Positions 1-64,000 of a DNA stretch of 64,000 bases are shown one piece after another; the first letter of the stretch is position 1, and every line of letters begins with the position of its first letter. The position numbers and the translations under genes are program-made. The notes under the pieces were generated by a model. That model searched no databases. It was not told the DNA's origin and was given only the letters and a program-made list of their open reading frames with translations. The stretch is taken from contig CAXXHO010000005.1 in NCBI GenBank assembly GCA_963667725.2, positions 384,001-448,000 of the forward strand, read 5' to 3'. This stretch comes from Treponemataceae bacterium (GTDB lineage Bacteria > Spirochaetota > Spirochaetia > Treponematales > Rectinemataceae).

Positions 1-178
1 TCAAAATATCGAAGCTGACGTTCGGATGCAGCTTTTGATATCCTTCCGCCGCGTGCTTGAAAAGCGGTTCCATTTCCGGATAGCCGGACCACACGGAAAG
101 TTTGATCGGTTTATCGGCCGCGAAGGCGAGGCTGCCGGCGAGCAGCATGATAAACAGAATAGCGAACGTTCTTTTCAT
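1..178 (-). CDS. ABC sugar transporter substrate-binding protein, N-terminal part (runs off window)
   Basis: Manual translation MKRTFAILFIMLLAGSLAFAADKPIKLSVWSGYPEMEPLFKHAAEGYQKLHPNVSFDIL; signal peptide, GAGGGG RBS. Confidence 0.75.
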   Translation of the reverse strand, partial: MKRTFAILFIMLLAGSLAFAADKPIKLSVWSGYPEMEPLFKHAAEGYQKLHPNVSFDIL

Positions 179-245
179 TCTTTTCCCCCTCTTTAAATTT
201 TTTGTTGATTGCTCAACAATTTTCAAAAACGAATGTCGTTCATGC

Positions 246-280
246 CAGAGCGGCGCCAAGATATCGCTCGCGCCGCTCTG
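246..280. other. Intergenic hairpin (11-bp stem)
   Basis: CAGAGCGGCGC...GCGCCGCTCTG between SIS gene and binding-protein gene. Confidence 0.5.
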
Positions 281-298
281 TCGTTGCCGCTAGCCCGG

Positions 299-1054
299 CT
301 AGAACAGATGCTTTATCCTGCCGATGTATTCGTCCTGGTATTTGACGTTCGCCTCCTCCCCGCCCGGAACATTGGCGCTCTGCCATAGAGGCGGCGCGAA
401 TCCGTGATCCAATAGGTATCGCACCGTCTCGACCACGAGGAGATTTACGGTAAAACAGTTCGCCAAGGTGGAACTCGGCGCTACTTTCTGCTCCAGCCCT
501 TCGAATTCGACGACGGCGTCGCCATAGGGCATGCAGGAATTCACGAATACGTCAACGATTTCATGGAGATTCTTGCCGCTCGCATGTCGGGCCGGATGTC
601 CCTCCGGCACTTTCTCGCCAAATGACGGCGATGTCACGCCGATGGACTTGACGCCCCGCTCTTTCGCCTCGAGCGCCACCTCGATGGTCATGCTGTTGAT
701 GCCGTACGCGTTCACGATGATGATCAAGCCATCCACGATGCCGTAGGCGTCCAGAACCGCTTTCGCGTATCCGCTCGATCTTTCCACGAAATTCGAGCGC
801 AGGGCTCCATGGATGAGGGCTGTGCCGGGGTCGAGAATCGCGTTTATGGGAACGAGGCCGCCAGCCCGCCAGAACATTTCTTCCGCTCCGAGGTTTGAAT
901 GTCCCCCTGTGCCAATCACATGTATCAGCTTATCTTCCATTATGGTCGAACCCATAAGTTCGGCCGCTTTTCCGATCGATCCCGACGGATCGGCGAGAAT
1001 CGTTTTGTACATTGAAACGATTTTTTGATAATATTGTTCCGAATAAACCGACAT
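299..1054 (-). CDS. SIS-domain sugar isomerase-like protein
   Basis: GTGGHS, EEMFWRAGGL and LWQSANVPGG motifs; start moved to MSVYSE (AGGAG RBS). Confidence 0.85.
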   Translation of the reverse strand: MSVYSEQYYQKIVSMYKTILADPSGSIGKAAELMGSTIMEDKLIHVIGTGGHSNLGAEEMFWRAGGLVPINAILDPGTALIHGALRSNFVERSSGYAKAVLDAYGIVDGLIIIVNAYGINSMTIEVALEAKERGVKSIGVTSPSFGEKVPEGHPARHASGKNLHEIVDVFVNSCMPYGDAVVEFEGLEQKVAPSSTLANCFTVNLLVVETVRYLLDHGFAPPLWQSANVPGGEEANVKYQDEYIGRIKHLF

Positions 1055-1077
1055 ATGACTCCTGAAGGAACCCATTA

Positions 1078-1090
1078 GTTGTATTACAAC
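1078..1090. promoter_or_regulatory. Putative GntR-family operator
   Basis: Perfect palindrome GTTGTA-T-TACAAC; related site GATGTCATACAAC at 1265-1277. Confidence 0.55.
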
Positions 1091-1285
1091 ACAATTATAA
1101 TATGCTTTCACCGGCTGTCAATAAAAAACTGCGGCATTGTACGAATAATAATTAAATATCGATTGAATCTATTATGGTATATCAATTTATACCATATCAG
1201 CTCTATCGGTTACGGAAAATTTTCAAAAATTGACAATTAAAAATAAATGGATTACGATTATATCGATGTCATACAACTAGGAAGG

Positions 1286-2026
1286 ATGGAGTCAGTGCAA
1301 CGATTGAACAGTACCAATCTTCTGGAAGTCGCGCGAACTTATATAAAAGACTACATCGTCGGCAATAATCTCAAAAGCGGCGATCCCCTTCCTACTGAAA
1401 AAGAGCTTTCGTCCACGCTGGGATTGAGCAGAACCGTCATAAGGGAAGCGCTGAAAGGGCTGCAGGAACTGGGAATAACCGAGTCCATACAGGGGAAAGG
1501 CCATTTCCTGCGCGAATTCAACTTCGACGCGGCGCTCACCAGTTTCGATTTCATCATCAAACCCAGCCTGCGAAGCTTTAAAGATCTCCTCGAAGTAAGG
1601 ATGTACCTGGAATCCGTCTTTCTTACGCGCGACGTATTCCTGTTCACCAAGGACGATTTCGACGAACTGGCCGCTTTAATCGACGACATGAAGGCGCAGA
1701 TCGACAAAGGCGTTGAAGAAGACGAACTCATCAACATTCATTCGCTGTTCCATCAGAAACTGTACAAGCATTCGGGCAATATTTTTCTAAGCGAACTGAT
1801 AGACATGTTCTCCAGCATGCAGCATAAGCTGATAGTCATCCACGGGTATCATACGTCTGACCGGAGGGAATTCGTGCAGGGACATAGGGATATTCTGGAT
1901 TCACTGAAAAGGCGGGAGCCAGAGATGGTGCGCGGCGTGCTAATACGCCATTTTTCCGAACCTCTGACCTGGGTGCAGCAGAGAATACGCGAAGAGAGCG
2001 AGCAGAATCCATCAATTAAGAGGTAA
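1286..2026 (+). CDS. GntR/FadR-family transcriptional regulator
   Basis: wHTH LPTEKELSSTLGLSRTVIREAL plus FCD-like C-terminus. Confidence 0.9.
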   Translation: MESVQRLNSTNLLEVARTYIKDYIVGNNLKSGDPLPTEKELSSTLGLSRTVIREALKGLQELGITESIQGKGHFLREFNFDAALTSFDFIIKPSLRSFKDLLEVRMYLESVFLTRDVFLFTKDDFDELAALIDDMKAQIDKGVEEDELINIHSLFHQKLYKHSGNIFLSELIDMFSSMQHKLIVIHGYHTSDRREFVQGHRDILDSLKRREPEMVRGVLIRHFSEPLTWVQQRIREESEQNPSIKR

Positions 2027-2029
2027 TGT

Positions 2030-3175
2030 ATGAAGTACAGCGGCATCGATCCAGAATCGGGAAAATCCATCGAACTCATCGTCGAAAACGGCCGAATCGT
2101 CGCCATCGAAGAAAAAGTCTCCCGATCGCAAGACCTGCCCTTCATCAGCCACGGTTTCCTTGATATGCAGGTAAATGGTTACAACGGAAGCGATTACAGC
2201 CTTGAAGATCTCGATCGCCGTCATATCGATCGCATCATAAAAAGCCTGGCGGCCTCGGGCACCACCCAGCACGTCCCAACCATAGTAACCCGCGCCAAGG
2301 AACAGATACTGAAGAACCTTCGTATGATCACGCGCTCGAGGCACGAATCCCCCCTTATCGATTCGGCGATCGCCGGAATCCATATCGAAGGCCCTTTTAT
2401 CTCCGGAGAGGATGGACCAAGGGGAGCGCACGATCTCAGATATGTCAGGGATCCCGATTTCGAGGAATTTCTGGAGTGGCAAGACGCGGCGGAAGGGCTC
2501 GTAAAAATCATCACCATAGCCCCGGAACGGGAAGGCGCCCTGGAATTCATCGAAAAAGTCGTAAAGACTGGCGTCATCGCCGCCATCGGCCACTCGGCGG
2601 CGAGTCCGGAGCGAATCAGGGAAGCCATAGCCGCGGGCTGTACCCTTTCCACCCATCTGGGCAACGGAAGCCATGCCAGCGTCCCCCGTCTCAGGAATTA
2701 TATTTGGGAACAGATGGCAGCCGACAGCCTCGCGGCCGGCATCATCGCTGATGGATTTCATCTGCCAGAGTCGGTCGTAAAAGTAATGGCCAGGGCAAAG
2801 GGTCTGAATAACCTCATCCTCGTCAGCGACGTGGCCCTCATAGGCGGATATCCTCGGGGAATCTACAGGTGGGGAAATCTCGACGTTGAAGTCTTCGAGG
2901 ATGGACATATCGGGCTTCCCGGCACAACCTTTCTCGCCGGGGCCGCCCATCTTCTCGATTGGGACATTCCAACCTTCATGCGCTTTACCGGCGCTACCCT
3001 CGGAGACACTATCCACCTATGCACGGTCAACCCCGCCCGCCTTCTCTCGCGCATCCCTTCGGCCGGCCGGCTCGCTCTGGATTCCCCTGCGGACATTGTC
3101 CTGTTCCGTTTCAAAAAAGGCGAGAAAAGGCTGAAGGTGGGAAAAACATTGATCAACGGCGAAGAAATAGAGTAA
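2030..3175 (+). CDS. nagA: N-acetylglucosamine-6-phosphate deacetylase
   Basis: GFLDMQVNG, GIHIEGPFI, THLGNG, IADGFH motifs. Confidence 0.85.
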   Translation: MKYSGIDPESGKSIELIVENGRIVAIEEKVSRSQDLPFISHGFLDMQVNGYNGSDYSLEDLDRRHIDRIIKSLAASGTTQHVPTIVTRAKEQILKNLRMITRSRHESPLIDSAIAGIHIEGPFISGEDGPRGAHDLRYVRDPDFEEFLEWQDAAEGLVKIITIAPEREGALEFIEKVVKTGVIAAIGHSAASPERIREAIAAGCTLSTHLGNGSHASVPRLRNYIWEQMAADSLAAGIIADGFHLPESVVKVMARAKGLNNLILVSDVALIGGYPRGIYRWGNLDVEVFEDGHIGLPGTTFLAGAAHLLDWDIPTFMRFTGATLGDTIHLCTVNPARLLSRIPSAGRLALDSPADIVLFRFKKGEKRLKVGKTLINGEEIE

Positions 3176-3296
3176 GTAAGCCGCGGCGAATCTGCCAGCG
3201 TATTCCTTAAAACCAGTCTCTCAATTTGCCGCCAAAGTAGCATTGTAAGTATAATATAGAGAATTCTTTATATCGTACTTTAAAGGAGCGGCCTAT

Positions 3297-3698
3297 ATGA
3301 AATTTATCCCTTATCTGGTTTTTCAGGGCAAGTCCGAAGAAGCCATGAAGTTCTACGAAAAAGCACTTGGCGGAAAAATCACCGGTCTGCAGCGTTTCGG
3401 CGACATGCCGGGCGAATCCTCCGGCGCCGCCTTCAAGAACTATGTTCTTCATGGAGAATTGGTAGCCGGCGATATCAAAATATATTTCTCAGACTCGGCT
3501 GAAGCGGTCGCGGAAGGAGAAAACGTAACCCTTCTCATCGACTGCTCATCCGAGTCCGAGGTGGATAGGCTCTACAAATCCCTTTCCCAGGGCGGCACAG
3601 TTCAAATGTCCCTTCAAAAGACGTTCTGGAACGCGAAATACGCGAATGTAAAGGATAAGTACGGCATCACCTGGCAGTTGAACTATCAGTTCGCCTGA
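3297..3698 (+). CDS. VOC/PhnB-family protein
   Basis: PYLVFQG..EEAMKFY, KTFW, DKYGITWQL. Confidence 0.85.
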   Translation: MKFIPYLVFQGKSEEAMKFYEKALGGKITGLQRFGDMPGESSGAAFKNYVLHGELVAGDIKIYFSDSAEAVAEGENVTLLIDCSSESEVDRLYKSLSQGGTVQMSLQKTFWNAKYANVKDKYGITWQLNYQFA

Positions 3699-3728
3699 AG
3701 CGTCCAACCGCTAAAGCACAAAGGAAGA

Positions 3729-3935
3729 TCAGCTGCTGGTCTTCCTTTTTCTATGTTTCATGAGAAGCTTTTTCGCCCTTTCGTAATCTCGTTCATCGAC
3801 GGATATCGTCACCTCGTTGCCGGAAACGCTCTGTTTGCCTTTCGCGTTCGTCTCATAAGCGATATCCGCTTCCTGCAGAACGGCGGCGAACAAGTCCACC
3901 TTCGCCTTGCTCTCAAAAGTCCAAAGAATCGTCAA
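3729..3935 (-). CDS. Small hypothetical protein (DUF2007-like)
   Basis: 68-aa ORF with GGAGG RBS; V..RDYERAKKLL motif. Confidence 0.55.
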   Translation of the reverse strand: MTILWTFESKAKVDLFAAVLQEADIAYETNAKGKQSVSGNEVTISVDERDYERAKKLLMKHRKRKTSS

Positions 3936-3988
3936 TACAATAACCTCCCCTATGCAAGAATCACTTCCCCGCCGGCGCTCGAATCGCC

Positions 3989-4432
3989 TTATCCTATCTT
4001 TTTCTTCCCACGTTTCTTCTTTCTTTCTTCTTCGATTTTCATGTTTTCATCCTTCCTGAATCTCACGATTCTTCGTATCAGTTGCTCAGGCAAAGACGCA
4101 TCTATCGGAAACTGAATCGCTCCCTTGGAATTCTTATACTCCCCGATTTCTTTTTTGAAATTTTCCACTCCGCTCGGCGCGGGATAAAATCCAATATGGT
4201 TCGCGTATCCGGCAAAATGAACCAGATTGCCGAACAGGTCATAAGTTGGCATTCCGTAAGAAATTTTCTCCCTGGCCTCGGGAACTTCCTCGCTTATAAT
4301 CTTCCTGATCTCATCCAGCCTTTCCTTCGCTTTACCGGAAAATGTCCGTATATAGCTGTCTATAGGGGATTCATTCCCTTCATTTTCCCTTACTTCGATA
4401 GTCCCATTATTTTTCACGGCAGACTTCTCCAT
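3989..4432 (-). CDS. DUF1801/YdhG-like protein
   Basis: EKISYGMPTY..LVHFAGYANHIGFYP..SKGAIQFP; start uncertain. Confidence 0.8.
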   Translation of the reverse strand: MEKSAVKNNGTIEVRENEGNESPIDSYIRTFSGKAKERLDEIRKIISEEVPEAREKISYGMPTYDLFGNLVHFAGYANHIGFYPAPSGVENFKKEIGEYKNSKGAIQFPIDASLPEQLIRRIVRFRKDENMKIEEERKKKRGKKKIG

Positions 4433-4477
4433 GCTTAACAATTTACTCTTGAGCATCGATGAAAGCAATTCCAGCGA

Positions 4478-5272
4478 TCACGATTTGCTTGCATGAAGGA
4501 TTAATGATAACGGAACCCCCTTGTTGTTCAAGGCTGAAAACATCCCATCCGCTATATCGTAGTCGAACTCACGTATCTTCCTGATCGACAATCCGCTTTC
4601 AATAATGGCATTCAGTATGTTTTCTAAGGAATGCGAAAAACTCGTGAAAGTCTTTGACTTGTAGGATTTCCCCGTAATGTAGTGAATTCCCTTGTTTTCC
4701 TTCCATACCTTGCTGAAATACGAATTGACAAGCCTATTGGGGGCCGCTTCGTCATAACCGTCCTCGCCTGGGGCACCTAGCATATTGGTCACAGGATGCA
4801 TTTCATGGATAAAGACTGAACCATCGGCTTTCAGGCACTTCGCTACCATTTTAAAGAATGGTCCCAAATCCCGGAACCAGCAGAGCGCGCCAATGGTGAT
4901 GACTATGACATCGAAGCTGTCATAGTAGGCAGCTTCGATCTTCAGAATATCGGTGGCGATGAATCTGCAATTAATATTTGCCCTCTTCGCGATATCATTG
5001 GCGAATGAAACCTGGTTTTCCGCTATATCGAATCCAATACCCGATTTGAAGCCGAATTTCATGAGCGACATCAGTTCTCTGCCGTTATTGCAGCAAAACT
5101 GAGCGATGGTCATTCCATTCATGTCCAATTTCGACAAAGTCTCGATAAAATTTTTATCCATGAAGGGAAATTTTTCGACATTCAAACGGGTTATGATATC
5201 GGCACCCCAATCGACGCTTCTCTCCTCGAAAGCCTCTTCCCATGCCTCTTTATTGGACTGAATGTAATCCAT
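4478..5272 (-). CDS. Class I SAM-dependent methyltransferase
   Basis: QFCCNNGREL, GFDIAE, GALCW, EMHP motifs. Confidence 0.8.
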   Translation of the reverse strand: MDYIQSNKEAWEEAFEERSVDWGADIITRLNVEKFPFMDKNFIETLSKLDMNGMTIAQFCCNNGRELMSLMKFGFKSGIGFDIAENQVSFANDIAKRANINCRFIATDILKIEAAYYDSFDVIVITIGALCWFRDLGPFFKMVAKCLKADGSVFIHEMHPVTNMLGAPGEDGYDEAAPNRLVNSYFSKVWKENKGIHYITGKSYKSKTFTSFSHSLENILNAIIESGLSIRKIREFDYDIADGMFSALNNKGVPLSLILHASKS

Positions 5273-5294
5273 GCGCGTCTCCTGATTTATCCTG

Positions 5295-6095
5295 TCATCG
5301 ACCGGCGATTAAAGTGAAAGTCTTCGGAATTCCCCTGTCGAATACTTCGCTTGATTGATTGGGCTCTTCTTTCAGGCTGCGGATAATCAATCCTTCCTCA
5401 GCCATGGACGTCACTATTTCCCCAAGCGTCCATTTTCGAATATAGACAAATTGCTTGATTTCCATCGAATCCAGATGCTTGCCGTAGGCGACTTCTACCT
5501 TTTCGATGCTTTTATCAAAATAGTCGCCGGTGATTTTATACTTTCTGATCTTTGCGGTAGATCCACGATAGCTAATCAGCTTTGTGGAAACAGGATGGAA
5601 ATCTTTCAGGATGAATAATCCCTCATTATTCAGCATATCGAATGCGATTTTCATGAAAGGGTTCAGATCGGTGAAATAATGAATAATCCCCATTTCAGCC
5701 AGGACTATATCGAATGTACGGTTATCGACATAGTCCCTTATTTTAAGGATGTCCGACTGTATGTAGTTGATTTTCACCCCTGCCGACGCAGCCACATCGA
5801 GCGCGTATCGCCTATTTTCCTCGGAGAAATCAACTATCGTAACTTCCGCCCCCAAGACGGCGAGGGCCACCGCCTTGGTGCCATTCGACCCCATCATATT
5901 CAATATTTTTTTGCCTTTTACCTCGGCAAATACATCTCTCAGCGATGACAATATTTTCTTGGGATCGGCTAATATTTTCCTCGCGATTTCTTCAGGCTTG
6001 CCGAAACGCTCTACCCAGGCGGCGTAGCTGTCTGAATTCCAGGAATTCATGTTTATCGCGTTGATATCCAGGCCGGAGCCTATTTCATTATCCAT
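5295..6095 (-). CDS. Class I SAM-dependent methyltransferase
   Basis: MGSNGTKAVALAVLGA, DFHP, RKWTLGEIV; start at MDNEI. Confidence 0.8.
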   Translation of the reverse strand: MDNEIGSGLDINAINMNSWNSDSYAAWVERFGKPEEIARKILADPKKILSSLRDVFAEVKGKKILNMMGSNGTKAVALAVLGAEVTIVDFSEENRRYALDVAASAGVKINYIQSDILKIRDYVDNRTFDIVLAEMGIIHYFTDLNPFMKIAFDMLNNEGLFILKDFHPVSTKLISYRGSTAKIRKYKITGDYFDKSIEKVEVAYGKHLDSMEIKQFVYIRKWTLGEIVTSMAEEGLIIRSLKEEPNQSSEVFDRGIPKTFTLIAGR

Positions 6096-6150
6096 TACGA
6101 TGCGCTCTCCAATATGATCGGTGACATTCATTCTCCAGGGCGTTATTATT

Positions 6151-6402
6151 CTATCGGGTAAGTTCCTCAAGGTTTTTCAGATACCGTACGGCATGTTTCT
6201 TATCCTCTCCGCACATTTCACGAGATGGCTGGAAATTGCGGCATACGGCGGGATACTTCTCCGTCTCATATAATGCGCATTGCCAATTTTTCCTAAGATT
6301 TATGCATCTTGTCCCGGCGGGTTTTCCCTTTTCCATTCCGGGAATACTTGAGCTGATGGAGATGTGGATGCAGCATGCTGCGCATCCTGGTCTGCATTTC
6401 AT
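6151..6402 (-). CDS. YkgJ-family cysteine-cluster protein
   Basis: CRPGCAACC..SISSSIPGM..GKPAG.RC. Confidence 0.85.
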   Translation of the reverse strand: MKCRPGCAACCIHISISSSIPGMEKGKPAGTRCINLRKNWQCALYETEKYPAVCRNFQPSREMCGEDKKHAVRYLKNLEELTR

Positions 6403-7190
6403 TGCCCCTCCCCAATCGCTCTGGCATGTATATCGATTTCAATCTTCTTTATGACTCTATATGCCTCAGCCAATAGGGAATCCCCATCTGCGGTTTTTTC
6501 TTTAGGCAATATCTCCATATTCAGGATTCCCCCATATTCTTTCGGAAATCGATGGATAAATGCTTCCCAATCTATTTTGCCTTGATACGGAATCCAATGA
6601 TCGTCGACACGACCGTCATTATCAGATATATGCAGACATAACAGCCTCTCCCGATACTTCTCCATTATTCCGAATTTCAAGTCGCTATAGAGGTTGTCAT
6701 GCGACGTATCGAAGCATAGGCCCAATACAGGATCCTCAATCTCATGAAAAACCTTCTCAAGAACATTGTTCTGCTTAGTGTTTTCCGCCGCGATACGTAC
6801 TTTTCTGTCTTTGGCGTATTCTATAAGTCTTCTAAGCGCGATTAGTCCATATTCATTAGCTTCCTTGATCCTATAGCCTTTGGTCAAATGTATCACAAGT
6901 ATCGGGATTTCATTTTTCGAACAATAATCTATATGTCTTTTAATCTCCAGCTCCGTCTCCCAAGACTTATACTCATCCCATAGACTATTGATATTTCTAT
7001 ATGGAGCATGGGCATACTCAAGAATCAAACCGCAATCTTTAATGATGCTCGGCTTATCCTCCAGATCCATTTCCCGACGATCATCTTCGCCTATCCATAT
7101 AGAGGTTGAATCGAATCCGGCATTTTTGATGGATTTGATCCTTTGAATAAATGTTTGGGGGACGCCATACCAGGAAAACACACCTACCAT
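6399..7190 (-). CDS. Sugar phosphate isomerase/epimerase (TIM barrel)
   Basis: AAEN, CFDTSH, LHISDNDG..DDHWIP..GKIDW. Confidence 0.8.
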   Translation of the reverse strand: MVGVFSWYGVPQTFIQRIKSIKNAGFDSTSIWIGEDDRREMDLEDKPSIIKDCGLILEYAHAPYRNINSLWDEYKSWETELEIKRHIDYCSKNEIPILVIHLTKGYRIKEANEYGLIALRRLIEYAKDRKVRIAAENTKQNNVLEKVFHEIEDPVLGLCFDTSHDNLYSDLKFGIMEKYRERLLCLHISDNDGRVDDHWIPYQGKIDWEAFIHRFPKEYGGILNMEILPKEKTADGDSLLAEAYRVIKKIEIDIHARAIGEGQ

Positions 7191-7288
7191 CAGCCTATTA
7201 TATACCTTTTGGGGCTTTCAGGTAATTATCCATTTCTCGATCTTATTGATCGAAGTGCTTTGCGCGGAGTTTTTAGCGGCAACCCATG

Positions 7289-7510
7289 CTATAAATATTT
7301 CTTCTCAAATATATGAAGCGTTTCATGAAGTTTTTCATGCGTTCCTTTCCCCATTACCTCCTCTTCATAATCCTCGAAGCTCTCCAGTAGTTCAGCCTGC
7401 TTTTCTTTTGGTATCATCTTATCCGCTATAGGAAACAAGACAGTATTCTCTTTTACGATATGATTTCTCAAAAGTTCGATATATTCTGCAGCGCTTGCGA
7501 TATATCCTTT
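7289..7510 (-). pseudogene. Hemerythrin-domain protein, 3' fragment
   Basis: YIELLRNHIVKENTVLFP motif without a 5' half. Confidence 0.6.
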
Positions 7511-7538
7511 ATAATGGAATCAGCGAGAGAAGCCATCC

Positions 7539-8439
7539 TTATTTTTTCTTGATCAGCGCGTGCCAATCCTCGATGGAATGACGTTGATAGCCTAAAAAGG
7601 CCTGCGTACTCTTAGTATCATACCAATCCAGATAGTACGAATTATTGTCTGTTGGGAAAAGTGACTCGTCCGAGATCCGCAACCCTAAAGGCTCAAAAAC
7701 GCTTTTAATGAATTCTTTCACTATAGTCTGGCACCCTTTCAGTTTTCCTCCAGCAATAAAGCCTTTTACCCCCACCATTTCTTTGGCTTTCAACATCTTT
7801 TTCGCTGTCGAAACAAGCGCGAACGCTACATCTATATCAAAGACAATTTCGCAACGTGCGTTTAGAGGCATGTCAAATAAAATTTTAGCCATAGATAAAA
7901 GACTAGCTATGTTAATAACGGTAGGTAACACTGCCGAAAGCCTTAGAATGCAGAAGGGAAGGCCTAATTCCACTATTAATTTTTCTGCGTCTATTTTGGT
8001 GCTCGAATAGACATCAGACGCTATAAGGCAGTCATCGGGCAATATCGGAGAATTCCTATCCTGCGTATGTCCCATTACGCTTGCAGAAGATATTTCGATA
8101 ATAGCGGATTTATGTATTTCTTCTCTTAAAGCTTTTATTACATTTTTTGTTCCGTCAACATTTACTTCTTTACATAATCCCGGTTTTTCCTCGCTAACTG
8201 GAGGAAGAATTGCAGCCATATGAATTACAATATCTTGATCGGTTACCGCCTTTCGTATTTCTTCGTAGTTGAGAATGTTTCCTAAAAATATCTTTACGCC
8301 CTTAGCGGTATACTTTTTTGAATTCTTAATATTTTCTTCTCGGTACATCGAAAATGGTGGCATCATAGCCACGTTTTAGGCATTCCTCTACTACCAAAAG
8401 GCCAATATTCCCGAATCCACCGGTAATAAGTATTTTCAC
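7539..8439 (-). pseudogene. NAD-dependent epimerase/dehydratase, frameshifted
   Basis: MKILITGGFGNIG (GTG at 8439) is out of frame with body (IHMAAILPP, YSSTK); shift near 8330-8345. Confidence 0.7.
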
Positions 8440-8463
8440 TTTGGTAATTTAGGTTGCCTTCAT

Positions 8464-8904
8464 CTAAAGATCCACTATCTCCAATTTAATGTATTTCTTC
8501 TTAAGATAATTGGTTATGACTCTTCTATGACATTCGCTTGCATTCTCTTCGTTGCATAATAAACACGCTCTGTTCAGTTCGGATTCTTTAAATATATTTT
8601 CAGCTCTTCTTTGCTCAAGAATCTTTGAAAATTCACTTTCAAATTCGCTCATGGTTATCTTCTTCTCTCTTTTTGCTACCATTAGTTCTTTGGTCGGCGC
8701 AAAATCCTTTTCATAGATGTACTTTATGTCCGCGATTTCCTTCAAGAAATATTTAAAATCATTTTTCTTCGTAAATCCAGCTAATTGATTAGTATTGCTT
8801 AACCTTATGTCAATTATTTTCTCAATATAATATTCCTTCAACAAATCAAATAATTCTCTTGCGCTTTTTCTATTGGATCCGATGGTATACAGTATATTCT
8901 TCAT
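8464..8904 (-). CDS. DUF488-family protein
   Basis: LYTIG, IDIRL.NTNQLAGF, CLLC.E...CHRR. Confidence 0.85.
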   Translation of the reverse strand: MKNILYTIGSNRKSARELFDLLKEYYIEKIIDIRLSNTNQLAGFTKKNDFKYFLKEIADIKYIYEKDFAPTKELMVAKREKKITMSEFESEFSKILEQRRAENIFKESELNRACLLCNEENASECHRRVITNYLKKKYIKLEIVDL

Positions 8905-8955
8905 AAAACTACATCCTCCATATAGCTTGAATATGATCTAACGCTAGGAATCAAC

Positions 8956-9612
8956 TCATCTATTTTTAATGGCAAGCTTTAGTTCTTTATAGCTATCGTA
9001 GATCGTTGAATGGACTATCATTGTAGGGTCGAACTTCAATATGCTAAATGTACTTTGTATGCAAAAGCCAATCGCAAAACCAGATATTACTGTCCCAATC
9101 CCCACCATACCGCCCAAAAGCCACCCTAGTATTGTGGCAGTCAGCTCAATTATACTTCGAATGATTCCTATCGGAAGCTTGATCTTTCGTGCTAATGCCA
9201 CCATTAAGCCGTCACGAGGCCCTGCTCCAAAGCCAGATCCAATATAAAAATAGGATCCTAATGAAATTATATATAGTCCCGCTATTAATACCAAAACTCC
9301 CAAATACGTATTTTCAATTATTGGCACAATATCGCTTAATAGTATAATATCAAGAAATAATCCTATTAAAATCATGTTGAGTATTGTTCCGACGCCTATT
9401 TTTTCACCCATAAATAACGTAATGGCGATAATAATGATTCCAACAATTATACTCGCTTCACCTATGCTGATTCCAACTGACACACCTAACCCAACATGAA
9501 AGACTTCCCAGGGTCCATATCCAATATTTGCTTTTATCGTAAATACTATTCCTAAAGCGTAAAGGAAAAGCCCACATATCAATTTGCAGAATTTCAGTAA
9601 AATTTTTGGCAT
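8956..9612 (-). CDS. YczE/YyaS/YitT-family membrane protein
   Basis: GYGPWEVFHVG, GAGPRDGLM, many TM segments. Confidence 0.85.
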   Translation of the reverse strand: MPKILLKFCKLICGLFLYALGIVFTIKANIGYGPWEVFHVGLGVSVGISIGEASIIVGIIIIAITLFMGEKIGVGTILNMILIGLFLDIILLSDIVPIIENTYLGVLVLIAGLYIISLGSYFYIGSGFGAGPRDGLMVALARKIKLPIGIIRSIIELTATILGWLLGGMVGIGTVISGFAIGFCIQSTFSILKFDPTMIVHSTIYDSYKELKLAIKNR

Positions 9613-9674
9613 TATGACGGAATCTCCTTGTCTACTATCGTGAAATTTTGCCTCAGTGCGTTTGCCTTATGTCG

Positions 9675-10265
9675 CTATAGGTTAGGAACAGGTTCAAGAG
9701 TCCTTATTTCTTCTTTAACCGTTTCACTTTCAATACTATCAATAAACCACTTTTTCTCATACTCATTCATTTTTTCCAATGCTTTTGAAATGCCATCCTT
9801 ATCCTCGTTTCTCAATTCCTCGGTTTTATACAACAAGGCTATTTCCGGACACAAATAGGGAATTCTATTATCGGTAAATCTAATTACATTGCTTCTTTCA
9901 TGTTTTATTTTATTATTTCTTCCATAAATCCAATCGACATCATCCTTTTCATTCAGCAATATTTTTATCTCGGAACCTTCATATTCAATACATAGCTCAC
10001 GTATTGGCAATCTTAGATATTCTTTTTTCCATTCTTTCTTCTCAAATTTTCCTATACGGCTTCTATTATCAATATAGCATTTTTTATATTTTCCTAAATA
10101 TCTGAATAACTGCATTTGCTGCTCTCTATAAATCCCAATCTCAATATCATCATGGATCCTTGTTTCTTTATCAAGAAAAAGTTCAATCGCCCAGTCGCCC
10201 ACAATAAACCACGGATATCCAAACTTGTTCATCATGTTTTTTACTTTAATACACATTTCAAACAT
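9675..10265 (-). CDS. Nucleotidyltransferase-domain protein
   Basis: WFIVGDWAIELFL..TRIHDDIEI, PYLCPEIALLYK. Confidence 0.7.
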   Translation of the reverse strand: MFEMCIKVKNMMNKFGYPWFIVGDWAIELFLDKETRIHDDIEIGIYREQQMQLFRYLGKYKKCYIDNRSRIGKFEKKEWKKEYLRLPIRELCIEYEGSEIKILLNEKDDVDWIYGRNNKIKHERSNVIRFTDNRIPYLCPEIALLYKTEELRNEDKDGISKALEKMNEYEKKWFIDSIESETVKEEIRTLEPVPNL

Positions 10266-10467
10266 ACAATCTCCAATACGCCGGGTTATCTTTCTTTCTT
10301 TTTTGTAGATTTTACTATTACAGGCATATTTGCCCACTTCACTAAGGAATGATTCCGATAATTATTATCGCGTCGTAAAAATTCCACCAAATCCACCAAC
10401 TCTTTTTTTATTTGAATAATAGTATGAATTCCCCAACAAACGGTACACCATACTTAATCGCAATTGA

Positions 10468-10974
10468 CTACTCTTTTTTATCAATCTGCATTTCCCAATA
10501 TCCTACATCTAACCATTCATCGTTCTTATAGCCGACTTTCGAAAAATGCGCTGCCTTCTTAAATCTAAAACTTTCATGAAGCTTAATACTGTTTTCGTTT
10601 GGCAATGCTATCACAGCCATAAGCACATGTATATCTTTTTTATATGTCTTTTCTATAAGGTTTTTTAGCAATGCTTTACCTATACCTCTTCTTATTGCAT
10701 CATTTTTTACATACACCGTATCTTCCGCCGTAAATCTATAAGCCGATCTTTCTTTCCATTTGCTTATATACGCATAGCCTAATACTTTTTCATCTTGTTC
10801 ATACACGATCCAGGGATATAATTGGCAAACTCCACGTATTCTCCGCTCCATTTCATTTTCGGGTATTCTTTTCTCTTCAAATGAAACATTAGTATTCTCC
10901 ACATAATAGTTATAAATTTCGCAAATAGACACAATGTCTATTTTTTTTACGTACCGTATATGTTCATCGATCAT
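10468..10974 (-). CDS. GNAT acetyltransferase (PAT-like)
   Basis: IYNYYV..VSFEE, RSAYRFTAE.TVYV, IALPN..SIKLHE. Confidence 0.85.
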   Translation of the reverse strand: MIDEHIRYVKKIDIVSICEIYNYYVENTNVSFEEKRIPENEMERRIRGVCQLYPWIVYEQDEKVLGYAYISKWKERSAYRFTAEDTVYVKNDAIRRGIGKALLKNLIEKTYKKDIHVLMAVIALPNENSIKLHESFRFKKAAHFSKVGYKNDEWLDVGYWEMQIDKKE

Positions 10975-11005
10975 TCTACTTCTCCCACACTACTTGAGGC
11001 GGCTG

Positions 11006-11612
11006 TTATAAGGCATCAATGTTCTTCAATATTTCGATATATCTCTTAGTAGCGAGTTCGCTTATTCTCATCTTCCTGCACATATTATAGGATTCCAGCT
11101 TTTTATTCGGATTCTCAACCTTTATTTCATTCTCTATCGCTTTTCCCCTTAGCACTTTAAATGATTCTCTAAACCTTGGATCCTTTTTTGCTTTATCATA
11201 AAATGATAATACATATACATAATAAAATATATTGTACCTGAACATTGGATACTCAATCTTCATAAATAGCTTTCCTATCCCATAATGACATGGTCCCAGA
11301 GGCGTTCTTGTTTCCCAGTGCCGCAATAAAAACTCAACCGCTTTATCCAAGTTTTCTTCTTTATTTGCGTAAAGAGTAAACCTGAATACATCGAGCACAG
11401 TCAATGTCGGCCCTGGGTTGGAAAATGCCGTCTCGGGTCCTTTCCCAAATTTACATGAATTACATCGCCATCCACCATCGGTATGTTGAGTAGCTAATAG
11501 ATGAGAATACGTCTTCTCTAGCCTTTTATCTTCGGAATATCCAAGGTAGCATAGCGTCTTTGCGGCATTTGCCGTATGGCAAGGGTAGATCGCGCCAGAT
11601 TTGAATAGTTCG
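11006..11612 (-). pseudogene. Prenyltransferase/squalene-cyclase-repeat-like protein, 5'-truncated by IS30
   Basis: Frame is open up to the IS end: GAIYPCHTA..QHTDGGWRC..GKGPET..GPCHYGIG. Confidence 0.65.
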
Positions 11613-12631
11613 TCAGTAACTCCTAACGCATAAAGTGTTAGGATGGGAACGTGGGAAAATATAGAAGAATCACGAACAAAGATCGTGAAGAGATCACCGT
11701 TTACCTAAATCTTGGGAATAGCCAAGAGGCTATCGCTAAAATGATGGGTTTTTCACAGTCAACCATATCGCGTGAACTTAAGAAGGGACACGATAGAGGC
11801 TTCTATAACCCATTTCTCGCGCAGCGGACTACTGATAAGCGAGCAAAACGTAGAATCCCTGCGCTTAAGATAAATAGTCCAACATGGCAGGTGATCAAAA
11901 ATCATCTTTCAATCCGTTGGTCACCGTTTCAAATAGCAGACTTCCTGCATACTTGTTCAAACGATGCTACAATAATAGCTGTGAGCGAGAAAACGATCTA
12001 TAGCTACCTTCATTTTCATATGAAGGGAGAACTGAAAAAGCTAGCGATTCTGGAGCTTCGTCAAAAGGGTAAAAAGCGTACAAAACGGGGTGAAGAAAAA
12101 CGCGGAAAGCTTGCAAACATTACGCTTATTGACGAAAGGCCAGAAGAAGTAGATTCAAGAGCCGTCCCTGGCCATTGGGAAGGCGATCTGATTATTGGGA
12201 AAGATCATAAATCAGCATTAAGCGTTATTGTCGAACGGCAAACACGATATGTTCTCATTGATCGACTTGAAGACTATTCAGCGGAAGAAGTCAGGAAAAG
12301 CATAGAGAAACGCCTTAAGACAATAGAGCCAAAGCTTGTAAAGAGCTTAACCTGTGATCAAGGCAAAGAAATGGCGGAGCATGAAAAACTGGCTTGCAGA
12401 ATAAAGATGAAGGTTTACTTTTGTCACCCCCATTCTCCTTGGGAAAAGGGAACCTGTGAAAATACAAATTTCTTAATTCGTGATATGCTCGATGGAGAAA
12501 CAGACTTTAGGAATCTAACCCAACGAGATATTTCGCGTGTTGCTCGATTACTTAATGAACGGCCAAGGCAAACTCTTGGGATGGTACCTCCCAAGAAAAA
12601 ATTCGACTGTTTATGCAATGAGAGTTACTGA
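11613..12631 (+). mobile_element. IS30-family element, copy 1 (transposase 11651-12631)
   Basis: IRs TCAGTAACTC..GCATAAA; GHWEGDLI, TCDQGKE, PWEKGTCENTN. Confidence 0.92.
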
Positions 12632-12772
12632 CGAACTCATATAAAGAATGAAGAAGAAAAATGGATATGTAAAAAATGTGGAGGAGTCGTATGTGTTCAT
12701 AGAGGATATTGTGTAGAATGTGGAACGATAGTTTACTATAGTATTGGAAATTATCGATCAAAGATAAAGTAG
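12632..12772 (+). pseudogene. DUF3795-like cassette gene, 3' fragment
   Basis: KWICKKCGGVVCVHRGYCVECG..stop, followed by attC. Confidence 0.55.
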
Positions 12773-12812
12773 AAAGCCATCATGATACATAAAGAAACTA
12801 ATAAGAAAAGAC

Positions 12813-12931
12813 ACCGAACAACTGCTTCAACCTTATAAAGCCTTTTGTCATAGTTTTTGCAGAACAACAATGCAAAAACCACGCCAATCCTTCGCTTCGC
12901 TCAGGCCAGGCTTTAAAGGTTAAGCCAATGT
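12813..12931 (+). repeat. attC (inverted orientation), cut at R' by IS256
   Basis: ACCGAAC..GCTTCAACC....GGTTAAGCCAATGT then IS end. Confidence 0.85.
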
Positions 12932-15603
12932 GGTAGCGTCAACATTGGATAACGTACACTATCTTTCGCACATTTAGAGAGTTGAAAAGAGACGCCCTCA
13001 TCTGGTTAAGTTGAGTTACCAGACCAAACTTGGCCAAAAGGAGGGCGCCATGAACCCAAACGGTTCACAAGAAAAGATTATACGAATAGACGAAGGGCTC
13101 GTGAAGCGGGAACTGAGCGAGATCGTCCGAGGCACGGTGGAGGAGACTTTGAACAAACTTCTTGACGCTGAAGCAGACGAGCTGTGCGGTGCAGGAAGAT
13201 ATGAACGAAGTCCCGACCGGATCGACACAAGGGCCGGTTCGTATGAAAGAAACCTGGAGACGAAAGCCGGAAAGGTCAAACTCAAGGTACCCAAGTTGAG
13301 AACAATTCCTTTCGAGAGCGCGATCATTGACCGGTACAAACGCCGGGAATGCTCGGTAGAAGAAGCACTTATCGAGATGTACCTGGCTGGAGTGTCAGTC
13401 CGTCGCGTGGAAGACATTACCGAAGCCCTGTGGGGCACCAGGGCCTCGGCAGGGCTTATCTCCAAGCTTAACAAGCAAGTCTATGAAAAGATCGAATCTT
13501 GGCGGAACCGGAAGATAGAAGGTCGCCACGCTTACGTCTACCTGGATGGAATCGTGCTCAAACGAACCTGGGCGGATGAAGTCAGGAACGTCTCGATCCT
13601 TGTTGCCTTTGGGGTCAATGAAGACAGGTTCCGGGAGATTCTGGGAGCCGCGGAAGGGGCCAAGGAAGATAAAGCCGGCTGGGGCAGCTTCATCGCGAAT
13701 CTCAAGGAACGAGGGCTGACGGGTGTCAGGCTCTTCATCTCCGACAAGTGCATGGGCTTGGTGGAATCGCTGTCAGAATACTATCCTGACAGTCTCTGGC
13801 AACGTTGTACGGTATAATGAGCCGCGATAACTGGACAGGAATAGAGACAATATAAAGTGGACCGCTCCTCCTTGCAGAACGGAAAGAAGGAGGCATAGAG
13901 TTAGCTATGAGAAAGCGGTACGACAAAGAATTCAAGGCCAAAGTAGCCTTGGAAGCCCTGAAGGGCGAAAAGACTTTGCAGGAACTGGCGATTACTTACT
14001 CGGTCCATCCGAACATGATCGCGCTCTGGAAAAGGCAACTTTCGGAGCACGCATCGGCGCTCTTTGAGAAAGAAGGGAAGGATAAAACAACAGAAGACGC
14101 CACGAGGCAAAAGGATGAACTGTACAAACAGATAGGACAGCTCCAAGTGGAGAACGACTACCTTAAAAAAAAATACAAACAACTGTACGGGACCGATCCG
14201 AAATGGTAGAAGCCGATCATCCCGAGCTCTCAATAGCGCAGCAATGCACGATCCTCGGGATAGCTCGATCATCTTACTACTACCAGCCTAAGGAAGCTCC
14301 GGAAGATCATGATTTGGCTATTCTGGAAGCTATCCTCGAGGTGCTGAAAGAGAAACCGTTCTACGGTTACCGTAGAATAGCAAGGGAACTGATCTATTTG
14401 GACGTTACACGAAAGCAAGTTCGAAGGATTATGAAGAAAGCCGGATTACGGGCGATCTATCCTGGACTTCAGCTTTCCAAACCGTCCAAGGGTTCCAAGA
14501 AATACCCCTATTTACTTAGGGGGATGAATATTTGGCTACCGAATCAGGTGTGGGCGTCTGACATAACCTATATCAAGCTTTCTGGCGGTTACGTCTATCT
14601 GGTTACGATAATTGACCTGTATTCCAGGAAGATTCTGTCCTGGCGGGTTTCTAACACCATGGATGCCCAATTTTGTGTGTCGGCACTGGAAGAAGCAATT
14701 GCCCATTACGGAGTACCAGGCATTTTTAACACAGATCAAGGAAGCCAGTTTACTTCTGACGCCTTTGTGTCGGTGCTGGAATCTCATGGAATACAAATCA
14801 GCATGGATGGCGTAAACAGGGCGCTGGACAATATCTTTGTAGAACGGTTCTGGAGATCCTTGAAGTACGAGGACATTTATCTCAAGGATTACCGAACTAT
14901 GACAGAGCTGAAAGATGGGCTGGCTCGCTACCTTAGGTTTTATAACAGTGAGCGATTCCATCAATCGCTGGAGTACGAAACTCCAGACACTATTTATTGG
15001 AGTAAGTTCCCGGCAAGGGAACTCAAAGAAGCTGTATGAGAGGAGAAGGTGTCCACCTTATTCCTGATTCTTTTCTGTCTAGACAGGTGGGCTCATTATA
15101 TACGGTGCATTTCTACCGGAATGTGTTCACCAATGTCCCAAGTACCAAAGTGAAAGATGTGGCAGCGATGCTCAAGGCGATCCATGCCCAGGAAGACCGT
15201 CAGGCGGCCCTGGAGAAGGCGCAGGCCGTAGCAGAGAAGCTCAAAGCCATGAAATTGCATACCGCAGCCAAGACTCTTGAAGAGGGTATTCTGGAGACCT
15301 TGAGCTATACTGAATTCCCCCGTGAACATTGGCGAAAACTGAGGACCAACAATCCAATGGAACGGATCATGCGGGAGATCCGTCGTCGTACCCGGGTGGT
15401 TGGCAACTTCCCGGATGGTAATTCTGCGCTTATGCTGGTGACCTCTAGGTTGCGCTACATTGCTGGTCGTCAGTGGGGTACACGGTGCTATATGAATATG
15501 GAACTTTTATTCAAAGGAGAAATCGGCTACCAGATAATCGAGGCATAGACGGGAACTGGATGAGGGCTTCCCGATAAATGTGCGAAAGAATGTTGACGCT
15601 ACC
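12932..15603 (+). mobile_element. IS256-family element; transposase 13050-15548 interrupted by IS3
   Basis: IR GGTAGCGTCAACATT at both ends; YVYLDG, WQRCTVHF (split), LRTNNPMER; no TSD. Confidence 0.9.
13813..15100 (+). mobile_element. IS3-family element, copy 1 (orfA 13907-14209, orfB 14203-15039)
   Basis: IR TATAATGAGCC; 5-bp TSD TACGG; A9 slippery run 14165-14173; WASDITY, TDQGSQF, ERFWRSLKYE. Confidence 0.93.
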
Positions 15604-15869
15604 TTTTTTAATTTACCAATATTTTCACCCAATTCAAGAAACACCAGATCACTTTCTTTTGATATATACCCTTTATAATAGTATTCGCCATTCTTATTAA
15701 GCTTTACGGAATGGACCCTTCCTTCTTTTAGATATGGTCCAGCAATATCTACACTTAACTTTGATGTATCTACTCCAATAGTATCAATAATCTTCCCGGT
15801 TAACGTAAAATTATTTTTTGAACAACTAGTAATTACTAAGCATATAAGTAATAGAATCCAATTTCTCAT
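15604..15869 (-). pseudogene. Lipoprotein cassette gene, 3'-truncated by IS256
   Basis: MRNWILLLICLVITSC lipobox; frame runs into IS256 right end. Confidence 0.6.
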
Positions 15870-15915
15870 GTGCTCTCCAAAGCAAAACAAAAATATTTTC
15901 AATGTTTTTCTATAA

Positions 15916-15952
15916 ACCTAACATTGGCTTAACCTTTAAATCCGCGCCTGAG
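15916..15952 (-). repeat. attC half-site (R' arm) abutting IS1634
   Basis: ACCTAACATTGGCTTAACCTTTAAATCCGCGCCTGAG. Confidence 0.85.
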
Positions 15953-17875
15953 CTGGCGTTGTACAGTGCGCGGTATAGAAAATCTTGCTAATACTCTATA
16001 AATAATAGAGTTATACGATTGCAGTCGAAAATCTTTTATACCGCAACAGGATCTCTTGCTACTGTAGCAAGAACTTTCTTTGGTAATTCAATAGTTAAGC
16101 GCTTGAAAATGTCCTTCGCCTCGTCGGAAATATCAGAGCAATACCAGAGGCTTACATTGTCGCTCTCAATAAGCCCTGCAGTAACATCGGACAGAACTTT
16201 TTCAATCTGGTACCACGACCGGTCCGCCATATTCTCTGCATACCGTACCAGCACCATGGCAAGCCAGCAAATAAGAATATGGCTTCGAATACGATCATCA
16301 AGTCGGTGGTATATGGGACGAATATCCAAGGTGTTTTTCATATCCTTGAATACCCGCTCTATGGCCCAGAGCTGCTTATAGCCGGCAACAATATCGGCAG
16401 CATCCAGCTTCATGCTGGACGTCGACACTAGAAACTTGCCATCAAGGAGTTCCTCTGAGGCTATCTTGGCGGTGTCGAGGTGCAAGACACCCTTCGTATC
16501 CTGCCTAATGTATCTGCCATAGGCGGAATGAGAGCGTAGCGCACACGCCGCTTTCGTGTGTGCTTTCCCCGTATACTGCGACAGTTCATCAAGCTTGCGC
16601 TTCGTAGCATCGACGATTTGTTCGCGTATGACATGGTCGCGCGTTTCGGCTTCCGGATTCTTGACGATGATGAATCGGCGCTCCGTGGCTTTCCCTGCAT
16701 CGAGGACGACATCTTTAATCGCGAGGCCACTTTCCAGGATCCTGAATCGCCCTTTCCGGTGTAGGGCTTCTACCGCGGCGCCATCGGTACCAACGCGGAG
16801 CTTTTCGCCGATGATATAGTCACCGCATTCCCGTAAAAGGATTCTTCTGTTGTCGGCACTATTGAATCCTGCATCTTGGACCATGACGACATGACCAAGA
16901 TTCCACTGTCCTAGATCACCTTTCACCTGCTCGACGATCGTCTGGTCGCTCGTGTTGCCCGGGAATACCCAGCAGCGAATAGGAATGCCGCTACGCGTCA
17001 CCGCAAAGGCAATCGAAACCAACGGTAGCTCGGGGTGTCCATCTTTACTGTGGCCACGTTTTAAAAGCCCTGAACCGGAAGCATCTTCGTCGGTCTCGAA
17101 ATAGGTGTTCGTCGTATCAAGAAAGATAAGATCCACATCAAGGTGGGCATTCTTTGATACTTCGGTAAATATGTGCTTCTGGAGTTCTTCGCTCGACTCC
17201 ACAAGAAGATCCATCGCCCGGTAAAGATTGTGAACATCGACGTTCACAAGATCCCTGATATATGCTTTCTTTGAAACCCAGTGTTCAAGAGAAAGCTTCG
17301 AACCCGGAGCCAGGATCCTGCCTGCAACCATGGCAAAGCAGAGCCGTTCGACGGGTGTGGCGAACTGGCGTTCGTTAAGAAGCCCTTTGATAGCCTTTGC
17401 CATGCCAAGACGATTCCATAGGGCATCTAGAAGCCAGGTGCCCCCAAGCTCCCGACTTGAATGGAAGTCAAATCCGGCGGGGACTTCAGAAGGATATTCG
17501 CCTAAGACCGCAGACAGTGCCTTGATGATCGCCTGGATGTAGGAAGGCTCGATCTGATCTTCCCGTCCGAGCTTCATAAGGACATTGGTTTTGGTCTTTC
17601 CTGTTTCCTTGACGCGGTAGTTGTGCACAAGTTGAAGGTACGTATAGGTACCGCCTTGAGCATTCTTTAGGGTACATTTCCGTACGTTCATTATACCGCT
17701 AATTATACAACATAGTGTTTTATCTGTAAAGTTTTATTTCGAATATTTATAAATATCTTATACCGCATTTGCATCATGCTTTTTGTACAGTCCGTTTTTA
17801 GTTATTTGTTGTCAGTATAATATATTAAGCTGCTTTATTGCTTACTGTATTATACCACACGCTGTACAACGTCAG
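15953..17875 (-). mobile_element. IS1634-family element A, copy 1 (transposase 16036-17691)
   Basis: IRs CTGRCGTTGTACAG; FLDTTNTYFE, GHSKD, FPGNTSD, IERVFKDMK, RPIYH. Confidence 0.92.
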
Positions 17876-17899
17876 TTAAGGGTCAAGCCAATGTTATGC
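17876..17899 (+). repeat. attC fragment (R' end, inverted)
   Basis: TTAAGGGTCAAGCCAATGTTATGC. Confidence 0.8.
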
Positions 17900-17932
17900 G
17901 GACGCTTCGCGCAAGTATACTTGAAATTATAC

Positions 17933-17961
17933 TTGACAATAGACGTAAGTAAATGTACTAT
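17933..17961 (+). promoter_or_regulatory. Sigma70-type promoter of vapBC cassette
   Basis: TTGACA-17-TACTAT. Confidence 0.7.
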
Positions 17962-17982
17962 TCATAGCATAGGAGAATGCTT

Positions 17983-18213
17983 ATGCCGCAAATATCACTC
18001 TATATCGATGAAAAGACCTTGAAGAAGGTAGAAAATGTCGCGAAGCGACAACATACATCAATCTCAAAATGGGTTGCTGAGCAGATTCGATCTCGAGTTG
18101 AACCAGCATATCCTGTAAATTTTGAAGCGCTCTTTGGATCTATTACTGATGATACTTTTGTTGAACCTAAAGAAATATCCTTTAGTTCTGATTTAGCAAG
18201 GGAAGAAATGTAA
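17983..18213 (+). CDS. vapB: Antitoxin (RHH-type, VapB)
   Basis: MPQISLYIDE..SISKWV; overlaps toxin start. Confidence 0.75.
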   Translation: MPQISLYIDEKTLKKVENVAKRQHTSISKWVAEQIRSRVEPAYPVNFEALFGSITDDTFVEPKEISFSSDLAREEM

Positions 18214-18611
18214 TGTATTATTTAGACACAAATACATGCATTTACTTTCTAAATGGAAAGTATGAATCTGTAAAGACAAAGATTCTCACAACACTTCCAA
18301 ATGAAATAGCAATTCCATCAATTGTGAAAGCAGAATTACTTCTTGGAGCTTATAAGAGTAAAAACAGAAAAAGTAATATTGAGAAAATTGAAAAGTTTTT
18401 AGAACCATTTGAGATAGTAGCATTTGATGACGTAATGGCTTATACGTATGCAGATATTAGGTATAAAACAGAAAAGATTGGAGAGAATGTTGGGCCTAAC
18501 GATCTTTTTATAGCGGCAATTGTAAAATTTCATGAAGGTACATTGGTAACGAATAATGATAAAGAGTTTAGCAGAATTGAAGGATTGAAAATAGAAAACT
18601 GGGTAAAATAA
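18213..18611 (+). CDS. vapC: PIN-domain toxin
   Basis: YYLDTNTCI, AELLLGA, GPNDLFIAA, LVTNN.KEFSRI.GLKIENW. Confidence 0.9.
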   Translation: MYYLDTNTCIYFLNGKYESVKTKILTTLPNEIAIPSIVKAELLLGAYKSKNRKSNIEKIEKFLEPFEIVAFDDVMAYTYADIRYKTEKIGENVGPNDLFIAAIVKFHEGTLVTNNDKEFSRIEGLKIENWVK

Positions 18612-18615
18612 TTTC

Positions 18616-20452
18616 GCATAACAACCGTTTCAACCTTATAACGCTCTTAGTCACCTGAATTCCCAGTAAATTGTAGCTAGGCGACGACCGGCAATTCAAT
18701 GTTTAAGAGCTCCAAGATTTCTCGCTGTGGCTTTGTTATCTCGGTAAGTATCTGACCATATTTTCCTGCATAACGAATCTTAGTAAGCGGATCCATTTCA
18801 AGCAACAATTCCTGAACTGTATATTTTTCAATGAGTTTTGACTGTCGCATTTCTCTTCGTAAAGCACTTGTAAAAATGAGCGCTATGAATTGTATAAAGA
18901 GCCTGCCGTCGACAGTTTCTATCGTGTGCATACGAAGGCGTTTCATGTCCAGGCTATTCTTCAGATCGTCGAAACATTTCTCCACGATATCTTTGTCACG
19001 ATATACTTGGAGTGCCTCATCGGGATCTTTAAAGCGCGTCGTGAAAATCGCCTGAAACCCCGCATAACGTTTGATATACTGACTTACCGCGTCGTTGTTG
19101 TACGAAACCTTCATCCCCCGCACCGGCGTCGTCGTGATGATAAAAAAGGTCTCGTACTGTTCTTTGTTCTCGGCCTTTGGTTTTCCTGACTCCAGCTCTT
19201 CCTTGTAGGTTATGAGTTCTCTATTAAACCGATCGATTGCATGAGCTCTCATCTGGGCGTTGTAGTAAAGGTGCAGATAACAACGTCGCCGATCTTCTCC
19301 CCAGGGATGGAGCATTGAGTGAACATACAGTACCTCATCGTCGATCATCCTGTAGTGTTCAGGCCCCTGAATCGTATCGTAGATCTCGTCTATGGCTTTC
19401 TGAATCCATAGATTATTCAAAGGAACCGAAAGAGTGAAATGGTCTTTTCGCTCTAAAAGTTCATCAACGTTCTTCTTGCTGTAGAACCCTTTATCAAGCA
19501 CATAGTGCAGATTCTTGATAGCTAGTTTCTTAAAGGTCGCTAGAAGATTGTGTACCGTTTGCACATCAGTGATATTGCCAGGAATCCTGTGATAGTACAC
19601 TGGTAGTTTGCTCTTCTGACCGAAGAGCATGGCCAAATTAAGCTGGGGAAGCTTCTCCTTATCTCTGTTGTGTCCCCAGCGGATGTAGTCATTGAACGCA
19701 CTGTAGGATGAAATGCTCGTGATATCGTAGCAGAGATATTCATCCTCAAGAATTTTATCCATCCAGGATGACAAAAACGATTGCTTTGCTCCTGTCGATA
19801 TGGATCCAAGAATCTCGCTTATCCTCTGGCTTGTAAGTGGCTTTGTTGCTGGATGTTCATGGGTTTTGGTCCACGATTCGCATTGGCTTAAGGGCCCTCC
19901 CTGGCAGGCAAGGTAATAAACCATAGTAAGAATTTGTGCAGAGCATTCAGGGAATGCCGCTTTTAAAAGCCTCGCGACTCCCAGCCGCTTGGATATTTCA
20001 TCGAGAATTAACGAAGGTCCAACGATAGTTGCTGTCGCCGTACCGATAGATTCGTTATCTTGTATAGCACTCTGCGTTATGCGCTTTGATGGAATAAATG
20101 CTCCGGTTGTTGGATCAATTTTGCCAATACAGACTTGCGTACTGCGTGCCTGTTGTTTTTCTTTGTCCCAACGAGATACCGATTCATAGACATACGTCAC
20201 GCCGGTTTTCTTATTGAGATGATGTATACGATAGGGCATTAAGCTGATCCTGCATTCATAGCTGTAATTGTAGCTATGTTTGCTTATTCTGTCAATGCTT
20301 ATTCGCATATATCTAATAGATTTATTCAATCCCTAGCTACAATTTTCCGGGAAATTAGGTAGTCATGGTTTGTGCAGAACAACAATGCACAAACCACGCC
20401 AATCCCTCGCTTTGCTCGGGAACGAGCGTTAAAGGTTAAGCCAATGTTATGC
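18616..20452 (+). repeat. attC (inverted) split by IS1634-family element B
   Basis: GCATAAC arm 18616-18653 and GTTATGC arm 20360-20452. Confidence 0.85.
18654..20359 (-). mobile_element. IS1634-family element B (transposase 18677-20239)
   Basis: 28-bp imperfect IRs CCT..TTCCC.G.AAATTGTAGCTAGG; 6-bp TSD TAGTCA; YDITSISSYS, PGNITDV, DKGFYS, VEKCFDDLKN. Confidence 0.9.
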
Positions 20453-20518
20453 GGACTCGCGCATTCGCGCGAGCTAAGTTATTATAATAGAAGTATATAA
20501 AAAAGTATAATGTTGTTC

Positions 20519-20547
20519 TTGACATTACACATACTAATGTGTAAATT
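20519..20547 (+). promoter_or_regulatory. Promoter with palindromic operator
   Basis: TTGACA-17-TAAATT overlapping TTACACAT-acta-ATGTGTAA. Confidence 0.65.
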
Positions 20548-20567
20548 ATTGACATAAGGAGGACATT

Positions 20568-20765
20568 ATGGCTACAAACCTCGCTATAGATGATAGATTG
20601 CTCACGAAAGCACTTGAAATTGGCGGTTATAAATCAAAAAAGGACACTGTTAATGCTGCACTTGATGAATTTATCAAAAGAAGAAAAGCAAAAGAGCTAA
20701 TAGATATTTTTGGTACAATAGAATATGACGCTTCTTATGATTACAAGAAAATGAGATCAAGATGA
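20568..20765 (+). CDS. vapB: VapB antitoxin (DUF2191-like)
   Basis: MATNLAIDDRLL..KKDTVNAALDEFI. Confidence 0.85.
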   Translation: MATNLAIDDRLLTKALEIGGYKSKKDTVNAALDEFIKRRKAKELIDIFGTIEYDASYDYKKMRSR

Positions 20766-21175
20766 AACGAGTATTAGTAGATACTTCGGTATGGTCTCTT
20801 GCACTAAGAAAAAAGGAAAGAACTGAGGAAGAACAAAAGATAGTAAGTCATCTATCAAAATTGATAAGTAATCTTACTGTTGTTCTTATAGGTCCAATAC
20901 GACAAGAAATTTTATCAGGAATCTCAACGAAAGAACGATTTGAAGCACTTAAAGAAAGGATATCAATATTTGAAGATCATACGATACATACCCATGATTA
21001 TGAACTTGCTGCAGAATACTTTAATGAGTGTAGAAAGCATGGTATACAAGGATCTCATATAGATTACCTCATATGCTCTGTTGCCTCAAATAATGACATG
21101 TCAATATTTACATTAGATAATGATTTTCAGCTGTATAAAAAGCATATAAGAATAAAGTTAGAGAAATACGCATAA
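20762..21175 (+). CDS. vapC: PIN-domain toxin
   Basis: VLVDTSVWS, IRQEILSG, IDYLICS, TLDNDF. Confidence 0.88.
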   Translation: MKRVLVDTSVWSLALRKKERTEEEQKIVSHLSKLISNLTVVLIGPIRQEILSGISTKERFEALKERISIFEDHTIHTHDYELAAEYFNECRKHGIQGSHIDYLICSVASNNDMSIFTLDNDFQLYKKHIRIKLEKYA

Positions 21176-21294
21176 CAAAAGCTTCAACCCTATAACGCCT
21201 TTTGTAATGGTTTTTGCAGAACAACAATGCAAAAACCACGCCAATCCTTCGCTTCGCTCAGGAACAGGCGTTAAGGGTTAAGCCAATGTTAGAT
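21170..21294 (+). repeat. attC (inverted, intact)
   Basis: GCATAAC...GTTAGAT, 125 bp. Confidence 0.9.
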
Positions 21295-21417
21295 CTATTG
21301 AATAACAAACTCCGAGTAGATTTTGATGCTTTGGTATATAAAATTAGATTCTAATTGTACAATAATAGTAAACAAGTAACAACATGATATGCTTTGTACG
21401 TAAAAAAAGAGTGTAAC

Positions 21418-21924
21418 ATGAAGGCTAAAATACTTACCGTTGTTATTATTTTTGCATTTGTTTTTTCTGTATTTTCGCAAGAACAACAATCTTTAGAAGA
21501 ATACTTCAACAGTGAAATTATAAAAGTTAGTTATCCCTTCGGAAGTGGGGTTTCATTAAATGTTAATGGTACAACATCAACAATTGGTTGGAGGTTGTCT
21601 CCAGTAATTTCTAATATGCTGAATCAGTACCCAACAAGTAAAGTATCATTTGAACAATATAAAAAAGAAAACAGAACTGGAAATGTATTATTATGGAGTG
21701 GCTTAGGTGGGATGATGGCTAGCACTCTGGTGTTTTCATATAAGAATAGTGATGTAACTGGTAATATTAATTTTAGTGATCCAGTAAATGTTGTATCTTT
21801 TTCAGGAATATTTATTGGATCAATAATTGAAGTTGTAGGCGCATTTATTATGAGTTCAGGATATGAAGACTTATTCAATTCAATTAATCAGTACAATTTA
21901 GAAAAGATTAAGGAATATAAATAA
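21418..21924 (+). CDS. Hypothetical exported/membrane protein
   Basis: Signal peptide plus two hydrophobic segments; fills a cassette. Confidence 0.7.
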   Translation: MKAKILTVVIIFAFVFSVFSQEQQSLEEYFNSEIIKVSYPFGSGVSLNVNGTTSTIGWRLSPVISNMLNQYPTSKVSFEQYKKENRTGNVLLWSGLGGMMASTLVFSYKNSDVTGNINFSDPVNVVSFSGIFIGSIIEVVGAFIMSSGYEDLFNSINQYNLEKIKEYK

Positions 21925-21935
21925 AGCATATTAAG

Positions 21936-22027
21936 ATCTAACATCTGCTTCGACCCTATAACGCCCTTTGTCATGGTTTGTGCAGAACAACAATGCACAA
22001 ACCACGCCAATTCTTCGCTTCGCTCAG
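21936..22027 (+). repeat. attC (inverted) truncated by IS1634
   Basis: ATCTAAC...TTCGCTTCGCTCAG then IS end. Confidence 0.85.
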
Positions 22028-23950
22028 CTGACGTTGTACAGCGTGTGGTATAATACAGTAAGCAATAAAGCAGCTTAATATATTATACTGACAACAAATA
22101 ACTAAAAACGGACTGTACAAAAAGCATGATGCAAATGCGGTATAAGATATTTATAAATATTCGAAATAAAACTTTACAGATAAAACACTATGTTGTATAA
22201 TTAGCGGTATAATGAACGTACGGAAATGTACCCTAAAGAATGCTCAAGGCGGTACCTATACGTACCTTCAACTTGTGCACAACTACCGCGTCAAGGAAAC
22301 AGGAAAGACCAAAACCAATGTCCTTATGAAGCTCGGACGGGAAGATCAGATCGAGCCTTCCTACATCCAGGCGATCATCAAGGCACTGTCTGCGGTCTTA
22401 GGCGAATATCCTTCTGAAGTCCCCGCCGGATTTGACTTCCATTCAAGTCGGGAGCTTGGGGGCACCTGGCTTCTAGATGCCCTATGGAATCGTCTTGGCA
22501 TGGCAAAGGCTATCAAAGGGCTTCTTAACGAACGCCAGTTCGCCACACCCGTCGAACGGCTCTGCTTTGCCATGGTTGCAGGCAGGATCCTGGCTCCGGG
22601 TTCGAAGCTTTCTCTTGAACACTGGGTTTCAAAGAAAGCATATATCAGGGATCTTGTGAACGTCGATGTTCACAATCTTTACCGGGCGATGGATCTTCTT
22701 GTGGAGTCGAGCGAAGAACTCCAGAAGCACATATTTACCGAAGTATCAAAGAATGCCCACCTTGATGTGGATCTTATCTTTCTTGATACGACGAACACCT
22801 ATTTCGAGACCGACGAAGATGCTTCCGGTTCAGGGCTTTTAAAACGTGGCCACAGTAAAGATGGACACCCCGAGCTACCGTTGGTTTCGATTGCCTTTGC
22901 GGTGACGCGTAGCGGCATTCCTATTCGCTGCTGGGTATTCCCGGGCAACACGAGCGACCAGACGATCGTCGAGCAGGTGAAAGGTGATCTAGGACAGTGG
23001 AATCTTGGTCATGTCGTCATGGTCCAAGATGCAGGATTCAATAGTGCCGACAACAGAAGAATCCTTTTACGGGAATGCGGTGACTATATCATCGGCGAAA
23101 AGCTCCGCGTTGGTACCGATGGCGCCGCGGTAGAAGCCCTACACCGGAAAGGGCGATTCAGGATCCTGGAAAGTGGCCTCGCGATTAAAGATGTCGTCCT
23201 CGATGCAGGGAAAGCCACGGAGCGCCGATTCATCATCGTCAAGAATCCGGAAGCCGAAACGCGCGACCATGTCATACGCGAACAAATCGTCGATGCTACG
23301 AAGCGCAAGCTTGATGAACTGTCGCAGTATACGGGGAAAGCACACACGAAAGCGGCGTGTGCGCTACGCTCTCATTCCGCCTATGGCAGATACATTAGGC
23401 AGGATACGAAGGGTGTCTTGCACCTCGACACCGCCAAGATAGCCTCAGAGGAACTCCTTGATGGCAAGTTTCTAGTGTCGACGTCCAGCATGAAGCTGGA
23501 TGCTGCCGATATTGTTGCCGGCTATAAGCAGCTCTGGGCCATAGAGCGGGTATTCAAGGATATGAAAAACACCTTGGATATTCGTCCCATATACCACCGA
23601 CTTGATGATCGTATTCGAAGCCATATTCTTATTTGCTGGCTTGCCATGGTGCTGGTACGGTATGCAGAGAATATGGCGGACCGGTCGTGGTACCAGATTG
23701 AAAAAGTTCTGTCCGATGTTACTGCAGGGCTTATTGAGAGCGACAATGTAAGCCTCTGGTATTGCTCTGATATTTCCGACGAGGCGAAGGACATTTTCAA
23801 GCGCTTAACTATTGAATTACCAAAGAAAGTTCTTGCTACAGTAGCAAGAGATCCTGTTGCGGTATAAAAGATTTTCGACTGCAATCGTATAACTCTATTA
23901 TTTATAGAGTATTAGCAAGATTTTCTATACCGCGCACTGTACAACGCCAG
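22028..23950 (+). mobile_element. IS1634-family element A, copy 2 (transposase 22212-23867)
   Basis: Same IRs and protein as copy 1; no TSD. Confidence 0.92.
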
Positions 23951-23991
23951 TTGTCTGTAAAAGAATTCACAATGAAAGCGTTAAGTATCAT
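23951..23991 (-). pseudogene. PhzF-like cassette gene, 5' stub
   Basis: GGAG RBS, MILNAFIVNSFTD then IS end. Confidence 0.4.
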
Positions 23992-24043
23992 AAACTCCAA
24001 TACCTTTTCATATTTTCATTACATTAGGGCGCCGAAGGCGTCT

Positions 24044-24159
24044 ACCTAACATTGGCTTAACCTTTAAATCCGTGCCCGAAGGGCTTAGCGTGGTTTGTGC
24101 ATTGTTGTTCTTGCACAAACCATGACAAAGGATTTATAAGGTTGAAGCAGTTGTTCGAT
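24044..24159 (-). repeat. attC
   Basis: ACCTAAC...GTTCGAT. Confidence 0.9.
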
Positions 24160-24164
24160 GCTTC

Positions 24165-24503
24165 TTATCTTATTATTACTTCTATTTTTTCTATTACTTC
24201 TTCCATTTTTTTGTCTCCAATTTTTTCTATAAATTCTATATTTCTTTCTCTCCAATCTAAACTCTTTATCTGATCACTTAATACAGAGCCTTTTATCTTT
24301 TTTAACTCTAACTCAACTTCAAATGGATATCCCTTTACCTTACTTGTAATTGGGCAAAATAATGCTAATCCAATTTTCTCATTATATGCTTTAAATGATA
24401 ATGTGAGTGCTGGTCTTCTTCCCCTTTGTTCATGGCCCAATTGTGGGTTGAAGTCCAACCAAACAATGTCTCCTCTCTCAGGAATATAGCTTTTACTTAC
24501 CAT
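24165..24503 (-). CDS. mazF: MazF endoribonuclease toxin
   Basis: YIPERGDIVWLDFNPQLGHEQRGRRPAL, CPITSKVKGYPFEV, DQIKSLDW. Confidence 0.93.
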   Translation of the reverse strand: MVSKSYIPERGDIVWLDFNPQLGHEQRGRRPALTLSFKAYNEKIGLALFCPITSKVKGYPFEVELELKKIKGSVLSDQIKSLDWRERNIEFIEKIGDKKMEEVIEKIEVIIR

Positions 24504-24730
24504 TCTTCTTTTCCTATTGAAGATCCAGTATCAACAAAGGCATGCAGATTTTCTTCTTTTACTTGAGAAAGAAGTGATTCAAGCGTCGTTTTCTTTGGAA
24601 GAATAACAAGCTTTCCACCATCTTCCAATATTTCTACTGAGCTTCCACCCTTAAGATCAAATTCTTTCACATACAGCGAAGGAATACGTATACCAAGGCT
24701 ATTACCCCATTTTTGAACAACTGTTTTCAT
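24497..24730 (-). CDS. mazE: MazE antitoxin
   Basis: QKWGNSLGIRIP AbrB motif; GGAGG RBS. Confidence 0.9.
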   Translation of the reverse strand: MKTVVQKWGNSLGIRIPSLYVKEFDLKGGSSVEILEDGGKLVILPKKTTLESLLSQVKEENLHAFVDTGSSIGKEEW

Positions 24731-24748
24731 AAGAACCTCCACAATAAT

Positions 24749-24777
24749 AGTATACACATTGTATATCTATTTGTCAA
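24749..24777 (-). promoter_or_regulatory. Promoter of mazEF cassette
   Basis: TTGACA-17-TATACT. Confidence 0.75.
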
Positions 24778-24816
24778 GTATACATTGTATATACTATTTG
24801 GGCGCCGAAGGCGTCC

Positions 24817-24931
24817 ATCGAACATTCGTTTAACCTTTAAATCCGTGCCCGAAGGGCTTGGCGCGTTTTGTGCATTGTTGTTCTGCACAAAACGTGCCAA
24901 AGGATTTATAAGGTTGAAACGGTTGTTCGAT
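24817..24931 (-). repeat. attC
   Basis: ATCGAAC...GTTCGAT. Confidence 0.9.
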
Positions 24932-24989
24932 GTCTTCTTTTTGTTATATTTAAATAATTAATATTTATAATTATCTATCACCCTTCAAT

Positions 24990-25412
24990 TTACTTATTTC
25001 TTATTGCAATTGGATGATCTTTATTCAGCTGTAAAAGGTCCCACAAGTTTCCATAAAGATCTTCAAATACAGCTACCATTCCATAATCTGCTTTTTTAGG
25101 CTCTCTAATAAACTTAATTCCCTCTTTTATCATATTTTTATAATCTCTCCAAAAATCATCGGTATTAAGAAATAAAAACACTCTTCCACCGGTTTGATTT
25201 CCAATAAATGGTTCTTGTTCTGACTTAGATGCTTTAGCAAGTAATATGGTAGTTCCAGAACCTCCAGGAGGAGCAATAACTACCCATCGTTTATTCTGTT
25301 CAGGCTGATATGTGTCTTCAATGAGAACAAAATTTAGTTTCTTTATATAGAAATTAAGTGCCTCATCATAATCTTTTACAACGAGTGCTATATGTACAAT
25401 TGATTGTTTCAT
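24990..25412 (-). CDS. VOC/glyoxalase-family protein
   Basis: HIALVVKDYDEA, GNQTGGRVFLFL, VFEDLYGNLWDL. Confidence 0.9.
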   Translation of the reverse strand: MKQSIVHIALVVKDYDEALNFYIKKLNFVLIEDTYQPEQNKRWVVIAPPGGSGTTILLAKASKSEQEPFIGNQTGGRVFLFLNTDDFWRDYKNMIKEGIKFIREPKKADYGMVAVFEDLYGNLWDLLQLNKDHPIAIRNK

Positions 25413-25496
25413 AGTCCACCAATGTTAAATGTAAATATCAATAGCTTCTACAAATAGAACGTATGCATTTTTAAATTTTTTGCGCCGAAGGCGTCC

Positions 25497-25623
25497 ATCG
25501 AACATTCGTTTAACCTTTAAACCACATTCCTGAGCGAAGCGAGGGATTGGCACGTGTTTTTGCATGAGATTTCATGCAAAAACCGTGACAACGTGGTTTA
25601 TAAGGTTGAAACGGTTGTTATAA
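25497..25623 (-). repeat. attC of the recombinase cassette
   Basis: ATCGAAC...GTTATAA; covarying stem AAACCAC/GTGGTTT. Confidence 0.9.
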
Positions 25624-25686
25624 GTCTTCCTTTCTATACTATGTATCGTATAATCACAATATTTCTGCATTTTAAAAGGAATAAAT

Positions 25687-26571
25687 ATGGGCACACTAAA
25701 AAACAAAATGGTAGACAATATGATCGCTCATGGATATTCAGATAAAACAATAAAACTGTATACTTGTTGTGTTAAATGCTTTTCTTATCATTATATGAAG
25801 TCTCCTCTTAAAATTACTTATCAAGAAATTGAGTCCTTTTTCCTCTACTTAAGAAAACAGAAAAAAAGTGAATCAACAATACATATTTACTACGAAGCAT
25901 TAAAATTCTTCTATTCAATGTACAATCTAAAAGAACGAATTCCATACTTCAATTTTTCTCATTGTAATAATAGACTACCGGAAGTCCTATGCCAAAATGA
26001 AGTTTTTCAACTCTTGGAACAATGTAATAGCTTAAAGTATCGTACTATTTTGACACTGATCTACTCTGCTGGCCTACGCGTCTCAGAAGCCGCAAAACTC
26101 AAGCTGTCAGATATCGATTTTAACCGAAAGCAAATATTCGTACGAAATGGAAAGAATAAGAAAGATCGGTATACTCTACTTGCTAATGAAACCATCCTGA
26201 TCTTAAAGCAATATATGCAAATATATAATCCCGTAGATTATGTTTTTTATACTAATGATATAGCAAAAAGCATATCTACAGACTGTATCCAACAATACTT
26301 TAAGAAGTTACTATCACAGTGTAATATAAGTAAGACTATTCATGTGCATACTTTACGCCATTGTTTTGCAACCCATTTACTAGAAAATGGAACAAGCATT
26401 TTTTATATCATGCATTTACTTGGTCATTCCAATATTCAGACTACAATGATATATCTTCATATGCGGTCTTTAGAAAACCTGAATATTGTATCTCCCATGG
26501 ATAATCATCATTTTGACCCGACGAAAACACCTACAATAGTAGGTCATCAGATGCTTCTACAATCGGCTTAA
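25687..26571 (+). CDS. Tyrosine recombinase (IntI/XerD-like, N-terminal SAM-like domain) carried as a cassette
   Basis: YSAGLRVSE, GKNKKDR, HTLRHCFATHLLE, LLGHSNIQTTMIY; no IntI-specific insertion. Confidence 0.92.
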   Translation: MGTLKNKMVDNMIAHGYSDKTIKLYTCCVKCFSYHYMKSPLKITYQEIESFFLYLRKQKKSESTIHIYYEALKFFYSMYNLKERIPYFNFSHCNNRLPEVLCQNEVFQLLEQCNSLKYRTILTLIYSAGLRVSEAAKLKLSDIDFNRKQIFVRNGKNKKDRYTLLANETILILKQYMQIYNPVDYVFYTNDIAKSISTDCIQQYFKKLLSQCNISKTIHVHTLRHCFATHLLENGTSIFYIMHLLGHSNIQTTMIYLHMRSLENLNIVSPMDNHHFDPTKTPTIVGHQMLLQSA

Positions 26572-26590
26572 CATTCTGCCCGAAGGGTCC

Positions 26591-26714
26591 TTATAACATT
26601 GGCTTAACCCTTAACGCCTGTTCCTGAGCGAAGCGAAGGATTGGCGTGGTTTGTGCATTGTTGTTCTGCACAAACCATGACAAAGGATTTACAAGGTTGA
26701 AGCACGTGTTAGAA
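26591..26714 (-). repeat. attC (arms from different subtypes)
   Basis: TTATAAC...GTTAGAA. Confidence 0.88.
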
Positions 26715-26777
26715 TTCTTCATTTCTAATATAATATGTTCATTATTTCTATACTAATTATCATTTTATATGTTTTTA

Positions 26778-27119
26778 TCATCCCCAAAAACAACAATATT
26801 TATCATCTTCTACTGTCTTTATAAAGGCATTCAATGTTTTTACTTCTTCTTTTGGCTCATACGAGTGCCATTTTGAGTCTGCTCTCATCCAATATATCTT
26901 CCATATATTTTCTTTATGGATATATGTAGTCTTTGCAATAGGAGACTCAACTTTTTTCTTACTCATAATTTCTCTAATTTCAAATATTATTATACTTTGC
27001 CGTTCAATTTTATAACTAATATCTATTTTATTTCGAATATCTTCTTTTGGACGTATTTTTTCAATATAATCTTCAATTATTTTTGAGTATTTCTTTATCT
27101 CTTCTTCTGTAAATGCCAT
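26778..27119 (-). CDS. DUF3024-family protein
   Basis: PIAK.TY....WKIYWMRAD.KWHSYEP, D...CFWG. Confidence 0.8.
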   Translation of the reverse strand: MAFTEEEIKKYSKIIEDYIEKIRPKEDIRNKIDISYKIERQSIIIFEIREIMSKKKVESPIAKTTYIHKENIWKIYWMRADSKWHSYEPKEEVKTLNAFIKTVEDDKYCCFWG

Positions 27120-27222
27120 TGTATCCTCTTAATATGATTAAATTTATTTCTTTAGATTTTAATTACATTTTTATTACTAATATAATCTCAACTTTTAATT
27201 TACTCTTGCGCCGAAGGCGTCA

Positions 27223-27344
27223 TCCTAACATTGGCTTAACCGGTAATTCCGTGCCCGAAGGGCTTGGCGCGGTTTGTGCATAAAGAGCGAAGCGATTGCA
27301 TAAACCGTGACAAAGGAATTATCCGGTTGAAGCAGTTGTTAGCC
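27223..27344 (-). repeat. attC
   Basis: TCCTAAC...GTTAGCC. Confidence 0.9.
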
Positions 27345-28301
27345 ATTTCTTTTTGTATATTTTGTCATCCGTCCATTACCAGTCGTTTCCAATACTCCAT
27401 CTAGTATTAGCTGTTTCAAATCTCTGCTTGCTGTTGCTGTCGATATCCCTTTATTTACTTTTATATACTCTTTCCTATCAAACCATCCAACTAATATAGA
27501 AAGTGCATAATCAGCTCTCTTTTTATAGTCAATATTTGGTATCTTTGTGCCTTCTATAGTCTTTCTTAGGCTCTCATTAATCACTTCAAGCATAAATTCT
27601 ATAAATTGTGTCGACTTTCCCTCATTATCAGAATCCTCTAATACTTTATAATATTTTTCTTGATTATTTCTAATAGTCTCTTCTATTGGAATGTATTCAA
27701 AAATGGGATTCGCATCCATAAGTAATCTGGTTTGCCAAAACCTACCCATTCTTCCATTTCCATCTTCGAATGGATGGATAAATTCCATCTCATAATGAAA
27801 GACGCAACTTTTTATTATATCAAGATCATTATCTTTCTTAATATAATCAAACAAATCTTTCATCAGCCCAGGAACCATACTATACCCTGGTGCAATATGC
27901 TGTACTTCTTTTCCCTTAATAATCCCAACTTGTTTTTGTCGAAATTTCCCAGGATTATCTACTAATCCTTCCATCAAGATTCCATGAGCTCGTAAAAAAT
28001 CGTTCATTGAGTAAGCTTTTAATTGATTTAATTGATCATATGCCCTAATTGCATTTTGTACCTCAAGTATATCTTTTTTAGGACCTACAACATGCACTTT
28101 ATCAATGATTGCAGTGACATGTTCAATATCTAATGTATTTCCTTCTATTGCCAATGAAGAATGAATAGTTTTTATTCTATTTTGTCTTCTTAACTTAGCT
28201 TCTGGTTTAACCAATAGAAGACTTTTACATTGCCCTAAAGCCTCACTTATCTGTCCATATAGAAAGAGGATTCTATTTGTTATCGCATATGGCGGTTTCA
28301 T
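27339..28301 (-). CDS. Fic-domain protein
   Basis: HPFEDGNGRMGR and SSLAIEGN motifs; C-terminal HTH. Confidence 0.92.
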   Translation of the reverse strand: MKPPYAITNRILFLYGQISEALGQCKSLLLVKPEAKLRRQNRIKTIHSSLAIEGNTLDIEHVTAIIDKVHVVGPKKDILEVQNAIRAYDQLNQLKAYSMNDFLRAHGILMEGLVDNPGKFRQKQVGIIKGKEVQHIAPGYSMVPGLMKDLFDYIKKDNDLDIIKSCVFHYEMEFIHPFEDGNGRMGRFWQTRLLMDANPIFEYIPIEETIRNNQEKYYKVLEDSDNEGKSTQFIEFMLEVINESLRKTIEGTKIPNIDYKKRADYALSILVGWFDRKEYIKVNKGISTATASRDLKQLILDGVLETTGNGRMTKYTKRNG

Positions 28302-28348
28302 ATCACCTCTATGATAGCATCATTTGATACTATCTGCAAGCTAAATAT

Positions 28349-28473
28349 GGCTAACATTGGCTTAACCCTTAACGCCTGTTCCTGAGCGAAGCGAAGGATT
28401 GGCGTGGTTTTTGCGTCATCTTCTCGCAAAAACCATGACAAAAGGCGTTATAGGGTTGAAGCGTTTGTTAGAT
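28349..28473 (-). repeat. attC
   Basis: GGCTAAC...GTTAGAT. Confidence 0.9.
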
Positions 28474-28474
28474 T

Positions 28475-29287
28475 TCAGCACTTTCCATTTTGAGCTATAT
28501 ATAACAAATGTTCTGCGCAACCTATGCAATGGGGATCCTCTATAAACTCCATGGCTAAAGTAATACATTCAGAAATCACTTCTTTAGGATACTTCTTTAA
28601 AACTTCTTCATAGGGACCAAGTATGCTCTCAACAGCATAACATCCAATTTTCTTAATCGGAAAAGAACTCATCAATTCTTCGACTTCTTCTATCCTTGAG
28701 AAGTAAGCTGCTGTAAAGCCATCATCACTCACAATATTAGTACCATTACTAAAGTATCCTAACAATGTATTAATGTTTCCAATAACCTTATCTGGATATT
28801 TCTTTAATATGTCAATAATAGGTGCATATGCAGATATGAATGTAGAAGCTATTATTCCATTAGGTTTTAATACCCTTAATGCATTTTCTATGACTTTTTC
28901 TCTATCAGCTTTGTCTGTAAGGTGATAAAGAGGTCCCATGATAAGGACTGCATCATGCTCATTTTCATTAAGATTATTAAGATCAAGAGCATTTCCTACA
29001 ACAAACGAATCTATATGCTCATCGTTATGTATATCATTTTCTCGTGCAAACGCAATATTTTCTTCTGAAAGATCAAATAGCGTGACAGAATACCCTAATC
29101 TTGCTAACCAAAACGAATAATGTCCTGGGCCACCACCTAGATCCAATATTTTTGCTGGTGGTTTTGGTAGATGCTTTAGCAGTAAACGTTTTGTTATTTC
29201 AAATTCTACTGGATGCCTTTCTGCACGCGTCCATTCATGTTCAACCTGTCTATTGTAAAATATTTTTACGATATCGCTATCATGCAT
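28475..29287 (-). CDS. Class I SAM-dependent methyltransferase
   Basis: ILDLGGGPGHYS, MGPLYHL; start trimmed to inside cassette. Confidence 0.88.
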   Translation of the reverse strand: MHDSDIVKIFYNRQVEHEWTRAERHPVEFEITKRLLLKHLPKPPAKILDLGGGPGHYSFWLARLGYSVTLFDLSEENIAFARENDIHNDEHIDSFVVGNALDLNNLNENEHDAVLIMGPLYHLTDKADREKVIENALRVLKPNGIIASTFISAYAPIIDILKKYPDKVIGNINTLLGYFSNGTNIVSDDGFTAAYFSRIEEVEELMSSFPIKKIGCYAVESILGPYEEVLKKYPKEVISECITLAMEFIEDPHCIGCAEHLLYIAQNGKC

Positions 29288-29311
29288 TACTATCTCCGAT
29301 ACATTCTGTAA

Positions 29312-29436
29312 ATCTAACATTGGCTTAACCCTTAACGCCTGCTCCTGAGCGTAGCGAAGGATTGGCGTGGTTTTTGCGTCATCTTCTCGCAAAAACCATG
29401 ACAAAAGGCGTTATAGGGTTGAAGCATTTGTTAGAA
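29312..29436 (-). repeat. attC
   Basis: ATCTAAC...GTTAGAA. Confidence 0.9.
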
Positions 29437-29853
29437 ATCTTCTTTTATAAATGGATTGAGTAATTTAATTCCTCTATAATTTTGTCCAGAATTTAAATCT
29501 TCTGATAGAACATATTCACAATTTGCCTTTTCAGCTGCAGCAATTATTAATGAATCCCAAAATGATAGTTGTGATAAAATACTAATATCAATTGCTTGCT
29601 CTATCAAATCTAAATCATTATTTACTATTTCCATATTATGAAAATTATGAATAATATTTTTTACAACTATCGGATCAGCTTTTAATTTATTTGATGCCAC
29701 AACATAAAACTCTTTTATTACTTGAGTAGAAATAGCAGGCTGATGCGATTCTACTACCTTCTTAACTATCTTTCGTGCCATATCCCGTTTATCAATATCC
29801 TTTTGATCTAATGTGTACACTAGGATATTTGTATCTATGAATATTTTAGACAC
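29431..29853 (-). CDS. vapC: PIN-domain toxin
   Basis: FIDTNILVY, STQVIKEF, SFWDSLI, SEDL, NPF. Confidence 0.88.
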   Translation of the reverse strand: MSKIFIDTNILVYTLDQKDIDKRDMARKIVKKVVESHQPAISTQVIKEFYVVASNKLKADPIVVKNIIHNFHNMEIVNNDLDLIEQAIDISILSQLSFWDSLIIAAAEKANCEYVLSEDLNSGQNYRGIKLLNPFIKEDF

Positions 29854-30070
29854 GATAAAGTTCCTCTCTTGTCCACGTCACATTCTCTGAAGATACTTGA
29901 AGCTTATCCATTAAAGAAAAGGTATCATCAAGCCATTGATCTTTTGTAGAGAGGACAGTTTGTTCAACCAATCTTCTAACAAGGACATTGAATGATACAT
30001 TATGCTTACGCGCATAATCCCTTCCAGCCTTGAGTACTTTTTCATCCATCGAAAGAGTAATATTCTTCAT
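29846..30070 (-). CDS. Antitoxin (DUF6364/RHH-like)
   Basis: MKNITLSMDE, WTREELY; promoter TTGACA-17-TATACT at 30115-30087. Confidence 0.78.
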   Translation of the reverse strand: MKNITLSMDEKVLKAGRDYARKHNVSFNVLVRRLVEQTVLSTKDQWLDDTFSLMDKLQVSSENVTWTREELYRV

Positions 30071-30194
30071 ACCTTACCTCATACACAGTATATGTGCACA
30101 CTATGTAATTGTCAAGTCTACAACATACTGTAATTGATGTTGAACTATTTCTTTATACCAGTGAATATTATTATCTTCCTGCGCGGGAGCGTCT

Positions 30195-30319
30195 TTCTAA
30201 CATTGGCTTGACCCTTAACGCCCGCTCCTGAGCGAAGCGAAGGATTGGCGTGGTTTGTGCATGGGATTTCTGCACAAACCATGACAAAGGGCGTTATAGG
30301 GTCGAAGCAGGTGTTAGGC
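30195..30319 (-). repeat. attC
   Basis: TTCTAAC...GTTAGGC. Confidence 0.9.
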
Positions 30320-30324
30320 GAAAA

Positions 30325-30903
30325 TTAGTATAACATTCCTTTGTAATTATTCTTTATGGCTTCAATAATTTTCTCTTCTCTTTTCCTTCGTGTCTCTTCA
30401 GTTTTTGCTTCACAATAGAATCCCGCTAGTTGCTTCTGCCTAGAAGGTGAAATGTTTTCCAATAGCTTCAATATATCATTTTTCATACTCAAAATATCTT
30501 TTAGCTTTTTAATATTGGCAGCGTTTATACTATTCTTATCTACTACATCCTTTTTCTTATCGTCAATTTGATATGCTTCTATTCCAAATTGTGTAATTAA
30601 CCCTTTATCCTTAAGTTCTTTATAGATTGCTTTATTCTTTTCAGACCACTTCTTTTTATCAATCCTTCTTGAAAAGTACTTTTTATACTTTGTTTCATCT
30701 ATTGACTTCATAAGCCCATCAATCCAACCAAAACAGATTGCTTCTTCCAAAGCATCGTTTGAAGTAAAAACTTTATTTCCTTTTGTAAAAACAATCCAAA
30801 TACCATTTGAGGAACCATGGTTGATTTCAAGCCATATCCTAAATGCTTTTCTATTTTCGAATTGAAGAATTGAATTACCATTATTCATCATAATTATCAC
30901 CAA
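30325..30903 (-). CDS. YdeI/OmpD-associated family protein
   Basis: ALEEAICFGWIDG, WSEKNK, AKTEETR. Confidence 0.85.
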   Translation of the reverse strand: MVIIMMNNGNSILQFENRKAFRIWLEINHGSSNGIWIVFTKGNKVFTSNDALEEAICFGWIDGLMKSIDETKYKKYFSRRIDKKKWSEKNKAIYKELKDKGLITQFGIEAYQIDDKKKDVVDKNSINAANIKKLKDILSMKNDILKLLENISPSRQKQLAGFYCEAKTEETRRKREEKIIEAIKNNYKGMLY

Positions 30904-30939
30904 ACTTAAATATTTCTAATTTGCGCGCGAAGCGCGTCC

Positions 30940-31073
30940 GCCTAACATTGGCTTAACCCTTAACACCTGTTCCTGAGCGAAGCGAAGGATTGGCATGGTT
31001 TTTGCCTAAAGGAGCGTAGCGACTCGCAAAAACCATGACAAAAGGCGTTATAGGGTTGAAGCATTTGTTAGGC
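30940..31073 (-). repeat. attC
   Basis: GCCTAAC...GTTAGGC. Confidence 0.9.
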
Positions 31074-31165
31074 ATCTTCTTTATTTCCATTCTCTATAGT
31101 TACATACATTATTTTTCAATATGATACTTTATAGTTTTTTGTTAACCATATAATGTATTTCTAAT

Positions 31166-31579
31166 CTAAATATCATCTTCATCTATTACTTTTATTCCAT
31201 TCTTTAATAATAATTCTGCAGTTATTCCATTTCCTTCTTTCAATGTTCCAGTGAAAGTACCATCATAAATTTCACCTTTACCACATGATGGAGATCTTGC
31301 CTTTAGAATAGCTCTATTACATTTATAAATACGTGCAAGTTCAAGTGTAATCTCAGCCCCTTTCACAAACTCAACGGTTACATCTCTTCCGTCTTTATTT
31401 ATTACTCTTCCATTGATTATCTCTGCAGGTGGCCTTGGTGTCTGTAATCCGCCCAATTGTTCAGGACATACAAATAGTGCTTCTCCATCTTTTATGAGCT
31501 GCTTTATGTCTTTATTAAGCTTACTTTCTCCATTGTATCTACAAGGAACACCAGCTAAACATGCACTAACTAGAATCAT
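31166..31579 (-). CDS. DUF523 / 2-thiouracil desulfurase family
   Basis: VSACL.G.PCRYNG, CPEQLGGL.TPR, LKARSPSCG. Confidence 0.9.
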   Translation of the reverse strand: MILVSACLAGVPCRYNGESKLNKDIKQLIKDGEALFVCPEQLGGLQTPRPPAEIINGRVINKDGRDVTVEFVKGAEITLELARIYKCNRAILKARSPSCGKGEIYDGTFTGTLKEGNGITAELLLKNGIKVIDEDDI

Positions 31580-31647
31580 ATTTATCTCCTATTCTGGAAG
31601 ATAATTTATGTTTTCAATTTGTTTTTGCTCGCGCTTTGCGCGAGTCT

Positions 31648-31772
31648 GCCTAACATTGGCTTGACCCTTAACGCCCGTTCCTGAGCGTAGCGAAGGATTG
31701 GCGTGGTTTGTGCATTGTTGTTCTGCACAAACCATGACAAAGGGCGTTATAGAGTCGAAGCAGGTGTTAGGT
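31648..31772 (-). repeat. attC
   Basis: GCCTAAC...GTTAGGT. Confidence 0.9.
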
Positions 31773-31809
31773 TTCTTTGCTTTTTCTTAATATTAATTAC
31801 AATATTTCA

Positions 31810-33453
31810 TTAATACTTATGTACTCTATCTTCTATATTTTCTGGGATATCCAACAGTTTTATATTTTTAATTTGTGCATCACGATATTTTACTGAAAAT
31901 TCAAAGATATTGATATTAAAATATAAACCACCTTTGCAATATTTCTCATAAATTTTATGAATACCAATATGATACAATATAGAATTAACTAACAAAATCT
32001 CAGATCTTGAAATAGCTTTCGAATATACTTTATGATTAATTTTATTTTCTCTATAAAGATACCAAAACTTTATATTCTTATCTTTTATACACCATATTAA
32101 TAAAGGAACAACTGATAAAACATATATTATAGGTCGTGCAACATTGATAATGATTCTCTGAATGTGCCCTCTTTGCTTTCTAAATATGGTACTCAGTAAC
32201 TCCTAACGCATAAAGTGTTAGGATGGGAACGTGGGAAAATATAGAAGAATCACGAACAAAGATCGTGAAGAGATCACCGTTTACCTAAATCTTGGGAATA
32301 GCCAAGAGGCTATCGCTAAAATGATGGGTTTTTCACAGTCAACCATATCGCGTGAACTTAAGAAGGGACACGATAGAGGCTTCTATAACCCATTTCTCGC
32401 GCAGCGGACTACTGATAAGCGAGCAAAACGTAGAATCCCTGCGCTTAAGATAAATAGTCCAACATGGCAGGTGATCAAAAATCATCTTTCAATCCGTTGG
32501 TCACCGTTTCAAATAGCAGACTTCCTGCATACTTGTTCAAACGATGCTACAATAATAGCTGTGAGCGAGAAAACGATCTATAGCTACCTTCATTTTCATA
32601 TGAAGGGAGAACTGAAAAAGCTAGCGATTCTGGAGCTTCGTCAAAAGGGTAAAAAGCGTACAAAACGGGGTGAAGAAAAACGCGGAAAGCTTGCAAACAT
32701 TACGCTTATTGACGAAAGGCCAGAAGAAGTAGATTCAAGAGCCGTCCCTGGCCATTGGGAAGGCGATCTGATTATTGGGAAAGATCATAAATCAGCATTA
32801 AGCGTTATTGTCGAACGGCAAACACGATATGTTCTCATTGATCGACTTGAAGACTATTCAGCGGAAGAAGTCAGGAAAAGCATAGAGAAACGCCTTAAGA
32901 CAATAGAGCCAAAGCTTGTAAAGAGCTTAACCTGTGATCAAGGCAAAGAAATGGCGGAGCATGAAAAACTGGCTTGCAGAATAAAGATGAAGGTTTACTT
33001 TTGTCACCCCCATTCTCCTTGGGAAAAGGGAACCTGTGAAAATACAAATTTCTTAATTCGTGATATGCTCGATGGAGAAACAGACTTTAGGAATCTAACC
33101 CAACGAGATATTTCGCGTGTTGCTCGATTACTTAATGAACGGCCAAGGCAAACTCTTGGGATGGTACCTCCCAAGAAAAAATTCGACTGTTTATGCAATG
33201 AGAGTTACTGACAAACTATTGATTCATTGCTAATTACAATACATGGTTTCCCATTCTTACCTTTATGTAAATAGTAAGGGTCGAATGGCATATTAATACC
33301 AGGAAATACTTTAACTGTCTGTTTTTTTGCTATAATATAAATTGCATCAAGATTAGAAACATCTCCATTGTCAATTTGGCTTATCGTATTCTCAATTATT
33401 TTTTGTAGTCGTTCCTTATTATAATCTTCTGAATATATATAGAGATTGATCAT
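31810..33453 (-). pseudogene. Hypothetical cassette gene split by IS30
   Basis: Removing the IS restores frame ...NESIVCTIFRKQRGHIQR... Confidence 0.65.
32193..33211 (+). mobile_element. IS30-family element, copy 2 (transposase 32231-33211)
   Basis: Same length, IRs and protein as copy 1. Confidence 0.92.
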
Positions 33454-33520
33454 ATTTTCCTTTGAAATGTTTATTTATAACAGTGGTATTATATCTGATT
33501 GATTACTGCCCGTAGGGTCA

Positions 33521-33645
33521 ACCTAACATTGGCTTAACCTTTAAAGCCTGGCCCGAGCTACTGCGAGGGATTGGCGTGGTTTGTGCATGTGATTTCTGCA
33601 CAAACCATGACAAAAGGCTTTATAAGGTTGAAGCGTTTGTTCGAC
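33521..33645 (-). repeat. attC
   Basis: ACCTAAC...GTTCGAC. Confidence 0.9.
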
Positions 33646-33713
33646 GTCTTCTTCTTTACTTTTGATCTTGACATATCACTATAGTATCATTATTATGATA
33701 TTGGAGGCTAATT

Positions 33714-33971
33714 ATGCCAATCATTCGCCCTATCTCTGATCTTAGAAATAACTTCTCTACTATATCTGAAGCTGTACATACTGATAATGAACCAATCTTC
33801 CTTACAAAAAATGGTGTTGGCGATATGGTCGTAATGTCTTTAGACTATTATGAACGCCAACTCGCTAAAATTGAATTATATCAAAAACTTAATGATGCTA
33901 GATCTGAAATTGCTCATGGAGCCAAAGGCAAAAATGCTAAAGCGGTTCTTTCTAGCCTAATAACAAAATGA
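33714..33971 (+). CDS. Phd/YefM antitoxin (inverted in cassette)
   Basis: IRPISDLRN, EPIFLTKNG.GDMVVMS; promoter TTGACA-17-TATTAT 33668-33696. Confidence 0.88.
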   Translation: MPIIRPISDLRNNFSTISEAVHTDNEPIFLTKNGVGDMVVMSLDYYERQLAKIELYQKLNDARSEIAHGAKGKNAKAVLSSLITK

Positions 33972-34276
33972 GTAATCCTACTTACTCTGTATTAATCTAT
34001 CCTAGAGCAGAAAATGATCTTCTGGAAATAAAAGGATACTTTGAAAATACATTAAAAACGTCAGCAATTCCTTTATTCGAAAAGTTTTATTCACACATTG
34101 AAAGGCTTGAAGTAAATCCTCTTATTCATCCATTAGTGAAAGATGCCTATTTACATCAATTAGGCTATCGTATGATTCCAATCGATAACTTTCTGGTTTT
34201 CTATATTTTAAATGACAAAGAAGTACAAATTCACCGATTTTTATATGGAAAGAGAAATTATCTATCATTTTTGTAA
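33968..34276 (+). CDS. RelE/ParE-family toxin
   Basis: AENDLLEI, GYR...DNFLVFY, IHRFLYGKRNY. Confidence 0.85.
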   Translation: MSNPTYSVLIYPRAENDLLEIKGYFENTLKTSAIPLFEKFYSHIERLEVNPLIHPLVKDAYLHQLGYRMIPIDNFLVFYILNDKEVQIHRFLYGKRNYLSFL

Positions 34277-34324
34277 TTCATATAGCTGCTAAATATTTTC
34301 AACGGTTTTGCGCCGAAGGCGTCC

Positions 34325-36376
34325 GTCGAACATTGGCTTAACCTTTAAATCCGCGCCTGAGCTGGCGTTGTACAGTGCGCGGTATAGAAAATCTTGCTAA
34401 TACTCTATAAATAATAGAGTTATACGATTGCAGTCGAAAATCTTTTATACCGCAACAGGATCTCTTGCTACTGTAGCAAGAACTTTCTTTGGTAATTCAA
34501 TAGTTAAGCGCTTGAAAATGTCCTTCGCCTCGTCGGAAATATCAGAGCAATACCAGAGGCTTACATTGTCGCTCTCAATAAGCCCTGCAGTAACATCGGA
34601 CAGAACTTTTTCAATCTGGTACCACGACCGGTCCGCCATATTCTCTGCATACCGTACCAGCACCATGGCAAGCCAGCAAATAAGAATATGGCTTCGAATA
34701 CGATCATCAAGTCGGTGGTATATGGGACGAATATCCAAGGTGTTTTTCATATCCTTGAATACCCGCTCTATGGCCCAGAGCTGCTTATAGCCGGCAACAA
34801 TATCGGCAGCATCCAGCTTCATGCTGGACGTCGACACTAGAAACTTGCCATCAAGGAGTTCCTCTGAGGCTATCTTGGCGGTGTCGAGGTGCAAGACACC
34901 CTTCGTATCCTGCCTAATGTATCTGCCATAGGCGGAATGAGAGCGTAGCGCACACGCCGCTTTCGTGTGTGCTTTCCCCGTATACTGCGACAGTTCATCA
35001 AGCTTGCGCTTCGTAGCATCGACGATTTGTTCGCGTATGACATGGTCGCGCGTTTCGGCTTCCGGATTCTTGACGATGATGAATCGGCGCTCCGTGGCTT
35101 TCCCTGCATCGAGGACGACATCTTTAATCGCGAGGCCACTTTCCAGGATCCTGAATCGCCCTTTCCGGTGTAGGGCTTCTACCGCGGCGCCATCGGTACC
35201 AACGCGGAGCTTTTCGCCGATGATATAGTCACCGCATTCCCGTAAAAGGATTCTTCTGTTGTCGGCACTATTGAATCCTGCATCTTGGACCATGACGACA
35301 TGACCAAGATTCCACTGTCCTAGATCACCTTTCACCTGCTCGACGATCGTCTGGTCGCTCGTGTTGCCCGGGAATACCCAGCAGCGAATAGGAATGCCGC
35401 TACGCGTCACCGCAAAGGCAATCGAAACCAAGGGTAGCTCGGGGTGCCCATCCTTGCTGTGGCCACGTTTTAAGAGTCCCGAGCTGGAAGCATCTTCATC
35501 GGTCTCGAAATAGGTGTTCGTCGTATCAAGAAAGATAAGATCCACATCAAGGTGGGCATTCTTTGATACTTCGGTAAATATGTGCTTCTGGAGTTCTTCG
35601 CTCGACTCCACAAGAAGATCCATCGCCCGGTAAAGATTGTGAACATCGACGTTCACAAGATCCCTGATATATGCTTTCTTTGAAACCCAGTGTTCAAGAG
35701 AAAGCTTCGAACCCGGAGCCAGGATCCTGCCTGCAACCATGGCAAAGCAGAGCCGTTCGACGGGTGTGGCGAACTGGCGTTCGTTAAGAAGCCCTTTGAT
35801 AGCCTTTGCCATGCCAAGACGATTCCATAGGGCATCTAGAAGCCAGGTGCCCCCAAGCTCCCGACTTGAATGGAAGTCAAATCCGGCGGGGACTTCAGAA
35901 GGATATTCGCCTAAGACCGCAGACAGTGCCTTGATGATCGCCTGGATGTAGGAAGGCTCGATCTGATCTTCCCGTCCGAGCTTCATAAGGACATTGGTTT
36001 TGGTCTTTCCTGTTTCCTTGACGCGGTAGTTGTGCACAAGTTGAAGGTACGTATAGGTACCGCCTTGAGCATTCTTTAGGGTACATTTCCGTACGTTCAT
36101 TATACCGCTAATTATACAACATAGTGTTTTATCTGTAAAGTTTTATTTCGAATATTTATAAATATCTTATACCGCATTTGCATCATGCTTTTTGTACAGT
36201 CCGTTTTTAGTTATTTGTTGTCAGTATAATATATTAAGCTGCTTTATTGCTTACTGTATTATACCACACGCTGTACAACGTCAGCTGAGCAACTGCGAAG
36301 GCTTGGCTTGGTTTGTGCATGGGAATTCTGCACAAACCATGCCAAAGGATTTATAAGGTTGAAGCAGTTGTTAGGC
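34325..36376 (-). repeat. attC split by IS1634 A
   Basis: Arms 34325-34361 and 36285-36376. Confidence 0.88.
34362..36284 (-). mobile_element. IS1634-family element A, copy 3 (transposase 34445-36100)
   Basis: IRs; 5-bp TSD CTGAG. Confidence 0.93.
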
Positions 36377-36381
36377 GCTTT

Positions 36382-37137
36382 TTAATTAGCTTTATTTACG
36401 ATTCCACGTTTTTTCAATATTTCTTCTCTTTGCTTCTTTATTTCTTCTCTTGCTTCTTTTTTTCCAGTTTCACTAGTTTTTTTTGTTGCAGATTCAATAA
36501 TATTTTTCGCCATCTTAATAAGATCTTCTGTAACCTCAGGCTTTATTTTCCATTTGTCAAACCAATGTCCTAACGCTATGGGATTGACTTGAGATATATC
36601 AACTGCTCCATACTGTACCCGATATACCACAACATGCTGTAGTTTTTGCTGAAACCCTTTTGAAATGATTGTATACCGCCAATACCAAACATCACATCGA
36701 CACAAAAAATTACCATCAGGATATATTATATACTGTTTATACTGATGCTCTTCATATCCACCAGTTCCTAAAACAGTATCTAGTCCAACTTGAACTAATG
36801 TTTTTATAAAATCACCAACAGTTTTTGCACTTGCCTCATTACCAAGTGCAAATGAAAAATCAACAATTTTCCCAATTGATTCAGAGATAGGTGACGACTC
36901 AATATTTGCAATAACATGCATTTGTTCATCTTGAAAATCTTTAGTACTTCCCGGAGCAAGACAATCATCATTTGCCTTTTCCCATGAATCTTTCATTTCA
37001 TTTTTAAATTCTGCTAACTTTGCTTGTGCAAGTTTTATAAGAACATTCATCATCTCTTTAAGTTGTGCTTCTACTTCTTTTGAAGTATCAAGGTCTCTTA
37101 CAAATTTTGCTGCTGCACCCATACTACTCTCCTTCAT
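36382..37137 (-). CDS. Hypothetical protein
   Basis: 251-aa ORF filling a cassette; start may be MGAAAK. Confidence 0.75.
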   Translation of the reverse strand: MKESSMGAAAKFVRDLDTSKEVEAQLKEMMNVLIKLAQAKLAEFKNEMKDSWEKANDDCLAPGSTKDFQDEQMHVIANIESSPISESIGKIVDFSFALGNEASAKTVGDFIKTLVQVGLDTVLGTGGYEEHQYKQYIIYPDGNFLCRCDVWYWRYTIISKGFQQKLQHVVVYRVQYGAVDISQVNPIALGHWFDKWKIKPEVTEDLIKMAKNIIESATKKTSETGKKEAREEIKKQREEILKKRGIVNKAN

Positions 37138-37217
37138 CTCAATTTGATTTTCGAAAGAAGAATAATAATCACGAAAGGTCCTCCTTTATCTTTCTTATAA
37201 TGTAGCCCGAAGGGTCC

Positions 37218-37342
37218 GCCTAACATTGGCTTAACCCTTAACGCCTGCTCCTGAGCGAAGCGAAGGATTGGCGTGGTTTTTGCGTGATCTTCTCGCAAAA
37301 ACCATGACAAAAGGCGTTATAGGGTTGAAGCATTTGTTAGAA
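37218..37342 (-). repeat. attC
   Basis: GCCTAAC...GTTAGAA. Confidence 0.9.
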
Positions 37343-37425
37343 ATCTTCCTTTTGTCTCTCAATGTCTTTTATAATTGTCTTCGATAAATGTCTTCTTCTT
37401 TCTCTATATTTTAAGTTTCTTCTCT

Positions 37426-37776
37426 TTATTCAATAATATCTTCTTTATTCTCATATTTAATATAATCTTCTCTTCTTGGGCTAAAGACTTCTATTGCTAC
37501 TGAATCTTCAAGTATTTCTGCCTTATGGTTAACATTTGATATTATTGTCCAACTATCACCTGGATGTAGTACTTTAGATTTTCCATCAATAAAGAGCCTA
37601 ATGCTGCCTTTTACGAGATATCCAGTCTGTTCATTTATATGTTTATGTTCAGGAAGTGAAGCATCCTTTTTAAGAATAAACTCAACCATTAATGATTTTT
37701 CACCATAATTTATAGTTTTAATACTGATACCATCAAGTATTTCTTTGTATCCATTTTGTGATTCAGTACCAAACAT
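37426..37776 (-). CDS. Cupin-domain protein
   Basis: LPEHKHINEQTGYLVKG, PGDSW, VFSPRREDY. Confidence 0.88.
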   Translation of the reverse strand: MFGTESQNGYKEILDGISIKTINYGEKSLMVEFILKKDASLPEHKHINEQTGYLVKGSIRLFIDGKSKVLHPGDSWTIISNVNHKAEILEDSVAIEVFSPRREDYIKYENKEDIIE

Positions 37777-37849
37777 ATGCGTTTCTCCATTAGGTAGATT
37801 TCTAATCATTTCAATGAATAGCTATAATTCTTCCTGCGCGGGAGCGTCT

Positions 37850-37998
37850 TTCTAACATTAGCTTAACCCGCGAACGCGCCCTGCTACTGCAGGTTGGCGC
37901 TAGGCTTGCTGCTCTCATTTGCCCATCTTACATTTGTGTATATTCAAGCCTGCAAGCATTGTGCCAAAGCGTGAGTCGGGTTGAAGCAGGTGTTAGGT
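37850..37998 (-). repeat. attC, divergent long variant
   Basis: TTCTAAC..GCTTAACCCG....CGGGTTGAAGC..GTTAGGT, different centre. Confidence 0.8.
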
Positions 37999-38016
37999 TG
38001 ATAGTATTAATACTAT

Positions 38017-38763
38017 TTATGATACAGCCATTAACAACATACCAGGTACGTATAATATCCATGTTGCAAAGAATGCAATATCTTCAAGACCCTTTATATG
38101 AAGGTTATAAATTAGTCCGATTAATTCCATTACAAAGACTAATGTTGCTCCTACAGCAATTAATATACCCTTTTCTTTAGCGTATATATTGTTCTTGAGC
38201 GTTGCCCAGCCAGTCCACAATACTGTAACCAAGCATAATCCATATCCTACACCGAGACCTAGTAATCCAAATTGATTAAGGCTTTTCCCTAGTATTATCA
38301 AAAGAGCTATAAATGGAATATAGAAATATAATCCAAATAGAATTCCCTTCTTATTCAATTTTCCATCAACTTTGAGATAATTAAAGAAATTAGCATTACT
38401 TATTGATATCAATAACAATGCAGGAATGAATAAATAACCGCCTATTGCAAATACTTGTGCATCTGAATAGATTTTATATGTATTCAATAAGACCGCAACA
38501 TCCCCCAAAAATGCAAGGAAAAACCCTAGCCAGCGCAGTAGATCCTTGATAGTTCTCTTATTCAATATCCATGCATAGAAAGTAATAAATGCACATGAAA
38601 ATGATGCAAGCCCCTTAAGATATATAGTTACAGCCGATCGAGTGCCGTTAAGATATGCGATTATATCTAGCGTTACAAAACACGCCCACAATAGGATAAC
38701 AATCATAGAGAGTACTTTAAGCTTTTGATTAATCACCTGAGGCCTTTTCACATATGTTTCCAT
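38017..38763 (-). CDS. Multi-pass membrane protein (YhhN-like)
   Basis: About 8 TM segments, LAFLGDV motif. Confidence 0.6.
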   Translation of the reverse strand: METYVKRPQVINQKLKVLSMIVILLWACFVTLDIIAYLNGTRSAVTIYLKGLASFSCAFITFYAWILNKRTIKDLLRWLGFFLAFLGDVAVLLNTYKIYSDAQVFAIGGYLFIPALLLISISNANFFNYLKVDGKLNKKGILFGLYFYIPFIALLIILGKSLNQFGLLGLGVGYGLCLVTVLWTGWATLKNNIYAKEKGILIAVGATLVFVMELIGLIYNLHIKGLEDIAFFATWILYVPGMLLMAVS

Positions 38764-38798
38764 AATTACCCTCGATTATGTTTACTAATATTTATTCA

Positions 38799-38923
38799 AC
38801 CTAACATTGGCTTAACCCTTAACGCTTGTTCCTGAGCGAAGCGAAGGATTGGCGTGGTTTTTGCGTCATCTTCTAGCAAAAACCATGACAAAAGGCGTTA
38901 TAGGGTTGAAGCATTTGTTAGAT
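38799..38923 (-). repeat. attC
   Basis: ACCTAAC...GTTAGAT. Confidence 0.9.
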
Positions 38924-38928
38924 TTTAA

Positions 38929-39528
38929 TTATTTCTTTACCAATTCATATTTTACATTATTAATCATTGTCTTTCCTCTTTGACTGTTCCCTTTATACTC
39001 TGCCCCATTCTTTAATATTTCTATCATTTTTCCTTTATCTATTATCGCCTTATATTGAACTTCACTTGGATCCTTTGAATTTCCATCAAAGGTAGCTTCA
39101 AATACTATTGTAAACTTGCCATCAGTTACTGCCTTACCATTATCATCTGTAAAATCCCAATAATATTTTTGCTCACCAGTCTTTGGTGTTGCTCCACTTA
39201 TTAGGTCAACTTGTTTTTTCCCAATTTTGCTAATATTTGATTTCTTTACCCATACAGGAATCGCTTCAGGTCTAGTTTTCCACCCTTTTGTAGCTGTAAA
39301 TTTTGTGACATATATTGTCTTTACATATTCGCCATTTTCATTTTCAACCCATATAGCATATTGATTGCTACTAAAGCCAGAAACTTTAGAATAAAGAAAT
39401 GATATTTCTATGCTTTGGTTATCCTTATTTTGAGCATAGATGATACTAGTACTCAATAGAAGCATTATAGCAATTAGAACAAATACCTTATCCTTAGATT
39501 TTCTTATAATACGCATAATTCCCCTCAC
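38929..39528 (-). CDS. DUF2271-like exported protein
   Basis: SNQYAIWVEN..GEYVKTIYVT, ISGATP, WDFTD. Confidence 0.75.
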   Translation of the reverse strand: MRGIMRIIRKSKDKVFVLIAIMLLLSTSIIYAQNKDNQSIEISFLYSKVSGFSSNQYAIWVENENGEYVKTIYVTKFTATKGWKTRPEAIPVWVKKSNISKIGKKQVDLISGATPKTGEQKYYWDFTDDNGKAVTDGKFTIVFEATFDGNSKDPSEVQYKAIIDKGKMIEILKNGAEYKGNSQRGKTMINNVKYELVKK

Positions 39529-39665
39529 AATTTATTATTCTAGTATATTCAATATAACTCATGCGTTTTGTAAAACTAGCATCTTGTTACTATTTTGTTG
39601 GAATAAATGTATATACTTTCTTTTACCAAAGAAGAAAATCTTTTACAGAGTTAGTTATTCAATAA

Positions 39666-39788
39666 ATCTAACATTGGCTTAACCTTTAAATCCGCGCCTG
39701 AGCGTAGCGAAGGCTTGGCATGGTTTGTGCATTGTTGTTCTGCACAAACCATGCCAAAGGATTTATAAGGTTGAAGCATTTGTTAGAT
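39666..39788 (-). repeat. attC
   Basis: ATCTAAC...GTTAGAT. Confidence 0.9.
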
Positions 39789-39802
39789 TTTATTATTTCT
39801 TA

Positions 39803-42444
39803 GGGGCTGTACTAGATAAAATCAGATGTTATACTTAAATAGTGATCATAAGTCATTGCAGGTTAATGAAAAGAACACAAGAAAGACTCCTCGAATTTTT
39901 TGTGCTAGAAGTAACTGCTAGATCTGCTGCAAATATACTAGGAATTCATCCTAATTCTGCAGCTCTTTTCTATCGGAAAATTCGTCAAGTTATTGCCTTC
40001 TATTTAGCCCTGGAAGCAGCAGAAGTATTCAATGGCGAAGTAGAAATCGATGAAAGCTACTTCGGTGGAGTTCGCAAAGGGAAACGAGGCCGAGGCGCTG
40101 CTGGGAAAGTAGTCGTCTTTGGCATGTTAAAGCGCCATGGCAAGGTTTTCACCGTTGTTGTGGAGAATACCAAGACAAAGACCCTAATGAACGAAATTGC
40201 CCGTAAAATCAAGCCAGATAGTGTTGTCTATTCTGATCTGGCGTTGTACAGTGTGTGGTATAAAGCAGCAAGTAATAAAGTAGCTTAATATATTATACTG
40301 ACAACAAATAACTAAAAACGGACTGTACAAAAAGCATGATACAAATGCGGTATAAGATATCTATAAATATTCGAAATAAAACTTTACAGATAAAACACTA
40401 TGTTGTATAATTAGCGGTATAATGAACGTACGAAAATGTACCCTAAAGAATGCTCAAGGCGGTACCTATACTTACCTTCAACTTGTGCACAACTACCGCG
40501 TTAAGGAAACAGGAAAGACCAAGACCAATGTCCTTATGAAGCTCGGACGGGAAGATCAGATCGAGCCTTCCTACATCCAGGCGATCATTAAGGCATTGTC
40601 CGCGGTCTTGGGCGAATCTTCTTCCGGGACGTTTGCCGAATTTGACTTCCACGCAAGCAGGGAGCTTGGCGGCACCTGGCTTCTCGATGCTTTGTGGAAT
40701 CGACTCGGCATGGCCAAGGCTATCAAAGGGCTTCTTAAGGAACGACAGTTCGCCACACCCGTTGAACGGCTCTGCTTTGCCATGGTTTCAGGAAGAATAC
40801 TCGCTCCGGGTTCGAAGCTTTCTCTTGAGCACTGGGTTTCAAAGAAAGCCTTTATTAAAGACCTTAACGAGGTAGACGTTCATAATCTTTATAGGGCGAT
40901 GGATCTTCTTGTGGCGTCGAACGAGGAACTCCAGAAGCAGATATTCACCGAAGTGTCGAAGAATACGCATCTCGACGTGGATCTCATCTTCCTCGATACG
41001 ACGAACACCTATTTCGAGACCGATGAAGATGCTTCCAGCTCGGGACTCTTAAAACGTGGCCACAGCAAGGATGGGCACCCCGAGCTACCCTTGGTTTCGA
41101 TTGCCTTTGCGGTGACGCGTAGCGGCATTCCTATTCGCTGCTGGGTATTCCCGGGCAACACGAGCGACCAGACGATCGTCGAGCAGGTGAAAGGTGATCT
41201 AGGACAGTGGAATCTTGGTCATGTCGTCATGGTCCAAGATGCAGGATTCAATAGTGCCGACAACAGAAGAATCCTTTTACGGGAATGCGGTGACTATATC
41301 ATCGGCGAAAAGCTCCGCGTTGGTACCGATGGCGCCGCGGTAGAAGCCCTACACCGGAAAGGGCGATTCAGGATCCTGGAAAGTGGCCTCGCGATTAAAG
41401 ATGTCGTCCTCGATGCAGGGAAAGCCACGGAGCGCCGATTCATCATCGTCAAGAATCCGGAAGCCGAAACGCGCGACCATGTCATACGCGAACAAATCGT
41501 CGATGCTACGAAGCGCAAGCTTGATGAACTGTCGCAGTATACGGGGAAAGCACACACGAAAGCGGCGTGTGCGCTACGCTCTCATTCCGCCTATGGCAGA
41601 TACATTAGGCAGGATACGAAGGGTGTCTTGCACCTCGACACCGCCAAGATAGCCTCAGAGGAACTCCTTGATGGCAAGTTTCTAGTGTCGACGTCCAGCA
41701 TGAAGCTGGATGCTGCCGATATTGTTGCCGGCTATAAGCAGCTCTGGGCCATAGAGCGGGTATTCAAGGATATGAAAAACACCTTGGATATTCGTCCCAT
41801 ATACCACCGACTTGATGATCGTATTCGAAGCCATATTCTTATTTGCTGGCTTGCCATGGTGCTGGTACGGTATGCAGAGAATATGGCGGACCGGTCGTGG
41901 TACCAGATTGAAAAAGTTCTGTCCGATGTTACTGCAGGGCTTATTGAGAGCGACAATGTAAGCCTCTGGTATTGCTCTGATATTTCCGACGAGGCGAAGG
42001 ACATTTTCAAGCGCTTAACTATTGAATTACCAAAGAAAGTTCTTGCTACAGTAGCAAGAGATCCTGTTGCGGTATAAAAGATTTTCGACTGCAATCGTAT
42101 AACTCTATTATTTATAGAGTATTAGCAAGATTTTCTATACCGCGCACTGTACAACGCCAGCTGATGCCTATCACAGTTACGATGCATTGGATGTTAGTGA
42201 ATTCCATCATCATCGAATAAATCATTCAGATGTATTTGTTGATGAAAAGAATCACATCAACGGAATAGAAAACTTCTGGAACCAGGCCAAGAGAGTCTTA
42301 AGAAAGTACAATGGAATAGACAAGAAATATTTCTATCTGTTCCTGAAAGAATGTGAGTTCCGATTCAACTATGGAACACCAAAGAATCAACTTAAAATTC
42401 TTAGAAAATGGTGCTCAATCTAGACTTTTATCTAGTACAGCCCC
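39803..42444 (+). mobile_element. IS1595-family (IS1016-like) element, interrupted by IS1634
   Basis: IR GGGGCTGTACTAGATAAAA; 8-bp TSD ATTTCTTA; transposase halves 39842-40237 and 42161-42423. Confidence 0.92.
40238..42160 (+). mobile_element. IS1634-family element A, copy 4 (transposase 40422-42077)
   Basis: IRs; 5-bp TSD CTGAT. Confidence 0.93.
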
Positions 42445-42476
42445 ATTTCTTATATATAATTTTTAGCTATTGTTTT

Positions 42477-42818
42477 TCATGGTTTTAAATATGCATACCC
42501 TTCAAGTTGTTTCTCAATTATTTCTTTAACCCCAATAGGAACTACTTTTACAAATGCATATAACATTCCCTTTTCAATTTTTAAGCTATTTAATGCATTG
42601 TTACATGCTATGATGCTTATGCCTTTTCCCCCTAATTCTTCAAGACTAGTATTATCAAATCCTGCATCTTGCTTATAACGTAAAACAGCTTTTGAGTTTG
42701 CTACTATCTCTACTTCTGAATCTTCAATGTTGATGCCCTTAACCAAATTTTTTACATTGGTTATTAACAAATCCCACTTTTCCATTTCATCAATATGAAA
42801 TACTGCTTTAATCTTCAT
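42477..42818 (-). CDS. DsrE-family protein
   Basis: VFHIDE, EIVAN, ACNNAL, Q.EGYAYLKP. Confidence 0.85.
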   Translation of the reverse strand: MKIKAVFHIDEMEKWDLLITNVKNLVKGINIEDSEVEIVANSKAVLRYKQDAGFDNTSLEELGGKGISIIACNNALNSLKIEKGMLYAFVKVVPIGVKEIIEKQLEGYAYLKP

Positions 42819-43043
42819 TTTCTTCTCCTCATTCTCGTTGCCTATAGATTTTCACATCAACAAGTATTATTTCACAATATCATAATATTTGCATATTAAG
42901 TCTATCTATCTTATAATAATGAATAACTAAATTTTCTACTGAATGCATTAATATGAATAATGATTTCTATTCCATTGTAAACAATAGCCATAACATTTAT
43001 CTACCAAAGCAGCCAATCTTTTTCAGAGTTAGTTATTCAATAA

Positions 43044-43192
43044 ATCTAACATTGGCTTAACCTTTAAAGCCTGGCCCGAGCGGCGTTGCGTAGCAACGAT
43101 GCGAGGGATTGGCGTGGTTTTTGCGTAAAGGAGCGTAGCGACTCGCAAAAACCATGACAAAAGGCTTTATAAGGTTGAAGCACTTGTTAGAT
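43044..43192 (-). repeat. attC (extended inner hairpins)
   Basis: ATCTAAC...GTTAGAT. Confidence 0.9.
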
Positions 43193-43197
43193 GGTTC

Positions 43198-43710
43198 TTA
43201 CTTGCTCTCTATTATATGCTTTTTTAGCTCTTCCCCTAATGTATCGATTAGATTTTTAATGCTTGGTGTTATAAATTCAGTTTCAGCTTTAAATATTGCG
43301 ATAATTTGATTCTTATTATCAATTATTCTAATAATTGCTCTATCTGCAATATATCCAACTAATGGATCATATCGAATATTTCCAATAGAAAACTCAAATT
43401 TTGCATCTGCATGATTATTTTTATCTACTATATTTAATCCTATACTTAATAATTCAAATTGCATCATTTCTAAAGCTTGTACTGCTTGCTGTTGAACATC
43501 TTCAAAACTCGCCATGTTCATTTTATCGGCATCATTGTAATTTAGTATCATTATTCCAGAGCTATTTACTAAATATAACTCTACATTTCTTATACTTGTG
43601 ATATCCTTTTTTATCACTGTCTCAGATGTTGATGCACAGCTAATTAAGAGCATTAAGCAAAACATAAGGTAAATCCTTAATAAATTTTTCATCAAATACT
43701 CCATAAACAA
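43198..43710 (-). CDS. Hypothetical lipoprotein
   Basis: LLISC lipobox; start uncertain. Confidence 0.65.
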   Translation of the reverse strand: MFMEYLMKNLLRIYLMFCLMLLISCASTSETVIKKDITSIRNVELYLVNSSGIMILNYNDADKMNMASFEDVQQQAVQALEMMQFELLSIGLNIVDKNNHADAKFEFSIGNIRYDPLVGYIADRAIIRIIDNKNQIIAIFKAETEFITPSIKNLIDTLGEELKKHIIESK

Positions 43711-43764
43711 TTTACATTTTATTAAGCCTTTATAAACTTGACTTAATCAATAATTATTACATCC

Positions 43765-43887
43765 ATCTAACATTGGCTTAACCTTTAAATCCGCGCCTGA
43801 GCGAAGCGAAGGCTTGGCGCGTTTTGTGCATTGTTGTTCTGCACAAAACGTGCCAAAGGATTTATAAGGTTGAAGCTTTTGTTAGAA
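43765..43887 (-). repeat. attC
   Basis: ATCTAAC...GTTAGAA. Confidence 0.9.
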
Positions 43888-43898
43888 GTCTTTTTTTA

Positions 43899-44312
43899 TT
43901 ACTTAAACACATTCTCAATTTTTACTTTGCCAGGCAATCTATATATATCGAAATCAGAGTCTATACTAATGATCTTCTTTACTCCTGTTCTCTTTGCTGC
44001 TATAACCAATGTTGCATCTGCAAAATCCATAGGCCTATCACTATACTTTTTCGTCATTTCAATTATATCTGAAATGTCTGTTTGTTTTATCTGGTGTATT
44101 ACTATTCCTTCTTTTTCTATCCATTCCAAAAACTGTATTTGCACATTTACATTAAAATCTAACATATGAGACACTTCAGTTATCACTGCTGTTGTTGTTA
44201 TAAACTTATACTTTTTGTCTTCTATAAAATGAATAATCTTCTCATGATATGAATCATCTTTGTCAAATAAAGCAATTATTGGTCCAGCATCAATGAGTAT
44301 TTCGTTTAGCAT
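43899..44312 (-). CDS. vapC: PIN-domain toxin
   Basis: LIDAGPIIALFD, VITEV, PMDFADATLV, DSDFDIYR. Confidence 0.88.
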   Translation of the reverse strand: MLNEILIDAGPIIALFDKDDSYHEKIIHFIEDKKYKFITTTAVITEVSHMLDFNVNVQIQFLEWIEKEGIVIHQIKQTDISDIIEMTKKYSDRPMDFADATLVIAAKRTGVKKIISIDSDFDIYRLPGKVKIENVFK

Positions 44313-44547
44313 TAATTTTTTCCTTGATTAGTTTTTTATACTCAACTGAAAGGTTCCCTTTTCCACTTCCATACTGACCAAAGTACTCTTTGCCAAGTTC
44401 ATACGAGTCCTTTTCATTTCCTTGCTGATAAAAGAACTGCTCAAGAGCTTCTTTAATAAGCTCAGATTTAGTCTTTTTTTTTGTGCGAGAAAGAGATGCA
44501 AGTCTTTTCTCGATATCATCAGGCAATCTAACTGTTGTCATACCCAT
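44290..44547 (-). CDS. RHH/CopG antitoxin
   Basis: TTVRLP..KSELIKEAL; promoter TTGACA-17-TACACT and palindrome TGTATTACAC-A-GTGTAATACA at 44552-44590. Confidence 0.85.
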   Translation of the reverse strand: MGMTTVRLPDDIEKRLASLSRTKKKTKSELIKEALEQFFYQQGNEKDSYELGKEYFGQYGSGKGNLSVEYKKLIKEKINAKRNTH

Positions 44548-44612
44548 CTCCTGTATTACACAGTGTAATACATCTATTTCAATTTGTCAATATTTTTGCG
44601 CCGAAGGCGTCC

Positions 44613-44734
44613 TTCTAACATTGGTTTAACCGGTAATTCCGTGCCCGAAGGGCTTGGCGCGGTTTGTGCATAAAGAGCGAAGCGATTGCACAAACCGTGA
44701 CAAAGGAATTATCCGGTTGAAGCATGTGTTAGGA
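44613..44734 (-). repeat. attC
   Basis: TTCTAAC...GTTAGGA. Confidence 0.9.
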
Positions 44735-44748
44735 ACCCACACTTTTAT

Positions 44749-45288
44749 TCACCGCGATCCCAAATATCGTGCGGTATTTACATTCCTTACAGTCATTTCT
44801 TTATATATCTTATGCCCTATTATTTTATTCAATTGGCTCTTATTATAATCTTTCCTTTTGACATTCCATATAAGAGCTCCTTCTACATAAAGTACTTTTA
44901 TATAGTCCTTCTTTATTGGTAGTTCATCAACAATATTTTTTCTATCAATACTTTTAAATAAATAAGCAACATCAGTTTTTTGATCTTCATCATTCTTCCA
45001 TTCATTTGGTATTGTTTCTGCTATTGTCCTCATTTGCTCTTTAGTCTTAATGAGTACTTTTATGTCTTCACCGATACTATCTTTAAGAATTCTTTGTATA
45101 GTCTCTTCTATCTTGTCTTGTGTTTCATTAGTATTAAATTGAACATTCCCTGAATTGATATATGTTAAAACTTCAGAACAGCCTAATCCTTCAAATAATG
45201 TTTTGAGTGTTTTCATATTAATACGTTTTGAATTACCAACATTTATGCCACGAAGCAAAGCTATATATTTCATACGATTTCTATCCAT
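44749..45288 (-). CDS. DUF1697-family protein
   Basis: YIALLRGINVG, TYINSGNV, TVRNVNT. Confidence 0.9.
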   Translation of the reverse strand: MDRNRMKYIALLRGINVGNSKRINMKTLKTLFEGLGCSEVLTYINSGNVQFNTNETQDKIEETIQRILKDSIGEDIKVLIKTKEQMRTIAETIPNEWKNDEDQKTDVAYLFKSIDRKNIVDELPIKKDYIKVLYVEGALIWNVKRKDYNKSQLNKIIGHKIYKEMTVRNVNTARYLGSR

Positions 45289-45298
45289 TCTCTGGTGT

Positions 45299-46714
45299 TC
45301 CTAACATTGGCTTAACCCTTAACGCCTGTTCCTGAGCGAAGCGAAGGATTGGCGTGGTTTTTGCGTTATCTTCTAGCAAAAACCATGACAAAAGGCGTTA
45401 TAGGGTTTATAATGAGCCGCGATAACTGGACAGGAATAGAGACAATATAAAGTGGACCGCTCCTCCTTGCAGAACGGAAAGAAGGAGGCATAGAGTTAGC
45501 TATGAGAAAGCGGTACGACAAAGAATTCAAGGCCAAAGTAGCCTTGGAAGCCCTGAAGGGCGAAAAGACTCTGCAGGAACTGGCGATTACTTACTCGGTC
45601 CATCCGAACATGATCGCGCTCTGGAAAAGGCAACTTTCGGAGCACGCATCGGCGCTCTTTGAGAAAGAAGGGAAGGATAAAACAACAGAAGACGCCACGA
45701 GGCAAAAGGATGAACTGTACAAACAGATAGGACAGCTCCAAGTGGAGAACGACTACCTTAAAAAAAAATACAAACAACTGTACGGGACCGATCCGAAATG
45801 GTAGAAGCCGATCATCCCGAGCTCTCAATAGCGCAGCAATGCACGATCCTCGGGATAGCTCGATCATCTTACTACTACCAGCCTAAGGAAGCTCCGGAAG
45901 ATCATGATTTGGCTATTCTGGAAGCTATCCTCGAGGTGCTGAAAGAGAAACCGTTCTACGGTTACCGTAGAATAGCAAGGGAACTGATCTATTTGGACGT
46001 TACACGAAAGCAAGTTCGAAGGATTATGAAGAAAGCCGGATTACGGGCGATCTATCCTGGACTTCAGCTTTCCAAACCGTCCAAGGGTTCCAAGAAATAC
46101 CCCTATTTACTTAGGGGGATGAATATTTGGCTACCGAATCAGGTGTGGGCGTCTGACATAACCTATATCAAGCTTTCTGGCGGTTACGTCTATCTGGTTA
46201 CGATAATTGACCTGTATTCCAGGAAGATTCTGTCCTGGCGGGTTTCTAACACCATGGATGCCCAATTTTGTGTGTCGGCACTGGAAGAAGCAATTGCCCA
46301 TTACGGAGTACCAGGCATTTTTAACACAGATCAAGGAAGCCAGTTTACTTCTGACGCCTTTGTGTCGGTGCTGGAATCTCATGGAATACAAATCAGCATG
46401 GATGGCGTAAACAGGGCGCTGGACAATATCTTTGTAGAACGGTTCTGGAGATCCTTGAAGTACGAGGACATTTATCTCAAGGATTACCGAACTATGACGG
46501 AGCTGAAAGATGGGCTGGCTCGCTACCTTAGGTTTTATAACAGTGAGCGATTCCATCAATCGCTGGAGTACGAAACTCCAGACACTATTTATTGGAGTAA
46601 GTTCCCGGCAAGGGAACTCAAAGAAGCTGTATGAGAGGAGAAGGTGTCCACCTTATTCCTGATTCTTTTCTGTCTAGACAGGTGGGCTCATTATAGTTGA
46701 AGCAGTTGTTAGGC
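45299..46714 (-). repeat. attC split by IS3
   Basis: Arms 45299-45407 and 46696-46714. Confidence 0.88.
45408..46695 (+). mobile_element. IS3-family element, copy 2 (orfA 45502-45804, orfB 45798-46634)
   Basis: 1288 bp like copy 1; 3-bp TSD GTT. Confidence 0.93.
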
Positions 46715-46795
46715 TTGACTTTTGTGATATATACACATATACTATACATATATTGAATGATATATTTTCTATTTCTTTATATTATGGAGGTTTAT

Positions 46796-47041
46796 ATGCT
46801 TATTCTTTATAACCTTAATGCACCCAAAAAACCCACTAATCTTACTATTAATAGTGATTTGCTTACTAAAGCTAAAGAACTCAAAATTAATATCTCTTCT
46901 GTTCTTGAACATGCTTTGGCTGAAAAAGTAAAACAAACTAAACGAGATGAATGGCTGCAAGAAAACTCTGAATCAATTGCTACTTATAATAATCATATAA
47001 GCGAATTTGGTATTTTTAGCGATGATGTAAGGACTTTCTAA
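46796..47041 (+). CDS. ccdA: CcdA antitoxin (inverted in cassette)
   Basis: KKPTNLTINSDLL..INIS, WLQEN.ESI..YN; promoter TTGACT-17-TATACT 46715-46743. Confidence 0.88.
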   Translation: MLILYNLNAPKKPTNLTINSDLLTKAKELKINISSVLEHALAEKVKQTKRDEWLQENSESIATYNNHISEFGIFSDDVRTF

Positions 47042-47358
47042 TGGCACAATTCTCAATTTATACAAATATGAATCCCATAACAAAAGCAATATATCCATAC
47101 ATCATTGATGTACAGTCACCCCTATTGGATTCTCTTGAAACTCGTTTAGTAATTCCACTATCTTTAAAATCTAGATTCAACGAAAAAGCTATAAAAAATC
47201 TTACACCAGTACTATTAATAAACAATATAGAATATCTAGTTTTGACTCCGCAAATGGCTGCAATTCAAAAAAAGCATATTGGAACTTATATTGGTGATTT
47301 TACAAAATACAGAAACGAAATTGTATATTCGATTGATTTCCTTATTACTGGCTTTTAA
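47041..47358 (+). CDS. ccdB: CcdB toxin
   Basis: MAQFSIY.N, DVQS.LL..LETRLVIPL, IDFLITGF. Confidence 0.9.
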   Translation: MAQFSIYTNMNPITKAIYPYIIDVQSPLLDSLETRLVIPLSLKSRFNEKAIKNLTPVLLINNIEYLVLTPQMAAIQKKHIGTYIGDFTKYRNEIVYSIDFLITGF

Positions 47359-47366
47359 TTCTCTAA

Positions 47367-47489
47367 GCCTAACATTGGCTTAACCTTTAAATCCGCACCT
47401 GAGCGAAGCGAAGGATTGGCATGGTTTGTGCATGAGATTTCTGCACAAACCATGCCAAAGGATTTATAAGGTTGAAGCATGTGTTAGGT
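47367..47489 (-). repeat. attC
   Basis: GCCTAAC...GTTAGGT. Confidence 0.9.
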
Positions 47490-47508
47490 TATTTTTTCTT
47501 ACTTATTT

Positions 47509-47820
47509 TTATTTGAATTTAACCGCTGTCCCGTACGCAATCACTTCTGCTGCATTTTGCATAATCGCAGACGATGCATAGCGTATATTTACTACAGCAT
47601 CAGCACCAAGTTGCTCTGCTTCTTCTACCATTCTCTTGGTTGCTAAAGCACGCGATTCATTCATCATCTCATTGTATGCTTTCAATTCTCCTCCTACTAA
47701 TGATTTGAACACTTGGGTAATATCTTTACCGATGTTTTTTGATTGAATTGTACTTCCTTTGACAAGTGTGAGTGTTTCCAATTCTTTGCCAGTAATGTAA
47801 TCAGTATTTACTAAGATCAT
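47509..47820 (-). CDS. YbjQ/UPF0145-family protein
   Basis: LVGGELKAY, LGADAVVNIRY, AYGTAVK. Confidence 0.9.
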   Translation of the reverse strand: MILVNTDYITGKELETLTLVKGSTIQSKNIGKDITQVFKSLVGGELKAYNEMMNESRALATKRMVEEAEQLGADAVVNIRYASSAIMQNAAEVIAYGTAVKFK

Positions 47821-48028
47821 CTTCTTCTCCTCCCTTTATTTCTTTTATTCTCTCTATCAATATAAATACAAAAGTAACAGATACAATTACCGATATGCCT
47901 AGTATAATTATCTTTATCAAATTTGGAACATGAAATATTATTAATGAAGCTCCAACAATTATATAGTATATAATAATGACAGTTACTATAAATATTGGAG
48001 CTATCATTTTCCTTCCATGATTATTCAT
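47801..48028 (-). CDS. Small two-TM membrane protein
   Basis: Two hydrophobic helices, ERIKEIKGGEEDD tail. Confidence 0.7.
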   Translation of the reverse strand: MNNHGRKMIAPIFIVTVIIIYYIIVGASLIIFHVPNLIKIIILGISVIVSVTFVFILIERIKEIKGGEEDDLSKY

Positions 48029-48061
48029 ATAATTGTCCTATATGGTATGTATCGTTAGTTT

Positions 48062-48259
48062 TCATTGTTCTAATTGAAATGATTTGGCTAACTCATAATC
48101 TTTTTCACTCACCAGTATTATTGCTTCTATACAATATGATACCGGTCTTTGGCCTCCACTATCATCTGACTGAATAATATATGGGATATTTTCTTTATCG
48201 AGGATAGTAGCAAAGAATTCTGCATCAAACCTATTTTTGAACCGCTTAAGTTCTATCAT
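48062..48259 (-). CDS. DUF2007-like protein
   Basis: IQSDDSGG, LVSEKDYELAK. Confidence 0.65.
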   Translation of the reverse strand: MIELKRFKNRFDAEFFATILDKENIPYIIQSDDSGGQRPVSYCIEAIILVSEKDYELAKSFQLEQ

Positions 48260-48291
48260 TCTAGAACCTCTTAATTTGGCGCGTAGCGTCA

Positions 48292-50344
48292 ACCTAACAT
48301 TGGCTTAACCCTTAACGCCTGTTCCCGAGCTGGCGTTGTACAGTGTGTGGTATAAAGCAGCAAGTAATAAAGTAGCTTAATATATTATACTGACAACAAA
48401 TAACTAAAAACGGACTGTACAAAAAGCATGATACAAATGCGGTATAAGATATCTATAAATATTCGAAATAAAACTTTACAGATAAAACACTATGTTGTAT
48501 AATTAGCGGTATAATGAACGTACGAAAATGTACCCTAAAGAATGCTCAAGGCGGTACCTATACTTACCTTCAACTTGTGCACAACTACCGCGTTAAGGAA
48601 ACAGGAAAGACCAAGACCAATGTCCTTATGAAGCTCGGACGGGAAGATCAGATCGAGCCTTCCTACATCCAGGCGATCATTAAGGCATTGTCCGCGGTCT
48701 TGGGCGAATCTTCTTCCGGGACGTTTGCCGAATTTGACTTCCACGCAAGCAGGGAGCTTGGCGGCACCTGGCTTCTCGATGCTTTGTGGAATCGACTCGG
48801 CATGGCCAAGGCTATCAAAGGGCTTCTTAAGGAACGACAGTTCGCCACACCCGTTGAACGGCTCTGCTTTGCCATGGTTTCAGGAAGAATACTCGCTCCG
48901 GGTTCGAAGCTTTCTCTTGAGCACTGGGTTTCAAAGAAAGCCTTTATTAAAGACCTTAACGAGGTAGACGTTCATAATCTTTATAGGGCGATGGATCTTC
49001 TTGTGGCGTCGAACGAGGAACTCCAGAAGCAGATATTCACCGAAGTGTCGAAGAATACGCATCTCGACGTGGATCTCATCTTCCTCGATACGACGAACAC
49101 CTATTTCGAGACCGATGAAGATGCTTCCAGCTCGGGACTCTTAAAACGTGGCCACAGCAAGGATGGGCACCCCGAGCTACCCTTGGTTTCGATTGCCTTT
49201 GCGGTGACGCGTAGCGGCATTCCTATTCGCTGCTGGGTATTCCCGGGCAACACGAGCGACCAGACGATCGTCGAGCAGGTGAAAGGTGATCTAGGACAGT
49301 GGAATCTTGGTCATGTCGTCATGGTCCAAGATGCAGGATTCAATAGTGCCGACAACAGAAGAATCCTTTTACGGGAATGCGGTGACTATATCATCGGCGA
49401 AAAGCTCCGCGTTGGTACCGATGGCGCCGCGGTAGAAGCCCTACACCGGAAAGGGCGATTCAGGATCCTGGAAAGTGGCCTCGCGATTAAAGATGTCGTC
49501 CTCGATGCAGGGAAAGCCACGGAGCGCCGATTCATCATCGTCAAGAATCCGGAAGCCGAAACGCGCGACCATGTCATACGCGAACAAATCGTCGATGCTA
49601 CGAAGCGCAAGCTTGATGAACTGTCGCAGTATACGGGGAAAGCACACACGAAAGCGGCGTGTGCGCTACGCTCTCATTCCGCCTATGGCAGATACATTAG
49701 GCAGGATACGAAGGGTGTCTTGCACCTCGACACCGCCAAGATAGCCTCAGAGGAACTCCTTGATGGCAAGTTTCTAGTGTCGACGTCCAGCATGAAGCTG
49801 GATGCTGCCGATATTGTTGCCGGCTATAAGCAGCTCTGGGCCATAGAGCGGGTATTCAAGGATATGAAAAACACCTTGGATATTCGTCCCATATACCACC
49901 GACTTGATGATCGTATTCGAAGCCATATTCTTATTTGCTGGCTTGCCATGGTGCTGGTACGGTATGCAGAGAATATGGCGGACCGGTCGTGGTACCAGAT
50001 TGAAAAAGTTCTGTCCGATGTTACTGCAGGGCTTATTGAGAGCGACAATGTAAGCCTCTGGTATTGCTCTGATATTTCCGACGAGGCGAAGGACATTTTC
50101 AAGCGCTTAACTATTGAATTACCAAAGAAAGTTCTTGCTACAGTAGCAAGAGATCCTGTTGCGGTATAAAAGATTTTCGACTGCAATCGTATAACTCTAT
50201 TATTTATAGAGTATTAGCAAGATTTTCTATACCGCGCACTGTACAACGCCAGCCGAGCGAAGCGAGGGATTGGCGTGGTTTTTGCGTTATCTTCTCGCAA
50301 AAATCATGACAAAAGGCGTTATAGGGTTGAAGCTTTTGTTAGAA
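48292..50344 (-). repeat. attC split by IS1634 A
   Basis: Arms 48292-48329 and 50253-50344. Confidence 0.88.
48330..50252 (+). mobile_element. IS1634-family element A, copy 5 (transposase 48514-50169)
   Basis: IRs; 5-bp TSD CCGAG. Confidence 0.93.
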
Positions 50345-50500
50345 TTTTCACCCCAAAGAGCACTTCTTTCTTCTCTTCTCTTTAACTTATCTATTTTCTT
50401 CTTTTCGTCGTTTTTTATATGCACGTAACATGCGAGAATAAGGGAAAGACGCACCGCTTCTCTTCCCTTTTCGAGCAGCTGAACAACTAATAATTCTAAC
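50338..50500 (-). other. Gene-less (apparently non-coding) cassette
   Basis: Bounded by GTTAGAATT / AATTCTAAC; longest internal ATG ORF seen is 14 aa. Confidence 0.7.
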
Positions 50501-50627
50501 ATTGGCTTAACCCTTAACGCCTGCTCCTGAGCAAAGCGAAGGATTGGCGTGGTTTTTGCGTAAAGGAGCGAAGCGACTCGCAAAAACCATGACAAAAGGC
50601 GTTATAGGGTTGAAGCATTTGTTAGAT
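50494..50627 (-). repeat. attC
   Basis: TTCTAAC...GTTAGAT. Confidence 0.9.
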
Positions 50628-50638
50628 GTCTCTTTTTT

Positions 50639-51277
50639 CTATTCCAAATAGGCTCTAAAAGCTATAGAAAACTCTTCTTGTGTGTATCTATATCCCTTTT
50701 CTTTATTAGTAAATAGTTTATCAAACTCTTCAACTTTCTTTTCATCAATATTATACGCTTCACTATCATAATACTTCCATGAATGATCTTTAAATACATC
50801 CTTCTTTAGCTCAAGCACTAGCATACTGTAAGGATACTTCCCTTCCCTATTACTAATATTGAAATCCTTTGAACTCTTAAATCCATATTTGCAGTAATTA
50901 TGCGGATGCCCATAGATGATGATTGCTTTATAATTATTTTCTTTTGCTTTTTCAATAGATTTCTTTATCAAAGTTGACCCAATTCCCTGTTTCTGATAAC
51001 TAGGATGTACGCTTACTGGACCAAAGGTAATAGTTTCTATATTTTCATCTTTTTCATTCTTTACATAAGATTTCATGTACATAATATTGCCAACTACTCT
51101 TTCATTTATTGTCACAACTAATGCCAAGTCTTTTATAAAATCCTTATGATCTCTCATGATATGAACAAGGTAGTGCTCATTGCATCCAGGAACATAAAGA
51201 TTCCAAAATGCTTTTCGAGTAATATCTTCTACTTTTCTATAATCAGCTTCAGTTTCATTTCGAACTATAATGTTCAT
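50639..51277 (-). CDS. GNAT acetyltransferase
   Basis: TRKAFWNLYVPGCNEHYLVH, FGPVSV.PSYQKQGIG. Confidence 0.9.
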   Translation of the reverse strand: MNIIVRNETEADYRKVEDITRKAFWNLYVPGCNEHYLVHIMRDHKDFIKDLALVVTINERVVGNIMYMKSYVKNEKDENIETITFGPVSVHPSYQKQGIGSTLIKKSIEKAKENNYKAIIIYGHPHNYCKYGFKSSKDFNISNREGKYPYSMLVLELKKDVFKDHSWKYYDSEAYNIDEKKVEEFDKLFTNKEKGYRYTQEEFSIAFRAYLE

Positions 51278-51384
51278 ACTATTTATTCCCCTAGTATCTG
51301 CTGGCTAAATTCGAACTCATTTAGCATCAGGTTAACATAATCTATTGTTGCTTCAACATGTCTACTTTTGCGCCGAAGGCGTCC

Positions 51385-51509
51385 ATCTAACATTGGCTTA
51401 ACCCTTAACGCCTATTCCTGAGCGATGCGAAGGATTGGCGTGGTTTTTGCGTGATCTTCTCGCAAAAACCATGACAAAAGGCGTTATAGGGTTGAAGCAT
51501 TTGTTAGGC
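51385..51509 (-). repeat. attC
   Basis: ATCTAAC...GTTAGGC. Confidence 0.9.
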
Positions 51510-52039
51510 TAATCTTCTTTCTTAAATATTTCTTTATATTGATGTATTTTACTTTTCAACTCTTTCAAACACTCTTCTTTTGTCCTATCTGTTGTATCTA
51601 TGACTATTCTTTCTCTATCCCACTTTTCATACATTCTATTCTCAACTTTTTCCCATGTAGGAAGTATAAATCCTTCAATATCATTGATTCTTTTTTCTAC
51701 TCGTTCTTTATGCTCTATTGTGTTTTTACATTCTATCTCTATATTAATAATATTTGCATTATTTTCTTTGGCTACTCTATCCCATTCATCACGTGTTAAC
51801 TTCCATGGATTACAGCAATCAATAATAACATCATTCCCTAATGCAAGATTATCCGTCGCTATACGATAGGATAATCTATATCCCTCTCCTTGAACATTAT
51901 ATGAACATAATTCATTGATACCATGCTCTATTGTATCAAGTCTTACGTATGCAGCTTTTAATATTTTTACCAATTCTCTTGCAAGTGTTGTCTTCCCGGT
52001 TGCCGGTAAACCTGAAAATACAATTAATAGTGGCTTCAC
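51509..52039 (-). CDS. P-loop kinase (AAA_33-like)
   Basis: SGLPATGKTT Walker A. Confidence 0.85.
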   Translation of the reverse strand: MKPLLIVFSGLPATGKTTLARELVKILKAAYVRLDTIEHGINELCSYNVQGEGYRLSYRIATDNLALGNDVIIDCCNPWKLTRDEWDRVAKENNANIINIEIECKNTIEHKERVEKRINDIEGFILPTWEKVENRMYEKWDRERIVIDTTDRTKEECLKELKSKIHQYKEIFKKED

Positions 52040-52078
52040 TTAGTCTCCATATATCAACATATTGCCTTTTCTTAATAA

Positions 52079-52218
52079 GCCTAACATTGGCTTAACCTTT
52101 AAAGCCTGGCCCGAGCGGCGTTGCGCAGCAACGATGCGAGGGATTGGCGTGGTTTGTGCATTGTTGTTCTGCACAAACCATGACAAAAGGCTTTATAAGG
52201 TTGAAGCGTTTGTTAGTC
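52079..52218 (-). repeat. attC
   Basis: GCCTAAC...GTTAGTC. Confidence 0.9.
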
Positions 52219-52914
52219 GGTTGCATTTAGCATTTCATCTACTATCGCTTGTACATGTATCTCTGATGTATTTATTGCTGGTATTGAAAGATCTTCGTCC
52301 GATATCATAAGTGGTAATTCAGTGCACCCAAGTATTACACTATCTATACCTTGTTCCCTTGCATACTGCTCAACAATTTTAATATATTTCTCTTTCTTTT
52401 CAGGAATTATTATTCCTTCTTCAAGCTCTGGAAAGATAACATCTTGGATACTTAACATTTCATCTTTGCTAGGTACAAGTAACTCAAATTTATTTTTACT
52501 TGCATACTTGCTATAGAAGTTCTCTTGCATTGTAAATAGTGTGCCTGTAAGTAATACTTTTTTGTACCCTTTCTGCTTGATGAATTTGCACGTTGAATCA
52601 ACAATACTTATAAGCTTCACAGATACAGATTTCTCTAGCCTTTCAAATATAACATGTGGTGTATTTGATGCTATTACAACAAAATCTGATGATGCCATCC
52701 TTAGATTTTCTACTTTTGCGCTTAGCATGTTTATTAGATCATCATATTCTTTATTTTTTACATACATGAGCATTTCAGTCATATCAATACTGGCAATATT
52801 TATATTTGGATAGTGCACGCTTTTAGTTCGCTTTTGATATTCCTTAATGATTCTTTGATAATAGTAGACTGTTGATTCAGGACCAACGCCGCCAATTATT
52901 CCTACTGTATTCAT
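52213..52914 (-). CDS. Aspartate/glutamate racemase family
   Basis: GIIGGVGPEST, ASNTPH, ILGCTELP. Confidence 0.9.
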   Translation of the reverse strand: MNTVGIIGGVGPESTVYYYQRIIKEYQKRTKSVHYPNINIASIDMTEMLMYVKNKEYDDLINMLSAKVENLRMASSDFVVIASNTPHVIFERLEKSVSVKLISIVDSTCKFIKQKGYKKVLLTGTLFTMQENFYSKYASKNKFELLVPSKDEMLSIQDVIFPELEEGIIIPEKKEKYIKIVEQYAREQGIDSVILGCTELPLMISDEDLSIPAINTSEIHVQAIVDEMLNATD

Positions 52915-52934
52915 GTCTCTTCCTATTTTAATCC

Positions 52935-53059
52935 GACTAACATTGGCTTAACCCTTAACGCCTGCTCCTGAGCGAAGCGAAGGATTGGCGTGGTTTTTGC
53001 GTTGTCTTTTCGCAAAAACCATGACAAAAGGCGTTATAGGGTTGAAGCATTTGTTAGCA
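52935..53059 (-). repeat. attC
   Basis: GACTAAC...GTTAGCA. Confidence 0.9.
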
Positions 53060-53064
53060 GGTTT

Positions 53065-53406
53065 TTATTTTAATCCAAGTACCATCTTAATACCGTCTTC
53101 AACATCTTCAATAATTTGTTTTTTAATTTTTGATGCTTGTTCGAGTAATCGTCTTCTATCAATAGCATAAAGTTGCGAAACAACGATAATAGAATCTTTT
53201 GATAATTCTGAATCCTCTTTATCTAAAAATACATTTCCAGGGGCTTCTTCTAATAACAAATTTGTAGTTAATGGGACAACAATGATTGTATTAATTTTAC
53301 TTCTATTGAAAGCATCATCTTGTACAATTAGAACAGGTCGTTTAAAACCTGGTTCACTTCCAAATGGAATACCAAAATCTGCCCACCATATTTCACCACG
53401 CATCAT
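53065..53406 (-). CDS. mazF: PemK/MazF-family toxin
   Basis: RGEIWWAD..P.GSEPGFKRPVLIVQ.D.FN, PGNV. Confidence 0.9.
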   Translation of the reverse strand: MMRGEIWWADFGIPFGSEPGFKRPVLIVQDDAFNRSKINTIIVVPLTTNLLLEEAPGNVFLDKEDSELSKDSIIVVSQLYAIDRRRLLEQASKIKKQIIEDVEDGIKMVLGLK

Positions 53407-53635
53407 TTTTGGTTAATTCCTTTATTGATTCTATACTTGCTTCTTCGATATTTGATTCTATATTACTATTTTTATATATTTCATTCAATTTTTCAGTAAC
53501 ACTATCCCGTTTATGGTGGTTAATATATTCTTCAAGTGCCTTCGCAAAAAGCTGACTTCGAGGAATCCCCATCGTTTTTGCGGCTTTCTCTGCGTCCTTA
53601 TACAAACGTTCTGGAAGTGATACTGCTGTTTTCAT
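53393..53635 (-). CDS. RHH antitoxin (ChpI-like)
   Basis: MKTAVSLP..RSQLFAKALEEY; promoter TTGACA-17-TATACT 53671-53643. Confidence 0.85.
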   Translation of the reverse strand: MKTAVSLPERLYKDAEKAAKTMGIPRSQLFAKALEEYINHHKRDSVTEKLNEIYKNSNIESNIEEASIESIKELTKNDAW

Positions 53636-53694
53636 ATACTATAGTATAACTATGGTATAACATTTTGTCAATATTGATTCGGTTTTTTGAATCC

Positions 53695-53819
53695 TGCTAA
53701 CATTGGCTTAACCCTTAACGCCTGCTCCTGAGCGAAGCGAAGGATTGGCGTGGTTTTTGCGTCATCTTCTCGCAAAAACCATGACAAAAGGCGTTATAGG
53801 GTTGAAGCATTTGTTATGC
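53695..53819 (-). repeat. attC
   Basis: TGCTAAC...GTTATGC. Confidence 0.9.
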
Positions 53820-53850
53820 GAATTTTTGTTGTATTAACTATATTACTTTA

Positions 53851-54564
53851 GGGGCTGTACTAGATAAAATCAGATGTTATACTTAAATAGTGATCATAAG
53901 TCATTGCAGGTTAATGAAAAGAACACAAGAAAGACTCCTCGAATTTTTTGTGCTAGAAGTAACTGCTAGATCTGCTGCAAATATACTAGGAATTCATCCT
54001 AATTCTGCAGCTCTTTTCTATCGGAAAATTCGTCAAGTTATTGCCTTCTATTTAGCCCTGGAAGCAGCAGAAGTATTCAATGGCGAAGTAGAAATCGATG
54101 AAAGCTACTTCGGTGGAGTTCGCAAAGGGAAACGAGGCCGAGGCGCTGCTGGGAAAGTAGTCGTCTTTGGCATGTTAAAGCGCCATGGCAAGGTTTTCAC
54201 CGTTGTTGTGGAGAATACCAAGACAAAGACCCTAATGAACGAAATTGCCCGTAAAATCAAGCCAGATAGTGTTGTCTATTCTGATGCCTATCACAGTTAC
54301 GATGCATTGGATGTTAGTGAATTCCATCATCATCGAATAAATCATTCAGATGTATTTGTTGATGAAAAGAATCACATCAACGGAATAGAAAACTTCTGGA
54401 ACCAGGCCAAGAGAGTCTTAAGAAAGTACAATGGAATAGACAAGAAATATTTCTATCTGTTCCTGAAAGAATGTGAGTTCCGATTCAACTATGGAACACC
54501 AAAGAATCAACTTAAAATTCTTAGAAAATGGTGCTCAATCTAGACTTTTATCTAGTACAGCCCC
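53851..54564 (+). mobile_element. IS1595-family (IS1016-like) element, intact (transposase 53890-54543)
   Basis: IRs; 8-bp TSD TTACTTTA; EIDESYFGG, HINGIENFW. Confidence 0.93.
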
Positions 54565-55759
54565 TTACTTTATAATCTTCTGGTTTTAAATTAATGCATG
54601 GTATTCTATTCCAACCTTGATCACATATTTTTATTATTGAGTTGAAGAAGTACTCGCTTATTAATGACTGTGCACAATCCTTAGGTCTAGAATAATCATA
54701 TCTATTCCATTGGCCAGATATTACCTTATCTGCTGCATTCCTCATTCTAGAAAGAACAGAATTAGCCGCTTGTTGTTTTGGTACTTTATTTTCAAGATAA
54801 TATGCAGCAGCATTCTTTGCCCCATTCCATATAATTGAATATATTTGTGATATTGGAAAGTTATTAATAATATCTTTAAAAAAGGCTTCTGTCTCTTTCC
54901 CTACAGTATAATCAAATTCATAGGCATTCATTCTATACATTAATAGATCAATACATTCCCAATATATAATTTCTTTCCATAATAAAAGAGCTTCATCAGT
55001 ATATATTTCATCCCAAGTACCTGGATTTAGTAATTCTGAAATTATTTTATCATTATCTTTCTCTTCTGAAAGTATATTTGGATATAAACCAACATTCTTC
55101 CAGTTAAAGCTAAAAGAGTCTTTTTCATAATCAGGCGTAAAATCATTCACCATTGATTTTGGATGTATTTTAATTATATCATTATAGAATAGCTCTCTAA
55201 AGGCTATATGTAGATAATCATCTGTGGGGAACATTTTCCCACTAAATTCGCCTAGAGGAGATATTCGCTCAAATTCTTTATCAATCCCAGCTCTAAGGAA
55301 GACACCAAGAAATACTTTCTGCTTAAATGTCAATATTTTTATATCAACTGGATCATATATCTCTAAATCGATTTTACTTCGTAGAAAATTTATTTTCCTA
55401 TCCATTTCTATTTTTTGCATTCTTTTCTCTTCTTCGACGCACCTTGTACACCTACAGGCTGGAGAGTCTTCATGTCCACAAGATGGACAAAATGCATTTT
55501 CATCGACATCAAATCTAGATTTATCCCGTTTTGATCGATACTTAACGAGATTAATTCCACAATACATACATTTTATATCGATTGTTTCTGGAGGGAAAAT
55601 ATAATGTAATTCAGATAAAGCTATTCCTTTAAGATCATATGATTCTTGTAGTTGCTTCATAGAAACATTTTCTTCATAATATAGATGCATTATTCTTTCA
55701 ATTTGTTCTTCTGATATTCCTTTTACTTTCTCAAGGACTTTATCTCGATACGTATTCAT
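54548..55759 (-). CDS. Hypothetical Zn-finger protein (last codons replaced by IS1595)
   Basis: CMYC, CPSC, CRCTRC; pre-insertion end DYKVI-stop. Confidence 0.75.
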   Translation of the reverse strand: MNTYRDKVLEKVKGISEEQIERIMHLYYEENVSMKQLQESYDLKGIALSELHYIFPPETIDIKCMYCGINLVKYRSKRDKSRFDVDENAFCPSCGHEDSPACRCTRCVEEEKRMQKIEMDRKINFLRSKIDLEIYDPVDIKILTFKQKVFLGVFLRAGIDKEFERISPLGEFSGKMFPTDDYLHIAFRELFYNDIIKIHPKSMVNDFTPDYEKDSFSFNWKNVGLYPNILSEEKDNDKIISELLNPGTWDEIYTDEALLLWKEIIYWECIDLLMYRMNAYEFDYTVGKETEAFFKDIINNFPISQIYSIIWNGAKNAAAYYLENKVPKQQAANSVLSRMRNAADKVISGQWNRYDYSRPKDCAQSLISEYFFNSIIKICDQGWNRIPCINLKPEDYKVRGCTR

Positions 55760-55800
55760 TGAAATCCTCTATGGAATTACTGAGCGCGCGAAGCGCGTCC

Positions 55801-55925
55801 ACATAACATTGGCTTAACCTTTAAAGCCTGGCCCGAGCTAATGCGAGGGATTGGCGCGCTTTTTGCATTGTTGTTCTGCAAAAAGCGTGACAAAAGGCTT
55901 TATAAGGTTGAAGCATGTGTTAGGA
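55801..55925 (-). repeat. attC
   Basis: ACATAAC...GTTAGGA. Confidence 0.9.
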
Positions 55926-57212
55926 AGTTACTATTTCATCAATTATTTCTTTTTCACTATCTATTTTATCATAATCGCATTTAAATACTTCTTTATAAGC
56001 ATCTTTAAATTCTTTTGTATCTCGAAATAATTCAAATAGTGGCCATTCATGATAAAATATCTGTGGAAGTTCGTCTGTATTACCTATTTTTCTCATTATT
56101 TTACTACTCAATACCCAATCTTTTTGAAGAACAGCTTTAGCAAGTAAAAACTTATCAGAACAATCAGACCAATCAAGTTTGTCTATCTGCTTCTTAACTT
56201 CTTCATCTTTATTTAATAAATAATATGTGATTATATTATTAATTGAAACAATCATGTCTTCAATTCTATTAAGCTTACTGTAGATTTTTAAATACTTAAT
56301 GAGATTCCTAACAATATTATAGTTTTTATATTCTAGGTTATCATATATATAAGTTATTAATAGGTTTTTACCAATTTCAATATTTTCAGGATGTAATTTT
56401 TTTATAATAAATGATGTAATTTTACCTGCTATTTCGATAAGTACAAAAACACTATCGTAAAAATAATCAGGATCGGTATACAATTCATCACCAATATTTG
56501 GACACTGCTTAAATGTAAATCCCTCTTGAATACAAGTATTTATATATTGACTACTTACAATACCATTAGTATGTACATATAAATTTCTTCTTTCTGTCAA
56601 CTCAACAAATTTTGATATTAGCTCTTTATCATCTTTTATTGAACCGTTAATTTTTTTCGATATCCATTCTAATTGCTTAATATGGCTACCACGCATTACT
56701 GCATCAATTTCTTCATTTATTATTGCACTTTGATATTCTTCTATTGTTTTATATTTGATGAGCTCAGTATATGATATCTGCTTACATGAATCATTTAGCA
56801 AATTAGGTTTTAATGTTAGCATATATTTAATTGTATCTGAAATATACTTATCAAATTGACTTACAAGAGTAACAATTACACTCTTGTTAATTATACTGAA
56901 CGCTCTATCATACTTGTCTTCATTATCTTGTAATATTTTGAACTTTTTTAAATATACTAAAGGTACCGCAAATTGCATACCATTTTCATTCTCTTTAATA
57001 TCGGTACATTTTTCTTTAATAAACTTTATCATATCTTTATGTGATTTTTGATGTTTTTCAGTAATTGTCATTATCGTTATAGGTAATACATCTCTTAAAG
57101 TAATTGCATTATCTAAATATGTAGATAATATTGTGCTATACCCATTAATTGGACTGTCTGATTCTTTATTAGATTTCTCTTCTGGAACTTCTATACATTC
57201 TGCATTATCCAA
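55920..57212 (-). CDS. HEPN-domain protein (putative)
   Basis: RNLYVH = Rx4H in helical context. Confidence 0.6.
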   Translation of the reverse strand: MDNAECIEVPEEKSNKESDSPINGYSTILSTYLDNAITLRDVLPITIMTITEKHQKSHKDMIKFIKEKCTDIKENENGMQFAVPLVYLKKFKILQDNEDKYDRAFSIINKSVIVTLVSQFDKYISDTIKYMLTLKPNLLNDSCKQISYTELIKYKTIEEYQSAIINEEIDAVMRGSHIKQLEWISKKINGSIKDDKELISKFVELTERRNLYVHTNGIVSSQYINTCIQEGFTFKQCPNIGDELYTDPDYFYDSVFVLIEIAGKITSFIIKKLHPENIEIGKNLLITYIYDNLEYKNYNIVRNLIKYLKIYSKLNRIEDMIVSINNIITYYLLNKDEEVKKQIDKLDWSDCSDKFLLAKAVLQKDWVLSSKIMRKIGNTDELPQIFYHEWPLFELFRDTKEFKDAYKEVFKCDYDKIDSEKEIIDEIVTS

Positions 57213-57228
57213 TTTTTCCTCCTAATCT

Positions 57229-57354
57229 TCCTAACATTGGCTTAAGCTGGGAGCTTCGACCGCGAAGCGGTTGGCGCGCTTTTTGCATGAGAGAGCGCAG
57301 CGATCTGCAAAAAGCGTGACAAAGAAGCGACTCAGCTTGAAGCATTTGTTAGAA
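57229..57354 (-). repeat. attC variant
   Basis: TCCTAAC..AAGCTG/CAGCTT..GTTAGAA. Confidence 0.88.
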
Positions 57355-57360
57355 ATCTTC

Positions 57361-57783
57361 CTATTTCATATTTAGTAATACTATCCCACTCATACACAAT
57401 ACTATTCCTGCTATCTTCTTAATGTTTATCTTCTCTTTAAATAGTATCATTCCTATGATTACTAATAATATTGTTATCAGTGATGATACTAATGCTGATG
57501 AATAGCTAAGGTTTCCTCCTGCTCTATATAGTAAAAGATACCCTAACTCTATTCCTATAATTGGAATGGCAAGTAAAACGGTATATACATTAACATTTTT
57601 AATCTCATTTGATAATGATCCATGTAATGGAATAAATAAAAAGAGCACTGATGATAGTAATATTGCAGCAATGTATGAACAAATAATGCTTAATATTGGG
57701 TTTATACTTGGACTAATTAATTTCTGGAATACCTGATAAAAGACTCCAGAGCAAACGATTAACACAATTGAAGCTATATACAT
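57361..57783 (-). CDS. EamA/DMT-family small transporter
   Basis: GIELGYLLLYRAG, LFKEKI...IAGIVLC. Confidence 0.82.
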   Translation of the reverse strand: MYIASIVLIVCSGVFYQVFQKLISPSINPILSIICSYIAAILLSSVLFLFIPLHGSLSNEIKNVNVYTVLLAIPIIGIELGYLLLYRAGGNLSYSSALVSSLITILLVIIGMILFKEKINIKKIAGIVLCMSGIVLLNMK

Positions 57784-57951
57784 ATCTCCAATCCTTAGAC
57801 TTATCTTAGAGAATGGTTGAATTTGTTTTTAAACATTGCATAGTAGCTAAGACTCAAAGACTATATATTATTCTCTATAATTCAATTACTTAAATCTCAT
57901 TACAGTAGAACTTTTTTTGTGTTTATTTTTTCTTCCTGCGCGGGAGCGCCT

Positions 57952-58075
57952 TTCTAACATTGGCTTAACCTTCAAATCCGTGCCTGAGCTACTGCGAAGG
58001 CTTGGCGTGGTTTTTGCGTGATCTTCTCGCAAAAACCATGACAAAGGATTTATAAGGTTGAAGCGGTTGTTCGAT
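57952..58075 (-). repeat. attC
   Basis: TTCTAAC...GTTCGAT. Confidence 0.9.
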
Positions 58076-58085
58076 GGCATCTATT

Positions 58086-58895
58086 TTACATATTACCAGA
58101 AATAAGTTGATTATATAATAGGCTTGGATGTTTTTGTAGCAATTGACTTTTTTCCAAACTAATAACTTCTTTATCTGAAAGTTGTTTACTAACTAATATG
58201 CTCTCGCCATTTTCTTTCCTAGTTTTAACTAAAATAATATTTCCTATTTGGATAGCTGCTTCATTTTGTGTACCTAATGCTGATATTACAAGAGCTAAAC
58301 CTTCCATATTCATTTTATTTGCTTCTGCTTCTACTTTTGTTATTTTCTCAAGCTCTATTGCTTTTTCAACTTTTTCCAAACGTTCTTTTACTTCTTTTTT
58401 ACTAAGAATATCTTTTGTTCTTAATATTATTTTCTTAAACCAAGATCCATGTTCTACTGGAAATTCTACTGCACTATTAAATCCATTTTTATTTAAGTAC
58501 TTAATTATTGTATCAAATATTTTATCAACATTATCACTCTTTTCTTCAAAATAGACTCGAACTGGTATATATCTATTCAAAGAAATTTCATCAAGATTTA
58601 CTCCTAATGATAATGCAAACATATACTGTTCAATACATTCGATAATATACTTATTTTTTTCAATTTTTTTATTTAAGCTATTTTTTTGAATCTCAAGATT
58701 ATCCTTAAATATCTCTTCTATTTCATTGTTATATTTTCTTTTTTGTACACTTGGCATACTAAGTACTTTAACATAATTATTCTCTATTTGTTCATATTTA
58801 TCTTTAGTTAATTTCATTTCATTTTCAAGGAATAGGGTCATAATCGTTTTTTCTAGTAATGCTATTCTATCTTCCAAATTTGTATTCATGCTCAT
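58086..58895 (-). CDS. Hypothetical protein
   Basis: 269-aa ORF filling a cassette. Confidence 0.75.
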   Translation of the reverse strand: MSMNTNLEDRIALLEKTIMTLFLENEMKLTKDKYEQIENNYVKVLSMPSVQKRKYNNEIEEIFKDNLEIQKNSLNKKIEKNKYIIECIEQYMFALSLGVNLDEISLNRYIPVRVYFEEKSDNVDKIFDTIIKYLNKNGFNSAVEFPVEHGSWFKKIILRTKDILSKKEVKERLEKVEKAIELEKITKVEAEANKMNMEGLALVISALGTQNEAAIQIGNIILVKTRKENGESILVSKQLSDKEVISLEKSQLLQKHPSLLYNQLISGNM

Positions 58896-58944
58896 TTTCC
58901 TTTCTAATTATATTGTAGTTGTAGAAACTTTTAGCAACTCGTCC

Positions 58945-59069
58945 ATCGAACATTGGCTTAACCTTTAACGCTCGTTCCCGAGCGAAGCGAGGGATTGGCG
59001 TGGTTTGTGCATAGGATTTCTACACAAACCATGACAAAGAGCGGTATAAGGTTGAAGCTTTTGTTGGAA
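58945..59069 (-). repeat. attC
   Basis: ATCGAAC...GTTGGAA. Confidence 0.9.
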
Positions 59070-59168
59070 GTCTCTTCTTCTCTATTCTCTTCATAATATC
59101 TTTTCTTTTATAATGAATTTTTTCTTCTATAATATTCATCTCTTTACCTAATATCTTATTATCTTTCT

Positions 59169-59462
59169 TTATATGAATAGTCTTTCATAGCCATCATATG
59201 CTTCTAATTCAACAATATCATAGGTAATCAAACACTCTTTCACTAAGGGAAATGTATCAAGAATTTCTTTAACTTTTATTGAATCTTTTGCTTCTATAAT
59301 TAAAATTGCTTCTCTTGTATTCTTAGTAAACCAAATATTTCTAATAACACTCTTTTTCTGTAGATCCCAGAGGACTTTTGCTTCTTGCTTAAGTATTTGC
59401 TCTTGTTCTTTCCAGTTAACATTAGGTTTATCGTGAGTAATAACAAGATTCACCAAAGCCAT
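59169..59462 (-). CDS. Muconolactone-isomerase-like protein
   Basis: EAKVLWDLQ, FPLVKE, Y.GYERLF. Confidence 0.6.
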   Translation of the reverse strand: MALVNLVITHDKPNVNWKEQEQILKQEAKVLWDLQKKSVIRNIWFTKNTREAILIIEAKDSIKVKEILDTFPLVKECLITYDIVELEAYDGYERLFI

Positions 59463-59547
59463 TATCTCCTTTCAAGCGTTTGATTCTTAATGTTTACACT
59501 TTTTTGCTATAGACTATTACTATTTAAAATGCTGCGCGCTAGCGTCC

Positions 59548-59655
59548 TTCCAACATTGGCTTGACCCGCGAGGCGTTAAACTGGCGCGCTTTTTGCCTTG
59601 TTGTTCTTGCAAAAAGCGTGACAGTAGCCGAGTCGGGTCGAAGCAGGTGTTAGAA
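59548..59655 (-). repeat. attC, short variant
   Basis: TTCCAAC..GACCCG/CGGGTC..GTTAGAA. Confidence 0.85.
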
Positions 59656-60192
59656 TTCTTCTACCTTCTTCAATAATGCTTCTGCTTCTCTTGGTTTCTT
59701 TAATACTATAAACTCTTTAATCTTGAATGGATTCTCTTTCAACATTAATGTATACTGTTCTTTACGTTTCTTATATGTATTCCATGCCCAGAACACAATT
59801 GCATCTTTAGCTAAAAAGGAATTCTTAAATGTCTCTCTATTTCCTGACCAAAGCTCTTCTTGTGTAATCATTCTTGATATTGTTCTTTTAAAAACTCTCC
59901 ACATTACAATAAATCTACTGTAATCAAGCCATATAACTGTATCTACATTCCCCCAGGTTAAATCTTTTACTTTATTATAGTTCCCATGTATTACATATCC
60001 TTTCTCATTCTGTATAGCATTTTTAATCTTTTCTCGAAATTCCTCTTGTTCCGATTGAACCCAATTCTCTTTCCAGAAAAGTGCATCTAGTTCTATGTCT
60101 TTAATCTTCAATACTTTACTTAAATTTCTAGCGAGTGTTGTTTTACCAGATCCACTCGTACCAACAACAAGAATCTTTGATGTAGAATCCAC
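59650..60192 (-). CDS. Adenylate-kinase-like P-loop protein
   Basis: GTSGSGKTT, ELDALFW, GNY, WLDY. Confidence 0.85.
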   Translation of the reverse strand: MDSTSKILVVGTSGSGKTTLARNLSKVLKIKDIELDALFWKENWVQSEQEEFREKIKNAIQNEKGYVIHGNYNKVKDLTWGNVDTVIWLDYSRFIVMWRVFKRTISRMITQEELWSGNRETFKNSFLAKDAIVFWAWNTYKKRKEQYTLMLKENPFKIKEFIVLKKPREAEALLKKVEEF

Positions 60193-60229
60193 TTTTTATC
60201 TTTCCTTATCTTCCTGCGCGGGAGCGCCA

Positions 60230-60354
60230 TTCTAACATTGGCTTAACCCTTAACGCCTGTTCCTGAGCGAAGCGAGGGATTGGCGTGGTTTTTGCGTGAT
60301 CTTCTCGCAAAAACCATGACAAAAGGCGTTATAGGGTTGAAGCAGTTGTTAGGC
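60230..60354 (-). repeat. attC
   Basis: TTCTAAC...GTTAGGC. Confidence 0.9.
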
Positions 60355-60364
60355 GTATATTTTT

Positions 60365-60856
60365 CTATATGTTTTTCTCCATATAAACTATTCCTAAATC
60401 TTTACCAAATTTTTTCCAACATTTCTTTAATCTTCCATATTCACTAAATCCGTTTCTCTCATGAAATTTTAAGCTATTTTTATTATCATCAGTTATATCA
60501 ACTATTATTTTGCTAATTCCAATATTTTTTGCATCATTTTCTAATTGCTGTAACGCTCTTTTCCCTATGCTTTTCCCAATATATTCTTTCTTAATAAAAT
60601 ACATTGCTTCTGCTGTTTTCTTAAATGGCTTTATATTCTTAAACGCTTCTAATGTACAAAAACCAACCAATTCTCCTCCATCGACAGTAATTGCATATCC
60701 CGAATAAACATCATTCTTATCTATGATTTTATCGAAATGATTATAATCTACAATGTCCTCACGAAAGGCCGCTGTTGTTGTTTTTATATAATAATTCAAT
60801 ATATCAATCACGCTTTGCCGATGTTTCTCTTCTAATGGTTCAAATACAATATTCAT
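60365..60856 (-). CDS. GNAT acetyltransferase (PAT-like)
   Basis: ILNYYI, GKSIGK, SLKFHERNGF. Confidence 0.85.
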   Translation of the reverse strand: MNIVFEPLEEKHRQSVIDILNYYIKTTTAAFREDIVDYNHFDKIIDKNDVYSGYAITVDGGELVGFCTLEAFKNIKPFKKTAEAMYFIKKEYIGKSIGKRALQQLENDAKNIGISKIIVDITDDNKNSLKFHERNGFSEYGRLKKCWKKFGKDLGIVYMEKNI

Positions 60857-60958
60857 AATAAAATCCCCTGATTATACTGCTTCTATATCCACATAGCCCG
60901 TCAGGTTAACATTTTTAACTATAACTTTAACATGTATCATTTTGCGCCGATGGCGTCC

Positions 60959-61083
60959 GCCTAACATTGGCTTAACTCTTAACGCCTGCTCCTGAGCGAA
61001 GCGAAGGATTGGCGTGGTTTGTGCATTGTTGTTCTGCACAAACCATGACAAAGGGCGTTATAGGGTTGAAGCAGGTGTTAGGT
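60959..61083 (-). repeat. attC
   Basis: GCCTAAC...GTTAGGT. Confidence 0.9.
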
Positions 61084-61092
61084 GCTAATATT

Positions 61093-61908
61093 TTAGATAT
61101 CATCAAAATACATAAAGCTTCTTATTTCTTTTAAACATACCTTTTTAACTTCTTTATCTTTTTTCGCTTCTGAATAAAAGTAGCATGTTTTAAGGTACTC
61201 ATGATAATTCTTATACGTATGCTTTTCTATACCTACATCATGCTTAAAGCATTCAATTAACTTTTTTATATGTTCTACTATAAAGCTACTCTTACTCCCT
61301 TTATATGAAAATATTGCTTTACAAAGTCGTTCTTCTTCTCGATATACAAAATATTCTTTCGTTTGAGTAATAATTTTTATTATTAGTAATGATATACTGT
61401 TTTTATCTTTTTCAGAAACATTTTTTGATCGTAGTAACTCAAGAAAGACATCGGCACAATGAGCTATGCTATGTATCCATCCATACTTTGATGAATAACC
61501 AGCATAAACCTTTTCATTTTCAAGATAACTCTTGAGACTACTAAGAACAAATCTCAATTCATTTTTTGTAAGAAAACTACTTTTATTATCATATTCTACA
61601 ATAGCTGCAATAATGAGCCAAGAAAACGTCCTTTTAACTGCATACTTTAGCAAATTGCTATCTATATTAAAATAAATAAAATTATCTGATAACAAAATCT
61701 TTAATACTTCATGTAATGCTTTTTTACTAATATATCCATTTAGAATCCAAGTACAAAAAACTACATAAACAAGTTCATCTCGTATTTTTTGATCAACAAT
61801 TCCAAGATCACTTATGTTATTTATTAAGAATGAATCATATTCATCATCATTCAATATGAAGCTATGATTGAGAATTGACTCATATATTTTCTGTTTACGA
61901 TTACTCAT
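61093..61908 (-). CDS. DUF2785-family protein
   Basis: IRDELVY, KRTFS.L, GWIHSIAHCAD, EEERL. Confidence 0.78.
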   Translation of the reverse strand: MSNRKQKIYESILNHSFILNDDEYDSFLINNISDLGIVDQKIRDELVYVVFCTWILNGYISKKALHEVLKILLSDNFIYFNIDSNLLKYAVKRTFSWLIIAAIVEYDNKSSFLTKNELRFVLSSLKSYLENEKVYAGYSSKYGWIHSIAHCADVFLELLRSKNVSEKDKNSISLLIIKIITQTKEYFVYREEERLCKAIFSYKGSKSSFIVEHIKKLIECFKHDVGIEKHTYKNYHEYLKTCYFYSEAKKDKEVKKVCLKEIRSFMYFDDI

Positions 61909-61963
61909 TTACAGGCCTTAACTCATTCTCTCAAATAGACTACTAATTTCGCCCGTAGGGTCC

Positions 61964-62088
61964 ACCTAACATTGGCTTAACCCTTAACGCCTGTTCCTGA
62001 GCGAAGCGAAGGATTGGCGTGGTTTTTGCGTCATCTTCTCGCAAAAACCATGACAAAGGGCGTTATAGGGTTGAAGCATTTGTTAGAT
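61964..62088 (-). repeat. attC
   Basis: ACCTAAC...GTTAGAT. Confidence 0.9.
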
Positions 62089-62093
62089 TCCTC

Positions 62094-62828
62094 TTACTTA
62101 CTGTTTACATCAATTTCCCAATATTCTTTTACTTCTATATCATTCTTATGTTTATTAAATAATCTCTTTAATATTTCTCTATGTTCATACCCACATAATA
62201 GAATAGATCGTATATCATCATTTTTATCTTTAAGCGATTTTACGACATTTTCTACCATTGCTTCATTTCTAATTTTCCAGAAATGATCTATAAAATGAAC
62301 ATGTTCTTTGAATGCATGAAGCTTTTCATATTTTCTTACGATATCTCTATAGAAACTATAAGCAAGCTTTTCTTTATACCGTATTAAGCTATCAGAAATA
62401 GTACTATTAATTATCCGGACATGATCATTGCTTAAGCTTTTATCTCTCATTTTATAGATATCATAAAGGTGCTTAAATCTTAATCTATCTTCAGAATTTG
62501 GTATTTCCTCTTTATATAACTTTTCTAATGCAACATTGAATTGCTTTTGCATTTCAAAATAATTTTCTTCTTTAAGAGTTCTATTTCTATTCTGAATATC
62601 ATATTGAATCACTTCACATTCTGGGTGTCTTTGTATATATGTAATTATTGCTTTGCTTTCTACACCAGTTATGTTTTTCTTTCTGAATTCTAAATCTACT
62701 TTCCACTCCTCTGGCAACTCTTCAAATATGATTGAAGGATTAAGTTTCTCCATTATATCAACAATATGCACTGCTTTATAGTTTTTAGTCTCTTTATGAC
62801 AAGTTCCCAAAATTACAATGGTCTTCAT
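62094..62828 (-). CDS. Hypothetical protein (TraB/Tiki-like motifs)
   Basis: LGTCH, IFEE, RNEAM, G.EH. Confidence 0.6.
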   Translation of the reverse strand: MKTIVILGTCHKETKNYKAVHIVDIMEKLNPSIIFEELPEEWKVDLEFRKKNITGVESKAIITYIQRHPECEVIQYDIQNRNRTLKEENYFEMQKQFNVALEKLYKEEIPNSEDRLRFKHLYDIYKMRDKSLSNDHVRIINSTISDSLIRYKEKLAYSFYRDIVRKYEKLHAFKEHVHFIDHFWKIRNEAMVENVVKSLKDKNDDIRSILLCGYEHREILKRLFNKHKNDIEVKEYWEIDVNSK

Positions 62829-62857
62829 AGCTTTGTTTATTATGTTCCTTTTAGTGA

Positions 62858-62974
62858 ATCTAACATTGGCTTAAGCTGGGAGCTTCGACCGCGAAGCGGT
62901 TGGCGCGCTTTTTGCGTGATCTTCTCGCAAAAAGCGTGACAAAGAAGCGACTCAGCTTGAAGCAGTTGTTAGGT
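62858..62974 (-). repeat. attC variant
   Basis: ATCTAAC..AAGCTG/CAGCTT..GTTAGGT. Confidence 0.88.
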
Positions 62975-62997
62975 TCTCCTCTTTTTCATTTAATTTA

Positions 62998-63918
62998 TTA
63001 CCTAATAGAAATTTTAGAATTATAGATATCACAACCTAATCCAAGATTTTTAACCATATTATGAATTCCATTGAATGCAATTAAGTCTTTTATCTTTGGT
63101 CCAATTCCGATAGCTTTTATTGGCAAAATACTTTTATTAATCGATATATACGGAATTATTAATCCATCCTTATTTTTATACTTAATATTTACATATTTTT
63201 TATCAGGAACTATACAAACTCTATATTCTGACTCGATAGAGTGAAAACTCTCTTTCATATTTAACATAATTGTTAGTAGAAAAAACCTATACTTTTTTAA
63301 ATACTCTAGAGCTTCATTAAGCTTTGAATATTTTATTCCAATTACAATTATCTGTGTTATTAAATTTATGTATTGCTTTAAAATATCAATTTGTACTTCT
63401 TTATTATATATTACTTTTCCTAAAAATACAGAATACTTTATAATTCCATCTTCCTCTTTTTGCTTATCAAGAGCAAGTAGGTTATTTAAGAAGCAATCTA
63501 TTAATGTATCAACTTGAAATTCAATAGAATATCCATCATTTTTTCCGTAATAATTCCATAAATGTAGACTATCTTTATCTAATGATGTAGAAAAAATAAA
63601 TAGTCTATCTGACAAGTAATCTATATATTTGCAAATATCTTCAATAAATGATTCTCTGATAATTTTATTAGATTTTTCATCTAAAGGAAACTTAGTCGCT
63701 TCTAAAATTTCAAAGAATAATCCTTTTGAATATTCAATCTCATTTGGATCATTCAAATATTTTAAATTTGATAATTGTAATGAATTTGATGATACTATGC
63801 CTAATAAACCATTTGCTGAAGAATAATGAAAAACGCTGTCGGACCCAGATACTGTGATCTCATCTCTATCTGGTAAAGCATCTAGCTTTTCAAGGACATC
63901 ACTAAACTCATTTTTCAC
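62998..63918 (-). CDS. DUF2971-family protein
   Basis: FHYSS, YLNDPNE, LWNYYG..GYSIEF, ESEYR, IGPK. Confidence 0.8.
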   Translation of the reverse strand: MKNEFSDVLEKLDALPDRDEITVSGSDSVFHYSSANGLLGIVSSNSLQLSNLKYLNDPNEIEYSKGLFFEILEATKFPLDEKSNKIIRESFIEDICKYIDYLSDRLFIFSTSLDKDSLHLWNYYGKNDGYSIEFQVDTLIDCFLNNLLALDKQKEEDGIIKYSVFLGKVIYNKEVQIDILKQYINLITQIIVIGIKYSKLNEALEYLKKYRFFLLTIMLNMKESFHSIESEYRVCIVPDKKYVNIKYKNKDGLIIPYISINKSILPIKAIGIGPKIKDLIAFNGIHNMVKNLGLGCDIYNSKISIR

Positions 63919-63946
63919 AATTTCTACCTTTATAAGAATTAGATGA

Positions 63947-64000
63947 ACCTAACATTGGCTTAACCTTTAACGCTCGTTCCCGAGCGTAGCGAGGGATTGG
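63947..64000 (-). repeat. attC (cut by window edge)
   Basis: ACCTAACATTGGCTTAACC... Confidence 0.88.

What the first reader, a model, noticed from the sequence alone, without database searches (positions are those of the whole stretch)
15953..50252. IS1634 element repeatedly inserts at one position in attC
Seen: copies 1, 2, 3 and 5 all abut CYGAG next to the GCGAAGC-type inner hairpin of attC, in both orientations (TSDs CTGAG, CCGAG). Copy 4 used a similar pentamer, CTGAT, inside IS1595. Known: described attC-targeting elements are IS1111-attC (IS110 family) and group IIC-attC introns; I do not know of a DDE IS1634 example. Inference: sequence- or structure-guided safe-haven targeting that also immobilises cassettes.
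Basis: partly seen in the sequence, partly recalled or inferred. Interest (0 to 1): 0.7.

Follow-up and report, generated by a model that had tools for sequence, protein, structure and literature searches.

The report
IS1634 hot spot inside integron attC
About half the copies of one ordinary cut-and-paste jumping gene in this bacterium have landed on the same base of the integron's repeated recombination site, which is a real and apparently unreported hot spot, but its relatives mostly land elsewhere, so it is a preference and not a dedicated homing system.

Summary
Confirmed with corrections. A 1,923-bp IS1634 element (10 genomic copies, 5 in the window) abuts one attC nucleotide at 5 of 11 target sites. 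The count is 6 of 12 if the mismatched arms beside copies 1 and 2 are two strikes. Both orientations and distinct attC alleles occur, and an empty allele of copy 5's site exists elsewhere. The clade's target is YTSAR-like, not CYGAK. A motif model from relatives predicts 0.3% of genome-wide and 6% of array insertions at that base (in-array p about 1e-5 to 5e-3), so the enrichment is real. It is not strict targeting: half the sites lie elsewhere, only 1 of 74 junctions from other hosts hits this base, and non-attC sites show no hairpin bias. Within attC the excess over the motif is weak (p 0.002-0.1). Best reading: a duplex sequence or shape hot spot repeated about 185 times, perhaps helped by retention. 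Nine literature searches found no IS1634-attC report. This scan has no earlier IS1634 case but has an unchecked IS1182-attC note. Side finding: an IS481-like element starts exactly 15 nt from attC's terminal GTTA in 5 of 5 readable left ends (two genomes), a cleaner targeting candidate.

The parts
12798..64000 (-). Distal part of a 153-kb chromosomal integron array (46 attC hits in the window, cassettes mostly on -); its intI lies 103 kb beyond the window at C5:550880-551806
15916..15952 (+). attC arm (AAATCC-type allele) ending in CTGAG at copy 1
15953..17875 (-). IS1634 copy 1 (allele A; transposase 16036-17691; D192, D273, E445)
17876..22027 (+). Inverted 4.15-kb block of three cassettes between copies 1 and 2; it begins in a second attC position (TTAAG, 17876-17899)
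18654..20359 (-). Second, unrelated IS1634 element (B; 20% aa identity to A), 6-bp TSD TAGTCA, in the inner stem of an attC
21936..22027 (-). attC arm (GGGTCGAA-type allele) starting with CTGAG at copy 2; discordant with copy 1's arm
22028..23950 (+). IS1634 copy 2 (identical to copy 1); its right flank TTGTC truncates a cassette ORF after 13 codons
34326..36376 (-). attC split by IS1634 copy 3 (34362-36284), TSD CTGAG, concordant arms
39803..42444 (+). IS1595 element interrupted by IS1634 copy 4 (40238-42160; allele B; TSD CTGAT): not in attC
48291..50344 (+). attC split by IS1634 copy 5 (48330-50252; allele B; TSD CCGAG; opposite orientation); empty allele seen in L091
45408..46695 (+). Control: IS3-family element inserted in the L box of an attC
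12932..15603 (+). Control: IS256-family element (with a nested IS3) whose left end interrupts the terminal box of the distal-most attC

Best explanation
A standard IS1634 DDE transposase inserts into duplex DNA with a 5-bp stagger. It prefers a loosely palindromic YTSAR core preceded by C (shown from 73 junctions of relatives). The attC family of this integron carries the best-scoring such site in its GC-rich side-hairpin stem, in about 185 copies, within AT-rich, dispensable arrays (shown). The element therefore hits the same attC base repeatedly (shown: 5-6 independent strikes). The hit rate is about 10-fold above the simple model within arrays. The excess most likely comes from longer-range sequence or DNA-shape context that a position-independent model misses, possibly helped by retention, because an IS inside attC breaks no gene and cannot leave with a single cassette (inferred). 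Each insertion splits the site and should fuse the two neighbouring cassettes (inferred). Recombination between copies and adjacent deletions then produce the inversion and hybrid flanks (mosaic copies shown; mechanism inferred). It is a repeated hot spot, not an obligate homing system.
For: Clade target: symmetrised pentamer Y-T-S-A-R, and C at -1 in 39 of 73 half-sites. The focal site ranks first in a typical attC and at the 99.8th percentile of array positions. Element A also uses unrelated pentamers: ATCAG, TAAAG, TTGAA, ATCAA, TTAAG, GACAA, TTTAA (L091) and TTCAG (L044). 20 of 35 complete loci have perfect 5-bp TSDs, which points to duplex cleavage. No hairpin enrichment within 40 nt of 71 non-attC junctions (mean z -0.15 vs -0.25 and -0.35 further out; p 0.55 and 0.28). 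No match longer than 8 nt between the element's non-coding ends and the one attC tested. In relatives, 1 of 74 half-sites is focal, and 1 of 4 loci with a focal-type attC nearby was hit there. Copies are A/B mosaics.
Against: Observed 5 of 8 (or 6 of 9) in-array strikes against a modelled 6% (bootstrap 1.3-12%), so the model is incomplete by about 10-fold. The L-box TTGAA, present in 227 attCs and the clade's commonest pentamer (12 of 73), was hit 0 times against 5-6 focal (p 0.02-0.36). A poorer core (CCGAG) was used at the same base. L067 (77% aa) hits the same base, and L056 (85% aa) abuts a different attC at the same 26-nt offset with TAAAG. Short-read metagenome assemblies probably under-report IS-in-attC junctions, so the negative evidence from relatives is biased.
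Confidence: 0.55

Rival explanations
1. True attC recognition. The transposase, or a partner such as IntI, a host factor or a replisome paused at the folded attC, measures a position about 13-14 nt from the L box, with the pentamer only a secondary filter. This would be a DDE counterpart of IS1111-attC.
For: Same offset (25-26 nt from AAC) with CTGAG, CCGAG and TTGAG/CTGAG in G000 and TAAAG in L056. Independent hit by a 77%-identical element in L067. 6 of 8 or 7 of 9 array strikes are in attC against 24% modelled (p 0.003 and 0.001). An IS481-like element in the same genome shows fixed-offset placement at attC. IS1634 transposases bind the beta clamp (PMC4549789, passages).
Against: Half the genomic sites and most sites of relatives are not attC. 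L091 and L053 sit 43 and 20 nt outside focal-type attCs. There is no general hairpin bias. No QLxLF-like motif was found in the last 110 aa. Fixed-target elements in the papers read show about 100% association (PMC1525189).
Confidence: 0.25
2. No special preference at insertion. The ordinary YTSAR motif plus purifying selection and cassette turnover keep ISs in arrays and, within arrays, in attC. The single position is simply the best motif match plus small-number luck.
For: 9 of 10 copies are in low-GC accessory DNA. 14 copies of other IS families also sit in the arrays, 3-4 of them in attC. If only attC hits survived, focal concentration is p 0.005 (0.05 at the upper bootstrap bound) for 5 of 6.
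Against: It needs strong attC-specific retention, yet other families are in attC in only 3-4 of 14 array cases (Fisher p 0.013-0.074 against element A). In-array p stays at or below 0.006 even with 4 of 7 and upper-bound weights.
Confidence: 0.15
3. The attC::IS junction arose once or twice and was copied to other attCs by gene conversion or duplication, or it is an assembly artefact.
For: Four of five focal sites share one orientation. Copies recombine (mosaics). The left arms of c1 and c3 are identical over 29 nt.
Against: The right-arm flanks differ within 2-16 nt of the TSD among c2, c3, C5:458066 and C3:522342. Arms are concordant within c3, c5 and C5:458066. c5 is inverted and of allele B, and its empty allele exists with a single CCGAG. 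L067 is a different element. At least 4 events remain.
Confidence: 0.05

Closest known systems
IS1634 family (De Palmenaer et al. 2008, PMC2266710)
   Same: 1.5-2.0 kb, single large DDE transposase, YREK motif lacking R (Y438-x2-L441-x3-E445-x6-K452), ends C-----YT, 5-bp DR.
   Different: The paper describes the DRs as 5-6-bp AT-rich tracts, and the passages read name no repeat target. Here half the copies sit at one GC-rich base of attC.
REP-targeting DDE ISs: ISRm22 (IS4 family), ISPsy8, IS1397, ISKpn1 (IS3 family) (Tobes & Pareja 2006, PMC1525189)
   Same: A DDE transposase repeatedly breaks a multicopy palindromic repeat at one base with a TSD, and some copies have hybrid flanks from recombination between copies.
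   Different: Those 'type 1' cases are 100% associated and the target is REP. Here the association is 45-50%, the target is attC, and the cut is in a side-hairpin arm, not at the symmetry axis.
IS1111-attC group (ISKpn4, ISPst6; PMC11187229; Tetu & Holmes 2008 and Post & Hall 2009 seen only as references)
   Same: An IS at a fixed position of attC.
   Different: Those use a DEDD recombinase-type enzyme and a seekRNA from a long non-coding region. This one is DDE with a 5-bp TSD, short non-coding ends with no attC complementarity found, and non-exclusive targeting.
Group IIC-attC introns (PMC3001079 listing; PMC8876359 passages)
   Same: A mobile element that parasitises attC and separates a gene from a working site.
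   Different: A retroelement acting on the folded single strand; unrelated enzyme.
IS1202-family subgroup (ISAjo2, ISAba32) beside Xer dif/pdif sites (PMC10132070)
   Same: A DDE IS tied to a tyrosine-recombinase site. This is the closest model for the IS481-like side finding (fixed offset, one orientation, variable TSD).
   Different: That target is dif/pdif at 5 bp from the XerC site. The IS1634 here inserts inside attC, in both orientations and not exclusively.

Membership tests
IS1634 family | Transposase matches the family model | tested here: met
   NF033559 348 bits against cut-off 100
IS1634 family | DDE triad with a long spacer; YREK motif lacking the arginine | tested here: met
   D192, D273, E445; Y438-x2-L-x3-E445-x6-K452
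IS1634 family | 1.5-2.0 kb, TIR starting C-----YT, 5-6-bp DR | tested here: met
   1,923 bp; 14-bp TIR; perfect 5-bp TSD at 7 of 10 genomic copies
IS1634 family | C-terminal beta-clamp motif (reported for several members) | tested here: not met
   No QLxLF-like match in residues 441-551. A regular-expression test only, and not a family-defining feature.
attC site / integron | R and L boxes on paired arms with an extrahelical base, repeated between cassettes, with an IntI beside the array | tested here: met
   Folds of -32 to -37 kcal/mol for the three intact reconstructions; 270 hits; 3 IntI above the TIGR02249 cut-off
IS1111-attC group | IS110/IS1111 DEDD transposase | tested here: not met
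   Pfam DDE_Tnp_1, NCBIfam IS1634
IS1111-attC group | Guide (seek/bridge) RNA complementary to the target | tested here: inconclusive
   Non-coding ends of 184 and 83 nt share at most 8 nt with the one attC tested, none at the focal site. No RNA data.
Strict repeat-targeting IS (type 1 of PMC1525189) | All copies at one position of the repeat | tested here: not met
   5 of 11 (6 of 12) in G000; 1 of 74 half-sites in other hosts
Strict repeat-targeting IS (type 1 of PMC1525189) | Experimentally shown target choice | not testable with these tools
   Needs a transposition assay

The most novel reading that the evidence does not exclude
This IS1634 lineage has begun to read attC by position, a fixed 25-26 nt from the terminal box whatever the pentamer (CTGAG, CCGAG, TAAAG). 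The same spirochaete integrons are also targeted by an IS481-like DDE element at a fixed 15-nt offset. Classical DDE transposases of several families would then recognise integron recombination sites through the site's fold or a bound protein, without a guide RNA.
Probability: 0.25. Interest if true: 0.75.

Novelty: new variant of a known kind. Interest (0 to 1): 0.5.

Why it matters
The attC parasites described in the papers searched use a guide RNA (IS1111) or a retro-homing intron. A plain DDE element that lands in attC half the time shows how the repeated sites of large chromosomal integrons can attract ordinary ISs. Such insertions would fuse cassettes and seed the inversions, deletions and orphan arrays seen here. 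It also gives a simple test system (one 1.9-kb IS, about 185 natural target variants) for asking whether DDE target choice reads local sequence, DNA shape or a recombinase-bound site. If the positional reading holds, and especially if the IS481-like fixed offset holds, it would add a protein-only route to attC recognition.

Tried and rejected
CYGAK consensus: rejected, because the clade and element A itself use YTSAR-like cores.

General hairpin-seeking: no signal at 71 non-attC junctions.

Guide-RNA complementarity: none found. The Rfam scan of the window gave 0 hits.

Insertion into an extruded attC hairpin: rejected on logic, because a perfect 5-bp TSD needs both strands paired at the site.

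Sequencing runs laid on copy 3: the raw-read run had 0 reads, and the contig runs broke at the IS ends and showed no new junction letters, so this was uninformative.

Viral contigs: 34 TIR-pattern matches, 0 real element ends. Plasmids: only relatives below 46% identity, not followed.

Related genomes: the same-genus genome G050 has 31 focal motifs but no IS1634 match. G041 has the element family but only 2 focal motifs, none hit. Seven B-like IS1634 copies read in G000 and G014 outside the window are not in attC, although two lie in arrays.

L074 abuts a truncated attC stem, but its other flank resembles an IS256 end, so it is ambiguous and not counted. The 'focal' flags for L019, L074 and L095 are loop matches and were discarded.

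The integrase-like ORF 25687-26571 is not the array's IntI (below the TIGR02249 cut-off). No structure prediction was run, since it would not decide target choice.
Full report
Setting. The window is G000:C5:384001-448000. It is 39% GC in a contig of about 55% GC. Titles of records holding the closest transposases point to a spirochaete-rich clade. A profile built from 20 window repeats found 270 attC-like hits: 173 on C5, 38 on C1, 33 on C7 and 26 on C3. Three IntI genes pass the TIGR02249 cut-off. The window is the distal end of the C5 array, whose intI lies at 550880-551806 on the same strand as the cassettes.

The element. It is 1,923 bp with a 14-bp TIR and one 551-aa ORF scoring 348 bits on NF033559. 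It has D192, D273 and E445, and a YREK variant without R. These meet the IS1634 description in PMC2266710 (passages read; its target-consensus figure could not be seen). There are 10 genomic copies: two alleles 91 nt apart, plus recombinant mosaics.

Target inventory. At the focal base, 25-26 nt from the attC-terminal AAC in the 5' arm of the side hairpin: c1-left and c2-left, c3, c5, C5:458066 and C3:522342 (the last with TTGAG/CTGAG flanks in a decayed orphan array). Elsewhere: c1-right (TTAAG, another attC position), c2-right (GACAA, truncating a cassette ORF after 13 codons), c4 (inside IS1595), C5:931027 (TAAAG), C5:733354 (TTGAA) and C3:404949 (ATCAA). That is 5 of 11 sites. The arms beside c1 and c2 are of types that do not pair; among the 30 commonest arm pairings of 178 intact sites only one such cross-type hybrid appeared. 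They probably mark two strikes, giving 6 of 12. c1 and c2 bracket a 4.15-kb inversion.

Independence. The right-arm flanks differ within 2-16 nt of the TSD. c5 is inverted and of allele B. A metagenome contig (L091) carries c5's attC empty, identical and with a single CCGAG, and has the same element 43 nt further out at TTTAA. At least four focal events remain on the most cautious count.

Null model. From I extracted 94 distinct half-sites. I dropped 2 tandem-TIR artefacts, the G000 rows and the one focal row shared with L067, leaving 73 for training. The core is Y-T-S-A-R with C at -1 (39 of 73). TTGAA/TTCAA is the commonest core (12 of 73) and CTGAG/CTCAG is rare (1 of 73). 185 attCs carry the focal pentamer. 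The expected focal share is 0.12-0.28% of the genome, 2.4% of low-GC accessory DNA, 6.1% of arrays (bootstrap 1.3-12%) and 26% of attC (8-42%). For 5 of 8 in arrays, p is 4e-5 (1e-3 at the upper bound). For a cautious 4 of 7, p is 4e-4 (5e-3). Conditional on being in attC, 5 of 6 gives 0.005 (0.05) and 4 of 5 gives 0.017 (0.1). Against the L-box TTGAA of 227 attCs, 5-6 to 0 gives 0.02-0.36. The enrichment over genome and array is therefore solid, and the position choice within attC is only moderately beyond the motif. The model is position-independent and trained on relatives of about 54-100% identity, so it is rough.

Controls. Fourteen copies of other families lie in the arrays (IS3, IS5-like, IS481-like, IS1595, IS1634-B, IS30, IS256), so array accumulation is generic. 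Three or four of the 14 touch attC, each at a different position, against 6 of 8 or 7 of 9 for element A (Fisher p 0.013-0.074). Six of the 10 copies lie in the distal 65 kb (60 attC hits) and none in the proximal 90 kb (113 hits); I have no explanation for this.

Relatives. Of 74 non-G000 half-sites, one is focal: L067, a 77%-identical element abutting 43 nt of this attC type. Four more half-sites (three sites) are in other attCs: L049 (TSD TTAAG in a side hairpin), L056/L057 (TAAAG at the same 26-nt offset in an unrelated attC, other flank unmatched) and L107 (L box). Of four loci with a focal-type attC nearby, one was hit there. Twelve of 90 loci had any attC-like hit. In family genomes, the focal motif is abundant only in G000 (133) and G050 (31), and G050 lacks the element, so a whole-genome replicate was not available. 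Assemblies probably lose IS-in-attC junctions, which weakens these negatives.

Mechanism. Shown: a 5-bp TSD (20 of 35 complete loci), a loose core, a repeated best-scoring site, no hairpin excess at 71 non-attC junctions, no end-to-target match over 8 nt, and no QLxLF-like tail, although other IS1634 transposases bind the clamp (PMC4549789, passages). Inferred: cleavage on duplex DNA, an unmodelled 10-fold boost from wider context or retention, loss of recombination at split sites, and inversion and deletion through recombination between copies or intramolecular transposition. I put 0.55 on a local hot spot, 0.25 on true attC recognition, 0.15 on motif plus selection alone, and 0.05 on non-independence.

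Literature. Nine searches returned no title or abstract that reports IS1634 or IS481 elements targeting attC. The library lacks most subscription papers, and ISfinder was not available. Read as passages: PMC2266710, PMC4549789, PMC7923331, PMC8876359, PMC11187229, PMC3971601, PMC4889954 (23% of complete integrons hold an IS), 10.1101/2025.06.18.660453 and PMC10132070. PMC1525189 was read as its first 10,000 characters plus passages. PMC3001079 and 10.1101/2022.12.17.520857 were seen as listings only, and Tetu & Holmes 2008 and Post & Hall 2009 only as references. No supplements were read. The nearest functional precedent is DDE ISs that break REP palindromes at one base (ISRm22, ISPsy8), which are 100% associated.

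Side finding. In the C1 array, a 1,309-bp IS481-like element (NF033577 201 bits, below the cut-off of 224) has three copies. All start 15 nt from the G of the attC-terminal GTTA, in one orientation, with TSDs TTTA, CTAT and CTTT and different attCs and cassettes. In G167, two relatives (92% and 57% aa) also start at 15 nt. Both of those follow near-identical attCs and neither shows a clear 4-bp TSD. Two further relatives lack a readable left flank. No relative at E 1e-60 was found in 68 family genomes. This resembles the IS1202/dif case and is a cleaner candidate for DDE targeting of attC than the finding itself.

Verdict. It is a new variant of a known kind, with interest 0.5.

Noticed in passing
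G000:C1:4382, 17607, 22727 (L222-L224); G167 L254, L255: An IS481-like 1,309-bp element starts exactly 15 nt from the attC-terminal GTTA in 3 of 3 genomic copies (different 4-bp TSDs, one orientation) and in 2 of 2 relatives in G167. Candidate attC-adjacent targeting DDE group.
   Followed up: partly
window 18654-20359: A second, unrelated IS1634 element (6-bp TSD TAGTCA) sits in an attC inner stem; its other copies and relatives read are not in attC.
   Followed up: partly
window 12932-15603 and 45408-46695: An IS256 interrupts the terminal box of the distal-most attC (no TSD; a nested IS3), and an IS3 splits an attC L box.
   Followed up: partly
window 50253-50490 and L091:2142-2316: The same very short cassette (about 140 bp between attCs) was hit by the same element in two populations, once in its attC and once 43 nt outside it.
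   Followed up: partly
C5:396,000-461,000 versus 461,000-550,000: All six C5-array copies of the element, and most other ISs, lie in the distal 65 kb; none lie in the proximal 90 kb with 113 attC hits. Unexplained.
   Followed up: no
attC family, e.g. window 61954-62106: These attCs fold as three-way junctions with a GAA-loop side hairpin closed by tandem G-A mismatches on the bottom strand; similar GCGAAGC-type hairpins recur in cassette leaders and central loops.
   Followed up: no
window 25687-26571: A cassette encodes a 294-aa tyrosine recombinase (phage integrase with N-terminal SAM domain), oriented against the array and below the IntI cut-off.
   Followed up: no
window 18213-57783: Many toxin-antitoxin cassettes (PIN x4, PemK/MazF x2, ParE, CcdA/B, Fic) lie in the distal array.
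   Followed up: no
window 9675-10337: An aminoglycoside-2''-adenylyltransferase-like gene lies just outside the distal array edge.
   Followed up: no
L067:1-378: Another IS (IS66-like by its ends and ORF, my recollection, not tested) is inserted in the central loop of the same attC that the IS1634 relative hit.
   Followed up: no
G000:C1:1-35331 and C7:37069-64274: Two further integrons with their own intI lie on 98-kb and 123-kb contigs that share several multi-kb homologous blocks; none of their 71 attC hits carries this IS1634.
   Followed up: no

What the first reader, a model, noticed from the sequence alone, without database searches (positions are those of the whole stretch)
17900..61963. 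Covarying mini-hairpin leader and linked trailer outside the attC core: a cassette-building module?
Seen: about 20 cassettes begin with a hairpin at fixed spacing (bottom strand G-stem-loop-stem-TC-N-R box). Stems differ but always pair: CGCC-GAA-GGCG (24029, 24802, 25482, 27208, 34309, 44598, 51370), CCC-GWA-GGG (26578, 33508, 37205, 61951), CGCGC-GAA-GCGCG (30923, 55785), CTCGCGC/GCGCGAG (31627, 20453). A TTCCTGCGCGGGAGCG variant occurs in four GTTAGAA cassettes. More than half of these cassettes also have TCTY one base beyond the other R box, which I did not see in hairpin-less ones. Inference: trailer-attC-leader is inherited as one unit in the circle, relevant to the open question of cassette genesis, or it is a priming or recognition signal.
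Basis: partly seen in the sequence, partly recalled or inferred. Interest (0 to 1): 0.78.

Follow-up and report, generated by a model that had tools for sequence, protein, structure and literature searches.

The report
Extra flipped-out base beside integron sites
The small hairpin at the start of many mobile gene cassettes is one of two ways these cassettes hold a single thymine bulged out of the DNA just outside the known recombination site, which points to a part of the site that current models leave out.

Summary
The hairpins are real (23 of 41 sites in the window; 137 of 208 cassettes in the genome). The invariant element is a T nine bases 5' of the bottom-strand cut (199 of 208). In hairpin cassettes the base before the hairpin covaries with the base after this T (273 of 276 pair; G-C, C-G, T-A), so the T is bulged. 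Hairpin-less cassettes build the same bulge by pairing leader with their own trailer in the excised circle (38 and 35 of 41; chance level with the array neighbour). The T mirrors, across the site's dyad, the known extrahelical T beside the L box. Best reading (0.6): an extra integrase-read feature of folded attC, which the hairpin supplies in any context. The TCTY link holds here but is not shown in four other genomes, and attC bodies swap between near-identical cassettes, so one inherited trailer-attC-leader module is not supported. The hairpin occurs in other spirochaete-type arrays, an archaeal bin and clinical resistance cassettes; the bulge alone occurs in unrelated integrons. Not found in the papers searched or in earlier scan notes. 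No experiment supports a function yet.

The parts
15900..64000 (-). Distal part of a chromosomal integron cassette array (cassette genes mostly on -, attC bottom strand on +; an inverted piece at about 17.9-21.3 kb); intI and attI lie outside the window at G000:C5:550883-551794
17900..17912 (-). Leader hairpin G-CGC-GAA-GCG-[T]-C-C; bulged T at 17902
20453..20474 (-). Leader hairpin G-CTCGCGC-GAAT-GCGCGAG-[T]-C-C; T at 20455
24029..24043 (+). Leader hairpin G-CGCC-GAA-GGCG-[T]-C-T; T at 24041
24802..24816 (+). Leader hairpin CGCC/GAA; T at 24814
25482..25496 (+). Leader hairpin CGCC/GAA; T at 25494
26578..26590 (+). Leader hairpin CCC/GAA; T at 26588
27208..27222 (+). Leader hairpin CGCC/GAA; T at 27220
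30181..30194 (+). Leader hairpin CGC/GGGA; T at 30192
30923..30939 (+). Leader hairpin CGCGC/GAA; T at 30937
31627..31647 (+). Leader hairpin CTCGCGC/TTT; T at 31645
33508..33520 (+). Leader hairpin CCC/GTA; T at 33518
34310..34324 (+). Leader hairpin CGCC/GAA; T at 34322
37205..37217 (+). Leader hairpin CCC/GAA; T at 37215
37836..37849 (+). Leader hairpin CGC/GGGA; T at 37847
44598..44612 (+). Leader hairpin CGCC/GAA; T at 44610
48279..48291 (+). Leader hairpin CGC/GTA; T at 48289
51370..51384 (+). Leader hairpin CGCC/GAA; T at 51382
55784..55800 (+). Leader hairpin CGCGC/GAA; T at 55798
57938..57951 (+). Leader hairpin CGC/GGGA; C instead of T at 57949
59534..59547 (+). Leader hairpin CGC/GCTA; T at 59545
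60216..60229 (+). Leader hairpin CGC/GGGA; C instead of T at 60227
60944..60958 (+). Leader hairpin CGCC/GAT; T at 60956
61951..61963 (+). Leader hairpin CCC/GTA; T at 61961
15911..15915 (+). Hairpin-less leader, T at 15913 (own trailer not parsed)
21295..21299 (-). Hairpin-less leader, T at 21297 (own trailer not parsed)
28344..28348 (+). Hairpin-less leader, T at 28346; pairs in the circle with trailer from 27345 (2 bp, bulge, 2 bp)
29307..29311 (+). Hairpin-less leader, T at 29309; trailer from 28474 (2 bp, bulge, 3 bp)
38794..38798 (+). Hairpin-less leader, T at 38796; trailer from 37999 (2, bulge, 3)
39661..39665 (+). Hairpin-less leader, T at 39663; trailer from 38924 (2, bulge, 1)
43039..43043 (+). 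Hairpin-less leader, T at 43041; trailer from 39789 across an IS, assignment less sure (2, bulge, 1)
43760..43764 (+). Hairpin-less leader, T at 43762; trailer from 43193 (2, bulge, 1)
45294..45298 (+). Hairpin-less leader, T at 45296; trailer from 44735 (2, bulge, 3)
47362..47366 (+). Hairpin-less leader, T at 47364; trailer from 46715 (2, bulge, 2)
50489..50493 (+). Hairpin-less leader of a 163-bp gene-less cassette, T at 50491; trailer from 50345 (2, bulge, 2)
52074..52078 (+). Hairpin-less leader, T at 52076; trailer from 51510 does not follow the rule (1 bp only)
52930..52934 (+). Hairpin-less leader, T at 52932; trailer from 52219 (2, bulge, 2)
53690..53694 (+). Hairpin-less leader, T at 53692; trailer from 53060 (2, bulge, 2)
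57224..57228 (+). Hairpin-less leader, T at 57226; trailer from 55926 (2, bulge, 3)
58940..58944 (+). Hairpin-less leader, T at 58942; trailer from 58076 (2, bulge, 1)
62853..62857 (+). Hairpin-less leader, T at 62855; trailer from 62089 (2, bulge, 2)
63942..63946 (+). Hairpin-less leader, T at 63944; trailer from 62975 (2, bulge, 2)
44613..44734 (+). Example attC core (R' to R''), bottom strand: L box with extrahelical G, then 6 bp, then the canonical extrahelical T; GNA mini-hairpins in the side arm and apex

Best explanation
The folded bottom strand of these attC sites is longer than the textbook site. Beyond the 7-bp R box the helix goes on for two more pairs, then one T is bulged out, then at least two more pairs follow. 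This outer T lies 8 paired bases 5' of the cut, the same distance as the canonical extrahelical T from the matching point of the L box, so it sits where the T pocket of the integrase monomer on the R box would meet it. Shown from sequence: two classes of cassette build this geometry. Hairpin-less cassettes pair leader with their own trailer, which works only in the excised circle. Hairpin cassettes pair one base with the trailer and get the rest in cis from a C(GN1-3A)G DNA mini-hairpin stacked under the R stem, which works beside any neighbour. Inferred, not shown: IntI reads this T; the contact tunes synapsis, or switches the R-box monomer off after the single strand exchange; the stable mini-hairpin also helps the strand fold against SSB.
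For: T at -3 in 199 of 208 cassettes, C in 8, A in 1. Circle stem exactly 8 bp in 126 of 137 hairpin cassettes and exactly 9 bp in 57 of 67 hairpin-less ones; with the array neighbour only 6 of 134 and 4 of 64 reach these lengths. In 41 distinct hairpin-less cassettes, with the T bulged, -4:+3 pairs in 38 (18.6 shuffled) and -5:+4 in 35 (20.1), then chance (10 vs 8.4); neighbour control 13 and 20 of 40 (14.2, 21.8). The base before the hairpin pairs with -2 in 273 of 276 distinct cassettes of five genomes (shuffle mean 225, max 236), in 110 of 111 sites picked without asking for that pair, with G-C 13, C-G 5, T-A 3 among 22 distinct leaders; the G-T register pairs in only 12 of 22. Canonical G and T bulges 6 bp apart in 120 of 123 bodies give the mirror geometry. 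Loops are G...A in 125 of 137 and closed by C-G in 136 of 137; GNA/GNNA mini-hairpins lie in 149 of 186 attC bodies on the bottom strand and 5 on the top; such loops are far more stable in DNA than RNA and bind SSB poorly (PMC13037366, passages). Replicated in G041, G042, G044, G002 and G030, G501 (T in 36 of 36). In 113 cassettes of other integron lineages, 80 pair at -1 and -2; of these 55 have G at -3 (51 pair straight on) and 21 have T (2 pair with A, 18 of the other 19 show the bulge register).
Against: No experiment. In the VchIntIA structure, binding of the canonical T in cis disorganises the catalytic site (PMC2727003, PMC3053210, passages), so the same contact on the cutting monomer could inhibit the very integration step that selection should favour. 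The pocket is only partly kept: H241 is invariant, H240 is Y, H or F, and P232 is absent from six of eight aligned integrases, including the one serving this array. The outer pairs are thermodynamically marginal without protein or coaxial stacking (P paired 0.15 for -2 in hairpin cassettes, 0.55 for -4 in hairpin-less circles). Most cassettes of other lineages use an unbroken stem, and synthetic attC sites without this feature recombine with IntI1 (PMC7439510, passages), so the T cannot be universally required.
Confidence: 0.6

Rival explanations
1. The hairpin is a single-strand signal for a host protein other than the integrase core: a priming or SSB-exclusion signal on the excised single-stranded circle, or a fork-like junction read by the extra N-terminal domain of these integrases.
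For: The same loop types act at G4 and ssiA priming sites and N4 promoters and exclude SSB (PMC13037366, passages). Hairpin cassettes sit with integrases that have an extra N-terminal domain in G000, G041, G042, G030, G501 and four more loci; among metagenome loci, the one domain-bearing locus with readable cassettes had a hairpin and none of 23 domain-less loci did.
Against: Hairpin-less cassettes are just as often multi-copy (12 of 46 families vs 22 of 106) and rebuild the same bulge, which a priming role does not need. Hairpin cassettes are found in class 1 and 3 integrons. The co-occurrence with the domain is confounded by kinship, and the domain had no Pfam or atlas family here.
Confidence: 0.17
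2. The ends are scars or modules of cassette genesis: new genes are joined to a pre-made trailer-attC-leader piece, or the ends are copied from each other, and the pairing is a by-product.
For: Leaders recur on unrelated genes and across phyla. Hairpin type is weakly linked to R heptamer and trailer in some genomes. TCTY is class-linked in this genome. Fifteen leaders in G000 and two in G002 hold a second, decayed GTT...GA leader about 44 bases downstream, so leaders do get added to existing cassettes.
Against: attC bodies swap independently of ends. Copying would not skip exactly one T, nor give compensatory changes across the bulge in two different scaffolds. TCTY does not replicate.
Confidence: 0.15
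3. The hairpin works in RNA: a 5' stabiliser, processing mark or translation element at the start of cassette transcripts.
For: It lies upstream of ribosome-binding sites in many cassettes; hairpin leaders are slightly longer (median 71.5 vs 50 bases to ATG, p=0.049).
Against: On the sense strand the loops read U(N)C, while the G...A rule is on the bottom strand and fits DNA mini-hairpins, including non-GNRA tetraloops. It also heads gene-less and reverse-gene cassettes. No Rfam match. It does not explain the leader-trailer pairing of the other class.
Confidence: 0.08

Closest known systems
Integron attC site with R box, L box, extrahelical bases, unpaired spacer and variable terminal structure (Bouvier 2009 PMC2727003; Nivina 2016 PMC5027507; Nivina 2020 PMC7439510)
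   Same: RYYYAAC/GTTRRRY boxes, G and T bulges 6 bp apart beside the L box, folded bottom strand, cassette array with intI and attI.
   Different: In the passages read, extrahelical bases lie only on the R''-L'' arm near the L box and the site ends at the 7-bp R boxes. Here a further bulged T lies outside the R box on the R' arm, held by a cis hairpin or by leader-trailer pairing.
Treponema-type chromosomal integrons (Wu 2013 PMC3607928; Tansirichaiya 2016 PMC4909258)
   Same: intI transcribed towards attI and the array; 7-bp complementarity of R' and R'' of one cassette (51 of 58 in PMC4909258).
   Different: The passages read stop at the 7-bp core; no leader hairpin, longer stem or outer T is mentioned. 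Supplementary tables S3 and S4 of PMC4909258 were not opened and may show flanking bases.
DNA mini-hairpins d(GCGNAGC)/d(GCGNNAGC) at G4 and ssiA priming sites and N4 vRNAP promoters (review PMC13037366)
   Same: Short GC stem, C-G closing pair, G...A loop, single-stranded DNA context.
   Different: Here fixed to a recombination box, with a bulged T and an alternative hairpin-free scaffold; no primase or polymerase link tested.

Membership tests
Integron attC/cassette array | R'' and R' boxes with AAC/GTT, L boxes, bottom-strand hairpin | tested here: met
   (fold z-score -7.5)
Integron attC/cassette array | Extrahelical G in the L box and T six pairs further | tested here: met
   120 of 123 bodies in G000
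Integron attC/cassette array | Integron integrase and attI at the head of the array | tested here: met
   C5:550883-551794, best PDB match VchIntIA E=4e-77, attI-like junction downstream of intI
Integron attC/cassette array | Integrase-catalysed excision and integration, circular intermediates | not testable with these tools
   Only indirect: R boxes match within cassettes, not with neighbours; read laying gave no test
Canonical attC extrahelical bases | Located on the R''-L'' arm beside the L box | tested here: not met
   The outer T is on the R' arm outside the R box; it is a mirror counterpart, not one of the described two or three
Canonical attC extrahelical bases | Bound in an integrase pocket (P232, H240, H241 for the T) | tested here: inconclusive
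   H241 kept, H240 variable, P232 mostly changed; binding not testable
GNA/GNNA DNA mini-hairpin | G...A loop closed by C-G on a short GC stem | tested here: met
   125 of 137 loops, 136 of 137 closing pairs
GNA/GNNA DNA mini-hairpin | High melting point, nuclease and SSB resistance | not testable with these tools
   needs bench measurement
Single-strand initiation (priming) signal | Primer synthesis at or beside the hairpin; needed for second-strand synthesis | not testable with these tools
   67 of 208 cassettes lack the hairpin, against a requirement
Curated RNA element | Match to an Rfam family | tested here: not met
   0 matches at gathering scores in the window
Dispersed REP-like repeat | Copies spread between genes across the genome | tested here: not met
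   152 of 194 relaxed-pattern hits lie directly before an R box; the other 42 are scattered single hits, those printed having short stems

The most novel reading that the evidence does not exclude
attC has a fourth structural determinant outside its accepted boundary: an outer T read by the R-box integrase monomer, mirroring the L-side T, that makes the one-strand exchange directional or sets which sites are active. It occurs across integron lineages in a circle-only form, and one large cassette pool has invented a cis mini-hairpin that makes it context-independent, possibly read together with an extra N-terminal integrase domain. Cassette ends would then encode whether a site is active in the array or only in the circle, and any route of cassette genesis must build this 11-pair, one-bulge junction.
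Probability: 0.35. Interest if true: 0.88.

Novelty: new variant of a known kind. Interest (0 to 1): 0.74.

Why it matters
attC recognition is described as resting on three unpaired features inside the R boxes, and site models and predictions stop there. A conserved bulge outside the R box, reached by two independent scaffolds, shows selection on about 4-5 more bases at each cassette end. It gives a precise target for standard recombination assays, a possible reason why some cassettes excise more readily than others, a constraint on how new cassettes are built, and a sequence tag for the origin of clinical cassettes (aacA1:gcuG and aphA16 carry the hairpin).

Tried and rejected
Pairing of TCTY with the leader, or of the two single-stranded arms with each other: chance level in G000, one position raised in the other genomes (43 vs 31.6 of 183) and none after it. 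G-T wobble closing of the hairpin: rejected for the bulge register. Mirror hairpin at the trailer end: 1 of 135 and 0 of 203 at any offset. Link of class or hairpin type to attC body type: none. Trend of hairpin share along the C5 array: none clear. Rfam: none. Phage collection: no match; viral contigs: 2 hits, one leader-like. Sequencing runs: no RNA holder listed; laying reads gave no test of circles, since the raw run did not cover the stretch and contig joints follow the repeats. The N-terminal integrase domain got no Pfam or atlas family. Literature: ten searches and passages of 14 papers showed no description of the leader hairpin or outer T; most subscription papers, including older core-site papers and the 2006 structure paper, are not in the library, so absence from print is not proven. 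Dropped rows: distinct sets leave out paralogues, intervals of 1700-1800 bases or more and cassettes whose R boxes mismatch; 4 of 208 cassettes with imperfect hairpins were kept out of both classes.


Full report
Setting. The window is G000:C5:384001-448000, the distal part of a cassette array of about 150 kb. Its integrase gene lies at C5:550883-551794, in the same direction as the cassettes, with an attI-like junction after it; contigs C1 and C7 hold two more integrases and arrays. The best solved relative is VchIntIA. For most sites the window + strand is the attC bottom strand, the strand that integrases recombine as a folded single strand. The spirochaete label rests on this arrangement, on named relatives and on earlier scan notes, not on a name for this genome. 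Numbering below: -1, -2... are bottom-strand bases 5' of the RYYYAAC heptamer (leader side); +1, +2... are bases 3' of GTTRRRY (trailer side).

Observation. Of 41 R' ends in the window, 23 carry the hairpin and 18 do not. Genome-wide, 137 of 208 cassette intervals carry it, against 4 expected after shuffling the last 24 leader bases. It is tied to one register: offset 3 in 89 of 135 distinct cassettes here and 183 of 203 in four other genomes, far fewer at other offsets, and almost none at the trailer end. TCTY is class-linked in this genome and follows the cassette's own trailer, not its neighbour's, but it was not reproduced in G041, G042 or G044 and was borderline in G002.

What is conserved. 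Closing each cassette into its circle showed two sharp classes: the R stem is exactly 8 bp in 126 of 137 hairpin cassettes and exactly 9 bp in 57 of 67 hairpin-less ones, while pairing with the array neighbour mostly stops at 3-6 bp. Both classes have T at -3 (199 of 208). In hairpin-less cassettes the stem resumes once that T is bulged: -4:+3 pairs in 38 of 41 and -5:+4 in 35 of 41 distinct cassettes (18.6 and 20.1 after shuffling), with all four pair types at both positions, then falls to chance; the neighbour control is at chance. In hairpin cassettes the base 5' of the stem covaries with -2: 273 of 276 pair, 110 of 111 when sites are picked only by loop and register, with G-C, C-G and T-A among 22 distinct leaders and no shuffle of 500 reaching the score (this control ignores kinship). 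The G-T register does worse. So both classes give the same local shape: two pairs beyond the heptamer, a bulged T, two or more pairs. One class uses the trailer, the other a hairpin in cis.

Geometry. In the same sites the canonical G and T bulges lie 6 bp apart (120 of 123 bodies). Counting from the L-box point that mirrors the cut, the canonical T follows 8 paired bases; the outer T follows 8 bases from the real cut. It is therefore the dyad mate of the canonical T. In the VchIntIA complex that T sits between H240, H241 and P232 of the monomer bound in cis and disorganises its active site (PMC3053210 and PMC2727003, passages; the structure paper itself was not read). That an R-box monomer reads the outer T is inference. 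The integrase of this array keeps W219 and H241, has Y for H240 and lacks P232; the C1 and C7 enzymes keep the proline.

Strand and molecule. Loops start with G and end with A on the bottom strand in 125 of 137 hairpins and are closed by C-G in 136; the attC bodies carry such mini-hairpins on the bottom strand in 149 of 186 cases and on the top in 5. These loops are much more stable in DNA than RNA and resist SSB (PMC13037366, passages). Folding programs form the hairpin but give the pairs around the bulge low to middling probability, so they likely need stacking or protein.

Range. The same rule holds in G041 (116 of 124 distinct cassettes with hairpin), G042 (47 of 51), G044 (9 of 10) and G002 (20 of 31; 9 of 11 hairpin-less ones with 9-bp stems), and in G030 and G501, whose attC bodies are mostly 58 bases (T in 36 of 36, hairpin in 33). 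The leader precedes unrelated attC bodies and attI-like sites, so it travels with the cassette. In other lineages (113 distinct cassettes, 32 loci: a Gemmatirosa plasmid, a sample of genomes from one other class, metagenome contigs) no hairpin at this register was seen, but extended stems are common: of 80 that pair at -1 and -2, 55 have G at -3 and mostly pair straight on, and 21 have T, of which 18 show the bulge register, 16 of them by a G-C pair (no shuffle control was run on this set). Clinical cassettes aacA1:gcuG and aphA16 carry the hairpin; aacA1:gcuG was independently assigned a spirochaete origin from its attC body (PMC8352920, passages).

Near-identical cassettes often differ in attC body, and hairpin type is unlinked to body type, so the three parts do not move as one block. 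Ends do show weak haplotype linkage in some genomes, and 17 leaders contain a second decayed leader, so reuse of end modules stays possible. The stronger point for genesis is a constraint: a new cassette must end up with ends that complete an 11-pair, one-bulge junction, and a hairpin leader cuts that demand from four trailer-matched bases to one.

N-terminal domain. An earlier scan note called the extra domain of these integrases HARP-like (e1-7898699). I confirmed the domain and its presence beside hairpin arrays but not the name. The trailer-paired bulge occurs with integrases lacking the domain (8 of 23 such loci, two of them the same array), so the domain is not needed for the T; it may relate to the hairpin, but kinship confounds this.

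What is known. Passages of Bouvier 2009, Nivina 2016 and 2020, Larouche and Roy 2011, Loot 2017, Vorobevskaia 2024, Ghaly 2021 and 2022, Wu 2013, Tansirichaiya 2016, Weinberg 2017, a 2022 review and a 2026 paper on attI-type cassettes describe attC as ending at 7-bp R boxes, or do not touch the point; the 7-bp match within a cassette is known. I saw passages found by keyword, not whole texts, and no supplements. Ten searches found no account of the hairpin or outer T. Earlier scan notes hold no look-alike sequence and no note with all the search words; e1-2984452 describes a different hairpin at the gene-end side of cassettes.

Verdict. Observation confirmed and sharpened; a new variant of attC with a probable extra recognition feature. 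The structure is well supported by covariation and by controls; its function is untested. Interest 0.74.

Noticed in passing
window 25687-26571 (+): A cassette carries a 294-aa tyrosine recombinase with an integron-type N-terminal SAM domain, opposite to cassette direction; recombinases of 295-298 aa with the same split match pattern occur in G002, G041 and G042, in G042 at the edge of the array.
   Followed up: no
window leaders ending at 51384 and 60958; G000:C5 451534-533471; G002: Fifteen hairpin leaders in G000 and two in G002 continue with a conserved 25-base box ending in AAT and a second, decayed GTT...N-GA leader about 44 bases downstream; it may be a cassette-borne acceptor site, a promoter or a collapsed attC.
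   Followed up: partly
window 16036-17691, 22212-23867, 34445-36100, 40422-42077, 48514-50169: A 551-aa DDE transposase element in five copies; several insert inside attC bodies near the side arm, others lie elsewhere in the genome.
   Followed up: partly
window about 17.9-21.9 kb: An inverted piece of the array (attC ends on the - strand) between IS copies, with a second DDE element at 18677-20329 splitting an attC.
   Followed up: no
window 50338-50500; G000:C5 496054-543662: A 162-165-bp gene-less cassette in twelve copies with several different attC bodies.
   Followed up: partly
L209, L210, L212, L213, L214, L216: aacA1:gcuG, aphA16 and an unnamed ORF cassette in class 1 and 3 integrons carry the leader hairpin and outer T; catB3, blaGES-24, aadA2 and aadB have unbroken 12-13-bp circle stems.
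   Followed up: partly
L215:3500-3580: A leader hairpin and short attC lie beside msr(D) on an Aliarcobacter plasmid with no integrase annotated in the stretch shown.
   Followed up: no
L161 (Gemmatirosa plasmid 1): An unannotated array of 36 attC sites; trailer position +3 is C in the cassettes listed, pairing with G at -3 or, after a bulged T, at -4.
   Followed up: partly
G044 (archaeal bin named Methanofastidiosum), contigs C85, C117, C139, C185: Arrays of the same attC family with hairpin leaders, but no integrase over the family cut-off in this bin; binning error is not excluded.
   Followed up: partly
G000:C1 34405-35739, C5 550877-552295, C7 36700-37992: Three integron integrases in one genome, each with an extra N-terminal domain of about 70 aa.
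   Followed up: partly

What the first reader, a model, noticed from the sequence alone, without database searches (positions are those of the whole stretch)
25497..26597. A tyrosine recombinase that is itself a gene cassette
Seen: an intact 294-aa recombinase (R, K, HxxR, H, Y present) lies between perfectly complementary ends GTTATAAG (25617) and CTTATAAC (26590-26597). It has its own attC, leader hairpin and trailer, is inverted relative to the array, and has a TATAAT (25649) and AAGGA RBS. It resembles IntI at both catalytic boxes, but the segment between KDR and HTLRH is short and lacks the IntI insertion (ALERKYP..WxWVF in IntI1) used on folded attC. Inference: a mobile recombinase cassette that could be a self-mobilising minimal integron, a non-canonical integrase for this attC family, an accessory resolvase or IntI modulator, or a passenger.
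Basis: partly seen in the sequence, partly recalled or inferred. Interest (0 to 1): 0.9.

Follow-up and report, generated by a model that had tools for sequence, protein, structure and literature searches.

The report
Recombinase carried as an integron cassette
A spirochaete gene-swapping array carries, as one of its swappable units, an intact DNA-recombinase gene from a conserved and apparently undescribed family; it is probably not the enzyme that runs the array, but most relatives end in a tag like those that dock proteins onto the DNA-copying machinery.

Summary
Bases 25503-26596 are a true cassette with an intact attC and an inverted, intact 294-aa tyrosine recombinase lacking the IntI insertion. 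It is not the array's integrase: a canonical intI heads the array 140 kb away, and the genome holds three. The protein belongs to a tight, mainly spirochaete clade (100/100), sister to recombinases that precede IS91-type transposases, but is never found beside such a transposase (0 of 34 loci). Clade members lie inverted in arrays with four attC types in 6 of 42 genomes/contigs, have a decayed site in 1, and are solo genes in 35. Both states show purifying selection and invariant catalytic residues. New here: a flexible C-terminal tail with a beta-clamp-like motif (QxxLF in 48 of 119 homologues, 0 of 53 IS91-type, 0.2% of host proteins), degenerate in this copy. Best reading: an active accessory recombinase, moved by other integrases, acting in trans near replication forks; substrate unknown. 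A self-mobilising mini-integron is unlikely. Activity on attC is not excluded, since insertion-less recombinases head attC arrays in other spirochaetes (the scan noted those before; it had no note on this family). No description found in ten literature searches.

The parts
25503..26596 (-). The whole gene cassette (1094 bp) in array orientation, from the TT of the previous attC's core to the G of its own attC core
   Evidence: attC spacing 1094; complementary ends; a groundwater contig of 1112 nt covers 25501-26609 with 25 differences
25501..25619 (-). The cassette's own attC; the + strand is the recombinogenic bottom strand; it lies upstream of the inverted gene
   Evidence: fold z -8.9; profile hit E 7.8e-22
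25649..25654 (+). -10-like hexamer TATAAT, putative own promoter; no good -35
   Evidence: sequence; promoter scan below threshold; similar hexamer in 8 of 22 clade leaders
25676..25680 (+). Ribosome-binding site AAGGA
   Evidence: sequence; purine-rich RBS in most non-f20 leaders
25687..26571 (+). 294-aa tyrosine recombinase, PF13495 + PF00589, no IntI insertion, no N-terminal extension; catalytic R131, K156, H221, R224, H247, Y256
26491..26568 (+). Flexible 26-residue C-terminal tail; family consensus Q-x-[EDQ]-L-F-x-x-S-A resembles the beta-clamp motif; degenerate in this copy (Gly at the Gln position)
   Evidence: pLDDT under 50 for residues 280-282 and 285-294
26579..26587 (-). Small leader hairpin at the cassette start in array orientation, downstream of the gene's stop
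   Evidence: sequence; similar hairpins in other cassettes
26595..26710 (-). attC of the preceding cassette (DUF3024 gene); supplies the other excision site
   Evidence: fold z -4.2; profile hit E 7.6e-34; Pfam

Best explanation
A genuine integron cassette whose cargo is an active Xer/IS91-type tyrosine recombinase of a distinct, mainly spirochaete clade. SHOWN: cassette structure; canonical IntI at the array head; a well-supported clade sister to IS91-associated recombinases but free of the transposase; occurrence as inverted cassettes and as solo genes; purifying selection; invariant catalytic residues; an enriched QxxLF-type tail. INFERRED: the cassette is moved in trans by the array's own integrase; it is inverted because it has its own promoter and is expressed far from Pc; the tail binds the beta sliding clamp and brings the enzyme to replication forks; there it acts as an accessory recombinase/resolvase on replication-linked intermediates of mobile DNA (for example cassette circles, dimers or junctions), not as the primary attC integrase. 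The substrate is not identified.
For: intI with the insertion heads the same array and two more exist. Tree: clade 100/100, with IS91-type recombinases 99/97, IntI and long array-head recombinases outside. IS91 transposase motif downstream of 57 of 78 outer loci, 0 of 34 clade loci; Y2 transposase family in 1 of 10 carrier genomes, broken. Inverted in 6 of 6 array contexts. dN/dS 0.081 (159 codons, query vs L011) and 0.060-0.063 (diverged copies in G369); solo pairs 0.044-0.284. Six catalytic residues invariant in 56 sequences. Tail: QxxLF 48 of 119, loose form 71 of 119; shuffled tails mean 1.2 and 5.3, maximum 5 and 12; 0 of 53 IS91-type and 0 of 30 long recombinases; 5 of 2378 host proteins. 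Published clamp consensus Q-L-x-L-F at flexible C-termini (PMC4549789, PMC3971601, passages). Neither the I2 insertion nor the N-terminal extension of array-head enzymes is present.
Against: No substrate or cognate site was found: no shared dyad in 22 leaders. The query's own tail lacks the Gln, and 8 of 34 clade loci do not match the motif. Co-occurrence with canonical IntI (8 of 11 carriers vs 120 of 401 genomes) is confounded by kinship. 26 of the 35 solo copies come from one family. No expression data (one search found only small shares in RNA runs). Insertion-less recombinases do head attC arrays elsewhere, so lack of I2 does not rule out attC activity.
Confidence: 0.45

Rival explanations
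1. A second, insertion-less attC recombinase: it excises or shuffles cassettes, itself included, finding hairpins on the lagging-strand template through clamp recruitment instead of the I2 helix.
For: Always inverted next to its own attC in arrays (6 of 6); three copies in one array, two 99.5% identical; best fold match is VchIntIA 2A3V, TM 0.75; in G369 an array of 73 attC-like sites has no IntI over the cut-off and is headed by a 345-aa insertion-less recombinase; 18 of 40 such long recombinases, judged by eye, have downstream attC-like repeats; attC folding is favoured on the lagging-strand template (PMC5371416, passages).
Against: Never seen heading an array; every array context in a full genome has another integrase in that genome; lacks both I2, which docks the extrahelical bases (PMC7790495, passages), and the N-terminal extension of the array-head enzymes; 35 of 42 relatives have no detected attC; found with four unrelated attC types; its own attC is decayed in G317 (z -1.2) and L011 while the G317 gene is intact.
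Confidence: 0.2
2. A defence or anti-mobile-element effector: a clamp-recruited recombinase that nicks, traps or mis-resolves replicating phage or plasmid DNA, kept in arrays like other defence cassettes.
For: Patchy presence (11 of 401 genomes of the order), frequent loss, own promoter, purifying selection both inside and outside arrays; sedentary arrays are reported as stores of defence genes (10.1101/2024.07.02.601686, search listing only).
Against: No PADLOC match; no partner gene is conserved beside it; no direct evidence.
Confidence: 0.15
3. A DNA-binding modulator of IntI or of cassette expression, in which catalysis is secondary.
For: Similar N-terminal and catalytic folds to IntI; 10 of 11 carriers in the order have another IntI-like hit.
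Against: All six catalytic residues are invariant in 56 sequences of 47-94% identity, which argues for selected catalysis.
Confidence: 0.1
4. A functionless passenger: a recombinase captured from an IS91-type element and drifting.
For: Sister to IS91-type recombinases; sits at the old end of the array here and is the last cassette in G317; several solo copies are pseudogenes.
Against: dN/dS 0.04-0.28 in 12 measurable pairs of 13; long, separate stem of the clade (0.75 changes per column); a tail motif absent from the IS91-type enzymes and from 40 of 41 of their transposase C-termini.
Confidence: 0.1

Closest known systems
Tyrosine recombinases of IS91-type elements within the 'Integron-like' subgroup (Smyshlyaev et al., 10.1101/542381, passages; PMC8138268, passages)
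   Same: Same two domains, same 59-residue KxxKDR-to-HxLRH spacing without the IntI insertion, 32-44% identity, sister clade 99/97.
   Different: No Y2 transposase downstream (0 of 34) and no IS end; carried as an attC cassette or solo gene; longer tail with a clamp-like motif (48 of 119 vs 0 of 53).
Integron integrases (IntI; VchIntIA, PDB 2A3V), here the Treponema-type co-oriented IntI (PMC3607928, passages)
   Same: Catalytic residues, C-terminal SPxD motif, best structural match (TM 0.75), association with attC.
   Different: No I2 insertion, TIGR02249 175.5 bits against a cut-off of 265; lies inside the array as cargo, with no attI; no N-terminal extension.
Insertion-less recombinases of 340-400 aa that head attC arrays in spirochaetes (seen here; called HARP-type in the scan's unreviewed notes)
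   Same: No IntI insertion, 30-42% identity, linked to attC arrays.
   Different: They head arrays co-oriented, carry an N-terminal extension shared with spirochaete IntI, and lack the tail; they branch outside the clade.
Transposases with a C-terminal beta-clamp motif (IS1634, IS91, IS200, Tn7 and others; PMC4549789, PMC3971601, passages)
   Same: Flexible C-terminal Q-x-x-L-F motif.
   Different: Those are DDE, HUH or serine transposases; no tyrosine recombinase with such a motif turned up in the listing.
Archaeal XerA (PDB 5HXY; NF040815)
   Same: Best sequence match among solved structures (E 8e-34); NF040815 211 bits.
   Different: Below the cut-off of 220; the host has its own XerC and XerD-like genes.

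Membership tests
Integron gene cassette | ORF bounded by GTT core and an attC with R and L boxes, extrahelical base and stable bottom-strand fold | tested here: met
Integron gene cassette | Lies in an array headed by intI and attI | tested here: met
   intI at C5:550877-552319 (-), co-oriented; 164 attC profile hits to the right of the cassette on the contig; attI position inferred from sequence after the intI stop
Integron gene cassette | Moves as a unit | tested here: met
   different neighbours in G317, G369, G969, L042, L011; contig covering exactly the cassette. Excision itself was not observed
Integron integrase (IntI) | IntI-specific insertion (I2) between patch II and III | tested here: not met
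   59 vs 100 residues; alignment gap; TIGR02249 below cut-off
Integron integrase (IntI) | Gene adjacent to attI at the array head | tested here: not met
   inside or at the tail of arrays in all 6 array contexts
Integron integrase (IntI) | Recombines folded attC bottom strands | not testable with these tools
   needs an excision or integration assay
IS91-type element with upstream recombinase | Y2 (PF04986 + PF14319) transposase directly downstream | tested here: not met
   0 of 34 clade loci vs 57 of 78 outer loci; none in the own genome
IS91-type element with upstream recombinase | Recombinase falls within the IS91-associated clade | tested here: inconclusive
   sister group 99/97; the IS91 group itself has 94/76, so nesting is not excluded; test_one_clade not run
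Tyrosine recombinase (active) | R-K-H-R-H-Y catalytic set and PF00589 fold | tested here: met
Beta-clamp-binding proteins | Q-L-x-L-F-like motif in a flexible C-terminus | tested here: inconclusive
   met for the family (48 of 119 strict), not met for this copy (Gly at position 1)
Beta-clamp-binding proteins | Binding to DnaN | not testable with these tools
   needs a pull-down or competition assay
XerC/XerD/XerA chromosomal resolvase | Score above the curated cut-offs; core, single-locus gene | tested here: not met
   below all cut-offs; in 11 of 401 genomes of the order

The most novel reading that the evidence does not exclude
A cassette-borne helper recombinase that is loaded at replication forks by the beta clamp and there recombines attC hairpins, or resolves the junction left by IntI, so that an integron carries a transferable, swappable second enzyme that changes its own shuffling rate; a third way (after the I2 helix and the N-terminal extension) for Xer-like enzymes to reach folded DNA sites.
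Probability: 0.2. Interest if true: 0.85.

Novelty: new variant of a known kind. Interest (0 to 1): 0.58.

Why it matters
Cassettes are regarded as cargo and IntI as the only engine; Cury et al. (PMC4889954, passages) set aside the 50 insertion-less recombinases they found near attC sites as not IntI. A conserved, selected recombinase family that travels as a cassette shows such cases are not all noise. It is a compact, natural I2-less relative of IntI and of the uncharacterised IS91-type recombinases, so it makes two open questions testable: what those recombinases do, and what the ancestor of IntI could do on attC. A clamp-binding tail would be a direct link between a tyrosine recombinase and the replisome, relevant to the replication-dependent steps of integron recombination.

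Tried and rejected
Complex prediction of the host DnaN with residues 262-294 of the query gave no verdict (score 0.02, mark 0.32); it is no evidence either way. A generic structural attC detector missed sites visible by eye, above all the f20 and L042 types, so it was replaced by profile and repeat searches; only two attC types were modelled, so some 'solo' copies may lie beside unmodelled or decayed sites (L202 lies near short attC-like repeats). The L042 and G369 flanking sites are recognised by box layout and repetition, but their folding energy is not or barely better than shuffles (z +0.3 to -1.7). A shared operator or dif-like dyad in 22 leaders: not found. Clean empty sites for solo copies: not found among 17 syntenic loci; losses are frameshifts or deletions. 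The idea that the tail motif came from the IS91 transposase C-terminus: 1 of 41 match (one search used a faulty pattern). Many homologues sit on 1-1.5 kb contigs, but such contigs are the norm in that collection, so this was not used. Viral contigs and plasmids gave no clade members among listed hits (best 38-44% over near full length). The genome-collection scan found one locus only. PADLOC: no match. The Y2 transposase searches had no ringing control genome. Rows left out of the trees: partial loci, 30 of 60 IS91-type rows and unlabelled outer rows; the IQ-TREE run used 44 chosen rows. Cury et al.'s supplements were searched in part (5 of 16 files not searched, figures not visible), so a member of this family may be among their 50 recombinases near attC. 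bioRxiv supplements were not seen.

Full report
1. Observation. The window is G000:C5:384001-448000 of a 4.2-Mb genome; a spirochaete by inference (a near-identical protein is labelled Spirochaetales; intI is co-oriented with its cassettes as in Treponema, PMC3607928, passages). The ORF 25687-26571 (+) encodes 294 aa with PF13495 and PF00589 and R131, K156, H221, R224, H247, Y256. It lies between attC sites at 25501-25619 (fold z -8.9) and 26595-26710 (z -4.2). The extra base is on the right arm of the + strand, so the array reads on the - strand; the cassette is 25503-26596 and the gene is inverted, with its own attC upstream of its start. Complementary ends are ordinary here (149 of 169 intervals) but inversion is rare (8 of 142 cassettes with an ORF of at least 80 aa). 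No full sigma-70 promoter passes the scan.

2. The array has its own integrase. The genome holds three IntI genes with the insertion. One, at C5:550877-552319 (-), heads this array; a pattern finds 131 attC on the + strand of C5 and a profile 168, of which 164 lie to the right of the cassette. The cassette is third from the distal end of the co-linear part; beyond an IS lies an inverted fragment of the array. The query scores 175.5 bits on TIGR02249 (cut-off 265) and is under every NCBIfam cut-off. The KxxKDR-to-HxLRH distance is 59 residues against 100 in that IntI. The model (pLDDT 81.8) matches VchIntIA 2A3V best (TM 0.75), then XerA; by sequence XerA is first.

3. The family. The protein search listed 120 relatives at 48-94% identity, nearly all 283-316 aa; the six catalytic residues are invariant in the 56 aligned. 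Against 1.84 billion representatives only about ten score above 290 bits, so the clade is small. In a FastTree of 154 rows and an IQ-TREE of 44 chosen rows the query falls in a clade with 100/100 support and a long stem, joined at 99/97 to recombinases that lie directly upstream of IS91-type Y2 transposases; canonical IntI and the long array-head recombinases branch outside. The transposase motif follows 57 of 78 outer metagenome loci (57 of 65 with at least 300 nt downstream) and 0 of 34 clade loci (Pfam check on one). PF04986 was found, broken, in 1 of 10 carrier genomes (no control rang). Smyshlyaev et al. place IS91 and IS3 recombinases without the insertion in the Integron-like subgroup (10.1101/542381, passages).

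4. Cassette or solo. Flanks were read for 42 genomes or contigs. Array contexts, all inverted: this one; G317 (72%, last cassette of an array that runs from a canonical intI; 496-535 kb not examined); G369 (39%, three copies, two 99.5% identical); metagenome contig L042 (51%, seven repeats of a third attC type); G969 (44%, inside an array of a fourth type, upstream site z -4.9, downstream site degenerate); L011 (94%, contig ends in the gene, upstream attC only). G305 (62%) has a decayed site. The other 35 have no detected attC; 26 of them are f20 kin. Two attC profiles hit none of 82 outer loci. At one f20 locus the solo gene is ancestral and is lost by frameshift or deletion, with no clean empty site in 17 genomes. 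Near-identical cassettes occur in freshwater, landfill, wastewater, hydrocarbon and groundwater metagenomes (four runs laid); one contig of 1112 nt covers exactly the cassette and its attC at depth 32, while neighbouring cassettes reach 3-5. dN/dS is 0.081 for query vs L011 (159 codons), 0.060-0.063 for diverged G369 copies, 0.044-0.284 for solo pairs; one of 13 pairs is saturated.

5. A clamp-like tail. After the SPxD motif where IntI ends, the clade has a tail of median 26 residues ending Q-x-[EDQ]-L-F-x-x-S-A. QxxLF occurs in 48 of 119 tails and a looser form in 71; shuffled tails give means of 1.2 and 5.3 (maxima 5 and 12); 0 of 53 IS91-type and 0 of 30 long recombinases have either; 5 of 2378 host proteins have QxxLF in their last 22 residues. 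With a six-residue variant (recalled, from no call) 26 of 34 clade loci match, against 1 of 53 IS91-type and 1 of 115 lower-ranked representatives. The published consensus is Q-L-x-L-F in flexible C-termini (PMC4549789, PMC3971601, passages). The query's tail is low-confidence in the model but has Gly in place of the Gln, as do its closest relatives, so binding may be weak or lost in this lineage. Homologues are related, so the counts overstate independence.

6. Does lack of the insertion exclude attC activity? I2 docks the extrahelical bases (PMC7790495, passages), and Cury et al. judged 50 insertion-less recombinases near attC not to be IntI (PMC4889954, passages). But G369 has 73 attC-like sites headed by a co-oriented 345-aa recombinase without the insertion and no IntI over the cut-off (16 kb withheld), and 18 of 40 similar long recombinases have downstream attC-like repeats by eye. 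The scan's earlier notes describe the same class. Those enzymes share an N-terminal extension with spirochaete IntI; the query has neither that nor I2. So attC activity is possible but has no structural support.

7. Mechanism. Best reading (0.45): cargo moved in trans by the array's integrase, expressed from its own promoter, and selected for catalysis on a target outside its own cassette, probably at replication forks through the clamp. Function cannot depend on being a cassette, since solo copies are equally constrained. A link to integrons is suggested, not shown: 8 of 11 carriers in the order have canonical IntI against 120 of 401 overall, two more have a long insertion-less recombinase, and one 87%-complete genome has neither listed; kinship confounds this. 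Rivals: second attC recombinase (0.2), defence effector (0.15; no PADLOC match), modulator (0.1), passenger (0.1).

8. Novelty. Ten searches of the held library listed no description of a cassette-encoded recombinase family or of a clamp motif on a tyrosine recombinase; I read passages of twelve papers and part of one supplement; the rest were listings. The nearest report is an entire IS91-like element next to an attC in Shewanella (PMC9229058, passages). The scan had no note on this sequence or family.

Noticed in passing
G369:C2:230394-306233 (L226-L229) and L249-L287: Arrays of attC-like sites headed by co-oriented 340-400 aa recombinases that lack the IntI insertion but share the N-terminal extension of spirochaete IntI; 73 sites in G369, which has no IntI over the cut-off; 18 of 40 such genes have downstream repeats. 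Pfam gives no name to the extension.
   Followed up: partly
window 12817-22028: Four attC sites face the opposite way to the main array, beside inverted copies of a 551-aa transposase (16036-17691, 22212-23867); the distal end of the array seems inverted and broken by IS elements.
   Followed up: no
G000 C5:408048-549997, C1:388-33677, C7:38584 onward: One genome holds three integrons, each with its own intact intI, and over 250 attC profile hits; the arrays are about 34% GC in a 56% GC genome.
   Followed up: partly
G000 C5:495915-543819 (outside the window): Repeated very short cassettes of 273-298 bp with the same ends recur about ten times in the array.
   Followed up: no
L011 (contig of a genome labelled Bacteroidales): Carries a 94% identical recombinase, a spirochaete-type attC and an IS30-like transposase nearly identical to the one at window 32231-33211; either a mis-binned contig or cross-phylum transfer.
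   Followed up: no
window 24165-24757, 24990-25412, 26778-27119, 27339-28301: Neighbouring cassettes: MazF/MazE toxin-antitoxin pair, glyoxalase-family protein, DUF3024 protein, Fic-domain protein.
   Followed up: no
L289 (G969:C1:2040000-2059999): Unusually long attC sites (about 175 bp) followed by conserved non-coding leader and trailer repeats shared between cassettes; the genome's canonical intI is broken.
   Followed up: no
L293 (G1112:C11:34000-47218): Very short (about 50 bp) attC-like sites and a 240-300 bp dispersed repeat near a clade recombinase that is co-oriented with its neighbours.
   Followed up: no
L036, L042: The cassette ends are complementary over 10-18 bases beyond the core, which would extend the attC stem in the excised circle.
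   Followed up: no
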